Origin: Pirellulales bacterium
GTDB lineage: Bacteria > Planctomycetota > Planctomycetia > Pirellulales > UBA1268
Length of the DNA stretch: 55,305 nucleotides
Assembly: GCA_044234625.1 (NCBI GenBank)
Contig: JBIIIP010000003.1
Span: 1-55,305 of the forward strand
Reading direction: 5' to 3'
A program made the position numbers and the translations under genes. Every line of letters begins with the position of its first letter. Within the stretch, counting starts at the first letter, position 1. Below the pieces are notes generated by a model. It saw only the letters and a program-made list of their open reading frames with translations. It had not been told where the DNA came from and did no database searches. This document shows, piece by piece, positions 1 to 55,305 of this stretch.

Positions 1-2500
1 CTGATCGGGAGGTCATGGCATAGAAGCGGGAAGCGGCGGGGGATGCCATGGGGGTCGGGTCCCGCACGATGCGGTTGCCCCGGCCGTCGATGATGAACCG
101 CTCGGTGGTCGAGGGGTCCGTCTTGGCACCGAGCGGCACGTGGCCGGATGGGCCGTCGAGATCGAGGACGATCTGCGGTTGGGCTTTCCCTTCGGTGACG
201 ACCGTCGTCCCGAACTGCCGGCCGTCGATCTCCATCCACAGAGGCGGGCCATCGGCCGTGGCCAGACAGGCGGGGGCGGCGTCGCCGCCGGTGTCGATGT
301 CGAGCAGGAGCACCGTGCACGGATCGGTGGCAGCGCCGAGAAAATGCAGCACGAGGCTGCCGTCGTGATCGCTCACGAGCCGGTTTGGCGCCGGCGTGGT
401 GCAGCCATTGCGGAGGGGGATGCCGGCGTCGGCCGGCGGCAGGCCCTCGCCCCACCGCTTCTCCACTGCCGCAAGATCGCTCGCGCTGAAAGCCACCCGC
501 GGGCTCCGCTCGATCAGGTCGGCGATCACCTGCGTCGACGTGGCTGCCGGAAAGTCGAAGGTCTGCCAGATGGTCGGGCCAAGCTGCCGGCTGTCGGCCA
601 GATGGATGGGCGTGCAGTAGCCCTGCAATTCCGCCTCGACCTCGGCGGGGCGGGCCACGGCGGCGATGGCATGGGCAAGCCTGTCGAGGAAGCGTTGCTG
701 CTCCGACTCCGGGCCGGGCTTCCGCAAGGCTTCCTGCATCTCCCTGACGGCGAACTCCGCATCGAGCAGTTGGTCGAGCGAGAAGGCTGGGCCCACGGCC
801 ATGTCGTATCGCTCGAGGGCGGCGGCCAGCCGCTGCCGCAGGGCGGCCTGGGCCCGCTCCTCCGGCCAGGAGGACGGGCCGCCGAGCCCCGGCGCAGCCG
901 CCGGGGCCGCTGCGGCCAGGCCGATCGCCTGGCGATGGTCGCGGCCCATGGACGTGAAGAGGCCGAGCAGGTCGTATTGATCCTTCACCCGCGAAGCCTT
1001 GTCGACGAGGTCGCGGCCGGCGAGTCGGCCTTGGGCCGGCCCATCGGCGGCAACGGCCGCGGCATCGTCGAGGGAATCGATCGCGGTGGCTTCGAGGGCC
1101 TGCGAAAGCTGAGCCAGGGCTGTGGAAGCGGTCTCTGGTGCAACGGTTCCGCCGTCGGGCACGTTGGCGAGCATGGCACGCAGCGGCCCGATGCCGGCCT
1201 GCAATTGCGACCATTCCGCAGACAGGCCCAGCACCTGCTGCTTTGCCGCCGTCGCCTTCTGGGCTTCTTCTGGACGGACCTGGGCGTAGTTGTCGTAGCC
1301 CCTCACGACGGAGGCAAGCACTTCGTCAAGCGTGGAGGGCGAGGCTTTTTTGGGCGGGTCTTTCAGCAAGGCGACGATCTTTCCGATGTCTGCCTTCACG
1401 CGGAGCGAGGCGCGGAGGCCGTCGGCCGACGCGAGGAGCCGTTGGATGATCAGCGACTCGCGTTCGGCGGTGGCGTCGGCGAGGACGCGGCGGAGATCGG
1501 CGACGAGACGTTCCGGGTCGATTCGCCACGGAGCCGGTGGGGATGCGGCGGTCTGCACCCGCAAAACCCGGGGACGCATGCGGGTCCACCGGGCCGCGGC
1601 GGCGTCGTAGTCGTAGACCACGGGCCGCAGGGCGTCGTCCTCGCCGGGCTCCATGGTGAGCAGGCCGCCTCCCATCACCACGTGCACCGGCCGGCCGGTG
1701 CCGTCAACGCCGCGGAGCCGACGGCCAGGAGCGAGAAACAGGCGGTAGAAGCCCAGATCGCCCAGCACGAAGCCATTGTCCGCAGCTTTGAGAAACGCCA
1801 CCGCCGCCTGCCACGGAAGAGGCTTGGCAACGATGCCGGCTTCAGGCTGGGCCTGGGTGAGGAGCTTTCCCCGAGCGCGGAGCGACGGACGGAGCGGCGC
1901 GGGCTCGAACGCTTCCGCGGGATCGGGAGTTGCGAGGAAGGCGGTCGCCACGATCGCCTCCACCTGGCAGGGGTCCGAGTCCACCGCCCGCTGCAGTGCG
2001 GCGCGCAGCTGCTCCGTTGGCACGGCATCGGACCGCGGGGCGACGGCCTTGGCGGCCTCCGCAGCCGCAAAGAGCTTCAGGGCGATATCCCCGAACACGG
2101 CCTCGCCCCGGGCGGGCTGCGAAAACGGCTGCCAGGCCGCGGCAAGCACCGCGCAGGCCTCGGCATACTTCATGGAGCCGACCAGCCCATCGGCCTTCAC
2201 GAGTGCGGCCCGGCCGGCAATCCAGCGCGAAGCGCCTCGGGCATCGTCGAGGAGAGCGAGCCGCTGTTTTCGGAGCCGCTCCACGGTGGCGAGATCACCG
2301 GACTTGCGGGCCGTCGCCGCCTCGGCATGCAGCGTGTCGAGCGCGGCCTGCAGATTCTCCCGCGGCGGTGCCGGGGCATCGGCCGCGTTTCCGGCGAGGG
2401 GGGCGACCGCAATCGCCGCGGTCACCGCCAACGCCATTCGCACGTTTCCAGGCATGAATTTCGAAACCGGACCCGCGACGGCAGGCTCTTCGCCGCTCAT
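1..2500 (-). CDS. Large hypothetical secreted protein, 3'-end cut by window edge (not present in supplied ORF track)
   Basis: Manual minus-strand translation from ATG 2500-2498 stays open to position 2. Frame was re-checked at in-frame ATGs 1675-1673, 1654-1652, 802-800, 235-233 and 16-14. N-terminus [43 protein letters not shown] is signal-peptide-like. The ATG overlaps the TGA of the upstream DUF1559 gene (ATGA). The plus-strand ORF 140..2569 is its antisense shadow. Confidence 0.7.
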
Positions 2501-3537
2501 GGAGCGGGGGTGGGCTGCCTGTCGTTCCGACTGCCGCGGCGGAGGTGCACCAAGCCATCCACGTCGTAGCCGATAGAGTGCGTGGAGCCGTCGGCCATGG
2601 ACATGATGAAGACGTTCGCATGCACCCCGCCGAAAACGGGATTCAGCAAGCCCGGCGTATCCTGGGTGGGAGGAAGGGGTGTCAGCACATTGGCGATCGA
2701 ATCGCCCGTCCAGGCGACGGTATCAAGGTCGCTGCCGGCAAACATGCTGCAGTCGTCGTTGAGATCGAGGCCCGTGTAGTAGTTGTTCGGATTCAGGTGC
2801 TTCTCACCCACGAGGTAGGTGCTGCTCAAACCATCGAACACGTGGGCGGCGCGAACCTCGCTGCGCTGGGCCACGACCCCGTTCGTGCCCGCCATGTCAA
2901 CGAAGCCGGTGGGAAAAAGGGAATTGCCTTCGGAACGCGTCGGGCCCACGCCCCACGTGATGCGCACGGCCCCGCCGTTCATCTTGTAGTCGGAGCGGTT
3001 GGTGGTGGTAGGCGCGGAGGAATTGCGCATCGTCAGGTTGTTCTTCGCGTACATGGGCGTCGGATGGCTGATGGCCTGGCGCCGGCTCGGGCAGGTGAAG
3101 ACCGGGAGCGGCGCGCGGCCGGTAAGCTCGGCGAGCCCCTCCTGTGTGGTGGTAATGCTCGCGGGATCGCCATCGGAGGCCATCATGAAGAGCGGCAGTT
3201 GCTCGATCGAGGGCAGGATGCTGAAGGCCCAACTGCCGGGCTGGTTTTTTCCGAAGCCACGGTCCGGGTCGCCGGCCCAACAATCGCCCCAGCCGCCGGA
3301 CGGATAAAAGCCCTGCTGGTCAAGATGCTGCAGGCAGCCCAGGGCGAGTTGCTTCACGTTGTTGGCACAGACGCTGCGCCGCGAGGCTTCGCGGGCCGCT
3401 TGCACAGTCGGAAGCAGCAGGGCCATGAGCATGCTGATGATCATGACCACCACGAGCAGCTCGATGAGCGTGAAGCCATAGCGAGTGCCGCGGCTGCCGT
3501 TATGCGATCGGCGCGGAATGTGCGGGATGGCTTTCAT
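2497..3537 (-). CDS. DUF1559 family protein with prepilin-type N-terminal cleavage/methylation domain
   Basis: N-terminus ..[36 protein letters not shown] (G|FTLIE prepilin motif). C-terminal [12 protein letters not shown] is an H-X9-DG signature. 4-nt start/stop overlaps on both sides. Confidence 0.9.
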
Positions 3538-4508
3538 TGGAACTCACTCTCATCGAGGACCGTGGTTGTGCCCCACACGCTGTACACGCTCGACGCCCCC
3601 AGGCCGCCGGCGGATGAGGTGGCATTGCGGTGGCTCCACGACAACAACTGCGCATACACCCGTCCGAGCAATGATTGTCGCAGAAAGCCCGTCCGGCCGT
3701 CGCAAAAGGCGGCGACGACGCCACCGGGGTGATTCGACGACGGCATGATGATCTGCCCGCCCGTGGTGTTGCCGATCCCCAGGCCGGTAGGGTTGATCAC
3801 CTGGGTGGACGTGGTGCTGGGCAAGCCGAACCCCGGCACGAAAAGCGCTGATGTAGCGTTTCCATTGGCGAACGTGAAAGCTCCGGTGCTTCCCGTGAAG
3901 TTGTTGTTCCAGAAACCTTGCACCAGGCCGGCCGTGCCGGTGATGCATTTCTCGGAAAGGATGAGCGTCATGGAGGTGCCGTCGCCGTTGGCAACGTCAT
4001 CCAGCGATACGCGGCCCGACGTGCTGCCGGACGTGAACGTGGTGTCTTGCATGACGCCGTCGAAGCGACGGAAATTGCTCGCGCTGCCACAGTTGCCCGC
4101 GTAGGCGAGCCATGGTCCGGTGGTCACATCGGGCGGGCTCGACGGGCAGATAAACAGCGAGAGATACGTCGTCATGGTGGTGTAGTTGCCGGGGAGCGAG
4201 CTGACGGACCGGTAAATGTCGTTGCGCTCGATGAAGGGCATGATCATCAGCGGCCAGCCAGGAGTCAGCGTCGCGCTCGAAAGAACGAGGGAGTTGCGCC
4301 ATCCCGGCAAGAAGCCGTTCGCCTCGTTGAACCGGTTCATGCCGAGGGCCAATTGATACTGGTTGTTCGAGCAGGCGACGCGGCGGCCGGCCTCGCGGGC
4401 CCCCTGCACGGCGGGCAGAAGCAGCCCCATCAGCACGCCGATGATGGCGACGACGACGAGCAGTTCCACGAGGGTGAAGCCCCGGCGGGAGGAGGCGATG
4501 CGGGTCAT
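3534..4508 (-). CDS. DUF1559 family protein with prepilin-type N-terminal domain
   Basis: N-terminus ..[37 protein letters not shown]-terminal [12 protein letters not shown] (H-X9-DG). Confidence 0.9.
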
Positions 4509-4530
4509 GGGGGTGCTCCAGAAAGGGTTC

Positions 4531-5901
4531 TCAATTCGTGAACGGCTGGCACACGGTCATCTGTCTGATTTCCCTACTCGTTGAATCATAGCAGCGGATT
4601 CGGATTTCAATCGCCCGCAAGGGCACGGCATAGGGCGGAGCCGTTTCATCCTCGGCGGAATCGTCGACGATATTGTTTCCATTACTGTCCACGCCGTCGG
4701 CGCCCTCGTCGATGGTGCCGTCTGCGTCGTCATCGACCCCGTTGGCCTCGTAGGCCGTCGTCCACGTGTCGTACGTGGCCGTGAGGCCGGAGCGGGCGTT
4801 GGCAACGCCGGTGAGGACAGATTGGGTCGAGAACGTACCGCTGGCGAGCAAGGTGAAGGCCGACGGAAGGCCGGTGCGTGCATTGCCTCCCAGATCAACG
4901 AAACAGCCCTTGAACGGGGCCGCGTTGGCGCCCAGGTTGGTGATCACGTTGTACCGGTAATCGGTGGGGTAGATGACCAGGCGATTTCCGGCCGGGTCAC
5001 TGATTTTCGCCCGTGCGTCGGGATCGAACACCCGGATGTCGAAGGCGATCACATTGGTGAGGATGATGTCCTCGCCTTCCCGTCCGCTGGCCGAGTCGAA
5101 CGTCAGACCGGTCGGAATGGTGGGGTGAGCCGGGAAAGGGCTCGCCCGATTGGGGCCATGAAAAAAACGGTTCTCCCTCAAGCCCAGGTCGGCGAGCGTG
5201 TTGGGCACGAGCGCGTTGGCCGCCGTCGAATCGGCCCGCAGGGAGATGTCGTAGGTGGTATAGGCCGCCGGCAGCGTGCCGGTGACCTGGTTGTTGTTTT
5301 CGAAAAACGGGCTTGCGCCGACGTAGCCCACGACGAGCAGCTGCCGCCGGTAGAGCGTGTGCAGCCGCAGCCCCGGCACCGGCTGAGTGGCTGAAGGCCG
5401 GCAAAACCAGGCTACTTCCGCCGTGGTTGACTCGATTTGTCCCGCGTCGAACTTGCCGGTGAAGGGGCTGGCCAGCGACCGCGTGGTGAAGAGCAGGGCG
5501 TCGTCGACGTCGGCGAGGAGCGACGACGTGCCTGTGGCCCACGAGGCAAGGCTGGAGACCACTATCAGATTCCCGTCCGCGTCGGTGGCGAAGGCGTCTT
5601 GCATCGGGCCCTCGACGATCTCGAAATAGCCCGACGCATTCTCCGCGGAAAGCGGCGGCACGAGCGGCGCAGTGGCGCCGCTAAGATCCTGCCGCAGCCG
5701 GCTGGCCGCCGACCGCATCCGGCCGGTCAGATCGACGATGGACTGGCTGTTCGTGGCCGTCCGGGTGAAGGCCCCCAGCAGGCTCGCGATGCCTGCCATC
5801 ACCATCAGCGCGATCGTCGACGCGATGAGCAGTTCCGTGAGCGTGAAGCCCGCTGGATGACGGTCGCGGCGGAGGGAGGATCGCATGGTCATGGGAGGCA
5901 A
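4531..5901 (-). CDS. Prepilin-type minor pseudopilin (GspJ/PulJ-like by position)
   Basis: 456-aa ORF. N-terminus ..HPAGFTLTELLIASTIALMVMAG carries the prepilin motif with Glu+5. It lies directly after the GspK-like gene. Confidence 0.65.
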   Translation of the reverse strand: MPPMTMRSSLRRDRHPAGFTLTELLIASTIALMVMAGIASLLGAFTRTATNSQSIVDLTGRMRSAASRLRQDLSGATAPLVPPLSAENASGYFEIVEGPMQDAFATDADGNLIVVSSLASWATGTSSLLADVDDALLFTTRSLASPFTGKFDAGQIESTTAEVAWFCRPSATQPVPGLRLHTLYRRQLLVVGYVGASPFFENNNQVTGTLPAAYTTYDISLRADSTAANALVPNTLADLGLRENRFFHGPNRASPFPAHPTIPTGLTFDSASGREGEDIILTNVIAFDIRVFDPDARAKISDPAGNRLVIYPTDYRYNVITNLGANAAPFKGCFVDLGGNARTGLPSAFTLLASGTFSTQSVLTGVANARSGLTATYDTWTTAYEANGVDDDADGTIDEGADGVDSNGNNIVDDSAEDETAPPYAVPLRAIEIRIRCYDSTSREIRQMTVCQPFTN

Positions 5902-5905
5902 CAGG

Positions 5906-8900
5906 TCAATCGAGGTAGCGCTTCAGCCGGATCGTCTCACGGACGTTGAGGTCGAGGTTGGGGCTGTAGCCGACAGGAATCGAGCGGTCGACGATCGCGA
6001 ACAACCGCCTGGTGACCGGCGACGGGGCATTCGGCGAGTCGTCGGTGATCCGGACGGTGATCCAGACGGCGAACACGTTGGACTGCACCGTGGCCGTGTT
6101 GGCGAGGCGGATGGCCTGCGCGTAGGAAAAAAACGGGTTTTTGTCGCGAGGGAAGATCACCGCGCCCGACACGGTCGTGAACGTGCCGGTGACGATCGGC
6201 TGGCCGGAAGCGCCGCTCAGGGAAAGCATCTCGGCAAGCGAGTCGGCCGGCACGCCGCTGTCGGTGGATGGAATCGCCGGGATGGCAGGAATCGCGGGCC
6301 TGTCGCTGGTGGCGGGCTGGGCCGGCACCGCGGGGATCGTCTTGCTCCTCGGAATGAAAGGGTTGATTACGTAGGTATTGCCGAGAAGCGTGTTCCACAC
6401 GGCTTCGTCGAGCGATGGTGACGTGGGGGATCCAGGATTCGATGCCGGGGCGACGGTGTTGACGTTCACCCGCCCCGGCTCCCGCCACTTCGAAAAGTGA
6501 TTGGCTCCGAGTTTGTCGAGACCGAAGGAGTTGATCGACGTGCCGGGGATCGACACCGTGTTTCCCGCGAACCGCGACGGCACGAACGTGGCGTCGAGAA
6601 TCAGCGCGCCCAGCGTCGTCGTCGAACTATTGACGATGATCTGGTTGGTGCTCGAGGCTAGGGAATTGATGGGGAAGGAATAGGAGGCGAGAATGCCGTC
6701 GGTGCTCGTCGTGCCGGTGGGGACCATCGCCAGTTCCGCCTGGCTGATGAAGGGGCGGTTGGGCCAGTGGAACCATGCCACGGGGTTTGTGCCGCTGACG
6801 GCCGGGTAAACGCCCATGGTGGTGCCGGACTGGGAAATCCAGGGTGACGGCTGACGCCAGAATCTGGCCAGCGAGTCTGTCGTCGAGGCATCGCTCGGGC
6901 CGGCACGGCGGTTTTTTGGCCGTGGAGGCGGTGTGACGGACAGATCTGGAACCGACGCCACCACTGCCGTGTCAACGACGATGTAGGGGTTGGAGGCACT
7001 GTTGGCCTGGCTCGGGTCGGCGAGCCTTTCGAGGGAAACCGTTCCGCTTGACGCGGGGGCTGCGCCCGTCCAAAGGCGGAATCCCGCTGAAGAAGTGGAG
7101 CTGATCTGGAGCGTCGGGATTCCTGTGGCGAGGTACTCCCGCGTATTGGTCGAGGATACGCAAAGGTAAGACCCCGTTCCGCTTGTGGCGAGCCCGGTGG
7201 GCGGGGTCGCAGTCGGTGAGCTCAAGACGACGGTGGTGGCCGAGGTCACGGCCGTGCCGACGAGCCTGAACTGCGGAGTGCCGGTAGCCGCGGAAGCGGT
7301 GCCGCGGTCGAGCCGCGCTGCGGTGCCGCTCGAAAGCCGCAACTGCCAGCCGGCGAGCGACAGTGTGCCCGACGTTGCAAATGGACTCGTCTCCACCGTG
7401 CCCGACACGGTTGGAGAGCCGCCGGAGCCGTCCCAGAGCAGGGCTTGGGTCGCCGGACGGTGCAGGGTGACGAACAACTGGGCGGTCGAGGGCGTGAACC
7501 CGACGCCAGGCCTCCTCCAAGCGGCGGTTTCCACGATGACCACGTCGGGGCGTTCGGCGCCGTAGACGACCGGCGGAGAGCTCGTCACCGACCATCCGTC
7601 CGCGAGATTCGTGTCGTACGAAAAGGCGGTCATGATGGAATCGGCGTCACGAAAATCAAGGACGTTCACGGCCCACTGGGCCGCCTGGTTCGCGTCGGTC
7701 GCGCCGAGAGCCATCACGAGCGTGTAGAGACCCTTGCAGAATTCCTGCTTTTGAGCGGCGGTCTCCACCGGCCGGTTGATGTTGAACCGCAGGCCGGCGG
7801 CGATGTCGGGTGACATGACGTTGCTGCCGCCCGTCCATGTCGCGGCGTTGGCGAAAGGGATCGACGCGGCCATGTAGTCTTCGAGCGCCCGTGCCGCCAG
7901 GCCCGTCAGGCCGGGGGTCGACCAACTGTCGGTAGTGATCGTCATTCGGCTCCGCTGGGCCACGCCCTCGAGTCCGGCCGCCAGCCGTTGCGGCAGGTGC
8001 GTGGCGTCGGGGTCGTTGGGCCGGAGGACGCGCTCGAGCTCCGCCAACGTGAAGGGGTTGTCGTCGTTTCCGGTGGCCCCCACGGCCGGTCGCCGCTGGA
8101 CGCTCCATCGCGGTGCGTCGGTGTCGAGGCGGGCCTCATAGGGGTCGTCCACGGCGTCAGCGCCGGCTGATCCGACCCAGGTCGGGCGGTAGAAATTGAG
8201 CGTAGGCGTGACCTGCCCCTGCGCGATCTGGGCGGCCGTCGGACTGGTCATGTAGACCCGGGTCTGCGCCTTGAGGTCGGCGACGGCATTGTTTCCCGCC
8301 AGCGTCAGTCCGTAGAGCGAGTCGGTGAAGCCGGTCGCGGCGACGCCGGCCGTGGTCTGCTGGTTGCCGACGGAATCGTCGCCCGACACACCGGGAAGTC
8401 CACCCGATCCGTAGCGGCCGTCGATCGGGCCGACGAGCGGCGGGGCGCGGCGTTGCGCCGACGTCGGTGACGAAGGCGTGGTGTCGGGAGTGCCGCTGAG
8501 CAGCAACTGCCGCCATACATTCGTGAAGGCGTAGGTGCCCGATACCGTGGGGAGCGTGGGCGGAAGAACCAATTGCGCGTTGACGTCGGCGGGGCCGTAT
8601 CCCATGCCGAGGGGGGTATTCGGCGTGCCGGCGTAACTCCCCTGCTGCATCGCCACGCCGGAGGTGTTCACGTTGATCCGGCCATCGAGGTCGAGGATCA
8701 AATACGACACCTCGCACCGCAGCATGCCACCGAGTGGTGAAGGCTGATCGGGAACGACGTTCGAAAGCCACACCCCGTCGAGCACGCCGTCGTTGTCGTT
8801 GTCGACGGTGGCGGTGCTGCCTGAGCCGACGAAGGAAAGCCGGCCGAATTCCTTGACTTGGCCATTGTCGATCACTGGCTGCGCGAGCCACAGGTTCGCG

Positions 8901-9541
8901 GCGTCGTAGGCGTCGTAAGCCTCGGGGGTGGTCGTGCCCGCGACCGGCGTGAACTCCCTGCCGTTGATGAAGACGTCGAATGTCTGCGCCGGCAGGCTTC
9001 GCTGCGGCCCATGAGGGAGCTGCGCCACGGAGCACGTGTTGATGCCCGCCGACTGCGTCACGGCGAGAATCCGGTAGCTCGCGATGTCGCCGTCTCCCGT
9101 CCGGGGCACGATGGTGGCGATCCTGCCCGCCAGGCGGCGCTCCGCGTCCCCGGGGAGGCCGTTGAGGGTGAACGACATCACGGGGGTGGCCGTGCCGCTG
9201 AGGCTGGTTCCGGTGGCCGTGATCGGCGACCCGTATTTGTCGGCGAGGAGGTTTTCGAGCGTGCCGGTGACGGTGACCGAACCGTTGGCGCCCGAGGTGG
9301 CGCCGCGGAGAGCCGCCAGGAGCGCCGCGTCGAGGGCGTCGCGGGCGACCATGTCGGCGACCCCCAGCCGGTTGGCCACGTCCATTGCCCGCGCCGCCGC
9401 CCGCGCCCGGGCGGCGATGGTGAGCAGCATCGCCCCCGCCGCCATGAAGAGCGAAAGCATGAGAACCACGATCAGCAGGAGCAGGCCGCGGCGGGGCGGA
9501 AAAACGCGGGTGTGATTCATGGGACGGTCGTGCGCCTTCAT
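5906..9541 (-). CDS. Giant GspK-like minor pseudopilin (1211 aa)
   Basis: N-terminal hydrophobic segment RRGLLLLIVVLMLSLFMAAGAMLL lacks Glu+5, as in GspK. Internal LDLDGRINVNT and VLDFRDAD blocks resemble conserved GspK blocks. It is embedded among pseudopilin genes. Confidence 0.6.
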   Translation of the reverse strand: MKAHDRPMNHTRVFPPRRGLLLLIVVLMLSLFMAAGAMLLTIAARARAAARAMDVANRLGVADMVARDALDAALLAALRGATSGANGSVTVTGTLENLLADKYGSPITATGTSLSGTATPVMSFTLNGLPGDAERRLAGRIATIVPRTGDGDIASYRILAVTQSAGINTCSVAQLPHGPQRSLPAQTFDVFINGREFTPVAGTTTPEAYDAYDAANLWLAQPVIDNGQVKEFGRLSFVGSGSTATVDNDNDGVLDGVWLSNVVPDQPSPLGGMLRCEVSYLILDLDGRINVNTSGVAMQQGSYAGTPNTPLGMGYGPADVNAQLVLPPTLPTVSGTYAFTNVWRQLLLSGTPDTTPSSPTSAQRRAPPLVGPIDGRYGSGGLPGVSGDDSVGNQQTTAGVAATGFTDSLYGLTLAGNNAVADLKAQTRVYMTSPTAAQIAQGQVTPTLNFYRPTWVGSAGADAVDDPYEARLDTDAPRWSVQRRPAVGATGNDDNPFTLAELERVLRPNDPDATHLPQRLAAGLEGVAQRSRMTITTDSWSTPGLTGLAARALEDYMAASIPFANAATWTGGSNVMSPDIAAGLRFNINRPVETAAQKQEFCKGLYTLVMALGATDANQAAQWAVNVLDFRDADSIMTAFSYDTNLADGWSVTSSPPVVYGAERPDVVIVETAAWRRPGVGFTPSTAQLFVTLHRPATQALLWDGSGGSPTVSGTVETSPFATSGTLSLAGWQLRLSSGTAARLDRGTASAATGTPQFRLVGTAVTSATTVVLSSPTATPPTGLATSGTGSYLCVSSTNTREYLATGIPTLQISSTSSAGFRLWTGAAPASSGTVSLERLADPSQANSASNPYIVVDTAVVASVPDLSVTPPPRPKNRRAGPSDASTTDSLARFWRQPSPWISQSGTTMGVYPAVSGTNPVAWFHWPNRPFISQAELAMVPTGTTSTDGILASYSFPINSLASSTNQIIVNSSTTTLGALILDATFVPSRFAGNTVSIPGTSINSFGLDKLGANHFSKWREPGRVNVNTVAPASNPGSPTSPSLDEAVWNTLLGNTYVINPFIPRSKTIPAVPAQPATSDRPAIPAIPAIPSTDSGVPADSLAEMLSLSGASGQPIVTGTFTTVSGAVIFPRDKNPFFSYAQAIRLANTATVQSNVFAVWITVRITDDSPNAPSPVTRRLFAIVDRSIPVGYSPNLDLNVRETIRLKRYLD

Positions 9542-9553
9542 GGGGATGAGCCG

Positions 9554-10678
9554 CTACTGTGCCGGAAAAACCTTCTCGTTCACGAGGAGGAGGTTTTCGA
9601 AGCCGATGACGTTCAGGGTGGTGCCGCTACTGAGCAGGGAAGAGGGCACTGCATTCGCGAATGACACGCAGGTGCGGCCAGTGCCCGAGGATGTGATCGC
9701 GGCCGACGTGCTGGTGCCGGAGACGCCCACCGAGCCGCCGGTCGCAATCCACGAAGACCGGATCGAGAGCCACTGAGGGGCGGTCGCTGGCAGGGAAGAG
9801 GATGGCGGGATGGCCAAAACCATCGAGCACGGCTTGAGCAGCGATCGCTGGAGCGAAACCGGAGTGACCGCGGCACTGGCGGCCGCGGTGATGAAGATCC
9901 CGTTGCCCATGTCGGTAAGCGTGATCGCCGAGACTTGGCCACCGGGCTTCTTGAACACGGCGATGCTCGCCTTTAGCGCGGTCATCGTCGCCGCCGGAGT
10001 GTCGGGCGGTTGCCGCGTGAGCATCAAGCCCCAGCACACGCCGCGGTTGAACTGGCGCGCCATGGCGGTGCCCGTATTCATGGTGCCGTTGCTTGCCAGA
10101 AAGGAGTTTGCCGAGAGGTCACCCGTGTCGGCCGGCCTGAACAGGATTTCATCCTCGATGAAAAAGCCCCGGCGGACGGCCGAGGTGCCGCTGTCGATCC
10201 GTTCGGCGAGGAACGTCGTGCCCGTGATCAGCGCCGCCGCCGCCGACGGTCCCGTTCCACTGAACAAGACGCTGACGGGCACTAACGATCCGGAAACGAG
10301 CGTCAGGTTTCCGGTCGAGGCGCTCAGAGCCAGGGCGCCCGTTGTAGTGACGTAGCCGGCGGACGTGGCCGAGGCGGTGGTGGCCACCGAGAGCATCTCC
10401 CCGAAGACGGCGACGGGCGCGTTGGCTCCCATCCCGGCGCCCCGCGGAAAGGCATCCTTTGCCGCCAGGCCCCGGGCCTGCACCTGGGCCATCGCGGCGG
10501 CCGCTGCCGCCGCCGCACGATCCAGGGCGGCCGCCTCGCCGAGCCGCGAGCCAGCGGCGGGCAGCACGGCAGCGATGCTCGCCAGCGCCAGCACGAGGAT
10601 GCCGCACGAGACGAGCACCTCGAGCAACGAGAATCCGGCTCGCTGACGGGGCTCGGCGATGGGGCAATGAGGGGTCAT
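9554..10678 (-). CDS. Prepilin-type minor pseudopilin (GspI/PilV-like by position), 374 aa
   Basis: N-terminus ..QRAGFSLLEVLVSCGILVLALASIAAV (prepilin motif). 4-nt overlap with the upstream gene. Confidence 0.65.
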   Translation of the reverse strand: MTPHCPIAEPRQRAGFSLLEVLVSCGILVLALASIAAVLPAAGSRLGEAAALDRAAAAAAAAMAQVQARGLAAKDAFPRGAGMGANAPVAVFGEMLSVATTASATSAGYVTTTGALALSASTGNLTLVSGSLVPVSVLFSGTGPSAAAALITGTTFLAERIDSGTSAVRRGFFIEDEILFRPADTGDLSANSFLASNGTMNTGTAMARQFNRGVCWGLMLTRQPPDTPAATMTALKASIAVFKKPGGQVSAITLTDMGNGIFITAAASAAVTPVSLQRSLLKPCSMVLAIPPSSSLPATAPQWLSIRSSWIATGGSVGVSGTSTSAAITSSGTGRTCVSFANAVPSSLLSSGTTLNVIGFENLLLVNEKVFPAQ

Positions 10679-11646
10679 TTCACACCTGCCATGACGCCCT
10701 CGCGGGCGAGCGCACGGGCCGTTTTCACGGCCGCCGCGTCAGTGCCGCTCGCCGGGTTGTTCGCGGCCACGCTGACGCGGCCGGTGCCGGGCGCGATCAC
10801 CAGCCAGCGCGAATTCTGCGACTGGAGCGATGTGTCGTCTTGGATGTCGGCGAGCGGGGCGATGAGCAGATAGAGCGGGGCGAACGGCTGCGCCGGTGCC
10901 ACGCCCGACGCATCGTAGAGAATGACCGAATCGAGCCCGCCCGTGCTGTTGAAGGTGATCCCGATCGAGCCCTTTCCGCTGAGCGTGCCGTAGTTGCCCG
11001 TCATCGCCTCGCCGATCCCGCTGTAGCGGAGGTCGATCGCCGCCAACTTCGGCAGGCTGGCGGCCGGCAAGGAGGCGATCGGATAGCGGGCGATCTCGAA
11101 CCGCAGGCTCGACCCCGACGGTGCACTGGGCCAGACCGTGTTGTTGATCGTCTGGCCGGCCGATGAGCGGAGAGAAACGGTTCCCGCGGGGCTGCCTCCC
11201 GAAGGCAAGAATCCCATCCAGGCCGTCTTGGGGAGAGAGGACGAGTTGCCGCCGAAAAAACGAATTTCATAGCCGGTGGCCAGATCCGTCGCGTCGGCAT
11301 TCTCCAGTGTCAGGTTGACCGTTGTGGACGTGGACGACAGCGTCGTCGGGGGCATGCCGGAGGAAACGGTTCCCACGGCGAACGGGGGCACGTCAGCGGT
11401 GAGGATCACGTTCGAGGCCACATCGCCGCTGGGGACACTGAAAATCAGCGCCGCCCCGGTGTCGTTGCCGAGGGCACGGGTGCGGGCGGCGAGGATGGCG
11501 GAGGAGAGGCCTTGCGAAAGCTGCCGCACGTGTGAGGCGGCGCTCGGCCGCATGCCAGCGGCCAGAAGGCCGAGGAACGATGCCATGACGACGGTCACGA
11601 CGAGCAGTTCGATGAGCGTGAAAGCCCGGCGTCTGGGTGCGGTCAT
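10675..11646 (-). CDS. Prepilin-type minor pseudopilin (GspH-like by position), 323 aa
   Basis: N-terminus [31 protein letters not shown] has Ala at -1 and Glu+5. 4-nt overlaps at both ends. Confidence 0.65.
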   Translation of the reverse strand: MTAPRRRAFTLIELLVVTVVMASFLGLLAAGMRPSAASHVRQLSQGLSSAILAARTRALGNDTGAALIFSVPSGDVASNVILTADVPPFAVGTVSSGMPPTTLSSTSTTVNLTLENADATDLATGYEIRFFGGNSSSLPKTAWMGFLPSGGSPAGTVSLRSSAGQTINNTVWPSAPSGSSLRFEIARYPIASLPAASLPKLAAIDLRYSGIGEAMTGNYGTLSGKGSIGITFNSTGGLDSVILYDASGVAPAQPFAPLYLLIAPLADIQDDTSLQSQNSRWLVIAPGTGRVSVAANNPASGTDAAAVKTARALAREGVMAGVK

Positions 11647-12539
11647 TGCCTGGCCTCCGCATCGAGGTTGGTGATGTTGTCGGCCTGGTTGTCCTCGGTC
11701 GCTCCCGACGGCCAGCCTCCGGCGTTGGAGGTGGGTGAGCCACAGTCGGCTCCCGTGACGGGAGTGGAGCCGGCACCAAGGGTGTTTGCCTCATCTTGAC
11801 GGTCGTATCCATTCACCCCGTCCGGCCCCGGAGAGTAGATCAAGGGCCGCATGCCGAGCGTCGGGCGAACCGCGCCCGCCCAGGCCGAGTCGAGGGCCCG
11901 GCCACCGGAAAAAAACAGGTTTCCGGAGCCGGTTGGCAGTTCCACCGCCGGAGCCCACAGCAGGAAACCGATCGGGCTGCCCCACGCATCTTGGAATTCC
12001 GGCATGCCGTCGTTGTCCTGGTCGCCCACTTCCGAGGTCCGCAGCCCACCGCAATCGAGGCAGTCTGCGATGCCCCCGCGCATCACGACCATGAACAGGC
12101 ATTCGGCGCTGGCGTTGTTTGCCATCACGGTCGTTTGATCGGGGGAGGAGAGGCCGTTCCAGATCGCGGCATACGTGCGCTGGGCAGCCGATCGCGGCAC
12201 CCATGCGTTGGCTGCCGTCGCCATGAATTGCACGTCCGTCCACCGGTCAGGCATGTCGCCCGTGATCAGGTTGCGGCGGATGAACCACGCCCGGTAGGCG
12301 CCCTTGTCCGTCGAGCCGGGGCAACCGGACATGTCGACGCTCCGCGAATCGTAGGTCGCCAGCTGCGCCATGAGGATCGTGTTCAACTTGTCGATCGTCG
12401 CCCGGGTGGCGTTCACCTTGGCGGAGTTCCGTGCGGCGCCGACTCCACCGGCGACGAGCGTCGTGAGAACGAGGATGATCGCCACCGAAACCAAGAGTTC
12501 GGTGAGCGTGAAGCCGCGGCGGTGAAGGGTGACGCTCAT
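11643..12539 (-). CDS. gspG: GspG-like major pseudopilin, enlarged (298 aa)
   Basis: N-terminus MSVTLHRRGFTLTELLVSVAIILVL. Later DAWGSPIGF and YSPGPDGVNGYD resemble the GspG D-x-W-G and S-x-G-x-DG blocks. It is the first pilin gene after gspF. Confidence 0.7.
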   Translation of the reverse strand: MSVTLHRRGFTLTELLVSVAIILVLTTLVAGGVGAARNSAKVNATRATIDKLNTILMAQLATYDSRSVDMSGCPGSTDKGAYRAWFIRRNLITGDMPDRWTDVQFMATAANAWVPRSAAQRTYAAIWNGLSSPDQTTVMANNASAECLFMVVMRGGIADCLDCGGLRTSEVGDQDNDGMPEFQDAWGSPIGFLLWAPAVELPTGSGNLFFSGGRALDSAWAGAVRPTLGMRPLIYSPGPDGVNGYDRQDEANTLGAGSTPVTGADCGSPTSNAGGWPSGATEDNQADNITNLDAEARQ

Positions 12540-13861
12540 GACAGATCCTGGATCAGCTTGATGAGCGGCAGGAAGAGGGCGATCACGATGAAGCCCACGG
12601 CACCGCCGAGGAAGATGATCAAGAGCGGCTCCATGAGGCTCGTCAGGCTCTCCGTGAGCACCGCCACTTCCTCGTCGTAGTTGTCGGCCACCTTGTAGAG
12701 CATCGTGTCGAGTTCGCCCGACTCCTCGCCGACGTCAACCATGTTCACCACGAGATCGTCGACGACGGGCTTCTTGTAGCGGGTGAGATAGAGCAGGGCT
12801 CCGATCCCCGGCACGAAGACCGTCCAAAACATGGCCGCCACGAGGTTCAGGGGAGGCACCGCGTAGGTCTTCAAGGGCTTCGCGATCGCTTCGCCATCGC
12901 GGATCGATTCGCTGACCTTCGTCAGCAGGTGCTCGAACATCATGTTGCCGGAGGTTTCCTTCGTGATGTTCAACGCCTCGAGGATCGGCACACCCGATGC
13001 CAAGAGCGTGCCCAGGGTGCGGGCGCTGCGCGACATGATGTTTTTCTCGACCAGCTGGCCGAAAATCGGCATCTTCAGCGTGAACAGGTCCCAGCCGAAG
13101 CGGCCGTAGGGGACGAGCGTGATCGCCTTGATGATCAGGCGGACGCCGAAGGGAATCGCCGGAATCAAGAACCACCAGTTCGACACCCAGGTGGAGATGT
13201 CGATGAGCAGTTCCGTCATCGGGGGCAGTTTGCTGCCGAAGTCGTCGAAGATCTTTTTGAACTGCGGCACGATCTTCATCATGATGAACGTGAGGATGCC
13301 GACGGCCACGCATACCACGACGACCGGATAGACCAGCGCCCCCTTGACCTTCCGCCGCAGGGCCTGGCTGCGCTCCATGAATTCGGCGAGCCGCCGCAGG
13401 ATCACTTCCAGGGCGCCGCCCGCCTCGCCGGCCCGGATCATGTTGCAATAGAGGCGGTCGAACGCCTTCGGGCTTTTCGCCATCGCCTCCGAGAGCGTGG
13501 CGCCCCCTTCGATCTCCTCGCACACGTCGAGGAGGCTGTTTTTCAGCTTCCCGGGCTTTTGCATCTCCGCCAGAACCTTGAGGCTGCGGAGGATCGGCAG
13601 GCCGGCGTCCTGGAGGATCGACAATTGGCGGGTGAAGAGGGTGACTTCCTTGACCTTCACCTTGCCGAAGGCGAACGACCGTTTCTTCTTCCGCGCATCC
13701 CCTGCCTTGGCCGCCTTCACCTTGGCCGCCTTGAGCTTCGTCACCATGAAGCCACGGGAGCGGATGGTGGACTGGGCTTCGTCTTCGGTCGCCGCCTCGA
13801 TCGTGTCCTTGATCTCCTTGCCGGTGGCGACGTCGATGGCTTCGAACTGGTAGGTGGGCAT
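12536..13861 (-). CDS. gspF: Type II secretion / type IV pilus platform protein GspF/PilC family
   Basis: MPTYQFEAIDVATGKEIKDTIEAATEDEAQSTIRSRGFMV is a typical PilC/GspF N-terminus. The domain is duplicated and carries TM segments. ATG 13861 is preferred over the upstream GTG 13894, which sits inside a repeat copy. Confidence 0.9.
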   Translation of the reverse strand: MPTYQFEAIDVATGKEIKDTIEAATEDEAQSTIRSRGFMVTKLKAAKVKAAKAGDARKKKRSFAFGKVKVKEVTLFTRQLSILQDAGLPILRSLKVLAEMQKPGKLKNSLLDVCEEIEGGATLSEAMAKSPKAFDRLYCNMIRAGEAGGALEVILRRLAEFMERSQALRRKVKGALVYPVVVVCVAVGILTFIMMKIVPQFKKIFDDFGSKLPPMTELLIDISTWVSNWWFLIPAIPFGVRLIIKAITLVPYGRFGWDLFTLKMPIFGQLVEKNIMSRSARTLGTLLASGVPILEALNITKETSGNMMFEHLLTKVSESIRDGEAIAKPLKTYAVPPLNLVAAMFWTVFVPGIGALLYLTRYKKPVVDDLVVNMVDVGEESGELDTMLYKVADNYDEEVAVLTESLTSLMEPLLIIFLGGAVGFIVIALFLPLIKLIQDLS

Positions 13862-13908
13862 GTTTCTCTCGATAGGCCGGAGGCCCGTCGCCACGTTGTG
13901 GAGTGTGA

Positions 13909-15627
13909 TCAGGCGTCGAGGATGGTTTCGCGGATGACTTCTTCCGCCGTTGTCAGGCCGTTGAAAATGCCGAGCATGCCGGAATCGCGGAGCGTGATCA
14001 TGCCGTGCCGGCGGGCGAGCTCGCGCAGGTCTTCGGTCGATGCATTCCGCATCACCAGGTCGCGCAACTCGTCGTTGATCACCATCAGCTCGTAGAGGCC
14101 GAGGCGGCCCTTGTAGCCGGTGTGGTTGCAGCGGTCGCAGCCCTTGCCGCGGTAGAATTTCTTGCCCACGACCTGGTCGCTCGTGAGCTCCAGGTCGGCC
14201 AGGATGTCGGCCCCGGGGATGATCTCCTCCCGGCAGTTGGAGCAGATCCGCCGCACCAACCGCTGGGCCAGCACGGCCTCCACCGTGGCCGTGATGAGGA
14301 ACGGCGGCACTCCCATGTCGCGGAGCCGCGTGACCGTGGAGGGGGCGTCGTTGGTGTGGAGCGTGGAAAACACCATGTGCCCCGTGAGCGAGGCCTGCAC
14401 GGCTATTTCCGCCGTCTCCACGTCGCGGATCTCGCCCACCAGGATGCGATCCGGATCCTGTCGGAGGATCGACCGGAGGGCATTGGCGAACGTGTTGCCG
14501 ATCTCGGCGTCGATGGGCACCTGCACGATCCCGTCGATGTCGTACTCGACCGGGTCTTCCGTGGTGATCAGCTTGTCTTCCACGTCGTTGAGCTCGGAAA
14601 GCGCCGAGTAGAGCGTGGTCGTCTTCCCGGAGCCCGTCGGGCCCGTCACCAGCACGATCCCGTTGGGCCGGCGGATGATCTCGCGGAACCGACGGAGGAT
14701 CTCCTTGTCCATCCCCAGCTTGTCGAGATCGAGCGACACCACGCCCCGGTCGAGCACCCGCATCACCACGCTCTCCCCGAACAGCGTGGGGAGCACGCTC
14801 ACGCGGAGGTCGACCGGATGGCCGCCCACCGAGAGCTCGATGCGGCCGTCCTGCGGGAGCCGCCGCTCGGCGATGTCGAGATTCGCCATCACCTTGATGC
14901 GGGTGGTGATCGCAAACGCCAGATGCTTCGGCGGCGGCACCATCTCCTGGAGCACGCCATCAGCCTTGAGGCGGATGCGAAACTCCTTTTCAAAGGGCTC
15001 GAAATGGATGTCGCTGGCACCGTCGCGGATCGCCAACAGGAGCACCATGTTGAGCAGCTTTCGAACCGGGGCGCTTTCGGCCAGCGCCTCCACGCTCGCC
15101 AGCTCCGTGGGCCCTTCCCGGCCGGCCGCCGCGGCAGCGGCGGCGAGCTCGTCGTCTTGCTCCAGATCCTCGACCAGCGATTCCACGCTCTCGGATTCGG
15201 CCGAATAGGCCTTCTGCAGAACCTTTCCGATCTCCGACTCCGTGGCCACCACCATGTGGATGTCGTAGCCGAGCAGCACCCGCAATTCGTCGGCGATCTG
15301 GATCTTCTGGGGCTCGGCCGTGGCGATCGTGAGCCGCGTGCCATCGAACTCGATCGGCACCACGCGGTAGAGCTGCGCCATGGGCTCGCTGATCAGGCGG
15401 AGCGTTTCCGAGTCGATTTGCCGGTCATAGAGCGTGACGAACGTGGTGTTCCACTGCTCCGCCAGGGCCTCGCCCAGCTGCTCCTCGGAAAAGAAGCCGA
15501 GCGACAGGCCCACCTTGCCGAGGAGCTCACCGCCGCGGTTGGTCTGCTCCTCGAGCATGGTGGCGAGTTGCAGCTCGTCGACGAGGCCGAGATCGATGAG
15601 GATTTTGCCGAGACGCTTGAGGGCCAT
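13909..15627 (-). CDS. gspE: GspE/PilB/MshE-type secretion ATPase with MshEN-like N-domain
   Basis: Walker A GPTGSGKTTTLYS. Asp/His boxes present. C-terminal CxxC..CxxC (CSNC...CDRC). N-terminal RLGKILIDLGLVDELQLATMLEEQ motif. Confidence 0.92.
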   Translation of the reverse strand: MALKRLGKILIDLGLVDELQLATMLEEQTNRGGELLGKVGLSLGFFSEEQLGEALAEQWNTTFVTLYDRQIDSETLRLISEPMAQLYRVVPIEFDGTRLTIATAEPQKIQIADELRVLLGYDIHMVVATESEIGKVLQKAYSAESESVESLVEDLEQDDELAAAAAAAGREGPTELASVEALAESAPVRKLLNMVLLLAIRDGASDIHFEPFEKEFRIRLKADGVLQEMVPPPKHLAFAITTRIKVMANLDIAERRLPQDGRIELSVGGHPVDLRVSVLPTLFGESVVMRVLDRGVVSLDLDKLGMDKEILRRFREIIRRPNGIVLVTGPTGSGKTTTLYSALSELNDVEDKLITTEDPVEYDIDGIVQVPIDAEIGNTFANALRSILRQDPDRILVGEIRDVETAEIAVQASLTGHMVFSTLHTNDAPSTVTRLRDMGVPPFLITATVEAVLAQRLVRRICSNCREEIIPGADILADLELTSDQVVGKKFYRGKGCDRCNHTGYKGRLGLYELMVINDELRDLVMRNASTEDLRELARRHGMITLRDSGMLGIFNGLTTAEEVIRETILDA

Positions 15628-15636
15628 TGTTCTTCA

Positions 15637-15691
15637 GGCAGGCCGGAGGCCTGCCCCAGGTTTTGCTTTCAGGCAGGCCGGTGCGCCTGCC
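15637..15691. repeat. Two GC-rich hairpins between pilT stop and gspE start (variants of the window-wide palindrome family)
   Basis: GGCAGGCC-GGA-GGCCTGCC (15637-15655) and GGCAGGC-CGGTGC-GCCTGCC (15672-15691), read directly. Confidence 0.7.
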
Positions 15692-15698
15692 GCGTGTG

Positions 15699-17216
15699 TC
15701 ACTCTTCGGGGTGGGAGATCGCGGGCTTCTCCAGAATCCCTTGCTTCGCGTTGGCGATCCGCTGGGCGAGGTCGCTCGGGCTGGCGCTCTTCGCCAGCAC
15801 ATCTTCCTCGGTCACCTTCTTCTCGTTCCAGAGACGGAAGAGCTGGTCGTCGAGGAGCTGCATCCCGAGTTTTGCGCCGGTCTGGATCGCGGACGTGATG
15901 CGGAAGGTCTTGTTTTCGCGGATCAGGTTTCCAATCGCCGGCGTGCAGACGAGGATCTCGAAGGCAGCCACCCGGCCGCCGCCGATCTTGGGCAGCAGCG
16001 TCTGCGACAACACGCCGATGATCGCGGTGGAAAGCTGCGTCCGCACCTGCTCCTGCTGGTTGGTGGGGAAGGCGTCGATGATGCGGTTCACCGTGCCCTG
16101 GGCGCCCGTCGTGTGCAGCGTGCCGAACACCACGTGGCCCGTTTCCGCAGCCGAGATCGCCGCTTCGATCGTCTCCAGGTCGCGAAGCTCGCCCACGAGG
16201 ATCACGTCGGGATCCTGCCGCAGGGCGCGGCGCAGCGCCTCGGAGAAACTCGGCACGTCGGTGCCGATCTCGCGCTGGTTGACCGTGCTCTTTTTCGACT
16301 TGTGATAGAACTCGATCGGGTCTTCGATCGTGATGATGTGGTGATCGTAATTCGTGTTGATGAAGTCGATGAGGGCGGCGAGCGTGGTGCTCTTGCCCGA
16401 TCCGGTGGGGCCGGTCACGAGAAACAGGCCACGTGGCCGGGTGGCCATCTGTTTGCAGACCTCGGGCACGCCGAGCTGTTCGGGCGTGAGCAGCTTGTTG
16501 GGGATCTGCCGCAGCACCATCGCGATAGAGCCGCGCTGCTTGAAGACGCTGACGCGAAACCGGGCCCTGTCGCCGAACGCGAAGCCGAAGTCAGAGCCCC
16601 CCTTTTCCGCGAGCTCGAGCTGGCAGCGCTCCGGCGTGATCGCCTTCATCAGGCCGTTGGTGTCGTCTGCGGTGAGGACTTTCGTGTTTTGTGGCCGCAT
16701 GTGACCGTCGATGCGGAACACCGGCGGCAGGCCGACGGTGATGTGGATGTCCGACACGCCGTTGGAGACGGCGGCATTGAGCAGTTTGTCGATGTGGATG
16801 TTGCCCGTGGCCACGCGCGGCACGACGGCGGGCTCGGCGGCGGCCGACTCCTCCCGGGCGGCCGGGGCGTCCGTGGAGAGATCCAGCTCCAGCGGGGGCG
16901 GCGTTGGGGGAGCCAGCGGCTTGATGATCAGCACGCGTGTGCCTTGCACGTCGTGCAGGGCGCCGGCGAACGTGCCCAGGCCGCACTCGAACTCGAAGGC
17001 TTGGAGATTGGCGTTGGACGGGGCCACGGCCTGGGCCATGGCCAGCACCTCCTCGGCCGGGATGGCCTTCGTTTTGAGGGGCCGCAACTGACCGCCGATG
17101 TTCAGCATCGGGGCCACGCCACCGGAGAGGCGCAGTTCCTTGGCGCCGTTGTCGGAGGCCACCTTGAGCAGCTTTTCGACCTGGGCGGCCAAGGGTGAGG
17201 GAGCGGCCGTGCTCAT
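15699..17216 (-). CDS. pilT: PilT-family retraction ATPase with extra N-terminal domain (506 aa)
   Basis: GPTGSGKSTTLAA Walker A, plus GELRDLETI and GTLHT blocks typical of PilT. Start assigned to ATG 17216 (MSTAAPSPL..). The longer track ORF up to 17729 runs through an intergenic repeat region. Confidence 0.88.
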   Translation of the reverse strand: MSTAAPSPLAAQVEKLLKVASDNGAKELRLSGGVAPMLNIGGQLRPLKTKAIPAEEVLAMAQAVAPSNANLQAFEFECGLGTFAGALHDVQGTRVLIIKPLAPPTPPPLELDLSTDAPAAREESAAAEPAVVPRVATGNIHIDKLLNAAVSNGVSDIHITVGLPPVFRIDGHMRPQNTKVLTADDTNGLMKAITPERCQLELAEKGGSDFGFAFGDRARFRVSVFKQRGSIAMVLRQIPNKLLTPEQLGVPEVCKQMATRPRGLFLVTGPTGSGKSTTLAALIDFINTNYDHHIITIEDPIEFYHKSKKSTVNQREIGTDVPSFSEALRRALRQDPDVILVGELRDLETIEAAISAAETGHVVFGTLHTTGAQGTVNRIIDAFPTNQQEQVRTQLSTAIIGVLSQTLLPKIGGGRVAAFEILVCTPAIGNLIRENKTFRITSAIQTGAKLGMQLLDDQLFRLWNEKKVTEEDVLAKSASPSDLAQRIANAKQGILEKPAISHPEE

Positions 17217-17381
17217 GGGAGAGACACCTTGATTGAGTGAAGGACCCTTCAACCAATCATATTGTGCCGCTGCCGGAGAAACGCGCACAAGCAGGGGGGC
17301 AGCGGGAGAGGCGAATCCGCCCACGTCGAGAATTTCCTGCCGGCCGGGCGGGCCCCTGACAGCCGCCGACCGAACATTTTG

Positions 17382-17410
17382 ATTATGCGCTGCATCGGCA
17401 GAAAAGTCAC
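17382..17410 (-). promoter_or_regulatory. Candidate sigma70-like promoter upstream of pilT (GTGACT-N17-CATAAT)
   Basis: Minus strand reads GTGACT (17410-17405), a 17-nt spacer, then CATAAT (17387-17382), in the least GC-rich part of a 404-bp intergenic gap. The promoter consensus of this lineage is not known to me. Confidence 0.2.
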
Positions 17411-17534
17411 CCATTCCATACGAAAAAAAGCCGGTCAGGCCGAAAAGGGGGCCGGAGGGACAGAGGCCAGCCACTTGGCATGCGGCGGGGAGTGCGGTCG
17501 CAGGGCGATGAGTTTTTCGTGAGCCAAGCAGGCA

Positions 17535-17600
17535 GACAGACCGGAGGCCTATCCCACGTTGGGCAGGGCAGGGCGGAGGCCTATCCCACTTTCGGCAGGC
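17535..17600. repeat. Degenerate copies of the palindromic repeat family
   Basis: GACAGACCGGAGGCCTATCCCACGTTGGG followed by GCGGAGGCCTATCCCACTTTCGG. Confidence 0.6.
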
Positions 17601-17620
17601 GGGCCCGGCTACCTCCCGGC

Positions 17621-19327
17621 CTACTCCTCGACCCGCTTGGAAACGCGGAACACCTCGTCGAGCGTGGTGATGCCGCGGAGAGCCTTGGCCACGCCGTCGT
17701 TGAACATCACCTTCATTCCCTGGCTGCACGCCGCCCGGCGGATTTCCTGGGTGGGAGCCCCCTGGAAGGCCAGTTCACGAATTTTGGTCGTCATCACCAT
17801 CAGTTCGAAGATGCCCAGCCGGCCCTTGTAGCCCGATTTCTGGCAGTTCACGCAGCCGCGGCCCTTCATGAACGTCGCTCCCTTGAGCATTTCGGGGGTG
17901 ATGCCCGCCGCCTCGATCTGGGTGTCGAGAGGCTCATGGGGCTGCTTGCACTTCGGACAGTTCACGCGGATCAGTCGCTGGGCCAGCACGGCGATCACGC
18001 TGGAAGCCACCAGATACGCCGGCACGCCCATGTCGATCATGCGCGTGATGGCACCCGGGGCGTCGTTGGTGTGGAGCGTGGAAAACACGAGATGGCCTGT
18101 GAGCGAGGCCTGGATGCCCATCTGGGCCGTTTCCGTGTCGCGCATTTCCCCCACGAGGATCACGTTGGGGGCCTGCCGCAGCATTGCGCGGATGACGCGG
18201 GCAAAATCGAGCCCGATCGAGTGCTTGATCTCCACCTGGTTGATGCCCGTGAGGTAATACTCCACCGGGTCCTCGGCGGTGATGATCTTCGTGTCCGGGC
18301 GGTTCAGTTCGTTGAGCGACGCGTAGAGCGTCGTCGTCTTGCCGGAACCGGTGGGCCCGGTGACGAGGATGATGCCGTTGGGGCGACGGATGAGATTCTT
18401 GAACTGGCGGAAATCGCCTTCCGACAGCCCCAGTTGGCGGATGCCGACGCGGATGTTGTCTTTGTCGAGAATCCGCATCACCACCGACTGGCCGTGGTTG
18501 GTGGGCAGGACCGACACGCGGAGGTCGTAGTCCTTGCCGTCGGCCGTGAGTTTGATGCGGCCGTCCTGCGGCCGCCGCCGCTCGGCGATGTCGAGCTTGG
18601 CGAGGATCTTGATGCGGGAGAGAATCGCGCCGAGCAGCCGCCGCGGCGGATTGTCGCGCTCCACCAGCCGCCCGTCGATGCGGTAACGGATGCGAACACG
18701 GTCTTCGAAGGGCTCGATATGGATGTCGCTGGCCCGGAGCTGCACCGCCTCCGTGATGATGAGGTTCACGAGTTTCACCACCGGCGCGTCCGACGTCTCC
18801 TCCTGCTGCTGGTTGGCCTGCTGCTCGACGGCCGTTTCCGTGAAGTCGATGGCGGTGTCGGTGAACTCCTGCAGCATCGAGTCGGCGCTCTCGCCCTCGC
18901 CCGTGCCGTAGTGGCGATTGATCGCCTCCACGATCTGCTCCCGCGACGCGATCGCCAAGGCGATCTCGCGGTTGAGGATGAAGCGGAGCTTCTCCTGCGT
19001 GTCGATGTCGGTGGGGTCGCTGGTGGCGATCTGTAGGGCCGAGCCCTGCTCGGCGAGCGGGAAGATCGTGTTTTCGCGGGCCACGCTCTCGGGCAGCAGC
19101 CCCACGATCTCGTGCGACACCTCGATCCGCCCCAGGTCGATGAAATCGAGCCGATGCGCCTTGGCCAGCGCCTTCATCACCGTCTCGCCGGGTGCATAGC
19201 CCAGCCGCACGACCTCGTCATGGACGCGCTTGCCCGACGAGGTGGCGAGGCGGTGGGCCTCGGCCAGTTGCTCGGCGCTGACGATCCCCTCGTTGAGGAG
19301 GAGTGTGGAAAACGGATCGGTGGGCAT
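17621..19327 (-). CDS. pilB: Second GspE/PilB-type secretion/pilus assembly ATPase
   Basis: Walker A GPTGSGKTTTLYA. CPKC...CVNC tetracysteine. N-terminal T2SSE_N-like segment. Start assigned to ATG 19327 (MPTDPFSTLLL..), because the track ORF extension overlaps the cupin gene. Confidence 0.9.
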   Translation of the reverse strand: MPTDPFSTLLLNEGIVSAEQLAEAHRLATSSGKRVHDEVVRLGYAPGETVMKALAKAHRLDFIDLGRIEVSHEIVGLLPESVARENTIFPLAEQGSALQIATSDPTDIDTQEKLRFILNREIALAIASREQIVEAINRHYGTGEGESADSMLQEFTDTAIDFTETAVEQQANQQQEETSDAPVVKLVNLIITEAVQLRASDIHIEPFEDRVRIRYRIDGRLVERDNPPRRLLGAILSRIKILAKLDIAERRRPQDGRIKLTADGKDYDLRVSVLPTNHGQSVVMRILDKDNIRVGIRQLGLSEGDFRQFKNLIRRPNGIILVTGPTGSGKTTTLYASLNELNRPDTKIITAEDPVEYYLTGINQVEIKHSIGLDFARVIRAMLRQAPNVILVGEMRDTETAQMGIQASLTGHLVFSTLHTNDAPGAITRMIDMGVPAYLVASSVIAVLAQRLIRVNCPKCKQPHEPLDTQIEAAGITPEMLKGATFMKGRGCVNCQKSGYKGRLGIFELMVMTTKIRELAFQGAPTQEIRRAACSQGMKVMFNDGVAKALRGITTLDEVFRVSKRVEE

Positions 19328-19424
19328 CTGGGTGGCAGGAGAGGTGGCGGCGAATGGGGGGATGAAGACGAGGTCGGCCCCCGCTTCCCGTGCGAGCGGT
19401 GGCGGGCCGGAGCCCGCCGGAAGA

Positions 19425-19787
19425 TCACTCCTCCAAAAACGTATCCGAATGCTCGTATCCCGGGGCACAGGTGCACAAGAAGACGAGTTCCTCCACACCC
19501 GTGTTTCTGATGGTATGCCGCATTCCGGGAGGGATGGCAATGGCATCGCCTGGGCCGACGGGCCGGGTTTCGACCCCCAGCGTCATGTCGGCCGTGCCGC
19601 GGAGGATGTAGTAGATCTCCTCGGTGACCTTGTGGTGGTGGGGTGTGGTCGCCCGCCCAGGCGGGAGCCGGGCCTCGGCGAGGCTCTGGTGGCGGATCGC
19701 GGAATTGCGGTGGGCCATGAGCTCACGGATCGTCGAGCCGTCGACCGTGGTAAAGGGGAGAGTGGAGGCGTGATTGATGATGTCCAT
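19425..19787 (-). CDS. Cupin domain protein
   Basis: PHHHKVTEEIYYILRGTADMTLG...GDAIAIPPGMRHTIRN matches the two cupin motifs. ATG 19787 is preferred, since the upstream GTG 19829 lies in a repeat. Confidence 0.8.
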   Translation of the reverse strand: MDIINHASTLPFTTVDGSTIRELMAHRNSAIRHQSLAEARLPPGRATTPHHHKVTEEIYYILRGTADMTLGVETRPVGPGDAIAIPPGMRHTIRNTGVEELVFLCTCAPGYEHSDTFLEE

Positions 19788-19826
19788 GGAGATGTCGGGG
19801 TGGTTTTTGGATTGATGGCGGGTCAC

Positions 19827-19895
19827 CACGTGGCGACAGACCTCTGGTCTGTCGAGAAAACCGCATCGCAGACCGGAGGTCTACGCCACGTTGGG
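19827..19895. repeat. Composite palindromic repeat element of about 70 bp
   Basis: CACGTGGCGACAGACCTCTGGTCTGTCGAGAAAACCGCATCGCAGACCGGAGGTCTACGCCACGTTGGGG. Near-identical to 43866-43935. Confidence 0.85.
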
Positions 19896-19924
19896 GACAT
19901 CGCAGGCCGGAGGCTTGCGCCGCC

Positions 19925-20473
19925 TCATTCCTTTTTCTCATCGAGTGTGATTGACGCGGAGTTGATGCAATACCGCAGGCCCGTCGGCGGTGGCCCGTCG
20001 TTGAACACATGGCCGAGGTGGGCCCCGCAGCGGCGGCAGGTCACCTCCGTCCGCACCATGCCGAACGACAGATCCTCATGCTCGGCGACCGCCTCGCCCT
20101 TGACGTCTTCCTTCCGGGCGTCGATCGGCGCGGAAAAACTCGGCCAGCCGCATTCACTCGCGAACTTCTCGTCGGAACGAAACAACGGCTCGCCGCAGCA
20201 GATGCAGCGGTAGGTGCCGGGCGTTTTCGTGTTCCAGTATTTCCCGGTGAAGGCGCGCTCGGTGCCCTTCTTGCGCGTAACCTCGAACTGGGCGGGCGTG
20301 AGCCGGCGGCGATACTCCTCGTCGGTCTGCGGGATGGCGTCGTCGGGCAGGCGGCCGGCGATGGCGGGATTGGTCACGGCATCAGGATCGGCGGCGGACA
20401 CAGGCAGACCTCCCCGGAGGGCAAGGAACAGGCACACGCAAAGGCAGAGCCACGCCGGCTGCCCGCGCTGCAT
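19925..20473 (-). CDS. msrB: Peptide-methionine (R)-S-oxide reductase MsrB with predicted signal peptide
   Basis: CICCGEPLF and [12 protein letters not shown] zinc CxxC pairs. GLRYCINS catalytic Cys. Start assigned to ATG 20473 ([22 protein letters not shown]). The upstream track-ORF residues are translated repeats. Confidence 0.88.
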
Positions 20474-20598
20474 GGCGGGAAAAAGAGTGGCATAGACAGA
20501 ACGGAGGTTCGTCCTCATGGGGGGACAAGAACTGCGTAGACCTCCGGTCAGCGATGCCCCCCAAAGTGGCATAGACCTCCGGTCTGTGACGAAGAAGT

Positions 20599-20750
20599 CC
20601 GACAGACCGGAGGTCTGTCGCCACGTGGGGAAAGCTCCGACAGACCGGAGGTCTGTCGCCACGATGGGGAAAGCTCCGACAGACCGGAGGGCTGTCGCCA
20701 CGATGGGGAAAGCTCCGACAGACCGGGGGTCTGTCGCCACGATGGGAACG
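20599..20750. repeat. Tandem array (about 4 units of 38-39 bp) of the palindromic repeat
   Basis: Units CCGACAGACCGGAGGTCTGTCGCCACG(A)TGGGGAAAGCT start at 20599, 20637, 20676 and 20715 (the last is partial). Further degenerate copies at 20534-20590. Confidence 0.9.
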
Positions 20751-20783
20751 CGGCGACCGACCCGCGGCATGTCGCATGCGGAC

Positions 20784-21914
20784 TCATTTCCGCGGATCAG
20801 GCAGCTTCTTCGCTTCATAGGGGTGGCTCCGCTTTCTCACCACGATCGCCTTTTCGATCTTATCCCGCTCAGGACTCGCTGTCGGCCCCTCCGTGCGGGC
20901 GATCTTGGGGAGCACATCGAAGCCCTCGATCACCCGGCCAAACACGGTGTGTTTGCCATCGAGATGCTCCGTCGGCCGAAACGTCAGGAAGAACTGCGAG
21001 CCTCCGGTGTCTTGCCCGGCATGGGCCATGGAAAGGGTGCCGAGGAAATGCTTGCGGGCATCGGGGAGGCCGCACTCGCACGCGATCGCGTAGCCCGGTC
21101 CGCCGGCTCCGGAGCCGGTCGGATCGCCACCCTGGGCCATGAAGCCGCCGATCACCCGGTGGAACGGCGTGCCGTCATAAAACCCCTTCTCCACCAACTC
21201 GATAAAGTTGGCGACGGTGTTTGGGGCCTCGTTTTCAAAGAGTTCCACCACGATGTCGCCTTGCGACGTGGTGATCTTCACCCGCGGCAGGTCGTCGGCC
21301 TCGGCTTCGGCAGCCCGCTTCGCCATCTCGGCATCCACCTTCGACCGCTCGGCCTCGAGGGCCGCGGACAGTTCGGCCAGTTTCGCCTTCGGCATGCCGT
21401 CGGCGTCGGCGCGTTTCAGCCAGGCGGCCGCTTCATCCAGGCGGGAAAGCATCATCGCGGCGGCGGCCCCCATCATGTCAATGTCGCCATCGCGGACGCC
21501 CGCGGCATGGAGCCTCTCGGCCGCCGCGCCGGCCTTTTGGGGATCGTCGGTCTGCAGGCTTCCGGCCACCACGGCGCCGCAGTATTGGAGCGCCTGCTCG
21601 TTGCGGGGATCGGCCGCGGTGAGCGAGAAAGCGGCCTCTTCGAGGCGATCCCAAGCCGCCTGGGCCTTGGCCTTCGTGGCATCGAACCTGGCTTCGATGG
21701 CCGGCTTGTTCGCATCCGGCTTTTGGTACTCGGCCTGGAGGACGGCAAGGTCGCCGACGAGCGTCTTGTGCTCCTTCCGGGCTGCGTCGAACGCGGCCTG
21801 CGCCTGGGCCGCGTCGGGCTTGGCTTCCACGGCCGACGGCTGGGCGAAGGCCACCTGACAGGCCATCCCGGCCGCGGCGGCCACGGCGGCGGTTCGCCAC
21901 GCTCTCATCTGCAT
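20784..21914 (-). CDS. Cyclophilin-type peptidyl-prolyl cis-trans isomerase with signal peptide and helical N-domain
   Basis: C-terminal [25 protein letters not shown]...[28 protein letters not shown] is the cyclophilin signature. Start at ATG 21914 ([24 protein letters not shown]). Confidence 0.88.
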
Positions 21915-21963
21915 GCGATGTCTCCGAAAAAAGTCTTCTCTGGACAACGGTACGATACCAGCC

Positions 21964-22590
21964 ATGGCACGCCATACGAAACCACCGTCCCTCGATCAGG
22001 CGGCCAATCTGCCGCGGATCGTGGGGGGGAGCCTGCGCGGGCGGCGATTGGAGTTTGCACCCGCGGCCCGGACGCGGCCGATGAAGGACCGCGTGCGGGA
22101 GACGCTGTTCGACCTGCTCGGCCAGCGGGTGAAAGGGGCCCTGGCGATCGACCTCTTCGCCGGCAGCGGGGCCCTGGGCTTCGAGGCAATCAGCCGTGGG
22201 GCGGCGCGGGCGATCTTCGTGGAGCGGCATTTTCCCACCGCTGACGCGGTGCGCCGGTCGGCGGCAAGCCTGGGCGTGGCCGAGCAGGTGGAGGTGCGGC
22301 CGGGCGACGCGCTGCTCTGGGCGAAGCGGCTTGCCGATCTGCCGACGGGCTCGCCGTGGGTCGTGTTCGTCTCGCCGCCCTGGTCTTTTTTTCACGAGCG
22401 GACCGCGGAACTGATGGCCTTGGTCACGTCCCTTGAAAGAGCGGCGCCAGAGGGGAGCCTGTTCGCCGTGGAGAGCGACACGTCGTTTGCGGCGACGGCG
22501 CTTCCCGCAACGCTCGAGTGGCAATCGCGGCCGATCCCGCCGGCCGTGCTGCACATGGCCAGAAAGGGAGACGCGCCCGCCGCCGGGTGA
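21964..22590 (+). CDS. rsmD: 16S rRNA (guanine966-N2)-methyltransferase RsmD family
   Basis: RIVGGSLRGRRL...TRPMKDRVRETLFDLL...DLFAGSGALGFEAISRGA...FVSPPW blocks. Confidence 0.85.
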   Translation: MARHTKPPSLDQAANLPRIVGGSLRGRRLEFAPAARTRPMKDRVRETLFDLLGQRVKGALAIDLFAGSGALGFEAISRGAARAIFVERHFPTADAVRRSAASLGVAEQVEVRPGDALLWAKRLADLPTGSPWVVFVSPPWSFFHERTAELMALVTSLERAAPEGSLFAVESDTSFAATALPATLEWQSRPIPPAVLHMARKGDAPAAG

Positions 22591-22624
22591 GCAGGGGCGT
22601 CGCTCCGTCACAGGCCATGCGGTG

Positions 22625-24865
22625 TCAGCGGTTGTGCATGTCGCACGACACGCCGCCGGCAGCCGGCACATAACACGCCCGGGCGTAGTCCATCACCATG
22701 CGGTGCGAACTGAACCGCCACGCCAGCGAACTGATCGAATTCATCATCATCTTGATCCACGTGCGTGGGAGGCCGTCGGAATCACGGTCGTAGAACGTGG
22801 GGATGACCTCGTTCTCGAGCACCTTGTAGAGCGCCTCGTAGTCGCGCCGGTCGGTGATTTCGTCTTGGGCGTGGGTCTCCCCGCGGCCGATCGCAAAGCC
22901 GTTGCGGCCGTCATAGGCCTCCGCCCACCAGCCATCGAGGATCGAGCAGTTCAGGCCGCCGTTGAGCACCACCTTCTGGCCGCTCGTGCCCGACGCCTCC
23001 AGCGGCCGCCGCGGATTGTTGAGCCATACGTCGACACCCTGGATCAGGTGGCGGCAGACGTTGATGTCGTAATCCTCCACGAACACGATGCGGCCCGCGG
23101 TGCGCGGTTCGTGCCGCAGGTTGGCGATCTTTCTGATGAGCGACTTGCCCGGCTCGTCGGCGGGATGCGCCTTCCCCGCGAAGATGATCTGGATCGGCCG
23201 CTCGGGATCGCTGATCAGCCCGACGAGTCGATCGAGATCGCCGAGCACGAGATCGGCCCGCTTGTAGGTGGCAAACCGGCGGGCGAAGCCGATCGTGAGC
23301 ACGTTCGGGTCGAGCACCGTCCGCGCCATCTCGACCGCCTCGTCGCACTCCCCGCGGCGGCGGCACTGCCTGCTCATCCGCCGGCGCACGAACTGGAGCA
23401 GCAGGTTTTTCAGCGCGTAATGCGTCTCCCACAGTTCGCCGGGATCGCATTCGTAGATCTTCTGCCACACGTCGGGCTCGCCCATGCGGCGGAACCAGTC
23501 GGCGGGAAAGAGGCGGTCGTAGAGTTGCAGCATCTGCCACGACAGCCAGCTCGGCACGTGCACGCCATTGGTGATGTGGCCGATCGGCACCTCCTCCTCC
23601 ACCCGCCACGGCCACAGGCTGGACCACATCTTCCGGCTCACATGGCCATGCAGGGCGCTCACGGCATTCGCCCGCCGCGACATCTTCAGCCCGAGCACCG
23701 TCATGCAGAACGGCTCGGCATGGTTGTGGGTCTCCACGCGGCCGAGGCCCATGAGGTGATCGTGGGAAATGCCCAGGGCATCGCGCATCGGACCCAGGTG
23801 CTCCTCCATGAGGCCATTGTCGAAGCGGTCGTGGCCGGCCGGCACGGGCGTGTGCGTGGTGAAGACGGTCTGCCGGGCGACCTTGCGCACGGCGTCGTCG
23901 AAGGAGTAGCCGTCGCGGTCCATCCTCCCGCGCACCGCCTCGAGCGTGGCGAAGACGGAGTGGCCCTCGTTGAGGTGGTAGACGCCCGGCACGATGCCCA
24001 GCGCCCGGATCGCCTTCACGCCCCCCACGCCGAGCACCAGCTCCTGACGGATCCGCGTGCGCGTGTCGCCGCCATACAGACGGCTGGTGAGTTTGCGGTC
24101 TTCGGGGGAATTGCCGTCGACGTTGCAGTCGAGGAGGTAGAGCTCGACGCGGCCCACCGCCATCTTCCACACCTGCGCAAAAATCGGGCCCGACCGCGTA
24201 TCGACCTGCACCATGATCGGCTTCCCGTCCGACCCGATCGCCGGGTCGATCGGCAAAACCTCGACCCGCGACTGCAGGTATTCCTCGTGCTGGTAGCCAT
24301 CGACGTCGAGCTGCTGGCGGAAGTAGCCCTGGTCGTAAAACAGGCCCACCGCCACGAGCGGAATGCCGAGGCCGCTGGCGCTCTTGATATGGTCGCCCGC
24401 GAGCACGCCGAGGCCGCCGGAATAGATCGGCACCGACTCGTGGATGCCGAACTCTGCTGAGAAATAGACGACCGGCTTCGAGCCGAGTACGCCGGCGTGG
24501 ACGTTGCTCCAGGTCGATTCCGCCGCCATGTATTCTTTGAGCCGGCGAAATGCCTGGTTGATTCGGCTGTACAGCACGAGTTCCGCGGCGCGGGCCTCGA
24601 GCCGCTCGGGCGTGAACTCGGCCAGCAAGGCGATCGGGTTGTGGTCGAGCTGCCGCCAACGGATCGGGTCGAGCTCACGAAACAGGTTCGTGACTTCCGG
24701 GTGCCAGCTCCACCACAGGTTGCGGGCCAGGGCCATGCACTTGTCATACAGATGCTGCGGCGACAACTCGTCGAGACGCAGCGGAGCGAAGCCTCCGGGC
24801 GCCGCGCTCTTGCCAGAGGGGATCGAGGGAGCGGAACGGGTGGCCACTTCTTTGGCATGGCTCAT
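22625..24865 (-). CDS. glgP: Alpha-glucan (glycogen/maltodextrin) phosphorylase family protein
   Basis: N-terminal NLWWSWHPE..LFRELDPIRW block. LEASGTSGQKVVLNGG PLP-Lys block. Start at ATG 24865 (MSHAKEV). The remainder of the 1195-aa track ORF is antisense to the next gene. Confidence 0.9.
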   Translation of the reverse strand: MSHAKEVATRSAPSIPSGKSAAPGGFAPLRLDELSPQHLYDKCMALARNLWWSWHPEVTNLFRELDPIRWRQLDHNPIALLAEFTPERLEARAAELVLYSRINQAFRRLKEYMAAESTWSNVHAGVLGSKPVVYFSAEFGIHESVPIYSGGLGVLAGDHIKSASGLGIPLVAVGLFYDQGYFRQQLDVDGYQHEEYLQSRVEVLPIDPAIGSDGKPIMVQVDTRSGPIFAQVWKMAVGRVELYLLDCNVDGNSPEDRKLTSRLYGGDTRTRIRQELVLGVGGVKAIRALGIVPGVYHLNEGHSVFATLEAVRGRMDRDGYSFDDAVRKVARQTVFTTHTPVPAGHDRFDNGLMEEHLGPMRDALGISHDHLMGLGRVETHNHAEPFCMTVLGLKMSRRANAVSALHGHVSRKMWSSLWPWRVEEEVPIGHITNGVHVPSWLSWQMLQLYDRLFPADWFRRMGEPDVWQKIYECDPGELWETHYALKNLLLQFVRRRMSRQCRRRGECDEAVEMARTVLDPNVLTIGFARRFATYKRADLVLGDLDRLVGLISDPERPIQIIFAGKAHPADEPGKSLIRKIANLRHEPRTAGRIVFVEDYDINVCRHLIQGVDVWLNNPRRPLEASGTSGQKVVLNGGLNCSILDGWWAEAYDGRNGFAIGRGETHAQDEITDRRDYEALYKVLENEVIPTFYDRDSDGLPRTWIKMMMNSISSLAWRFSSHRMVMDYARACYVPAAGGVSCDMHNR

Positions 24866-24967
24866 GGGGAAGCTCCGGACGTGGTGTGGAGGTGGAGGGA
24901 TCTGAGCCAGAAGGAACGGGAGTATACCCCTTCGAAAAGCGTCCGTCGCCCCCGCCATAATGACGGG

Positions 24968-26011
24968 ATGCCCCGCGCTCCCCGCCATCCGCCTGAACCC
25001 GACGCGTTGCGAGCCGCATGCGATCGGCTCGCTGCGCGGGCCGCCGAGACCGCGTGCACCGGGCCGTGGGTGAGCGGAGCCTTTCGGGAATTGGCCGACG
25101 CCGGCGTGCTTGCCGCCTTCATCGACCAGGACAGTGGCGGCGCCCCTGCCCCTGACGCCGATCGGCAGGCGATGTTCGTGGCCATCGCCGAGCGGTGCCT
25201 GACGACGGGGCTGGCGCTGTCGCAATGGGCGGCCGCCTGCCAGATCATCCACCGAGCCGACGCCGCCACCCGCCGCCATTGGCTCCCGCCTCTGGCTCGC
25301 GCCGACATGTTCACCACGGTCGGTGTGTCGCAGCTCTCCACGAGCCGCCAGCACCTCGGCGCCGCCGCGCTCACGGCCACCCGCGACACCATTGGCTGGC
25401 GGCTCGACGGACTCTGCCCGTGGGTGACCGGGGCCGATTCCGTCGACACGATCGTAACGGGCGCCGCCACGGATGATGGTCCGCTGTTCTTCGTGGTCGA
25501 GACCGGCGCCGATGGCGTGCTCATCGAGCCACCGCTCGACATGCTCGCGCTCTCGGGCAGCCGCACGTCGGTCGTGCGGCTCCAGGGAGCCAGGCCGGCC
25601 GCGGCAATCGCACCGCCCTCCGGCGGCGGGCTCCGCACCGGCGGCCTGACGACCTCGGCACTGGCCATCGGGGCTGCCCGCGCGAGCGTGGCCGTGCTCG
25701 GTCGGGAGGCGGAACAACGGCCGACGCTCGGGCCGATCGTCGAACGGCTGCGGGCTGAAGCAGACGACCTCGCGCGCACACTCCTCGAAGCGGCCACAGC
25801 CGGCATCGAGCCCGCGGACCGCGATCGTCTCCGGGCCGAATGCAACAGCCTCGTCGTGCGGGCGGCGCAGGCCGCGCTCACGGCGAGCAAGGGGGCGGGC
25901 TTCGTGAACGGCCATCCGGTCGAACGGCTGGTGCGCGAGGCGATGTTTTTTCTGGTTTGGAGTTGCCCGCAGGCCGTGGCCGACGCCTGTCTGGCGGAAG
26001 CCGCGGGCTGA
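24968..26011 (+). CDS. Acyl-CoA dehydrogenase family protein (short form)
   Basis: 347-aa ORF starting at ATG 24968. General ACAD-like layout (..GWRLDGLCPWVTGA.., C-terminal ..KGAGFVNGHPVERLVREAMFF). Family call only. Confidence 0.6.
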   Translation: MPRAPRHPPEPDALRAACDRLAARAAETACTGPWVSGAFRELADAGVLAAFIDQDSGGAPAPDADRQAMFVAIAERCLTTGLALSQWAAACQIIHRADAATRRHWLPPLARADMFTTVGVSQLSTSRQHLGAAALTATRDTIGWRLDGLCPWVTGADSVDTIVTGAATDDGPLFFVVETGADGVLIEPPLDMLALSGSRTSVVRLQGARPAAAIAPPSGGGLRTGGLTTSALAIGAARASVAVLGREAEQRPTLGPIVERLRAEADDLARTLLEAATAGIEPADRDRLRAECNSLVVRAAQAALTASKGAGFVNGHPVERLVREAMFFLVWSCPQAVADACLAEAAG

Positions 26012-26021
26012 CTTCAATTCC

Positions 26022-26055
26022 GAATTCGGTGGCGCACCGGCTCCGGGGCGGCAAA
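26022..26055. repeat. Second repeat family (GCGCACCGGCTCCGGGNCGGCAAAAGTC..CGCT)
   Basis: Near-identical to 36138-36171. Confidence 0.75.
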
Positions 26056-26150
26056 AGTCGCCGCTGAGCGGTCTTTCAGATTGTCGCGTGGGCAGGGTAG
26101 CCAAACGCTCCTCGCGCGTTCGCCGATCCCTTCGCCTGCGTCTCTCCCCC

Positions 26151-26297
26151 GTGGCGACAGACCTTTCCGCCACGTGGCGACGGACCTCCGGTCTGTCGGA
26201 CTTTTTAGTCACAGACCAGAGGTCTATGCCACTTTCCCAACCGTGGCGACAGACCTCCGGTCTGTCGAAGTTCTTAGAGGTCTATGCCACGTGGGGG
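26151..26297. repeat. Cluster of palindromic repeat modules
   Basis: Core hairpins at 26179-26197 and 26248-26266, plus half-sites GTGGCGACAGACC and GGTCTATGCCAC(G). Confidence 0.85.
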
Positions 26298-26320
26298 CAT
26301 CACAGGCCTCTCCCTCGTGG

Positions 26321-29693
<3,373 letters not shown>

Positions 29694-29814
29694 GCCATCA
29701 CCTCGCACCTGCCGATGGGCCCGCGGAGCGCGCGGGCGGGGGGAGAATTCACCGGGAAAACGCCAAAAAAACAAGATCACTTTCCGGGGCCTGCGAAACG
29801 GTCTGCGGCTTTTT

Positions 29815-30014
29815 CTCGACAGACCGGAGGTCCGTCGCCACTTTTCAGAGGGAGGTCGGTCGCCACTTTCTCATCCACACCAAGCGCCAGGCCCGGAGGG
29901 CCGGGTTCGAGCTAGCGGGCGGAGCCCGCCAAGGCAAGCTCGGCAGGAAGCCGAGGCTTGCCGTGCAGACAGACCAGAGGTCCGTCGCCACGTTTCAGAG
30001 GGAGGTCCATCGCC
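29815..30014. repeat. Composite repeat element of about 180 bp (MITE-like), reverse orientation relative to the copy at 48417-48597
   Basis: Reverse complement of 29815-29992 aligns end to end with 48417-48597, with only scattered substitutions and two short divergent blocks. Core hairpins at 29818-29836 and 29968-29986. Confidence 0.85.
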
Positions 30015-30811
30015 CCCGGCAACGCGAACAGCGCCATCGCGAGGCCCCAGAAAGGCTCGCCCGCGAACAGGCCGACCAGCGGCCAGGCCACCAGCCCGAT
30101 GCGACTCACGGTGCGCTGCATCGACGCGAACCAGATGCCGACCGCAAACAGGAGCTCGAAGGCCGTGATCGCATGCGTGACGGCGTTCATCGCCAGCCCC
30201 GACCGCGCCAGCAGCCCCGTGAGATCGACGACCCGCGAACCCTCCCGGCCGGCCAGCCACCACGCCGCCGTGCCGTTCCACCAGACATCACCCTTGAGTT
30301 GGGCGAGCACGGCTGCCGCCGTGATCACGGCGGCATGGACCTGCACGAGGCCCAGCCCGACGCCCGGTCGCACCGCGAACCCCACCGCGATGCACCACAG
30401 GAGCACCGCCAGGCAATCGTCGGCCGGCCCGGCGAGCATCGGCCCGCGGTTGAGCAGCGACGCCCAGAGCACCGCGGTGGCGACGCTCGTCACCGACGGC
30501 AGCACGCCGACGAGCAGCAGCACGAACGCGGCTGCCGTGAGCAGGAAGAGCAGCCACACCGCACCCGTGGTGCCGGCCAGGGCGAAGAGCGACGCGATGG
30601 AGCCGCCGCGCCACGCGGCCACCGTGTCCGCCGGGAGCAGCCCGGCCGGGCCGAACCAGGCCTCGATGTCGGCTGCGTAGCTCCACAGCAAAAAGAGCCC
30701 GAGCGAGGCGGCGCCCACGCGGAGCATGGCCAGCGGCCGCGGGTCAGCCGGCGCGAACCAGAAACGGTTCCACGTGGCCGCGAGGGGCGCGGCCGGGCCG
30801 AACTCGTTCAT
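29912..30811 (-). CDS. HTTM-like polytopic membrane protein
   Basis: MNEFGPAAPLAATWNRFWFAPADPRPLAMLRVGAASLGLFLLW is an HTTM-type N-terminus. Multiple TM segments. ATG 30811 overlaps the upstream stop (ATGA). The last ~33 codons lie in the repeat element. Confidence 0.55.
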   Translation of the reverse strand: MNEFGPAAPLAATWNRFWFAPADPRPLAMLRVGAASLGLFLLWSYAADIEAWFGPAGLLPADTVAAWRGGSIASLFALAGTTGAVWLLFLLTAAAFVLLLVGVLPSVTSVATAVLWASLLNRGPMLAGPADDCLAVLLWCIAVGFAVRPGVGLGLVQVHAAVITAAAVLAQLKGDVWWNGTAAWWLAGREGSRVVDLTGLLARSGLAMNAVTHAITAFELLFAVGIWFASMQRTVSRIGLVAWPLVGLFAGEPFWGLAMALFALPGAMDLPLKRGDGPLVCLHGKPRLPAELALAGSAR

Positions 30812-31431
30812 GGCTCGTCTCCCGGCCGCGGCGTGAGCGGCGCGACCTCTCCCCGCGGCTCCTGGCGAATGAGTTGGATCTCCTCCCCGACGAGGCGAAT
30901 CCGCGCGATGGAGACCTGCGCCGGATCGGCCGGCGGACTTCCTCGTTCGGGCAGGGGACGGCGCATCACCCGCACGACGACGTCGGTCGAGCCCAGGTCT
31001 TCGAACAGGCCGCGGCCGATCGCCGTGGGGAGGACCGCCTCCCGATCCGCGTCGTCCATCGGCAGCGCGGCGGCGCGGGCGAGCCGCCGCCACCGCGCCG
31101 CGCGCTCGCCCCACAGGCCGTCGGGCAGCCGCTGCTTCCGGTGGCCGTGCGGGTCGTCGTGGCGCCGGACGTCGAGAAAGTGATCGGCATCGTCTTCGAA
31201 GCCGTGCGTGAGCCGATAGTCGAAGCCGAGATCGAGCCACAACGGCACCATCCACGGCGAGAAAAGCCGGCCTTTGACCGTGGAGAGGAGCCACGATCCG
31301 CCGCTCGTCGTGTTCACTGCCACGGTGAGCACGAGGCCCACGAGATACGCGCCGAGCGCGACCGTGACCACGGTGCGGAAGGCCTCGGAAGGCGGCGCTG
31401 CATCGGCGGGACTGCGAGGTGGGGATGGCAT
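30808..31431 (-). CDS. Hypothetical membrane-anchored protein
   Basis: ATG 31431 (MPSPPRSPADAAPPSEAFRTVVTVALGAYLVGLVLTVAV). Translationally coupled to the HTTM-like gene. Confidence 0.5.
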   Translation of the reverse strand: MPSPPRSPADAAPPSEAFRTVVTVALGAYLVGLVLTVAVNTTSGGSWLLSTVKGRLFSPWMVPLWLDLGFDYRLTHGFEDDADHFLDVRRHDDPHGHRKQRLPDGLWGERAARWRRLARAAALPMDDADREAVLPTAIGRGLFEDLGSTDVVVRVMRRPLPERGSPPADPAQVSIARIRLVGEEIQLIRQEPRGEVAPLTPRPGDEP

Positions 31432-31490
31432 GACAACAGTGTGATTGGCGGTGGCTGGGTTCGCCAGTGAGCAACGCCCGTCGGGCTGCG

Positions 31491-31519
31491 TTGACACGCC
31501 CCGCTTTTCCCGATAGTTT
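31491..31519 (+). promoter_or_regulatory. Candidate promoter upstream of tRNA-Ala (TTGACA-N17-TAGTTT)
   Basis: Perfect -35 hexamer at 31491-31496, a 17-nt spacer, then TAGTTT at 31514-31519, about 70 nt before the tRNA. Confidence 0.25.
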
Positions 31520-31589
31520 CCGGGTGTCGAAAGGTCGTGCTTGGCGGCCCGATCCTTCCCCGGCAATCTCACCCGCGACTTGATACTCC

Positions 31590-31662
31590 GGGGGATTAGC
31601 TCAATTGGGAGAGCGTCTGGCTGGCAGCCAGAAGGTCAGGGGTTCGAATCCCCTATCCTCCA
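31590..31662 (+). tRNA. tRNA-Ala (anticodon GGC), no encoded CCA
   Basis: Hand-folded. Acceptor GGGGGAT/ATCCTCC with a G3:U70 pair. D-arm GCTC-AATTGGGA-GAGC. Anticodon arm TCTGG-CTGGCAG-CCAGA. T-arm AGGGG-TTCGAAT-CCCCT. Discriminator A followed by TTTTT. Confidence 0.9.
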
Positions 31663-31698
31663 TTTTTCGAGATTGCGTCCGGGAAGCGTGGGCCAAGC

Positions 31699-32637
31699 GT
31701 GAAGGGTTTCCGGTCGGGCGATCGGGCGTGGGTCAACGGATCGCTGATCCCCCGCGAAGCCCTCCATCTTCCGGTCGGTGACGCCGGGTTCGTGCTCGGG
31801 GCGACGGTCACCGAGCAATTGCGGACGTTTCGGGGCGAATTGTTCCTGCCCGAGCCGCACCGCGAACGGCTCGCCCTGTCGCTCGCAGCCGTGGGCATCG
31901 ATGCCGGCGTGCCGCTCGACGACGTGATGGCGGCCGCCGCCGACGTCGCCCGGTTCAACCACCGCCATCTCGACGCCGCGGCATCCGGCATCACCGGCGA
32001 TCTCGGTGTTGTGATCTTCGTCACGCCGGGCGATCAGCCGTCTCAGCACGAAGGCCATGCCGGCCGCCCGCTCGTCGCCGTGCACACGTTTCCCCTCGCC
32101 TTCGCGACGTGGGCGGAAGCCTATGCCCAGGGGGCGTCGCTCCGCAGCGTGTCGGTGCGCCAGGTGCCCGGCGAGTGCTGGCCGATCCACGCCAAGGTCC
32201 GCAGCCGCCTGCACTACTTTCTCGCCGACCGCGAAGCCGCGGCGCTGGAGCGCGGGTCGCGGGCGGTGGTGTGTCATGCCGATGGCCGCGTGAGCGAGAC
32301 GGCGACGGCCAACATCGCCATCGTCCGGAGCCACACGCTCCTCACGCCGCCGCCGGCCGACGCGCTGGCCGGCGTGAGCCTGGAATTCGCCCGGCAGCTC
32401 GCCGAGACGGCCGGACTCGGCTGGGAGGAGCGGTCGCTTACCGCACGGGACCTGTCGGCCGCGGACGAAATCCTCCTCACGAGCACCCCCTCGTGCGTCC
32501 TCCCGGCGACGCGATTTGACGGTGTTTTCGTCGGTTCGGGCCGGCCCGGCCCCGTCTACTCGGCCCTCTTGGAAGCGTGGAGCCGCCATGTGGGCCTCGA
32601 TATCGCGGCCCAAGCCCGCGGGTGCGCGACCCCCTGA
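31699..32637 (+). CDS. Class IV aminotransferase family (branched-chain/D-amino-acid aminotransferase or ADC lyase-like)
   Basis: WVNGSLIPREALHLPVGDAGFVLGATVTEQLRTFRGELF..HRERL is a typical fold-type IV N-terminus. GTG start. Confidence 0.75.
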   Translation: MKGFRSGDRAWVNGSLIPREALHLPVGDAGFVLGATVTEQLRTFRGELFLPEPHRERLALSLAAVGIDAGVPLDDVMAAAADVARFNHRHLDAAASGITGDLGVVIFVTPGDQPSQHEGHAGRPLVAVHTFPLAFATWAEAYAQGASLRSVSVRQVPGECWPIHAKVRSRLHYFLADREAAALERGSRAVVCHADGRVSETATANIAIVRSHTLLTPPPADALAGVSLEFARQLAETAGLGWEERSLTARDLSAADEILLTSTPSCVLPATRFDGVFVGSGRPGPVYSALLEAWSRHVGLDIAAQARGCATP

Positions 32638-32643
32638 TTCGGG

Positions 32644-32672
32644 TTGCCTCTTCGACGTCCCCCCAAAATAAT
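32644..32672 (+). promoter_or_regulatory. Candidate promoter for the rhodopsin gene (TTGCCT-N17-AATAAT)
   Basis: TTGCCT at 32644-32649, a 17-nt spacer, then AATAAT at 32667-32672, about 130 nt upstream of ATG 32803. Confidence 0.25.
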
Positions 32673-32802
32673 GCTCGCGAGCACGCACGCCTTCCGCCAT
32701 TCCCGGCGCTGGCTGCGCTGGCTGCGACCGAATGTGTTTCGGTCGTGGGGTGTTTTTGTCACGAGTCGGCTGCATCGCACGCCGGTCCTTCTGGAGGTTT
32801 TC

Positions 32803-33549
32803 ATGCTTTCTTTTCTCGCTCAGGCGACTGACGTCGCCCTCTCCATGGATTTCACGAAAAATTCGCCGCTTCAGTCGATCACGCTCTACCTGTTCTTCGC
32901 CGGCACGGTGGCGATGGGCGCGGGAGCACTGTACTTCTTTCTGCTGCGAAATTCCGTCGAGCCCGTCTACCGCAGCGCGATGGTGGTGGCCGGCCTGATC
33001 TGCGCGATCGCCTGCTTCCACTACTTCAAGATGACGCACGTCTACCAGGAGACCGGCGGGCAGTTTCCCACGGCGCTGCGCTACGTCGACTGGCTCTTCA
33101 CCACGCCGCTGCTGCTCGTGAAGTTTCCGCTGCTCTTGCGGATGGGCGAGCGGGGCACGAAGTTTTTCTGGCAGCTCGTGCTGCTCGACGTGGCGATGAT
33201 CGTCACCGCCTTCATCGCGGAGACGTCGCCGATCAATTCCGAGCGGTGGTGGACGTTCTTCATCGTGTCGTGCGTGTGTGAGGCGCTGATCGTGGGCGTG
33301 CTCTACATGTCGCTGGGGCAGGCGATCGCGGAGGCTCCGGCTCCGCTGGCCAAGGCCCTGGAGACAATGCGGCTGTTCGTGCTCATCGGGTGGGCGATCT
33401 ACCCGATCGGCTTCCTCATGGCCCGGTCCGGAAACGGCGAATACCGCGAGATCATCTACAACATCGCGGACGTGATCAACAAAGTGGGCTTCGGTCTGGT
33501 GGCCTACCACGGCATCCAGGCGATGGGCCACGGTTCGTCGCGCGACTGA
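32803..33549 (+). CDS. Microbial (type 1) rhodopsin, proteorhodopsin/xanthorhodopsin-like, D-T-K motif
   Basis: GGAGG lies 5 nt upstream of the ATG. Seven hydrophobic helices. Helix C RYVDWLFTTPLLLVKF. Helix F GWAIYP. Helix G YNIADVINKVGFGL (Asp plus Schiff-base Lys). Helix B FHY. Confidence 0.93.
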   Translation: MLSFLAQATDVALSMDFTKNSPLQSITLYLFFAGTVAMGAGALYFFLLRNSVEPVYRSAMVVAGLICAIACFHYFKMTHVYQETGGQFPTALRYVDWLFTTPLLLVKFPLLLRMGERGTKFFWQLVLLDVAMIVTAFIAETSPINSERWWTFFIVSCVCEALIVGVLYMSLGQAIAEAPAPLAKALETMRLFVLIGWAIYPIGFLMARSGNGEYREIIYNIADVINKVGFGLVAYHGIQAMGHGSSRD

Positions 33550-33564
33550 CGTCGAGACAAGGCC

Positions 33565-33600
33565 GCCGTCGCGCCGGAGCACGGCCTCCGGCGCGACGGC
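33565..33600 (+). other. Perfect 15-bp stem-loop immediately after the rhodopsin stop
   Basis: GCCGTCGCGCCGGAG-CACGGC-CTCCGGCGCGACGGC. No T-tract follows. Confidence 0.7.
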
Positions 33601-33708
33601 ACGGCCGAAAGCGAGCCGCCGGCGCGATCATCGTCGGGCTCGACCCCGCACCATGAGGGTGCCCCAAGCCTCTTTTCTTTCCGATCTCGCCACACGGAGA
33701 CGCAGGCT

Positions 33709-34767
33709 GTGCGAACCGGCAGTCACGATGCGGCATCGCGGTTTCGCAGCGTCATGTTCGGCGGGCTGCCCCTGGCATGCCTCGTGGCTGCCGCCGTCGC
33801 GGGTGCCGCGTGGGGGCCGACGTGGTCGGAGCGGTGGGCCCCGTGGCCATGGCTCGTGTCGCTGGCCGTCGTCGGCTTGCCGCACGGCGCCGTCGATTGG
33901 GCGGTGACGCGGCGGACGTGCCCCGTTGGCACCACCCGGCGCCTGGCGATCGCCTACCTCCTCGGCATGCTCGTGGTGCTCGGGTTGTTCGTGGCCATTC
34001 CGGTGCCGCTCATCATCCTGTTTGCGGCGGTGAGCGTCTGGCACTTTGGGATGGCCCACGCCGATGGCCAGATGCCTCCCGTCGAGGGCGGCCTGGTGAG
34101 GCAAGGACTCGCCGCACTCGCCCGCGGCGGGCTCGTGCTCGCCGTGCCGATGGCCTGCTGGCCCGCCGAGACCGCGGCGGTGGCCGAACACGTGGTCAGC
34201 CTCGCCACGCCGCGGTCGGCAGGGCTGGATGGCGGCGTGGTCCGCGGGCTCGGCATCGCGCTGGCGGCCGCAACGCTCGCGGCCTTCGCGATCGAGGCCA
34301 TGCGGTCGTGGCCGCAGCCCCAGTCGCGGCCCCGGACGCTGGCCACGGCGGCCGAACTGACGGCGTTCGCCGCGGTTGGAATGACGACGAAGCCGCTGTT
34401 TTCCGTCGGGCTCTACTTTCTCTGCTGGCACGCCTGGCGGCAGATGCTCCTCGTCGCACCGGTCGTCACCGGCTCCCTGCCCGGCGACTGGCCGTCGCTG
34501 GTGCGCGGGTTGCTGGCGATCCACCGCGCCGCCCTGCCGCTGCTCGTGCCCACGTGGCTGGTGCTGGCGGCCGTGTGGTGGCGCGTGTCGCCGACGCACT
34601 CGGTCGCCGACCTGGCCGCGCTGTCGCTGGTGGTGTATCTCGTCGTGACGCCGTCGCACGACCTGCTGATAGACTTGGCGCGGTCCCGTGCCGCCCGCAC
34701 GCCCGAGCCGTCACGATCCTCCCTCGCCCACCGATGCACCGCTCTCTCCGCTTTCTGGTCGTCCTGA
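33709..34767 (+). CDS. blh: Brp/Blh family beta-carotene 15,15'-dioxygenase (retinal synthesis)
   Basis: Polytopic membrane protein with His in conserved contexts (GLPHGAVDW, SVWHFG, LCWHAWRQ, TPSHDLL). Located next to the rhodopsin gene. Start is GTG 33709 or ATG 33754. Confidence 0.8.
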   Translation: MRTGSHDAASRFRSVMFGGLPLACLVAAAVAGAAWGPTWSERWAPWPWLVSLAVVGLPHGAVDWAVTRRTCPVGTTRRLAIAYLLGMLVVLGLFVAIPVPLIILFAAVSVWHFGMAHADGQMPPVEGGLVRQGLAALARGGLVLAVPMACWPAETAAVAEHVVSLATPRSAGLDGGVVRGLGIALAAATLAAFAIEAMRSWPQPQSRPRTLATAAELTAFAAVGMTTKPLFSVGLYFLCWHAWRQMLLVAPVVTGSLPGDWPSLVRGLLAIHRAALPLLVPTWLVLAAVWWRVSPTHSVADLAALSLVVYLVVTPSHDLLIDLARSRAARTPEPSRSSLAHRCTALSAFWSS

Positions 34768-35402
34768 CGCTCGCTGCGGTCGCGGTGCCGCTCGCTTCCT
34801 TCGCGGCTTTCGGCAGCCGGTTCGACCATGCCATCGCCGCTTGGCTCGATCCCCCGCCGCCCCGGCATCTGCTCGCCATCGCGGAGGTCGGCATCCTCGC
34901 CGTGGACCTGTTCCTGCCCGTTCCGTCGAGCCTCGTGGCCACCCTCGGCGGGGCGAGCCTCGGCATGCTTGCGGGCACCGCCTGTGCGTGGCTCGGCATG
35001 ACACTCGGGTCGCTCGCAGGCTGGGCGCTCGGCCGCGCGCTCGGCGGGCGGATGGCCGGGGCGTCGGCGGACGGTGCCGTGCCGCCGGCATCACCCCTGG
35101 CAGGCATCCGCCTGGGGCCGTTGTTCGTCGTGGTCACGCGGCCGCTGCCGCTCGTCGCCGAGGCGGCGGCCCTCTTCGCCGGCGGGGCGGGGATGCGGTG
35201 CATGGATTTCCTCGTCGCCGCCGCGGCGGGAAACCTCGCGATCGCCGCGGCCTGGACCGCCGCCGGCGCCTACGGCGTGCGCAGCGACTCGCTGCAATGG
35301 ATGCTCATGGCCGCCATCGCCGCGCCCGTCCTGGCGGCATGGCTGGTGGCGCGGCGGCGGTTCTGGCAGGATCGTCGGGAGAATCTGCCCGGCACGCCCT
35401 GA
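34734..35402 (+). CDS. DedA-superfamily / VTT-domain (TVP38/TMEM64-like) membrane protein
   Basis: ATG 34734 (MHRSLRFLVVLTLAAVAV..). ..VDLFLPVPSSLVATLGGASLGMLAGTACAWLGMTLGSLAGWALGRALG is VTT-like. Overlaps the blh 3' end by 34 nt. Confidence 0.6.
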   Translation: MHRSLRFLVVLTLAAVAVPLASFAAFGSRFDHAIAAWLDPPPPRHLLAIAEVGILAVDLFLPVPSSLVATLGGASLGMLAGTACAWLGMTLGSLAGWALGRALGGRMAGASADGAVPPASPLAGIRLGPLFVVVTRPLPLVAEAAALFAGGAGMRCMDFLVAAAAGNLAIAAAWTAAGAYGVRSDSLQWMLMAAIAAPVLAAWLVARRRFWQDRRENLPGTP

Positions 35403-35433
35403 CCACGCTTCCGACACGAGGCCCACCGCTTCC

Positions 35434-36078
35434 ATGGACTGGATCACGTCGCTCATCGACATCTTTCTGCACCTCGACCGCCACCTGCACGGCATCATCG
35501 AGGCCTGGGGGCCGTGGACCTACGTTCTCCTGTTCGTGATCATCCTCTGCGAGACGGGCCTGGTCGTGACGCCGTTTCTCCCGGGCGATTCGCTGCTGTT
35601 TGCGGCCGGCGCCATGGCTGCGCTCTATCCCGACGCGCTGAGCATCGTGTTGCTCTTGTGCCTGCTCGTCGCCGCCGCCGTGGCGGGAGACACGCTCAAC
35701 TACTGGATCGGCAACTGGATGGGGCCGCGGGCCTTTCGCATCAATGCCTGGTTCCTCAAGCACGAGCACCTCGCGAAGACGCAGGCCTTCTACGAGAAGC
35801 ACGGCGGCAAGACGATCGTGCTCGCCCGCTTCATTCCCATCATCCGTACGTTCGCCCCCTTCGTGGCCGGCGTGGGCAAGATGCACTACCCGCAGTTTCT
35901 CTACTTCAACATCCTCGGCGGCTTGGCGTGGGTGCTGATCTGCACGCTGGCCGGCTATTTCTTTGGCAACATCCCGGTGGTGAAGCAGCACTTTGAATTG
36001 GTGGTGGTGGGCATCGTGCTCCTGTCGGTGCTGCCCATCGCCTGGGAAATCTGGGCGCACCGCCGCCGGCCGGCCTGA
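35434..36078 (+). CDS. dedA: DedA family membrane protein
   Basis: MDWITSLIDIFLHLDRHL...ETGLVVTPFLPGDSLLFAAGA...GKTIVLARFIPIIRTFAPFVAGVGKM are canonical DedA blocks. Confidence 0.88.
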   Translation: MDWITSLIDIFLHLDRHLHGIIEAWGPWTYVLLFVIILCETGLVVTPFLPGDSLLFAAGAMAALYPDALSIVLLLCLLVAAAVAGDTLNYWIGNWMGPRAFRINAWFLKHEHLAKTQAFYEKHGGKTIVLARFIPIIRTFAPFVAGVGKMHYPQFLYFNILGGLAWVLICTLAGYFFGNIPVVKQHFELVVVGIVLLSVLPIAWEIWAHRRRPA

Positions 36079-36080
36079 AG

Positions 36081-36171
36081 GCGCACCGGCTCTCCCTCCG
36101 TGGGGACGGACCTCCGGTCTGTCCATGCTGTGGAGCAGCGCACCGGCTCCGGGTCGGCAAAAGTCTTCGCT
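36081..36171. repeat. Palindromic hairpin module flanked by a 12-bp direct repeat, plus a second-family repeat copy
   Basis: GCGCACCGGCTC occurs at 36081-36092 and 36138-36149, flanking the core hairpin at 36105-36123. 36138-36171 matches 26022-26055. Confidence 0.75.
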
Positions 36172-39100
36172 ACGCGACGATGCGCTCGAATTCGCTGCGC
36201 GTGCGCGAAGTGATCGTCTGCACGTCGGCGAGAAGCGCGGCGGCGTCGCCGTAGCCGAGGAGATGCGCCAGCTTCCGCTGCTCACCGGGGTCGGCGGGGA
36301 AATCATGCCGCGCGGCGGCGTCGAGCAGCCGGAGCCGGCCCTCGATGAGCCGCAGCGTGCGGTAGGACCGCACCAAGCCGTCTCGCTGGGCGTCGGTCAG
36401 ATGCCCAGCCTCGTGCAAAGCCTCGAGCGCGGCCTGTGTCTCCGTCGTCCGCAGCCGCGGATCCGTGCCGCCGTGCATGAGCTGCAGCGCCTGGGCGATG
36501 AACTCGATATCGACCACGCCCCCGGGGCCGCGTTTTAGGTTCGTGGCCTTCGCCCCCTCCTCCATGCGGAAACGCATGTCGCGGATCGCACGGATTTCGG
36601 CGGGCGCCCACCGATGGCCGTAGCTGGCGGCGGCGATGATCTGGGCCGTCCGCGCGGTCGCGGCTTTCGACCCCACCACCACGCGGGCCTTGACCAGCGC
36701 CTGCCGTTCCCAAACCGCAGCCGGGCCGTCGGGGGCGAAATACCGGGCAAACTCATCGAGCGAGATCGCCGCCGCGCCGCTGCGTCCGCTGGGGCGCAGC
36801 CGTGAATCCATCTCGTAGAGCCGGCCCTGGGGCGTGAACGCGTTGAACACCCGCATCGTTCGCTGGGCCAGCTCGCTGAAGAAATGGGCGTTGGTCGTGC
36901 CCTCCGCCGATCGCCGCGTCCGCCGCGTGTGAAACGAAAAGCCGTCGTGGTCGTAGAGAAACACGATGTCGATGTCGCTGGCGTAGTTCATCTCGCGGCC
37001 GCCGAACTTCCCCATCGCCAGCACGATCGGGCCCGCCCGCACTCCCACCGACTCTCCCTGCCCGGCCATCGGTTCCCCGAGCCGGGCCACGAGCTTGGCC
37101 TCCTCGTGGGCCATCACGGCCCGCAGCGTGGCCTCGGCGATCGCCGTGAGCGCGGCGGTGACCTCGCCCACGGCGAGCCGGCCGAGGATGTCACGCACGC
37201 CTACCCGCAACTGCTGCGACACCTTGAAGGCATGCACGATCGGCTGGATGTCGACCGCCCCGCGGCACAGTTCGGCAAGGCTCGCGTCGAGCGCTTCGGG
37301 CGTGGGCAGCCGCTCCATCAGCAGGCTGTCGAGCAGCTCGTCGATCATTCCGGGGTTTCCGACGAGCAGTTTGGCGAGGAACGGGCTCGACGAGCAGAGC
37401 CGGACCGTCAGGTCGAGCGACGGTGGATTGAAGCTGAACAACTCCCAGAGCACGCCCTTGCCGCCGAGCGAGTCGGCGACTGCGCCGAGATTGGCGAGCG
37501 TGGCGTCGGGATCGGGTGTGTGACCGATGGCGGTGAGGAGCCGGGGGGCGATCGCCGCAAGAAAGTGACGGCACCTGCGCGTGGAAAGAAACCGCACCCG
37601 CTCCTGGGCGAGCGACGCGAGCGTTTGGTAGGCCTGGGGAACGTTCGTGAAGCCATGGCGGCCGAGCACGTCGTGGATGAACCCGGCGCCGGGCTCCGGA
37701 TCGAGGACGAGATCGACCTCCGGCTCCGGTTCTCCCTCGTCAGGGAATGCGTCGTGGAGAAGGTGGTCGAGAATCCTGCGGTTGAGCGACGAGGCCTCGG
37801 CGAGCGCCGCTTCCATCTTCTCACGGCCCGCGACGCCGGGCCCGAAGCCGGCACGGGCGGCGAGTCGCCCGCGCTCCTCGTCGTCCGCCGGGAGGCGGTG
37901 GGTCTGCCGGTCGTAAAGGATCTGGAGGCGGTGCTCGACCGTGCGGAGGAGCGTGTACGTGCGCTCGAGAATCTCCCGCTCCTGGTCGGTGAGGCTGCCC
38001 GTCTCGGCCAGCCGACGCAGCGCCTCGAGAGTGGTTCCCGTGCGTACCTCGGGCACGTCACCGCCGTTGAGCAGCTGGAGAAACTGGATCGTGAACTCGA
38101 TGTCGCGGATGCCGCCGCGGCCGTGCTTCACGTCGCTGGAGTCGCCCCCCTCGCGGGCCGCGCGGTGCTCGATCCGGCGCTTCAGAGCCTTGATGCCGCT
38201 GATGTCGGCCCGCGTCAGCCAGCGGCGGTAGACCCAGGGCTCCAGTTCGGCCAGCACGCGGGCGCCGAGCGCCGCATCGCCCGCCACGCACCGCGCCTTC
38301 ACCCACGCCTGCCGCTCCCAGGTGCGGCCCGTCTGATCGTAGTAGTGGACGAGCGCGTCGAGCGGCATCACGGCCGGACCCGTCGAGCCGTGTGGCCGGA
38401 GCCGCAGGTCGACGCGGTAGGCCGAACCCAGGTCGGTCGATTCGGCGACGAGCCGCACGGTCTCCTGCACGACACGCTCGAAAAATTCCTGCGTCGAGCA
38501 GGGCTTCGGGCCCTCGAGGCGGCCCTCTCCCGACGACACGAAGACGAGGTCGATGTCGCTCGAATAATTGAGCTCGCAGCCGCCCAACTTGCCCAATGCG
38601 ATCACCGTGAGCGTGAGCGGCTCGGCGCCGGGGCCCAGCGGCACGCCACGGGCCCGCGTGGCGTGGGCCAGCGCCGCCCGGAGCGCCGCCGACACGATGC
38701 AGTCGGCGACGTGGGAGAGCTGGGCCACGACGGTCTCCAGCCGCTGCCCGCCCACGATGTCGCCGTAGGCGATGCGGAGTGTCTGCCGGCGCTTGAACCG
38801 GCGCAGGGCCCGCATCACGAGCCCGCTATCGGTGACGAGCCCCACTTCGGCATCCAAGGCCGCGGCGAGCGTCTCGCGTTTCTCCGGCCGGCCACAACCC
38901 AGACGCACATCCTCCCAGGCCTCGGGATCGGTGATCACGAGGTCGGCGAGATAAGGGCTCGCGGAGAAGAGCTTGACGAGGATGTCGAGGGATTCGGGGT
39001 CGCGCTGGAATAGGGCTGCCGTAGAGAGCGGGCTGCGAACGGCGTCGAGAAACCGCTCGATCGACACGAGCACGCGGTCGGGATCGCTCATCGTGGGCAG

Positions 39101-39286
39101 CCACGCGGCGAGCCGCGTGGCAAGCGCGGCGATGAGATCGAACGTGATGCCGCGGAGGGCGAGGCCGACGATGGCGCGGTGGGCAATCGTCGGATCGGAC
39201 AGGCCGGCATCCCGGCCCCACGCCGCCGCCGCAGCCGGATCATCGATCAGCCGCTGCGCGTCGGTCGCAGAAAGGGGGGTGGGCAT
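36170..39286 (-). CDS. glnE: Bifunctional glutamine synthetase adenylyltransferase/adenylyl-removing enzyme GlnE
   Basis: 1038 aa with two nucleotidyltransferase modules (GKLGGCELNYSSDIDLVFV and GKFGGREMNYASDIDIVFLY), each followed by a GlnE-type helical domain. Confidence 0.92.
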   Translation of the reverse strand: MPTPLSATDAQRLIDDPAAAAAWGRDAGLSDPTIAHRAIVGLALRGITFDLIAALATRLAAWLPTMSDPDRVLVSIERFLDAVRSPLSTAALFQRDPESLDILVKLFSASPYLADLVITDPEAWEDVRLGCGRPEKRETLAAALDAEVGLVTDSGLVMRALRRFKRRQTLRIAYGDIVGGQRLETVVAQLSHVADCIVSAALRAALAHATRARGVPLGPGAEPLTLTVIALGKLGGCELNYSSDIDLVFVSSGEGRLEGPKPCSTQEFFERVVQETVRLVAESTDLGSAYRVDLRLRPHGSTGPAVMPLDALVHYYDQTGRTWERQAWVKARCVAGDAALGARVLAELEPWVYRRWLTRADISGIKALKRRIEHRAAREGGDSSDVKHGRGGIRDIEFTIQFLQLLNGGDVPEVRTGTTLEALRRLAETGSLTDQEREILERTYTLLRTVEHRLQILYDRQTHRLPADDEERGRLAARAGFGPGVAGREKMEAALAEASSLNRRILDHLLHDAFPDEGEPEPEVDLVLDPEPGAGFIHDVLGRHGFTNVPQAYQTLASLAQERVRFLSTRRCRHFLAAIAPRLLTAIGHTPDPDATLANLGAVADSLGGKGVLWELFSFNPPSLDLTVRLCSSSPFLAKLLVGNPGMIDELLDSLLMERLPTPEALDASLAELCRGAVDIQPIVHAFKVSQQLRVGVRDILGRLAVGEVTAALTAIAEATLRAVMAHEEAKLVARLGEPMAGQGESVGVRAGPIVLAMGKFGGREMNYASDIDIVFLYDHDGFSFHTRRTRRSAEGTTNAHFFSELAQRTMRVFNAFTPQGRLYEMDSRLRPSGRSGAAAISLDEFARYFAPDGPAAVWERQALVKARVVVGSKAATARTAQIIAAASYGHRWAPAEIRAIRDMRFRMEEGAKATNLKRGPGGVVDIEFIAQALQLMHGGTDPRLRTTETQAALEALHEAGHLTDAQRDGLVRSYRTLRLIEGRLRLLDAAARHDFPADPGEQRKLAHLLGYGDAAALLADVQTITSRTRSEFERIVA

Positions 39287-39306
39287 GGGAGGGCGGAATG
39301 TCGGCC

Positions 39307-40794
39307 TCAGCCTTTGGGGAGTTGGATGCCGTGGAGCGTGGGCCCGGCCGTCTCATGGGCATGCCGCAGGGCATCGAGCGGAACCGCATCGGCGAGGCCG
39401 TCGGCCACCGTGCCCGCCAATGACCAGGCGCCCGCCGCGGTGATGTCGACGTCGACCAGCCGCCCCACGAGCCGCAGCGGGGCATCGAACACCACGATCC
39501 GGTCGCACATCGTCCGCCCTGAGAGCTGGGCGACGCCGTCCGGCGCCGGCTTGACCTCACGCTTCTCGTCGCGGGCTGACAGCCCCTCCACGAGCACCTG
39601 CTGCCGCGAGCCGATGAACCGCCTGTTGCCGGCGAGGCTGACCTCGGCCTGCGCGTCGAGCAGCACCTGGTTGCGCTGCTTCTTCACCGCCTCCGGAACG
39701 TCGTCGGGCTGCCGCTCGAAAGCCTTCGTGCCCGGCCGCGGGCTGTATTTGAAGATGAACGAGTTCTTGAAGCCGGCAGTCCGCACGAGGTCGACCGTGG
39801 CCTGAAACTCGATGTCGGTCTCGCCGCAGAAGCCGACGATGAAATCGCTCGTGACAGCGGCATGGGGCAGTTCCTCACGCACCCGGCCGAGCATCTCCAT
39901 GTATTCGCCGATCGAATAGCCGCGCTTCATCCGCATGAGCACGGCGTCGGAGCCGTGCTGCGCCGGCACGTGCAGATAATGGCACACCTTCGGCAGGTCG
40001 CGGACGGCACCGATCAGGTCGGGCGTCATGTCGCGCGGGTAATTCGTCACGAACTTGATCCGATCGAGGCCTTCGATGGCGTCGAGCTTTCCGAGCAGGT
40101 CGGCGAGCCGCGTGGTCGCGCCGCCGGCGGACCAGGCGTAGCTGTTGACCGTCTGCCCGATGAGCGTGATCTCGCGGCAGCCCTCCGCCACGAGCTTCCG
40201 CGCCTCCGCGATGATCGCCTCCGGCGGCCGGGCCTGCTCAGGCCCGCGCACCCGGGGCACCACGCAGAACGCGCAGAACTTGTCGCAGCCGGTCTGGGTG
40301 CGGATGAAGGCCTGGAACGGGGTGGGCCGCATGGCGGGGTCGCGGTCGGGGTCATAGCTCTCGAAGCTGCGGGCCACCGCATCCCGCGAGCCCGCCTTGC
40401 GGTCGAGGCTGACTTCGATCTGCGGACCGCCGCCGGCGCGGACGAGATCGACGAGGCCGGGCACGCGGTGCAGTTGTCCGGGGCCGACGACGAGGTCGAC
40501 CCACGGCGCCCGCGCCCGCACCAACTCCTGGTCTTTCTGGGCCATGCAGCCGAGCACGCCGACGACGAGCCCCGGCCGCTTCTCCTTTTCAAGGCGGATG
40601 CGGCCCAGGGCGGAGTAGATCTTGTCTTCCGCGTGCTGGCGGACGGAGCAGGTGTTGTAGAAGACGGCGTCGGCGTCGGCCGGCCCGGCGGCCATCTCCC
40701 ATCCCTGGCGGCGCAACGCCGCCACCACGAGCTCGCTGTCGAGCACGTTCATCTGGCAGCCGACGGTGTCGATCCACAGCCGCTTCGTTTCCAT
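39307..40794 (-). CDS. miaB: tRNA (i6A37) methylthiotransferase MiaB
   Basis: N-terminal UPF0004 block TVGCQMNVLDSE. Radical-SAM CDKFCAFC. C-terminal TRAM-like region. Confidence 0.9.
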   Translation of the reverse strand: METKRLWIDTVGCQMNVLDSELVVAALRRQGWEMAAGPADADAVFYNTCSVRQHAEDKIYSALGRIRLEKEKRPGLVVGVLGCMAQKDQELVRARAPWVDLVVGPGQLHRVPGLVDLVRAGGGPQIEVSLDRKAGSRDAVARSFESYDPDRDPAMRPTPFQAFIRTQTGCDKFCAFCVVPRVRGPEQARPPEAIIAEARKLVAEGCREITLIGQTVNSYAWSAGGATTRLADLLGKLDAIEGLDRIKFVTNYPRDMTPDLIGAVRDLPKVCHYLHVPAQHGSDAVLMRMKRGYSIGEYMEMLGRVREELPHAAVTSDFIVGFCGETDIEFQATVDLVRTAGFKNSFIFKYSPRPGTKAFERQPDDVPEAVKKQRNQVLLDAQAEVSLAGNRRFIGSRQQVLVEGLSARDEKREVKPAPDGVAQLSGRTMCDRIVVFDAPLRLVGRLVDVDITAAGAWSLAGTVADGLADAVPLDALRHAHETAGPTLHGIQLPKG

Positions 40795-40806
40795 GGCCTC
40801 GGCAGT

Positions 40807-41766
40807 CTACCCGAGCACCGTGCCGGGGTGGATGGCGTTGCCACGGCAAAACGCCGCGGCCGTCATGCCCCGCTTACCTTCGGGCACGACCTGCGAAACG
40901 ACGAGCGACGTGCCGCCCCCGCAGGCCACCACGATGCCGCGCTCGTCGACGGCGAGCACGGTGCCGGGAGCGACACCGGCCGGGGCCGGGGCCGCGCCCA
41001 CGGCGACCTCCTCCAGCACGAGCCGCTGCGACCGGCCGCCACGGTGAAAAAACGTGGCGATGCGCGGCCAGGGCTCGAGGGCCCGCCGCATGCGCTCGAT
41101 GACGGATGCCGGCTGCGACCAGTCGACGATGCCGGCGGCCTTGGTGAGCCGCGGGGCCCGCGTGACCAGGTTGGCATCCTGCGGCACGGCCTCATCATGC
41201 CCCGCCTGCAACCGATCCACCGCCTCGAGAACCGCTTCGGCGCCGAGAACGGCGAGCCGCTCCTCCAACTCGACGGCGGTCTCGCGCGGAACGATGGGCG
41301 TGGAGCGGACGACGATCACGCCGCCGGCGTCGAGGGCCGGCGTCATGCGGATCACGCTCACGCCTGTCGCCGTGTCGCCCGCCAGGATCGCCCATTGCAC
41401 CGGTGCCGCGCCACGGTGCCGCGGCAGGAGCGACCCATGGAGATTGATGCCGCCGAGCGGCGCCATCCCGAGCGCCTCGGCTGACAGGATCTGGCCATAG
41501 TCACAGACCACGAACAGGTCGGCGGCGAGGCCACGCAGGGCGGCCAGCGAGTCGGATGCGTTGATGGCGTCGGGGGCGAGGAGCGGTGTGCCGGTCGCCT
41601 GCGCCGCCTCGCGCATCGGGTTGGGGGGCGGCCGCCTGCCGGCCGCGACGCGGTCTGGACGCGTGACGACGGCAACGACGTGGTGTGGCGATTGCACGAG
41701 CCGGTGAAACATGGGCACGGCGAACGGCCCGGTGCCCATGACCACGATCCGCAGCGGCGGCTTCAT
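40807..41766 (-). CDS. fmt: Methionyl-tRNA formyltransferase
   Basis: LRIVVMGTGPFAVP.., INLHGSLLPRHRGAAPVQWAI (SLLP/HxSLLP block). ATG 41766 shares one base with the def stop. The track ORF begins at an upstream GTG. Confidence 0.9.
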   Translation of the reverse strand: MKPPLRIVVMGTGPFAVPMFHRLVQSPHHVVAVVTRPDRVAAGRRPPPNPMREAAQATGTPLLAPDAINASDSLAALRGLAADLFVVCDYGQILSAEALGMAPLGGINLHGSLLPRHRGAAPVQWAILAGDTATGVSVIRMTPALDAGGVIVVRSTPIVPRETAVELEERLAVLGAEAVLEAVDRLQAGHDEAVPQDANLVTRAPRLTKAAGIVDWSQPASVIERMRRALEPWPRIATFFHRGGRSQRLVLEEVAVGAAPAPAGVAPGTVLAVDERGIVVACGGGTSLVVSQVVPEGKRGMTAAAFCRGNAIHPGTVLG

Positions 41767-42389
41767 CAGGCCACGCACCGCTCGGCTTCGAGGCGGTCGA
41801 GTTGCGCCAGCAGGTCCTCATGGGATGGCAGCTCGCCGCGAGACTGCTTGCCGACAAACACGTCGCGCATCACGTCGAGTGCCCGCCGTGCCTCGAGCGC
41901 CGCAGCCTCGGGCAGCCGATCGGGAAACAACCGGCCCTCCAGGTGGTCGAACTCATGCTGCACGACCCGGGCCAGGAAGCCGTCGAGATCGACGTGGATC
42001 TGCTCGCCATCGAGGGACCACGCATCGAGCGCCACCCGCTCCGGACGGCGGACGTCCATCCGCAGGCCGGGGAGGCTGAGGCAGCCCTCTTCCTGCGTGG
42101 CCGTGCCGCGCGGCCGGCTGAGCGTGGGATTGAGAAACACCAATTCCTCGCCGGCGTCGCGCTGCCCCGCCACATTGACGATGAACAGCCGGTATGGCAG
42201 CCCCACTTGGTTGGCGGCGAGCCCCACCCCCTGGGCCTCGTACATGATGTCGAACATCTGCTCGACCGCCTCGTGAACGGCGTCATCGATGCGGGCCAGG
42301 GGCTTGGCCTTCCGCAGCAGCGCAGGATGCGGATACTCGACGAGTTCGAGTCGGCCGATTCCGGAAGGCTGGGACGGGGCGGATTCCAT
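41766..42389 (-). CDS. def: Peptide deformylase
   Basis: All three signature motifs present: GVGLAANQVG, EGCLSLPG, HEFDHLEG. Confidence 0.95.
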   Translation of the reverse strand: MESAPSQPSGIGRLELVEYPHPALLRKAKPLARIDDAVHEAVEQMFDIMYEAQGVGLAANQVGLPYRLFIVNVAGQRDAGEELVFLNPTLSRPRGTATQEEGCLSLPGLRMDVRRPERVALDAWSLDGEQIHVDLDGFLARVVQHEFDHLEGRLFPDRLPEAAALEARRALDVMRDVFVGKQSRGELPSHEDLLAQLDRLEAERCVA

Positions 42390-42411
42390 GATCACACCTT
42401 ATCATACGCCC

Positions 42412-42933
42412 ATGCATGCCGCGCACGACGAGCCCGCGCCCCGCCCCGCGCCCGCGTCGTCGGCGCAGTGGTCGCCGGCCGTGTTCGTAGCGACCTGCGG
42501 CGGAGCGGGTCGCCTGGGGCTGGCGCCGGGCACGGCCGGCGCGGCCGTGGGCGCGATCGCGGCGGCCGGGCTTGCGGCATGCCACCTGCCGTTTCCCGTG
42601 GAGGCGGCCGCGCTCGTGGCGGTGAACCTCGCGGCCGTGCCGGTCTGCTCGCGGGCGGCGGCGCGGCTCGGCGGCGACGACCCGGGCGCCGTCTGCCTCG
42701 ACGAGGCGGCCAGCCTGCCGCTGGGCCTGCTCGTCGTGCCCCCGGAGGCGCGTTCGCCGGTGGTGCTGGCGGCGGCGTTTCTCCTCCATCGATTGTTCGA
42801 CATCGGCAAGCCGCCGCCGTGCCGGCAACTCGAACGGTTGCCGCGCGGCCTGGGGATCATGGCCGACGACTGGGGGGCCTCGGCATGGATGGCCGCCTGT
42901 CTCGCCGCGGCCCGCTGGCTCGGCTGGCTCTGA
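42412..42933 (+). CDS. pgpA: Phosphatidylglycerophosphatase A
   Basis: ..GTAGAAVGA.., HRLFDIGKPPP, GLGIMADDWGA blocks typical of PgpA. The exact start is uncertain (ATG 42388, 42412 or 42416). Confidence 0.75.
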   Translation: MHAAHDEPAPRPAPASSAQWSPAVFVATCGGAGRLGLAPGTAGAAVGAIAAAGLAACHLPFPVEAAALVAVNLAAVPVCSRAAARLGGDDPGAVCLDEAASLPLGLLVVPPEARSPVVLAAAFLLHRLFDIGKPPPCRQLERLPRGLGIMADDWGASAWMAACLAAARWLGWL

Positions 42934-42949
42934 CGAACGCGTTGACTCC

Positions 42950-43615
42950 ATGCGGATTCTTCTCATCGACCACGGCCGCTGCGATCCACCCGCCACCCGC
43001 GGCCCGCTGCTCCGCGCCGCGCTCGAACCGCTGGGGGCGCGAGCGACGGTGTGCGGACCGTCGTCCGTGCCGAGCCTGATGGCGCAGCCGGACGGGATGT
43101 TTGGCATTCACCTGCGCGACATCGCGGCGGCGTCGCGGAAGCTCCTGGCGGCCGTGGAGGCGGGCTCGGCCGACGCACTCCTGGCAGCGCTGCCGGCCGT
43201 GTCGCCGCGGCTTCTGGGACTCGTCCGCGAGGCGGCCCGGCAGTGCATCGCCGAGGCGGTCGACGCCACGAATCCCGACGTGCTGTTCGTGTTTCACGCG
43301 GGCATCCTTGCCGATCTGGCGATCGAGACGGGCGTGCCGGTGGCGCTGCATGTGACGCAGCACGATTTGGCGGCGGCGGGCAAGGGAAGCGTGCGCGACC
43401 TCGTGTCGGCGGCGATCGGGTCGTGCGATGGCGTGATCGGCGACAGCCCGGTGACGATCGAGACGATCCGGCACGACTGGACGGACGACGCGGCGTTGGC
43501 GACCGACTCCTGGCCAGCCGACGAAGGCTGCGCGGCCCGTCTCTTGGCCGCCTGCCACGAGGCGCTCGCGCGACGCAACGCCGGGGGAGAAAACCGCGGC
43601 GGCGCGCGACGGTGA
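42950..43615 (+). CDS. Hypothetical protein (glycosyltransferase N-domain-like start MRILLIDHG)
   Basis: 221-aa ORF with protein-like composition. No signature motif recognised. Confidence 0.45.
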   Translation: MRILLIDHGRCDPPATRGPLLRAALEPLGARATVCGPSSVPSLMAQPDGMFGIHLRDIAAASRKLLAAVEAGSADALLAALPAVSPRLLGLVREAARQCIAEAVDATNPDVLFVFHAGILADLAIETGVPVALHVTQHDLAAAGKGSVRDLVSAAIGSCDGVIGDSPVTIETIRHDWTDDAALATDSWPADEGCAARLLAACHEALARRNAGGENRGGARR

Positions 43616-43664
43616 CGGGCCTGACGCTGGTACGCTGCGGTTCGGGAGTCGACTGGCTCACCCC

Positions 43665-43806
43665 GGCACGGGGCTGCCCATGCCCCATCGCCGGACGTTC
43701 GCAGATGCCCTCCAGGCATCTGCTCTCTGCATGTCCGCTGCGCTTTGGCATCGTGCCTGCGCTTGCTCCCACAGCCCGGCTCACGGGGCATGGGCAGCCC
43801 CGTGCC
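43665..43806. repeat. Perfect 22-bp inverted repeat with a 98-nt spacer containing an inner 9-bp hairpin
   Basis: GGCACGGGGCTGCCCATGCCCC (43665-43686) pairs with GGGGCATGGGCAGCCCCGTGCC (43785-43806). Inner hairpin GCAGATGCC-CTCCA-GGCATCTGC (43701-43723). Confidence 0.85.
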
Positions 43807-43847
43807 TCGCGTGAACGGCAAGGCTTCGGTCTGCGATGTCTGAATAT

Positions 43848-43935
43848 GGCATAGACCTCTCCCCACCGTGGCGACAGACCTCTGGTCTGTCGAGAAAGCT
43901 TGGTCGCAGACCGGAGGTCTATGCCACGTTGGGGA
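43848..43935. repeat. Composite palindromic repeat element (copy of 19827-19895)
   Basis: ..CCGTGGCGACAGACCTCTGGTCTGTCGAGAAAGCTTGGTCGCAGACCGGAGGTCTATGCCACGTTGGGG. Confidence 0.85.
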
Positions 43936-44043
43936 ACGCTGAGGCTTCGGGCTCCCCGTAAGCCGGGTTGAGCCAGCGGCGATCAACAACCCAGCCGGGC
44001 GAAGAGCATGCGAAGGCCATGCTCAAGAGGTGCGAGGCAGGCT

Positions 44044-44517
44044 TCAGTCGGTAGGAGGCATTTGCAGAGCCGAGGGCTTCGCTCGAGCAGGGTGCGGCTC
44101 GAGGAGGCGGTCGATCGCGCCGGTGCGCAGGGCGTGGGCGAATGCGTCGTCATCCCTGTAGACGGCATGGCTCGCCAGCTGCACCACCCAGTTGTGAACC
44201 AGCGGCGTGATCGTCACCACCACCCGGCCGTGCATGTGGGCCTCCCACATCTCGATGGCCGTGCCCATGGACGCCTCGGGCACGAACGCGATCACGAGAT
44301 CGAACTCGCGGCACATTCCCACGTGCTTGGTGAACACCTCCCGTGCCAGGCGGATGTCGTAGCCGACCGACGTGGAATGATTGGCGAACGGGTCGTAGAC
44401 TTCCGCGAGCGGCCAGTGCGCCTGCACGAGGTCGCGAAGCCTGGTTCGGTAGGTCTGATCGTGCACGAGGGCGGCCACGTGTGAGCCCTGCATGATCCCA
44501 GCGAGAAAGATGCGCAT
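44044..44517 (-). CDS. Hypothetical protein, nucleoside 2-deoxyribosyltransferase-like fold suspected
   Basis: ATG 44517 (MRIFLAGIMQGS...). Later VPEASMGTAIEMWEA resembles the NDT-superfamily Glu block. The rest of the 363-aa track ORF is antisense to the peptidase gene. Confidence 0.45.
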   Translation of the reverse strand: MRIFLAGIMQGSHVAALVHDQTYRTRLRDLVQAHWPLAEVYDPFANHSTSVGYDIRLAREVFTKHVGMCREFDLVIAFVPEASMGTAIEMWEAHMHGRVVVTITPLVHNWVVQLASHAVYRDDDAFAHALRTGAIDRLLEPHPARAKPSALQMPPTD

Positions 44518-44530
44518 GGCTCGGTCCCTG

Positions 44531-45754
44531 ATGCGGTCCAAAACGACGACGAAGACGTCCGGCGCGGCCAGTGTACGCGACGACGCGGCCGTGGCCGACC
44601 TGGCCACCGCGCGGCGGATCGTGCTCGACCTTCTCGCCATTCCCGGCACGAGCGGCGAGGAGAAGGGCGTGGCGGACCGAATCTGCACGTGGCTCAAAGA
44701 CGCCGGCTGCCCCGCGGCGGCGATCAGCTTCGACAATGCCCACACCAAAACGCCCCTCCGGGGGAACGTCGGCAACCTGATCGTGCGGCTGCCGGGCACG
44801 CTGCCTGGGCCGCGAAGGCTGCTCATGGCCCATATGGACACCGTGCCCGTGTGTGTGGGGACGAAGCCCGTCGTGGCGGGGCGGTACGTGAAAAGCGGCA
44901 ACCCGGCCACGGGGCTCGGCGCCGACGACCGTGCGGGCTGCGCCGTCGTGCTCGCCACGGCGGTCGCGATCCTGCAAAAGAAGCTGCAGCATCCGCCGCT
45001 GACCCTGCTCTTCGCGATCCAGGAAGAAGTGGGCCTGTACGGCGCGCGGTTCGTGAAGGCGACCGATCTGGGCAGGCCGAAGCTGGCCTTCAACTTCGAT
45101 GGCGGCGCCGTGGAGAAGATCACGGTCGGCGCCACGGGCGGCTACCGCATGGATATCGACATCGAAGGCATCCCCAGCCACGCCGGTGTGGCTCCGGAGA
45201 AGGGCGTATCGGCGATCGCAATCGCCTCGCTGGCGATCGCGTCGCTCGTGGAGGAGGGCTGGCACGGGCTCGTGCTGGAGGGAGGCAAACGGGGCACGAG
45301 CAACGTGGGCGTGATCACCGCCGGCGCGGCCACGAACGTGGTGGCGGAGTCGGCCCGCCTGCGGGCCGAGGCGCGGAGCCACGACCCGGCATTCCGCAAG
45401 CGGATCGTGAAGGCGATCGAGGCGGCATTCGTCGCGGCGGCCAGGAAGGTGAAGAGCGTTGACGGCAAGAGGGGCAGGGTCTCGTTCGCCGGTCAGCTCG
45501 ACTACGAGGCGTTTCGCCTCGCCGCCGACGAGCCGTGCGTGGTGGCCGCGCAGGCCGCGGTGAAGGCGATCGGGCTCACCCCGCGGCTCGAGGTGTCGAA
45601 CGGCGGCCTCGATGCCAACTGGATGGCGGCCAACGGCATCCCCACCGTGACGCTCGGCTGCGGCCAGATGGAGATCCACACCACGGACGAACGGCTCGAC
45701 CTCGATGCCTTCGAGGCGGCCTGCGCGGTGGCCCTGCGGCTGGCCGTGGGGTGA
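44531..45754 (+). CDS. M20 family metallopeptidase (PepT/tripeptidase-like)
   Basis: [11 protein letters not shown].., [29 protein letters not shown] blocks (His/Asp/Glu metal ligands). The start is ambiguous: ATG 44492, 44510, 44516 or 44531. Confidence 0.8.
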
Positions 45755-45770
45755 TGGTACATTTCCGCCC

Positions 45771-46661
45771 ATGACCCGCGCCGCATCCAAGCCGCTCGCC
45801 CCCAACAAGGTGCACCAGGGCGACTGCGTGCACCTGCTCTCGCGGATGCAGACCGGCAGCGTGCATCTCGCATTCGCCGATCCCCCCTTCAACATCGGCT
45901 ACGACTACGACACGTACGACGATCGCCGGACGGCCGACGATTACCTCGGCTGGTCGCAGCGGTGGATGGGCGAGATCGTGCGCGTGCTCCGGGCCGACGG
46001 TACGTTCTGGCTGGCCATCGGCGATGAGTACGCCGCCGAATTGAAGGTGCTCGCCACGCGGGAACTGGGGCTCACCTGCCGATCGTGGGTGGTCTGGTAT
46101 TACACGTTCGGCGTCAACTGCAAGCACAAGTTCAGCCGGTCGCACGCCCACCTCTTCCACTTCGTGAAGGATCCGGTCGCCTTTACGTTCAACACCGACG
46201 CGATCCGCGTGCCCTCGGCGCGCGAGCTGGTGTATGGCGACAAGCGGGCGGACCCGACGGGCCGGCTGCCGGACGACACCTGGATCCTCCGGCCACAGGA
46301 TCTGCCTGACGGCTTCACGGCGGAGCAGGACACGTGGTACTTCCCGCGGGTCTGTGGGACGTTCAAGGAGCGATCCGGCTGGCACGGCTGCCAGATGCCG
46401 GAGCAGCTGTTGGGCCGCATCATCCGCGCGTCGAGCAACGCGGGTGATCTGGTGCTCGATCCGTTCGGCGGCAGCGGCACCACGCTCGCCGTGGCCAAGA
46501 AGCTGGAGCGGTCCTACGTGGGCCTCGAGCTGTCGAAGGCCTACGCGCGGCGGATCGAGGAGCGGCTCGCCGGGATTCGAGCCGGCGAACCGCTCGTCGG
46601 GGCGGCCGAGCCGCTGAAAAGCGCGCCGGCCACGAAAAACGGCCGCCGGCTGCGGCGGTAG
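45771..46661 (+). CDS. Beta-class DNA methyltransferase (N6-adenine or N4-cytosine), orphan
   Basis: Motif IV FADPPFN precedes motif [10 protein letters not shown], which is the beta-class order. No nuclease gene is adjacent. Confidence 0.85.
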
Positions 46662-46779
46662 CAGGGGTTTTTCCGCCCGCGGACCGGGCGGTCCGTCGTC
46701 GCGGTTTTCCCGCTTGTTCCGACCGGGTCTTCCGTGTTTGAATCTGTTCCTCACATCGTCACTCGAAGGGCGGATACCG

Positions 46780-47631
46780 ATGAAATACGGGCTCAATCTT
46801 CTTCTCTGGACCGACCGGATGCACGACGGCATGACGCCGATCGTGGAGAAGGTGAAGAAACTCGGCTACGACGGAGTCGAGGTGCCGATCTTCGAGCTCA
46901 ACGAGCCGCTCTACAAGCAGTGGGGCCAGCGGTTTGACCAGATCGGGCTCGAGCGCACGGCCGTCACCGTCCGCGGGGCGGGCGACAACCCGATCAGTCC
47001 CTCGTCCAGCGTGCGGAGTGCGGCGGTCGACGCCATGCGACGGACGCTCGACTGCTGCCACGCGGCCGGCGTGAAGCTGCTCGTCGGCCCGACGCACTCG
47101 GCGATCGGGGAGTTCACGGGCAAGGGGCCGACCGACGACGAATTCAAATGGGGCGTCGACACCATGCGGCAGGTGGCCGAGCATGCCGCCAAGGCCGGTG
47201 TGACGATCGGCACGGAATACCTCAACCGGTTCGAGAATTATTTCCTCACCAGCGTCGCCCAGACGGTGAAGTTCGTGCAGGCGGTCGACCATCCGAACGT
47301 GCGAATGATGTACGACACCTTCCATGCCAACATCGAAGAGAAGGATCTCACGGCGGCGATCCATGCTGCGGCCCCGTGGACCGCCCTGGTGCACATCTCG
47401 GAAAACGACCGCAGCATTCCCGGCACGGGGCACGTGCACTGGGACGAAACGTTCGATGCCCTGCATGCGGCGAAGTACGACGGCTGGATGGTGGTCGAGG
47501 CCTTCGGCCTCGCCCTGCCCAATATCGTCGCGGCGACCAAGATCTGGCGGAAGATGTTTCCCTCGGAAGATCAGCTGGCGACCGACTCGCTCGCCTTCAT
47601 GAAGGCCCAGGTTTCCAAACGCTGGAAGTAG
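46780..47631 (+). CDS. Sugar phosphate isomerase/epimerase (xylose isomerase-like TIM barrel)
   Basis: MKYGLNLLLWTD...LGYDGVEVPIF... , ..EYLNRFE.., ..HISENDR.. typical family blocks. Confidence 0.8.
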   Translation: MKYGLNLLLWTDRMHDGMTPIVEKVKKLGYDGVEVPIFELNEPLYKQWGQRFDQIGLERTAVTVRGAGDNPISPSSSVRSAAVDAMRRTLDCCHAAGVKLLVGPTHSAIGEFTGKGPTDDEFKWGVDTMRQVAEHAAKAGVTIGTEYLNRFENYFLTSVAQTVKFVQAVDHPNVRMMYDTFHANIEEKDLTAAIHAAAPWTALVHISENDRSIPGTGHVHWDETFDALHAAKYDGWMVVEAFGLALPNIVAATKIWRKMFPSEDQLATDSLAFMKAQVSKRWK

Positions 47632-47658
47632 GACGGGCTGCGGCCCGTCTCGTTCGTC

Positions 47659-48408
47659 ATGCCCAAAAAAAAGCCCGCCGTCGACGCTCCTCCCGCCACG
47701 GGCTTCGCGGCCCCGCCCGCGGATGGCGGGCTGTCGATCGACCGTCTCGCGCAGGCGTTTGCAGCCATGATGGGCAGCCCGGATCCGTACGCCGGCCCCG
47801 CGGCGGCGGCGGCCGACGTGGTGCATGTCGACGCCTCACCCGACCTCGACGACGCCGCCTTCTCGGCGGGCGATGACGACGCCGACGTGCGGGTGAGCCC
47901 GCTTATGATCCTCGAGGCCCTGCTTTTCGTCGGCCTCCCCGGGGGCAGGCCGATCAGCAGCCGCCGGGTGGCGGGGCTGATGCGCGGCGTGCGGCCGCAG
48001 GAAGTCGACGACCTCGCCGAGGAACTGCGGCAGCGCTATCTCGCCGACAATTGCCCCTATGAGGTGGTGTCGCAGGATGCGGGCTGGCTGATGCGGCTGC
48101 GGCCGGAGTTTCGCCAGTTTGGCACGGTGGTCGAATCGCGGACCCGGCAGGTGCGGCTCGACGCGGAGTCGCTCGAGGTGCTGGCTGCGGTGGCGTGGAA
48201 TGAGCCCGTGGCGCGGGACAGGCTCGTGGAGATCGGCTGCGATGCCCGGCCGAGCACGCTGCGGCAGTTGGTGCGGCGGGGGCTGCTCGAGATGACGCGG
48301 CGGGCGGATGGAGAGGAGCCCGCCTACCGAACCACGGCGAAGTTTCTCGAGGTCTTCAAGGTACAGGGCCTCGCCGATCTTCCCGATCCGGACGTCCCTC
48401 CCCAGTAG
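47659..48408 (+). CDS. scpB: Segregation and condensation protein B (ScpB) with N-terminal extension
   Basis: ILEALLFVGLPGGRPIS.., and the second winged-helix region LEVLAAVAWNEPVARDRLVEIGCDARPSTLRQLVRRGLL. Confidence 0.8.
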   Translation: MPKKKPAVDAPPATGFAAPPADGGLSIDRLAQAFAAMMGSPDPYAGPAAAAADVVHVDASPDLDDAAFSAGDDDADVRVSPLMILEALLFVGLPGGRPISSRRVAGLMRGVRPQEVDDLAEELRQRYLADNCPYEVVSQDAGWLMRLRPEFRQFGTVVESRTRQVRLDAESLEVLAAVAWNEPVARDRLVEIGCDARPSTLRQLVRRGLLEMTRRADGEEPAYRTTAKFLEVFKVQGLADLPDPDVPPQ

Positions 48409-48416
48409 GTTGCAGT

Positions 48417-48597
48417 CACGTGGCGACGGACCTCCGGTCTGTCTTCACGGCAGGCCTCGGCATCGTGCCGAGCCTGCCTTGGCGGGCTCCGCCCGCCGGT
48501 GGCAACCCGGCCCTCCGGGCCTGGCGCGGATAGTGGGGTGTTTAAAAAGTGGCGACAGACCTCTCCAAACCGTGGCGACAGACCTCCGGTCTGTCGA
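48417..48597. repeat. Composite repeat element of about 180 bp (MITE-like), forward copy
   Basis: Aligns with the reverse complement of 29815-29992. Core hairpins at 48425-48443 and 48577-48595. Confidence 0.85.
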
Positions 48598-48620
48598 ATG
48601 CGGTTGCCATCGGCGTGGGC

Positions 48621-49907
48621 TCATGGGCCGTAGTCACCGATTCGCTGCCTGACCCACTCTTGAGCCACCGTTCGGCTGGCGATCTCGCCGTCAAGCTGCT
48701 TGGCCCTCAAAGCGGCCAGGATGTGTCCGATCGCCTTCCCCTCTGCCAGGCCTTCCCGCATCAGGTCCCTGCCCGTCAGCAACGGCGGGGGATCGAGTTC
48801 GGCCCGCGGCCGTGCGACTTGCCCGGTGACCCACGCCGCAGCCGCCGCGCCGCCACGGTCGCAGTCAGACCGGGCCCGCAGCAGGTCTGCCAGGCGAAGG
48901 GCGTCGTCGTGCGCGAGCCACGGCTGCACCTCCGACCACGGCCGTGCGGACGGTTCGCGGCCATCGGCGGCTCTTTCCAGGGCATTCACCGCTGCGATCA
49001 GCCAGGCAGCCAGTTTGACATCCCGGTTGGCGAGCCGCAGCCGTGCGGCCGCGGACTGCAGTGGAGGCGATCCGACGCCCTCGTACAGGGCAGCCAGGGC
49101 CGTTCCCAGCTCCGGCTCGTCGAGGGCGTCGATGATCCGCGCCGCCGTGTCCCAGGCCTTCCGTGCAACGGCGTCGCCCGCCACCGGTGCGATTTCGGGA
49201 AGTATCTCGTGGGCGAGCCCCGTTTCGTCGAGCAATTCCAGGGCCCGCCGCCGGCCCGGACGAGTGACCATCGCCCGCAGTTCGGCCGTGATCCGCTCCG
49301 CGCTCACGGTCGTGACCAGATGCCGCATCTTCTCGATGGCGGCGCGGGTCTCGCCGTCGAGCACGAAACCGTAAGCGGCGGCGAACCGCACGGCCCGCAG
49401 CATCCGCAGGTGATCCTCACCGAATCGCATCGTCGGCACGCCGATCGCCCGGACGATGCCCGCCTGCAGGTCGTCGCGGCCCCCGACGTAGTCGTGCACC
49501 GCGCCCGACAACGGGTCGAGAAACAGGCCGTTGATCGTGAAATCCCGCCGCTGGGCATCCTCGCGGGCGGTCGAAAAGACGACGCCGGCCGGGTGGCGGC
49601 CATCCGTATACGCCTCGTCGGTGCGAAACGTGGCCACCTCGACCTGGCCCGATTCCCGCGTGCCGAGGACGGTGATCACGCCGAAGGCCGCTCCGACCGC
49701 GAGCGTCCGCCGCCGTCCGAAAACGTGCCGCACCTCGTCGGGTTTGGCCGACGTGGCCACGTCGTAATCGACGGGCGTGCGGCCGAGAAGCTCGTCGCGG
49801 ACACACCCTCCGGCCCACAGGGCGTCAAAACCGGCTTCGCGGAGCCGGGCCACTACGGACAGGGCCAGGTCACGGGCGGCGGCGGGGTCGGCTCCGGAGA
49901 CCGCCAT
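48621..49907 (-). CDS. cca: CCA-adding tRNA nucleotidyltransferase / poly(A) polymerase family
   Basis: [22 protein letters not shown] and [13 protein letters not shown] blocks of class II nucleotidyltransferases. ATG 49907. Confidence 0.8.
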
Positions 49908-50110
49908 GGCGGGGGGCTTCCTTTGTTGACGATGGGGGCCGCGTGCCGATAGTATCAAAGATGCCAAGGGCATGTGATCGAGAGGCACGCGGCAGGATTT
50001 CGGGCGGGATATCCATATCTCTTCAACCGTTCGCGCCCGGGATTTTTCCGCACGCCCCTCTTGGTCACCGATTGATCGATCTTATTTTTTCATTTTTTCA
50101 TAGGTGCCTT

Positions 50111-51100
50111 ATGAACCTTTCGCATTCTCCTCAACGACGAGGATTCACGCTCGTCGAATTGCTGGTGGTGATCGCCATCATCGGCACGCTGGTCGGCCTG
50201 CTCCTCCCTGCCGTGCAGTCGGCCCGCGAGGCGGCCCGTCGCGCCAGTTGCGGCAACAACCTCCGGCAGCTCGGACTGGGGCTCCATAATTTCGCCGACA
50301 GCAACAAGAAGGGGGGAGACAATCTGTTCCCCCGGATCAGCAGCTTGGGCGTTGTCGATTCATCGACGAACACGTCGGCCGGCTTCAGCTGGCTGGCCCG
50401 CATTCTGGGGCAATTGGAAGAACCGAACCTGTCGAGGCAGTTGACCGTGCTGACCAATACCACGACGATCTCGATGGCTTCCGGCACGGTGCCGGCGATG
50501 TCGATTTCCGGCTCGGCTACCAAGGCCTTCCTCAAGCCGGCGGTATGCCCGAGTTTTTCGGGCAACACCGACGGCAACACCGACGTCGATGCTACGAAAG
50601 AGGGCATCTCCACGTATCGTGCGAATGCCGGCGTGTGGCTGAGCGGCAGCGCAGTCGATAACGGCGGCCTGTCGTTCACGCAGCAGGTTGGCTTCGGCGG
50701 CTACACCGACGGCACGAGCAAGACGATCATGGTCGCGGAGAGCCGCGAAGGCATCCGGGCCGGCATCACCGGCACCGTTGCCAACCGTTGGGCCTACGGG
50801 GAATTGTGGGCACCCGCCTCGATCAACAGCGGTACGTTCGTCGCTCCCTCCTGGCCGGAGACCTCGGGGTCGACCAGCGTCAGCCTGATCGGTTCGGGAA
50901 GCACGGGCGGTCCGCTCAACAGCGGCACGCTCACGCCGGCGTTGCGACTGTATTACGGCCCGTGGAGCGATCACGGTGGCGGCCTCATCGGCCATCTCTT
51001 CGCCGACGGGCACGTGGAGTTCATCACGAGCGACATCGACAAGCCGACCTACCACGCGCTCAGCACGCGGGCGAACGGCGACCGTATCGGCGACTATTGA
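50111..51100 (+). CDS. DUF1559 family protein with prepilin-type N-terminal domain
   Basis: [55 protein letters not shown]-terminal [13 protein letters not shown] (H-X10-DG). Confidence 0.9.
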
Positions 51101-51124
51101 TCGCAGCCAATCTGAGGAATTCGA

Positions 51125-51161
51125 GGCGGCCAGCAGGCCTTCCTGCTGGCCGCCGTTTTTT
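51125..51161 (+). terminator. Rho-independent terminator after the DUF1559 gene
   Basis: 13-bp perfect stem GGCGGCCAGCAGG-CCTT-CCTGCTGGCCGCC followed by G and TTTTTT. Confidence 0.8.
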
Positions 51162-51162
51162 C

Positions 51163-51513
51163 ATGATGCACGACCTGCCGCTAGAAACCGATGCCGCCGC
51201 CGTCGCGGATCACCTCCGCGTGCCTGTCGGCGATCCACGCCGGCCGCGGCTCCTCGACTGCCGGGAGCCGGAGGAGCATGCGATCGCGCGGATCGAGGGG
51301 GCCATCTTGATCCCCTTGGCGGAGATACCCGAAAGGTTGGCCGAGTTGGAGCCGTGGCGCGATGCGCCGCTCGTCGTGCACTGCCACCATGGCGTCCGCA
51401 GCCTGCGGGTGGTGCGGTTCTTGCGGGAGAAGGGTTTTGCGCGAGCCCAGAGCATGCGCGGGGGCATCGAAGCCTGGAGCACGGAGGTGGACCGCACCGT
51501 GCCCCGCTACTGA
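51163..51513 (+). CDS. Single-domain rhodanese (sulfurtransferase-like)
   Basis: LLDCREPEEHAIARIEGAILIPL...VVHCHHGVRSLRVVRFLREKGF...GGIEAW, with active-site loop CHHGVRS. Confidence 0.8.
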   Translation: MMHDLPLETDAAAVADHLRVPVGDPRRPRLLDCREPEEHAIARIEGAILIPLAEIPERLAELEPWRDAPLVVHCHHGVRSLRVVRFLREKGFARAQSMRGGIEAWSTEVDRTVPRY

Positions 51514-51538
51514 GAGCCCGGCGAGGGGCGACGCCGCA

Positions 51539-52792
51539 TCATGCCAGTTCGTCGAGGGCAGCGCACTGCCGCGGCGTGAAGGGCACGGCACCGGCAAGGA
51601 GCGACGGATCGTCGCCCGCCTCGGGCACGATGAGGCGGATGATCGCGGCGGCGAGCGAGTCGAGTCCGGCGCCGGTGACGGCCGACGTGCGGATGCCGCC
51701 GGCGGGGCACGCCGTGTCGTCGGGGGCGAGGTCGCACTGCGAGACAACGTGCAGCGTGGGGATGTCTGGAACGGTCGCGGCGGAACGAAGCGGGCCGTTC
51801 CCCGTGCCCGCACGGCTGACGTGCACAACGAGGTCGGCGGCTGCTGCCGCGGCAACGGCCCGGCCGATGCCCGCCTGTTCCGTGGCGGACACGTCGGCCG
51901 CATCGCCCCCGCGCAGGCCCGCCGTATCGACGAGGTCGATCTCCCAGCCGTCGAGCACGATCCTCGTTTCGAGCACGTCGCGCGTGGTGCCCGGCTCGGG
52001 CGACACGATGCTGCGGGTGTAGCCCGACAACGCGTTGACGAGGCTGCTCTTGCCGACGTTCGTCGGCCCACTCACGACCACCCGCCAGGGACGTGTGAGC
52101 CGCAGCCCCACCCGAGACGCCCGGCGGAGCCGGTCAACTGCGGCCCGCGCTGCGGCGAAGGATCCGTCGTGTTTCAGCGCGGCGATGCGGTCGAACTCCG
52201 CCTGCAAGGCTCCCGCGAGTTGCCGCGACAGGATCTGCGCGGCCTTGGGCCCGCCCGCCTTCGCCAGGGCCTCGCGAGCCTCCACCTCGACCATCGCCGC
52301 GCCATTCGCGTGCAGCCATGCCGGCCAGGGCTCGCGGACGGCGCCGAGCGATTCCAGGCTGGCCATCACCGCTTCGCTGGCGGCGAGGCCGCCGTGGCAA
52401 TGCACTTCGAGCGAGTCGGCCGTCCGCCGTACCACGACCAGTTCTTCGCCTTTCGTCGGATCGGCCCAGCGGCCGAAGGCGATCGAGCCGGCCGGTCGCG
52501 CCAGCAAAGGCTGTTTGCCGCGCGGATGAAACAGGTGCGCCACCGCCGCCACCGCCCGGGGGCCGGCCACACCCACGACGGCCAGGGCCCCGCGGCCGGG
52601 CGGCGTGAGCAGCGCTACGCGCAGGGGAACAACGGCCTCGGTATCCAAACACGCACCCTCTCGTCTGCCACCATCGCCCTCGGCCAATGCGGTAGCCGTG
52701 GCAGGGGCGTGCGTGGTCGAGGCGAGTTGGCGTATCCTCGCCTCCGAAGCCGAGTGCCGCGCACGCCCCTCCGGCGGCGGCCCATCACACAC
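51539..52792 (-). CDS. mnmE: tRNA modification GTPase MnmE/TrmE-like
   Basis: GPTNVGKSSLVNAL (G1), GTTRD (G2), DTAGLR (G3). N-terminal ..PPGRGALAVVGVAGP.. is a TrmE_N-like block. The true start may lie downstream (for example TTG 52648). No C-terminal CIGK seen. Confidence 0.7.
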   Translation of the reverse strand: MCDGPPPEGRARHSASEARIRQLASTTHAPATATALAEGDGGRREGACLDTEAVVPLRVALLTPPGRGALAVVGVAGPRAVAAVAHLFHPRGKQPLLARPAGSIAFGRWADPTKGEELVVVRRTADSLEVHCHGGLAASEAVMASLESLGAVREPWPAWLHANGAAMVEVEAREALAKAGGPKAAQILSRQLAGALQAEFDRIAALKHDGSFAAARAAVDRLRRASRVGLRLTRPWRVVVSGPTNVGKSSLVNALSGYTRSIVSPEPGTTRDVLETRIVLDGWEIDLVDTAGLRGGDAADVSATEQAGIGRAVAAAAAADLVVHVSRAGTGNGPLRSAATVPDIPTLHVVSQCDLAPDDTACPAGGIRTSAVTGAGLDSLAAAIIRLIVPEAGDDPSLLAGAVPFTPRQCAALDELA

Positions 52793-52834
52793 ACCGCTGC
52801 ATCATGAACGATTCCACTAGCATACAACCGACCG

Positions 52835-53326
52835 ATGCCCCCGGAGACGCCCCCCATGGCTGACTGGATCGAGGAAGGCTGCAAGGCCCCGGACTTCACT
52901 CTGCCCACCCACGACGGCTCGAAACTGAAGCTTTCGAGTCTCAGGGGCCGTCCCGTCGTGCTCTACTTTTACCCGAAGGACGACACGCCGGGCTGCACGA
53001 AGGAGGCCTGCGCCTTCCGTGATGCCAAGGCGAGATTGGCGCGGCACAAGGCGGTGGTGCTGGGCGTGAGCCCCGACACGCCCACCAGCCACGAGCAATT
53101 CCGGGCGAAGCACAAACTGCCCTTCACGCTCCTCGCCGACGCGGATCACGCGGTGGCCGAAAAATATGGCGCCTGGCGGGAGAAGAACATGTATGGCAGG
53201 AAGACCATGGGCATCGTGAGGAGCACGTTCGTGATCGACGCCGCCGGAAAGGTGGCCAAGGTCTTCAAGGCGGTGAAGGTGGACGGCCATGAGGAGCAGG
53301 TGCTGGCAGCCCTGCGGGATGCGTAG
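52835..53326 (+). CDS. bcp: Thioredoxin-dependent peroxiredoxin Bcp
   Basis: FTLPTHDGSKLKLSSLRGRPVVLYFYPKDDTPGCTKEAC, a PxxxTxxC peroxidatic motif with a CxxxxC pair. Confidence 0.9.
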   Translation: MPPETPPMADWIEEGCKAPDFTLPTHDGSKLKLSSLRGRPVVLYFYPKDDTPGCTKEACAFRDAKARLARHKAVVLGVSPDTPTSHEQFRAKHKLPFTLLADADHAVAEKYGAWREKNMYGRKTMGIVRSTFVIDAAGKVAKVFKAVKVDGHEEQVLAALRDA

Positions 53327-53448
53327 GGGCTGCCTCCGCCCCGGCCATCCTGTCTCCCAGGCCGCACGATCGCTCCAGGGTGAAAACCTTCCTGCCCGCG
53401 CACGCCCGCCACGGCGCGGCATACTTGGGGGTTCCCGGGGAATCTTGC

Positions 53449-53979
53449 ATGCGCACGTTTCTTGCCCGCTGCGGCACGCTCGGCCTGTTGTGCGGCGGCT
53501 TCGCCCTTACCGGTGATGCTGGCTGGGTGATCAGCCGCGGCACGAGCCTCCTCAACGCCACCAGCTTCCCCACGCCCGCGTCCGATGCCGCCGCCACCGT
53601 GCCGCCGTCGCCGGCTGACGAGCCGCCGGTCGCTCGCCAGCCGGTGGTTGAAACGCTGGTGAATCCCACGCTCGCCGCGCCGACCGTGGCCCCTCCGGCG
53701 GACGGCGGCCTCACGGCCGTCGATCTGCGGCTGCTGCACACAGGTGACCGGGTGGTCATCTGGGCGGGCGGGATGCCGACCGTGTTCGACATCGTCGATC
53801 CGGCAGTCGGCGGGGCCATCCAGCAGCCCCAGTCGCGACGGGTGACGTTGACGGGCGCGGGCGATCAGCATCGGATCGTGCGCGGCGGCACCGTGCACGT
53901 GCAGCCTTTGGCCGGGGTCAGCGGGCATGCCGCCGCCGCCGAGCGACTCGGCCCGGTTCAAGCGATCGCCGTGAAATAG
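53449..53979 (+). CDS. Hypothetical secreted protein
   Basis: ATG 53449 (MRTFLARCGTLGLLCGGFALTG), signal-peptide-like. Pro/Ala-rich linker. No family recognised. Confidence 0.45.
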   Translation: MRTFLARCGTLGLLCGGFALTGDAGWVISRGTSLLNATSFPTPASDAAATVPPSPADEPPVARQPVVETLVNPTLAAPTVAPPADGGLTAVDLRLLHTGDRVVIWAGGMPTVFDIVDPAVGGAIQQPQSRRVTLTGAGDQHRIVRGGTVHVQPLAGVSGHAAAAERLGPVQAIAVK

Positions 53980-53987
53980 GCCGCGGA

Positions 53988-55305
53988 CTACGCTTCGCTC
54001 GCGGCTTCGGCGGCTTCGCGTTCGGCAGACCAGCCGACGCGCTTCTTCGAAAGGCCGATCTTCCGCTCGTCGGTGTCGACGCGGAGCACCTTCACCTCGA
54101 CCTTGTCGCCGACCTTCACCACCTCCTCCGCGTTCTCCACCATGTCTTCGGAAAGTTCCGAGATGTGGAGCAGGCCCTCGAGGCCGTCTTCCAGACCCAC
54201 GAACACGCCGAAGTTGGTGATCTTCGTCACCGTCCCCTTCACGATGTCGCCGGCCTTGTAACGCTTCGGGATGTCGGTCGACCACGGATCGTCGCCCATC
54301 TGCTTCAGTCCAAGGGCGATGCGCCGCCGCTGCTGGTCGACGGAGAGCACCTTGCACTCCACCTCGTTGCCCTTCTCCAGCATCTCGCTGGGGTGGGTCA
54401 CCTTCCGCGTCCACGACATGTCGGTCACGTGGAGCAGCCCGTCGATGCCGTCGTCGATCTCGATGAAGGCCCCGTAGTTGGTGAGATTGCGAACCACGCC
54501 CTTCACGATGGCGCCCGGCGGATAGTCGGCGGCCACCTTCTCCCACGGGTTCTGCTGGGTCTGCTTCATGCCCAGCGAGATTTCCTGCTTTTCCTTGTTG
54601 ATGGCCAACACCACCACCTCGACCTCGTCACCCGGCTTGACGAGTTCCGACGGATGGCTGACCCGCTTGGTCCAGCTCATCTCTGAGATGTGCACGAGGC
54701 CCTCGACGCCGTCTTCCAGCTTCACGAAGGCGCCGTAACTCATCACGTTGACCACCGTGCCCATGCAGACGGTGCCCACCGGATACTTGTCGGCGACCTT
54801 GGCCCACGGGCTTGCGGTGCGCTGCTTCATGCCCAGCGCGATCTTCTCGCGCTCGCGGTCGATGTGCAGCACCTGCACCTCGATTTCCTGGTCGATGGCC
54901 ACCATCTCGCTCGGGTGGCCGATCCGACCCCACGACATGTCGGTGATGTGAAGCAGCCCGTCGATGCCGCCGAGGTCGACGAACGCGCCGAAGTCGGCGA
55001 TGTTCTTCACGATGCCGCGGCGCACCTGGCCGACGTCGAGGGTCTCCATGAGTTGCTTCTTCCGCTCGGCCCGCTCCTGCTCGATGAGCGCCCGTCGCGA
55101 AACCACGATGTTTCGCCGCGCCTCGTCGATCTTGAGCACCAGGCACTGGATCGCGCGGCCGCAGTAGTCGCCGATGTCGGCGGGGCGGCGGATGTCGACC
55201 TGGCTGGCGGGCAGAAAGACGTTCACTCCCGAGATGTCGACGAGGAGGCCGCCTTTGATCTTGCGGGTGACGTAGCCCGTGACCACGTCATTCTCGTGGA
55301 CGCTC
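53988..55305 (-). CDS. rpsA: 30S ribosomal protein S1 (5' end outside window)
   Basis: Repeated S1 OB-fold units (..G.V..I..FGAFV.L..G..GL.HISE.S..), at least five repeats. The ORF is open to the window edge. Confidence 0.93.

What the first reader, a model, noticed from the sequence alone, without database searches (positions are those of the whole stretch)
1..19327. 19-kb co-directional T2SS/T4P-like gene string with three ATPases, all-oversized pseudopilins, DUF1559 genes and no secretin
Transcription order on the minus strand is PilB-like, PilT-like, GspE/MshE-like, GspF, GspG-like, three minor pseudopilins, a GspK-like giant, a GspJ-like protein, two DUF1559 proteins and a large secreted protein. 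Five junctions are 4-nt start/stop overlaps (12536-12539, 11643-11646, 10675-10678, 3534-3537, 2497-2500), which implies translational coupling. An extension ATPase pair plus a retraction ATPase alongside a GspG-K type pseudopilin set mixes T4P and T2SS hallmarks. No secretin (GspD/PilQ), prepilin peptidase, GspC/L/M or PilM/N/O is recognisable anywhere in the window. The layout links the hugely expanded, functionally unassigned planctomycetal DUF1559 family directly to a dedicated assembly machine.
Basis: partly seen in the sequence, partly recalled or inferred. Interest (0 to 1): 0.68.

Follow-up and report, generated by a model that had tools for sequence, protein, structure and literature searches.

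The report
Planctomycete type IV filament operon
This is a conserved planctomycete operon for the motor (two assembly ATPases, one retraction ATPase, a membrane platform) and seven oversized pilin-like subunits of a type IV pilus / type II secretion-like machine; it looks like the locus reported as essential in Planctopirus limnophila, and it gives one branch of the unexplained DUF1559 family a candidate assembly machine.

Summary
There are 12 co-directional minus-strand genes, not 13, and all five 4-nt overlaps are present. They encode two 43%-identical PilB/GspE-family ATPases, a PilT-family ATPase with a duplicated N-domain, and a PilC/GspF platform. Then come three large prepilins (298, 323 and 374 aa), a 1211-aa protein with a GspK-style N-terminus lacking Glu5, a 453-aa prepilin, two DUF1559 prepilins and a non-conserved 900-aa protein. 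No secretin, prepilin peptidase, GspC/L/M or PilM/N/O lies in the window or in the 7.5 kb beyond it that I could read. The order PilB-PilT-PilB2-PilC-pilins-giant recurs in dozens of Planctomycetota loci. In Pirellulales-type loci a specific DUF1559 orthologue is a fixed member; in more distant lineages it is absent. The G/H/I/J/K labels are not supported: HMM, profile and fold searches match only the N-terminal pilin helix. The layout matches P. limnophila Plim_0410-0401, which is Tn-seq essential, but sequence orthology was not tested. Best reading: the core and subunit operon of a retractile, planctomycete-specific type IV filament machine whose other parts are encoded elsewhere. It is a new variant of a known kind, and moderately to highly interesting.

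The parts
17621..19327 (-). Assembly ATPase 1 (PilB/GspE family, 568 aa) with an N-terminal MshEN domain
   Evidence: Pfam T2SSE 446 bits and MshEN 81 bits. NCBIfam PilB 627 bits against GspE 604, both below their cut-offs.
17205..17620 (-). 416-bp intergenic gap holding the only sigma-70-like promoter match of the 20-kb region (17410-17382)
   Evidence: The PilB-to-PilT gap exceeds 100 bp in 12 of 12 related loci. No Rfam family matches here.
15699..17204 (-). PilT-family retraction ATPase (501 aa) with a duplicated PilT N-terminal domain
   Evidence: TIGR01420 pilT_fam 470 bits against a cut-off of 319, over residues 138-477. Residues 12-99 are 30% identical to the following N-domain, E 2e-13.
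13909..15627 (-). Assembly ATPase 2 (PilB/GspE family, 572 aa) with MshEN and a c-di-GMP-binding motif
   Evidence: T2SSE 464 bits and MshEN 65 bits. PilB 636 bits, GspE 619; NF053729 c-di-GMP motif 38.6 bits against a cut-off of 38. 43% identical to ATPase 1.
12536..13861 (-). Inner-membrane platform protein PilC/GspF (441 aa; alternative GTG start at 13894)
   Evidence: Pfam T2SSF twice, 204 bits. GspF 378 bits, PilC 345 and 339, all below equivalog cut-offs.
11643..12539 (-). Prepilin-type protein pp298 (G|FTLTE signal), candidate major or GspG-like subunit with an invariant DxDxDG acidic loop
   Evidence: N_methyl 27 bits. GspG model matches only residues 8-56. Invariant D173/D175/D177/E181/W186 in 19 orthologues. 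The GspG-like C-terminal motifs seen by eye are not significant.
10675..11646 (-). Prepilin-type protein pp323 (A|FTLIE signal), minor-pilin-like
   Evidence: N_methyl 24 bits. Weak N-terminal hits to GspH and ComGD. Orthologues found in 41 loci.
9554..10678 (-). Prepilin-type protein pp374 (G|FSLLE signal), minor-pilin-like
   Evidence: N_methyl 21.8 bits. The class III signal is conserved in 29 orthologues. No PDB sequence match.
5906..9541 (-). Giant 1211-aa protein with a pilin-like N-terminal helix lacking Glu5 (RRG|LLLLIVVL) and an invariant VDNDNDGxxDG loop; presumed tip or cap subunit
   Evidence: No Pfam or NCBIfam family. AF2 model has pLDDT 81 and pTM 0.87, with a helix over residues 8-68 of the model. 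No significant PDB fold match. The family has 4546 representative clusters. It sits in the same operon position in all loci.
4531..5892 (-). Prepilin-type protein pp453 (G|FTLTE signal) with an acidic DxDxDG-rich C-terminal region
   Evidence: N_methyl 24.5 bits. 48 orthologues with many invariant residues. PDB matches cover the N-terminus only.
3534..4508 (-). DUF1559/H-X9-DG prepilin 'DUFa' (324 aa), the conserved cluster-associated orthologue
   Evidence: PF07596 85 bits, N_methyl 33 bits. TIGR04294 21.3 bits against a cut-off of 19. 40-55% identical orthologues follow pp453 in 41 loci. AF2 pLDDT 89, helix 13-64. Only the helix matches PDB pilins.
2497..3537 (-). Second DUF1559 prepilin 'DUFb' (346 aa), a lineage-specific addition with a 4-nt overlap on each side
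   Evidence: PF07596 112 bits. Only 30% identical to DUFa. Not a constant member of related loci.
1..2500 (-). First 833 aa of a 900-aa Ala-rich protein with a signal-like N-terminus; overlaps DUFb by 4 nt and runs off the window
   Evidence: The full gene is in L001:11038-13740. No Pfam or NCBIfam family. Not conserved in related clusters.

Best explanation
The string is the core-and-subunit operon of a Planctomycetota-specific type IV filament machine. It is closest in logic to a retractile type IVa pilus and carries some type II secretion flavour.

Shown:
- Two paralogous PilB/GspE hexameric ATPases with MshEN-type N-domains, one of which has a c-di-GMP-binding motif.
- A PilT-family ATPase.
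- A PilC/GspF platform.
- Six proteins with class III (prepilin) signal peptides, and one giant with a Glu5-less pilin-type N-terminal helix.

Inferred:
- A prepilin peptidase encoded elsewhere cleaves the prepilins.
- The four proteins pp323, pp374, giant and pp453 form the priming or tip complex. They play the part of GspH-I-J-K or FimU-PilVWX, and the giant is the cap.
- pp298 and/or the cluster's own DUF1559 pilin polymerise beneath that complex, driven by the PilB pair on the platform.
- PilT disassembles the fibre.
- PilM-type alignment proteins and any outer-membrane channel are encoded at other loci.

The locus appears to be the same type as P. limnophila Plim_0410-0401, where transposon sequencing scored nine of the ten genes as essential.
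For: Domain content.

Class III signals with Gly/Ala-1, Phe+1 and Glu+5 are conserved in every orthologue family.

The order PilB-PilT-PilB2-PilC-pp298-pp323-pp374-giant-pp453-DUF1559 recurs in the related Planctomycetota loci that carry enough flank. Junctions are tight from PilT onward, and the pp298/pp323 4-nt overlap is present in 32 of 39 loci.

The core PilB-PilT-PilB2-PilC-four pilins-giant is also present in two closed or near-closed Mariniblastus-like genomes.

The giant and DUFa fold confidently, each with a long N-terminal pilin-type helix.

P. limnophila has the same order: E, twitching-motility protein, E, F, then six planctomycete-only hypotheticals. All are essential except PilT, which is 'unclear'. 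A PilM gene and its two neighbours at another locus are also essential (PMC10632474).
Against: No prepilin peptidase, PilM/N/O, GspL/M/C or secretin was seen in the window, in the 7.5 kb beyond it, or in 1.1 Mb of related loci. The one exception is a secretin in L064. The machine is therefore incomplete as observed, and the rest is assumed.

The globular parts of every pilin-like protein lack detectable similarity to any solved pilin or pseudopilin, so the tip-complex roles are positional guesses.

Which protein is the major subunit is unknown.

Orthology to the P. limnophila locus rests on gene order, annotation and gene lengths derived from insertion indices, not on a sequence comparison.

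No expression data could be found.
Confidence: 0.6

Rival explanations
1. It is an ordinary type II secretion system whose GspD, GspC, GspL, GspM and GspO genes simply lie elsewhere. A short periplasmic pseudopilus of the GspG-like pp298, capped by an H-I-J-K set, pushes folded exoproteins through a secretin.
For: GspF is the best platform model, at 378 bits. pp298 shows GspG-like motifs by eye (DAWGSPI, SPGPDG, ADNITN) and an acidic calcium-type loop. The giant has a GspK-style N-terminus without Glu5. Public annotation calls these genes T2SS (PMC10632474). A secretin lies 4.6 kb from the cluster in L064.
Against: A PilT-family ATPase sits inside the operon and scores well above its cut-off; classical T2SS lack one. 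No model reaches a GspE, GspF or GspG equivalog cut-off. The GspG motif match is not significant, at 5% probability. T2SSK and GspH/I/J models do not hit. No secretin lies near the cluster in any other related locus searched. In P. limnophila the two annotated secretins are non-essential while this locus is essential.
Confidence: 0.15
2. It is a secretin-independent endopilus. The filament works inside the enlarged planctomycetal periplasm, or through a non-secretin outer-membrane structure such as the crateriform complex, and that role is why it is essential.
For: No secretin lies in or near the cluster in nearly all loci. In P. limnophila the ATPases, the platform, the six unknown proteins and PilM are essential, while both annotated secretins are dispensable. 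Crateriform structures link the two membranes and carry 12-nm fibres (PMC5394234).
Against: A missing neighbour gene says nothing about genome-wide absence. Secretins do exist in the phylum, and one is adjacent in L064. Divergent secretins may be unannotated in P. limnophila. No direct data exist.
Confidence: 0.15
3. The DUF1559 genes are passengers. Members of a hugely expanded family happen to sit next to a pilus operon and have no functional tie to it.
For: A third DUF1559 gene lies 45 kb away. P. limnophila has 68 paralogues scattered around its genome. DUFb is not conserved in the cluster. The Mariniblastus-like clusters lack a DUF1559 gene.
Against: DUFa forms its own orthologue group ([19 protein letters not shown] and [15 protein letters not shown] motifs; 40-55% identity against 30% to paralogues). 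It lies 31-100 bp downstream of pp453 in 32 of 41 loci. It has a canonical class III signal that needs a type IV filament machine.
Confidence: 0.1

Closest known systems
Type IVa pilus systems (PilB-PilT-PilC core with FimU-PilVWX-PilY1-PilE minor pilins; pilB-pilT-pilC clusters of cyanobacteria, Thermus and clostridia)
   Same: An extension ATPase, a PilT retraction ATPase above its family cut-off, a PilC-type platform, and a run of prepilins that includes one without Glu5. Peptidase, PilMNO and secretin are not in the same operon. In P. limnophila a PilM gene is co-essential.
   Different: There are two paralogous extension ATPases in one operon, and PilT has a duplicated N-domain. Every pilin is two to eight times the usual size. 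No PilY1 beta-propeller is present; a 1211-aa pilin-like giant takes its place. No model reaches the PilB or PilC equivalog cut-offs. The globular domains have no match among solved pilins.
Type II secretion system (GspC-O)
   Same: GspE/GspF-family motor. A first pilin with GspG-like N-terminal 50 residues and acidic loop. Five consecutive pilin-like genes, one of them large and lacking Glu5 as GspK does.
   Different: PilT is present. No GspC, D, L, M or O is nearby. The GspG/H/I/J/K HMMs match only the N-terminal helix, and T2SSK does not match. The order is giant before the 453-aa protein, whereas T2SS has J before K.
Planctopirus limnophila locus Plim_0410-Plim_0401 (Rivas-Marin et al. 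2023, PMC10632474)
   Same: Same order: T2SS E, twitching-motility protein, T2SS E, T2SS F-type protein, then six planctomycete-restricted hypotheticals. The first gene lies outside the predicted operon, which matches the gap and promoter-like site after PilB here. Gene lengths inferred from insertion indices are about 352, 370, 360 and 468 aa, one unknown, and about 1599 aa. They resemble the prepilins plus giant(s) of the related loci L071 and L085.
   Different: Sequence orthology was not tested. Those authors did not recognise the six proteins as pilin-like. The P. limnophila PilT is about 371 aa, with no N-domain duplication. The tail of the cluster differs, possibly with two giants and no DUF1559.
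MSHA pilus ATPase MshE and other MshEN-domain ATPases
   Same: Both extension ATPases carry MshEN. ATPase 2 just reaches the c-di-GMP-binding motif model (38.6 bits against 38).
   Different: c-di-GMP binding is untested. No other Msh components are present.
Verrucomicrobial 'Verru_Chthon cassette' proteins A-D (TIGR02596-02600)
   Same: A cassette from the same PVC (Planctomycetes-Verrucomicrobia-Chlamydiae) superphylum, made of several prepilin-type proteins plus a very large one.
   Different: Only the N-terminal helices hit, at 15-28 bits against cut-offs of 70-256. The giant hits no NCBIfam model at all.

Membership tests
Type IV filament (T4F) superfamily machine | PilB/GspE-family assembly ATPase | tested here: met
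   Two genes, T2SSE 446 and 464 bits.
Type IV filament (T4F) superfamily machine | Polytopic PilC/GspF platform protein | tested here: met
   T2SSF twice, 204 bits.
Type IV filament (T4F) superfamily machine | Subunits with a class III signal peptide (G/A-1, hydrophobic helix, Glu+5) | tested here: met
   N_methyl or TIGR02532 in six proteins. The motif is conserved in the orthologue alignments.
Type IV filament (T4F) superfamily machine | Dedicated prepilin peptidase (A24) | not testable with these tools
   Absent from the window, from +7.5 kb and from the related loci. The rest of the genome could not be searched. P. limnophila has A24 genes elsewhere.
Type IVa pilus | PilT-family retraction ATPase | tested here: met
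   TIGR01420 470 bits against a cut-off of 319.
Type IVa pilus | PilB and PilC equivalogs | tested here: not met
   PilB 627 and 636 bits against a cut-off of 676. PilC 345 and 339 against 700.
Type IVa pilus | PilMNOP alignment complex and PilQ secretin | not testable with these tools
   Not in the window or the related loci. Genome-wide search was not possible. PilM is essential at another locus in P. limnophila.
Type IVa pilus | PilY1-type beta-propeller tip protein | tested here: not met
   No Pfam hit on the giant or any other gene. The fold search finds no propeller.
Type II secretion system | GspD secretin together with GspC, GspL and GspM | tested here: not met
   None in the window, +7.5 kb, or 1.1 Mb of related loci, apart from one secretin in L064. 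This covers the locus only; genome-wide status is unknown.
Type II secretion system | GspE, GspF and GspG equivalogs | tested here: not met
   GspE 604 and 619 bits against 630. GspF 378 against 424. GspG 24.7 against 88.9, N-terminus only.
Type II secretion system | Minor pseudopilins GspH, I, J, K recognisable by sequence or fold | tested here: not met
   NCBIfam and Pfam hit only the N-terminal helices. PDB profile searches and hhalign against E. coli GspG-K and PpdA-C match the N-terminus only. Foldseek on the giant finds nothing.
Type II secretion system | No retraction ATPase | tested here: not met
   PilT is encoded inside the operon and is conserved there.
DUF1559 / H-X9-DG prepilin family (PF07596, TIGR04294) | N-terminal prepilin motif plus the DUF1559 domain above the gathering score | tested here: met
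   112 and 85 bits against a cut-off of 23.3 for 2497-3537 and 3534-4508. H-X9-DG 21.3 bits against 19 for DUFa.
Verru_Chthon cassette (TIGR02596-02600) | Scores above the subfamily cut-offs for proteins A-D | tested here: not met
   15-28 bits against cut-offs of 70-256, N-terminus only. The giant has no hit.
P. limnophila essential locus Plim_0410-0401 | Sequence orthology of each gene | not tested
   Only order, annotation and derived lengths were compared.

The most novel reading that the evidence does not exclude
This operon builds the thick (about 12 nm) pili-like fibres that emerge from planctomycetal crateriform structures. The oversized pilins would explain the fibre diameter. The giant caps the fibre, and the genome's expanded DUF1559 repertoire supplies interchangeable ligand-binding subunits. 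PilT retraction then reels captured macromolecules into the enlarged periplasm through a non-secretin outer-membrane complex, and that role makes the machine essential.
Probability: 0.15. Interest if true: 0.85.

Novelty: new variant of a known kind. Interest (0 to 1): 0.6.

Why it matters
Planctomycetes carry tens to hundreds of DUF1559 prepilin-type genes of unknown function, and they make fibres from crateriform structures whose components are still described as unknown in a 2025 review (PMC12673574). A phylum-wide conserved filament operon that appears to be essential in the model species would bear on both puzzles. In one large lineage it also contains its own DUF1559 orthologue. Together these point to concrete genes to deplete, tag and image. 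It would also be a rare case of a type IV filament machine required for viability. The giant and the DUF1559 head domains fold confidently yet have no solved structural relatives.

Tried and rejected
- Rfam scan of the whole window: only one tRNA, and nothing in the PilB-PilT gap.
- RNA-seq evidence for the operon: no RNA runs hold the sequence, only lake-water DNA runs.
- PDB sequence-profile searches with orthologue alignments of pp298, pp323, pp374, pp453, DUF1559 and the giant: N-terminal helix matches only, or nothing.
- hhalign of the five profiles against E. coli GspG-K and PpdA-C: N-terminus only, and not discriminating.
- hhalign of pp298 against the GspG C-terminus: 5% probability. 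The GspG and GspK motif resemblances that I saw by eye therefore remain leads, not tests.
- Foldseek of confident AF2 models of the giant and DUFa against the PDB: no significant hits.
- The RES-domain hit on the giant (18 bits, below cut-off) was rejected as spurious.
- The 900-aa and 533-aa downstream proteins match no family and are not conserved with the cluster, so I treat them as accessory.
- Naming an organism for giant homologues through cluster look-up returned no names.
- A search aimed at reaching P. limnophila through the L071 giant reached Mariniblastus-like genomes instead.

Full report
**What is in the sequence**

ORF listing and translation show twelve consecutive minus-strand genes between position 1 and 19327. 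In transcription order they are:
- a 568-aa ATPase (17621-19327);
- a 416-bp gap;
- a 501-aa ATPase (15699-17204);
- a 572-aa ATPase (13909-15627);
- a 441-aa membrane protein (12536-13861);
- proteins of 298 aa (11643-12539), 323 aa (10675-11646), 374 aa (9554-10678), 1211 aa (5906-9541), 453 aa (4531-5892), 324 aa (3534-4508) and 346 aa (2497-3537);
- an ORF that runs off the window start.

The window is part of a 121.8-kb lake-water metagenome contig. Its closest named relatives are freshwater Pirellulales metagenome-assembled genomes.

**Annotation**

- The first and third ATPases each carry MshEN plus T2SSE. Both score the PilB model (627 and 636 bits) slightly above GspE (604 and 619), and both fall below the curated cut-offs. 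They are 43% identical to each other.
- The second of these paralogues just reaches the c-di-GMP-binding motif model (38.6 bits against 38).
- The middle ATPase is a clear PilT-family member (470 bits against a cut-off of 319). Its first ~100 residues duplicate the PilT N-domain.
- The membrane protein is PilC/GspF.
- Six of the following proteins have the prepilin methylation motif. Their N-termini read G/A|F-T/S-L-x-E.
- The 1211-aa protein instead has RRG|LLLLIVVLML with no Glu5, which is the pattern of GspK or PilX (read directly from the sequence).
- The last two prepilins are DUF1559/H-X9-DG proteins (112 and 85 bits).
- Only two prepilins, not three, lie between the first one and the giant.

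**Surroundings**

Upstream of the first ATPase lie a cupin, MsrB and a cyclophilin. The rest of the window is housekeeping: LigA, GlnE, MiaB-like, Fmt, Def, ScpB, the CCA-adding enzyme and S1, plus a rhodopsin/Blh pair and a third DUF1559 gene at 49943-51100.

Beyond the window start, the source contig shows the 900-aa gene and a 533-aa gene with no family match. After them come opposite-strand oxidoreductase and MarC genes, so the cluster ends there. No secretin, A24 peptidase, GspC/L/M or PilM/N/O is present anywhere in this stretch.

**Conservation**

Homologues of the giant are all 'hypothetical protein' with no Pfam domain. A profile search finds 4546 representative clusters. A pattern scan of one genome per species returned 76 loci, almost all Planctomycetota.

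I searched all six-frame ORFs of those loci with the window proteins. The loci that carry enough flank show the order PilB-PilT-PilB2-PilC-pp298-pp323-pp374-giant-pp453-DUF1559.

Junction statistics come from approximate start calls:
- the PilB-PilT gap exceeds 100 bp in 12 of 12 loci;
- the pp298/pp323 4-nt overlap is present in 32 of 39 loci;
- pp453 is followed by DUFa within 100 bp in 34 of 41 loci.

The only promoter-like match in the 20-kb region lies in the PilB-PilT gap.

The DUF1559 gene next to pp453 is a distinct orthologue group. It is 40-55% identical across loci, against about 30% to the second DUF1559 gene and to the distant paralogue. The second DUF1559 gene and the 900-aa and 533-aa proteins are not conserved members.

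In more distant lineages the cluster is PilB-PilT-PilB2-PilC, four prepilin-like genes and a 1550-1745-aa giant, and it then stops with no DUF1559 gene. These are the Mariniblastus-like loci L071, L085 and L086; L085 and L086 come from 6.2-Mb and 4.0-Mb contigs.

So the core is phylum-wide, and the DUF1559 link is specific to the Pirellulales-type branch.

**Missing parts**

I searched all ORFs of the window and loci (1.1 Mb) with E. coli GspD, GspO, GspL, GspM, GspC and HofM-Q. The only hit was one secretin, in L064, 4.6 kb downstream and convergent. Pfam confirmed it at 82 bits.

A Pfam scan of 53 flanking ORFs gave DUF3050, EF-G and TPR proteins as the recurrent neighbours. That output lists only the 25 commonest families. 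Single-sequence searches are also weak for PilN, PilO and GspL/M. Absence from neighbourhoods is therefore well supported, but absence from genomes is not tested.

**Are the G/H/I/J/K labels right?**

- NCBIfam and Pfam models for GspG, GspH, ComG and PilV hit only the first 30-60 residues and stay far below their cut-offs. T2SSK and GspI/J/K do not hit.
- Profiles built from 19-20 orthologues of each protein match only the alpha-1 helix of solved pilins.
- hhalign against E. coli GspG-K and PpdA-C does not discriminate between the families.
- By eye, pp298 has GspG-like motifs (DAWGSPI, SPGPDG, ADNITN). The giant has GspK-like ones (LDLDGRINVN, NVLDFRDADS, WPNRPFISQAEL). The one formal test gave 5% probability, so these stay leads.
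- AlphaFold models are confident: giant pLDDT 81 and pTM 0.87, DUFa pLDDT 89. Both begin with a 50-60-residue helix as pilins do.
- Foldseek against the PDB finds nothing significant for the giant. For DUFa it finds only the helix of type IV pilins, at E of 0.26 or worse.

The proteins are therefore pilin-like with novel head domains. Their roles as a tip or priming set are inferred from gene position and from the Glu5-less N-terminus of the giant.

**Literature**

Rivas-Marin et al. 2023 (PMC10632474) describe the P. limnophila locus Plim_0410-0401. It reads T2SS E, twitching-motility protein, T2SS E, a T2SS protein, then six planctomycete-restricted hypotheticals. [quoted passage not shown]

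Their tables score all ten genes essential except PilT, which is 'unclear'. They also list PilM (Plim_0076) and its two neighbours as essential, an A24 peptidase as 'unclear', and both annotated secretins as non-essential.

Gene lengths back-calculated from the insertion indices are about 352, 370, 360 and 468 aa, one unknown, and about 1599 aa. They fit the pattern of four prepilins plus giant(s) seen in L071 and L085. I could not obtain the P. limnophila sequence, so orthology is inferred rather than shown.

Boedeker et al. 2017 (PMC5394234) saw 12-nm dextran-binding fibres on large crateriform structures. A 2025 review still calls the players unknown (PMC12673574).

**Mechanism and verdict**

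The best-supported reading is a retractile type IV filament machine specific to Planctomycetota. The window encodes its cytoplasmic motor, its platform and its full subunit set. The peptidase, the alignment proteins and any outer-membrane channel are encoded elsewhere.

It shares PilT and, in P. limnophila, PilM with type IVa pili. Its pilin-gene run is loosely T2SS-like. It meets the equivalog criteria of neither system.

The 'no secretin' point is weak evidence on its own, and the pseudopilin names are unsupported. The DUF1559 link is real but restricted to certain lineages.

I rate it a new variant of a known kind. Interest is 0.6, mainly because of the likely essentiality, the two extension ATPases, the uniformly oversized and structurally novel subunits, and the testable link to DUF1559 proteins and crateriform fibres.

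Noticed in passing
window 32644-33549 (+) and 33709-34767 (+): A bacteriorhodopsin-like gene (PF01036, 148 bits) lies next to a beta-carotene 15,15'-dioxygenase (Blh, PF15461), forming a light-driven pump and retinal-synthesis pair in a freshwater Pirellulales genome. Helix C reads RYVDWLFTTPLLLVK. Aligned from memory to bacteriorhodopsin, that places Lys at the proton-donor position (a 'DTK'-like motif), which is unusual.
   Followed up: partly
window 49943-51100 (+): A third DUF1559 prepilin gene (113 bits) lies 45 kb from the cluster among housekeeping genes. Most family members are therefore unlinked to the machine.
   Followed up: partly
window 15699-17204 (-), residues 1-104: The PilT-family ATPase carries a tandem duplicate of its own N-terminal domain (30% identity, E 2e-13). 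The P. limnophila and Mariniblastus-like PilT proteins (about 371-375 aa) lack it.
   Followed up: partly
window 11643-12539, 5906-9541 and 4531-5892 (-): Invariant acidic DxDxDG calcium-type loops occur in three subunits: GDQDNDGMPEF in pp298, VDNDNDGVLDG in the giant, and DDDADGTIDEGADGVDSNGNNIVDD in pp453. They recall the calcium sites of GspG and PilY1.
   Followed up: no
L006:20220-23681, L015:8418-13766, L056:1-6808: Some relatives carry a second tandem copy of the pp298/pp323/pp374/giant module next to the first, which suggests exchangeable tip sets.
   Followed up: no
L064:22312-25074 (-): A 921-aa secretin (PF00263, 82 bits) lies 4.6 kb downstream of the cluster, convergent to it, in one distant Pirellulales genome. 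It is the only secretin found in 1.1 Mb of related loci.
   Followed up: partly
related loci, directly downstream of the DUF1559 gene (e.g. L014:8149-9060, L019:15877-16818): A DUF3050 / haem-oxygenase-like gene recurs on the same strand just after the cluster (12 of 53 flanking ORFs). It is absent from the window.
   Followed up: no
L046, L048, L049, L054, L064, L071 and L075, between PilC and the pp298 homologue: More distant lineages insert an extra ~300-aa prepilin with a DUF1559-like N-terminus directly after PilC. It may be their major subunit.
   Followed up: no
window 45705-46661 (+): A stand-alone N6/N4 DNA methyltransferase (PF01555, 172 bits) sits between a peptidase and a sugar-phosphate isomerase-like gene. 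No restriction partner was noticed.
   Followed up: no

Follow-up and report, generated by a model that had tools for sequence, protein, structure and literature searches.

The "DTK pumps" make up a named group of microbial rhodopsins whose shared motifs are FPLLxG, closing helix C, and LRE, opening helix G (PMC10519204), and DTK has also been counted, like DTD and DTE, among the standard motifs of the proteorhodopsin type (PMC10154332). In ESR, the rhodopsin of Exiguobacterium sibiricum, desolvation keeps the donor Lys deprotonated in darkness, and this Lys receives a proton from the medium first and only then passes it to the Schiff base, which is the opposite of the order followed by the carboxylate donors (PMC8387761, PMC11155677). 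The network Asp85...His57...water...Glu214 of ESR leads to the surface of the protein, and calculations have shown that Thr43 raises the pKa of Lys96, being the largest positive contributor to this value (PMC11155677). A DTK rhodopsin from Heimdallarchaeota, which is independent of ESR, also pumps H+ outward (PMC7148096).

Rhodopsins of this type have also been recorded in the Planctomycetes. Green rhodopsins were reported in freshwater Planctomycetes by Andrei et al. 2019 (PMC6461901), and He et al. described the Planctomycetes sequences of an "ESR branch" that carry DTK and come from clear-water lakes, with a published tree in which the freshwater Planctomycetes DTK sequences are placed in this branch (bioRxiv 10.1101/2022.08.01.502354). 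The rhodopsin gene analyzed here lies in a 55,305-nt stretch of Pirellulales DNA (hereafter, the window), and its product appears to belong to the same group as these "ESR branch" proteins, to which it adds a new orthologue, the published descriptions being sequence surveys. The gene very probably encodes a green-absorbing, retinal-binding, light-driven outward H+ pump of the ESR-like "DTK" group of proteorhodopsin-related rhodopsins.

Reading frame, D-T-K motif and fold of the rhodopsin

An earlier sequence-only reading had described a 248-aa frame with a GGAGG motif 5 nt upstream of its ATG and with the hallmarks of a rhodopsin, and direct reading of the window confirmed the coordinates, the spacer, and an intact frame from the ATG at 32803 to the TGA at 33547-33549 (Table 1). 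The profile search suggested in that reading matched the bacteriorhodopsin-like model of Pfam, Bac_rhodopsin (PF01036), with an E-value of 2e-43 and 148.9 bits against a cut-off of 24.6, which identifies the product as a type-1 microbial rhodopsin, while a search of the NCBIfam profiles returned no model that names it. Helix C reads RYVDWLFTTPLLLVKF, and the expected motifs WAIYP, DVINKVGFG, and FHY are found in helices F, G, and B, respectively, together with all of the 26 invariant residues of the family. The start was placed at 32803 because the homologues have 243-263 aa and the (C/T)GGAGG-spacer-ATG layout is found at the equivalent place in most, indeed nearly all, of the related loci, and a longer reading from a TTG at 32644 (301 aa) was rejected on the same grounds.

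Table 1. Features of the rhodopsin-blh locus, in window positions
Feature	Position	Strand	Basis
Upstream intergenic matches: sigma-70-like match (32644-32672); hairpin and T-run (32722-32758)	32644..32758	+	consensus scan only
Shine-Dalgarno GGAGG, spacer TTTTC, 5 nt before the ATG	32793..32797	+	direct read
Rhodopsin CDS, 248 aa, seven TM helices, DTK (ESR-type) putative proton pump	32803..33549	+	PF01036, 4HYJ match, AF2 model
His73 codon, helix B (= ESR His57 / GPR His75), putative partner of the counter-ion Asp	33019..33021	+	alignment
Helix C functional stretch	33088..33123	+	alignments
Asp96, proton acceptor (by alignment)	33088-90	+	alignment
Thr100	33100-02	+	alignment
Leu104, green tuning	33112-14	+	alignment
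Lys107, cytoplasmic proton donor position	33121-23	+	alignment
Phe153 codon, carotenoid-fenestration position (XR Gly156 / BR Trp138 / GPR Phe152)	33259..33261	+	alignment column
Helix G DVINK: Asp223 (second counter-ion), Lys227 (retinal Schiff base)	33469..33483	+	alignment
Perfect 15-bp G+C hairpin, 6-nt loop, no U-tract, 16 nt after the rhodopsin stop	33565..33600	+	RNA fold
Brp/Blh beta-carotene 15,15'-dioxygenase (retinal synthesis), 352 aa	33709..34767	+	PF15461, TIGR03753

The functional positions were assigned in a MAFFT alignment of 134 sequences that included bacteriorhodopsin (BR), green proteorhodopsin (GPR), and ESR, the last of these being the sequence of the 4HYJ match. The residue numbers recovered from the BR and GPR sequences agree with the published numbering. 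In this alignment, H73/R93/D96/T100/L104/K107/D223/K227 of the window rhodopsin share their columns with H57/R82/D85/T89/L93/K96/D221/K225 of ESR, with M56/R82/D85/T89/L93/D96/D212/K216 of BR, and with H75/R94/D97/T101/L105/E108/D227/K231 of GPR. With E216 opposite ESR E214, all of the functional residues of ESR (H57, R82, D85, T89, K96, E214, D221, and K225) are aligned with the same residue in the window protein (H73, R93, D96, T100, K107, E216, D223, and K227). Both D96 and T100 are invariant, in the clade of the window rhodopsin Lys occupies the donor position in 32 of 38 members and the helix-B His is present in 34 of 38, and Asp223 and Lys227 are invariant in the 79-sequence alignment.

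The comparison with known structures gave the same result. The best match among the PDB sequences in a HMMER search was ESR (4HYJ; E 2.8e-50, 174 bits versus 123 for the runner-up), with a helix C that aligned without gaps, RYVDWLFTTPLLLVKFPLLL in the window versus RYIDWLVTTPLLLVKFPLLL in ESR. An AF2 model built with 79 homologues as input reached a pLDDT of 93.3 and a pTM of 0.89. The helical segments of the model fit a protein with seven TM helices, and its top Foldseek match in the PDB was again 4HYJ (TM 0.84/0.88, rmsd 1.7-1.9 A, 43-44% identity), followed by MacR, xanthorhodopsin, Kin4B8, and the proteorhodopsins at 28-35% identity. Because the sequence, multiple-alignment, and structure checks agree, a Lys at the donor position, both counter-ion Asp residues, the Schiff-base Lys, and the Leu at the tuning position can all be assigned, and the motif of the rhodopsin is Asp96-Thr100-Lys107. 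The D-T-K motif homologous to that of ESR, the helix-B His with the green-type Leu (H73 = GPR H75, Leu104 = GPR L105), and the second counter-ion Asp with the Schiff-base Lys in helix G (D223 = BR D212, K227 = BR K216) had all been proposed in the sequence-only reading and stand as proposed. Neither a Lys outside the donor position nor the loss of the Schiff-base Lys, either of which would have spoken against that proposal, was seen, both K107 and K227 being aligned.

The same observations bear on whether the frame could be the decaying or non-functional remnant of a rhodopsin, an idea that can be given almost no credence. Nothing specific favors it other than loops shorter than those of ESR and a window free of carotenoid genes, and it is opposed by the intact frame with its strong Shine-Dalgarno motif, the complete set of 26 invariant residues, the confident seven-helix model, and the 85-93% identity to many orthologues, a degree of conservation higher than that of the neighboring genes.

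Proposed proton pathway and comparison with characterized rhodopsins

In the proposed outward pump, for which an absorption maximum of ~520-535 nm would be expected, all-trans retinal would be bound to Lys227 as a protonated Schiff base, and its photoisomerization would lead to the transfer of a proton to the counter-ion complex of Asp96 and His73 (with Asp223), from which the proton may exit on the extracellular side via a network ending at Glu216. Lys107, predicted to be buried and uncharged in the dark, would take up a cytoplasmic proton and then pass it to the Schiff base, in an order of uptake and donation that is the reverse of that of the Asp and Glu donors. In the K96A mutant of ESR, M decay is slowed and pH-dependent. 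The retinal would be supplied by the adjacent Blh through the cleavage of beta-carotene, the genes for which would lie elsewhere in the genome, and the rhodopsin may be co-transcribed with blh.

ESR is the closest match in both sequence and fold (44% identity, TM 0.84-0.88), and the two proteins share the DTK of helix C, the helix-B His that pairs with the acceptor Asp in ESR, the green-type Leu, an Arg-Glu that opens helix G (ESR E214 = E216), and most of the Lys pocket, in which 11 of the residues listed in PMC11155677 are conserved (S42, V46, A47, L92, L93, L99, V226, F228, G229, L230, and A232). On the other hand, the window belongs to the Planctomycetota and ESR to the Bacillales, the two sequences are only ~44% identical, and the B-C, D-E, and F-G loops are shorter in the window protein. 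The group motifs also differ in part, given that the window reads FPLLLR, with Gly replaced by Arg113 in the FPLLLG of ESR (FPLLxG in the group), and YRE, with R215 and E216 conserved, in the place of LRE. Within the pocket, ESR Ala44 corresponds to Met60, and ESR Thr43 (= BR Thr46) is replaced by Ala59 in the window and is V, T, or A in the clade, which is why the kinetics of the donor may differ from those of ESR.

The window rhodopsin and GPR, a DTE protein, have in common the fold, the pair equivalent to His75-Asp97, the Leu at position 105, the Schiff-base Lys, and a bulky Phe at the fenestration. They differ in the donor, Glu108 in GPR and Lys107 in the window, so that the window protein lacks the Glu donor that defines a DTE proteorhodopsin sensu stricto, and the identity between them is ~30-32%. 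By analogy with ESR, the order of proton uptake and donation would also differ (PMC8387761).

Xanthorhodopsin (XR), Kin4B8, and NM-R1 belong to the same superfamily and have the same fold (TM ~0.82), although they differ at the site of the carotenoid antenna, where the Gly at XR position 156 opens the fenestration and the window protein has Phe153. This Gly is required for a fenestrated carotenoid antenna (bioRxiv 10.1101/2022.08.24.505090), and the alignment column was validated by the Phe152 of GPR and by the Gly of the zeaxanthin-binding NM-R1 (9JOV/9JOU). Phe is found at this position in 32 of 33 clade representatives. A carotenoid antenna was rejected for the window rhodopsin, and none would be expected, because Phe153 blocks the fenestration.

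A protein with this fold might also act as a photosensor, as an inward pump, or as a pump for an ion other than H+, all of which are improbable here when taken together. The Na+ and Cl- pumps use the NDQ and NTQ motifs, both of which are absent, and outward H+ pumping was seen with both of the DTK rhodopsins that have been tested experimentally, i.e., that of Heimdallarchaeota and ESR. The relatives of the ESR group do include the sensory "Proteo-SRs" (PMC10519204), hydrophobic residues are found at the donor position of neighboring branches (DTM, DTI, and DTV), and the function of the planctomycete clade is a predicted one. The Proteo-SRs, however, carry Y-T/C-M as their motif and are encoded next to Htr-like transducers (PMC10519204), whereas Asp96, His73, Asp223, and Lys107 are all present in the window protein, with no transducer or signaling gene adjacent to it and no transducer gene in the 55-kb window. 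An outward H+ pump that works like ESR is the most likely function.

The planctomycete DTK clade

A word-indexed search recovered 734 proteins at E <= 1e-20, and the best 120 of these 734 were 55-91% identical to the window rhodopsin, with every source-named protein among these 120 being planctomycetal (the names include Planctomycetia, Pirellulales, Planctomycetaceae, Gemmataceae, Lacipirellulaceae, and Stratiformator vulcanicus). The last of these is a cultured relative, and its rhodopsin has 67% identity. A scan of species-representative genomes confirmed 114 loci, of which 80 were kept, and almost all of them come from metagenome-assembled genomes (MAGs) of planctomycetes from lakes or other aquatic environments, with sources that include Mendota, Zurich, La Plata, Pavin, and Tara-type marine bins. 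Planctomycete MAGs from Lake Mendota, Lake Zurich, La Plata, and Lac Pavin contain the nearest relatives, which are 85-93% identical and combine DTK with either Leu or Met at the tuning position, and the closest locus found does not exceed 93% identity to the window rhodopsin.

The motif itself is common among these relatives. In the 120 nearest clusters at 90% identity, DTK was found 109 times, DTT 10 times, and DTQ once, and the 79 related species-level loci have 76 DTK, two DTT, and one DTD. An exhaustive search at 50% identity returned DTK in 25 of the 150 best cluster representatives, and a search seeded with ESR recovered it in Exiguobacterium, Jeotgalibacillus, Marinococcus, Salisediminibacterium, Alkalicoccus, the Acidobacteriota, and many metagenomic lineages. 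DTK predominates in a large radiation, and the suggestion of the sequence-only reading that a Lys donor is rare outside Exiguobacterium does not survive these counts, nor the literature on the "DTK pumps". Some close relatives carry Thr or Gln in the place of the donor Lys, which indicates that this residue is not indispensable in the clade, and a relative from the Chthoniobacterales (Verrucomicrobiota) has Asp at this position.

In a neighbor-joining tree with 200 bootstraps, the window rhodopsin falls in a clade of 34 representatives with 98% support, the named members of which are all planctomycetal, whereas support is below 25% at the nodes between this clade and either the proteorhodopsins or the Bacillales ESR clade. 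The phylogeny called for by the sequence-only reading has in this way yielded a well-supported planctomycete clade, while its link to the ESR clade was not recovered with support in the neighbor-joining analysis. That reading would have lost its novelty if the protein fell inside a well-populated and characterized clade of its own phylum; the clade is indeed well populated, although no experimentally characterized planctomycete member was found in the searchable literature (open-access papers and preprints). The window rhodopsin is a new orthologue and an ordinary member of this already reported clade, one more of a group seen in many lake planctomycete genomes.

It is conceivable, although doubtful, that the Lys-donor pumps of the planctomycete DTK clade form a lineage distinct from that of the Bacillales ESR clade; the environment of their Lys differs, and the donor has been swapped repeatedly. 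If so, the clade would offer a natural series on buried-lysine proton shuttling and on the dispensability of the donor in freshwater pumps, and the window rhodopsin could show kinetics or a pH dependence unlike those of ESR. The practical value of the finding is modest, and no new question is opened. What interest is left concerns the biochemistry of the planctomycete members and the donor substitutions that occur naturally among them, and the window rhodopsin or one of its relatives would be a sensible choice for a comparison of Lys-donor mechanisms with ESR.

Gene neighborhood, composition and the question of transfer

The sequence-only reading had placed a retinal-forming enzyme beside the rhodopsin, and the adjoining gene (Table 1) does match both of the Blh profiles above their cut-offs, i.e., PF15461 with E 2e-37 and 129.7 bits (cut-off 28) and TIGR03753 with 128.3 bits (cut-off 95.25). 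A blh gene lies directly 3' of the rhodopsin in ~70 of the 80 related loci. The upstream neighbor is a class IV aminotransferase (31699-32637), preceded at a greater distance by LigA, a family-9 glycosyltransferase, glycogen phosphorylase, and a cyclophilin, and a DedA/VTT membrane protein, GlnE, MiaB, Fmt, and Def are encoded downstream, such that the genes flanking the rhodopsin-blh pair are housekeeping genes. Carotenoid-synthesis genes are absent from the Pfam annotation of the ~34 ORFs of the 55-kb window. Three PilB/T2SSE ATPases are encoded in the left part of the window, along with DUF1559 and N-terminal-methylation-motif genes. DUF1559 is a family typical of Planctomycetes, and the DUF1559 and methylation-motif genes, together with the synteny with Pirellulales and Planctomycetia MAGs, agree with the planctomycete-like host assumed in the sequence-only reading.

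The lower GC content of the rhodopsin, noticed by eye in the same reading and taken there as a possible sign of horizontal acquisition, is real (0.623 versus 0.69-0.74 in the neighbors), although it does not have this meaning. The values by codon position are 0.57 (GC1), 0.41 (GC2), and 0.89 (GC3), the last of which falls inside the 0.80-0.91 range of the neighbors, and the nearby DedA membrane protein has the same pattern (GC 0.638, with GC1 0.59, GC2 0.41, and GC3 0.91). When the amino-acid composition of the rhodopsin was combined with the codon preferences of the remaining 19 genes, the expected GC was 0.613, close to the 0.623 observed, and the codon-usage distance of the gene falls among the values of other short genes. 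As the deficit affects only the first two codon positions and is accounted for by the amino-acid composition, the low GC is an effect of membrane-protein composition, and the comparison of GC and codon usage carries no foreign signal.

A recent horizontal acquisition of the rhodopsin by the host genome, with or without blh, would be consistent with this difference in GC, with the known movement of rhodopsin-blh pairs between phyla, and with the patchy distribution of the DTK group across the Planctomycetota, Bacillales, Acidobacteriota, and Verrucomicrobiota. It is very improbable, nonetheless, in view not only of the composition but also of the gene order, ligA - membrane ORF - ORF30808 - aminotransferase - rhodopsin - blh - (dedA) - glnE - miaB, which is kept from ligA to miaB in ~35 species-level MAGs, the most distant of which have only ~67% identity in ligA, ~52% in glnE, and 71-72% in the rhodopsin. 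Mobile-element genes, furthermore, are found neither in the flanks of the rhodopsin-blh pair nor elsewhere in the 55-kb window. Because this order persists down to 71-72% rhodopsin identity, the pair must have been at its present site for a long time; a recent insertion was rejected on the basis of the synteny across these MAGs, and the rhodopsin-blh pair has long resided in the chromosome of a freshwater Pirellulales-like planctomycete, where it has probably been inherited vertically. An ancient transfer between phyla is plausible, given the patchy distribution of DTK.

Across the syntenic loci, the identity is 71-93% for the rhodopsin, 31-61% for Blh, and 52-75% for the aminotransferase, and the greater conservation of the rhodopsin in comparison with these two neighbors indicates that it is under strong purifying selection. 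Lake planctomycetes carry, in this sense, a self-contained pair for rhodopsin and retinal synthesis that is maintained by strong purifying selection.

Finally, the two intergenic regions next to the rhodopsin contain further candidate elements. The upstream matches of Table 1 are tentatively regarded as a candidate terminator of the aminotransferase gene and/or a rhodopsin leader; their sequence is not conserved among the related loci, for which reason no regulatory role is claimed for this leader. The downstream hairpin belongs to a region (33545-33640) with a folding energy of -57.1 kcal/mol (z -3.8), and a strong hairpin of a different sequence is found at the same place in most of the related loci. 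It is a probable leaky terminator or 3'-end stabilizer between the rhodopsin and blh, which would allow the amount of rhodopsin mRNA to exceed that of blh mRNA.

Replacements at and near the donor position

The lysine of the DTK motif (Lys107) is replaced by Thr (DTT) or Gln (DTQ) in homologous proteins which are found inside or adjoining the planctomycete DTK clade, with the DTT proteins forming two well-supported sub-clades, and one Chthoniobacterales locus has Asp (DTD) at this position. These replacements, listed for the rhodopsins P0049, P0069, P0072, P0073, P0102-P0105, P0108, P0110, and P0112 and for the related loci L074, L075, and L076, are natural donor swaps among proteins that are otherwise very similar.

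The surroundings of the donor also vary. In the Exiguobacterium sibiricum rhodopsin (ESR), Thr43 was the largest raiser of the pKa of the donor lysine in a published calculation (PMC11155677), whereas the protein studied here has Ala59 at this site, which varies among Val, Thr, and Ala across the planctomycete clade.

Hairpins on either side of the rhodopsin gene

A strong hairpin lies between the rhodopsin gene and blh, which encodes a Brp/Blh beta-carotene 15,15'-dioxygenase. Most of the related loci have a hairpin at the same place, with a sequence that differs from that of the window (a hairpin after the rhodopsin stop codon is listed for L007, L009-L013, L022, and L035-L061), and the lower-GC relatives L070, L071, and L080 have a canonical hairpin followed by a T-run at this site. 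Taken together, these hairpins suggest a conserved terminator or RNA-stabilising element, separating the expression of rhodopsin from that of blh.

The spacer upstream of the rhodopsin gene contains a promoter-like match and a second hairpin, which could represent either the terminator of the aminotransferase gene or a leader of the rhodopsin gene; the sequence of these elements is not conserved among the relatives.

Features of the window discussed in this section
Feature	Position	Strand	Details
N-terminal methylation-motif genes and PilB/T2SSE-type ATPase genes	2497-12734 and 13909-19582	-	prokaryotic motifs; two genes with DUF1559, then three tandem ATPase genes
Overlapping long ORFs	29912-31474 and 30808-31572	-	different frames
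Aminotransferase-rhodopsin spacer	32644-32758	+	sigma-70-like TTGCCT-17-AATAAT, then hairpin with T-run (32722-32758)
Ala59 codon	32977-32979		position of ESR Thr43 (bacteriorhodopsin Thr46)
G+C hairpin	33565-33600		15 perfect pairs, no U-tract
N6/N4 DNA methyltransferase	45651-46661	+	PF01555; among housekeeping genes

Other genes and the titles of related records

The run of methylation-motif and ATPase genes appears to form a large cluster of the planctomycete type, for a type IV pilus or a type II secretion-like system. No restriction enzyme gene was recognised adjoining the DNA methyltransferase gene.

Neither of the overlapping ORFs had a Pfam match, and both have homologues at the corresponding site of related loci. 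A GC3 of only 0.74 makes it probable that the upstream half of the longer ORF (520 aa) is spurious, and the real genes here are likely those of a membrane protein of approximately 280 aa and a protein of approximately 250 aa, neither with an assigned function.

The public records of the metagenome-assembled genomes (MAGs) with the loci L001, L002, L004, L020, L021, L042, L054, L063, and L072 are titled “Candidatus Kuenenia” or “Chitinophagaceae/Chitinophaga”. The flanking genes of the first six are syntenic with Pirellulales/Planctomycetia loci, and the match of the last three is limited to the rhodopsin-blh pair; the titles of these records, or the bins themselves, look unreliable.
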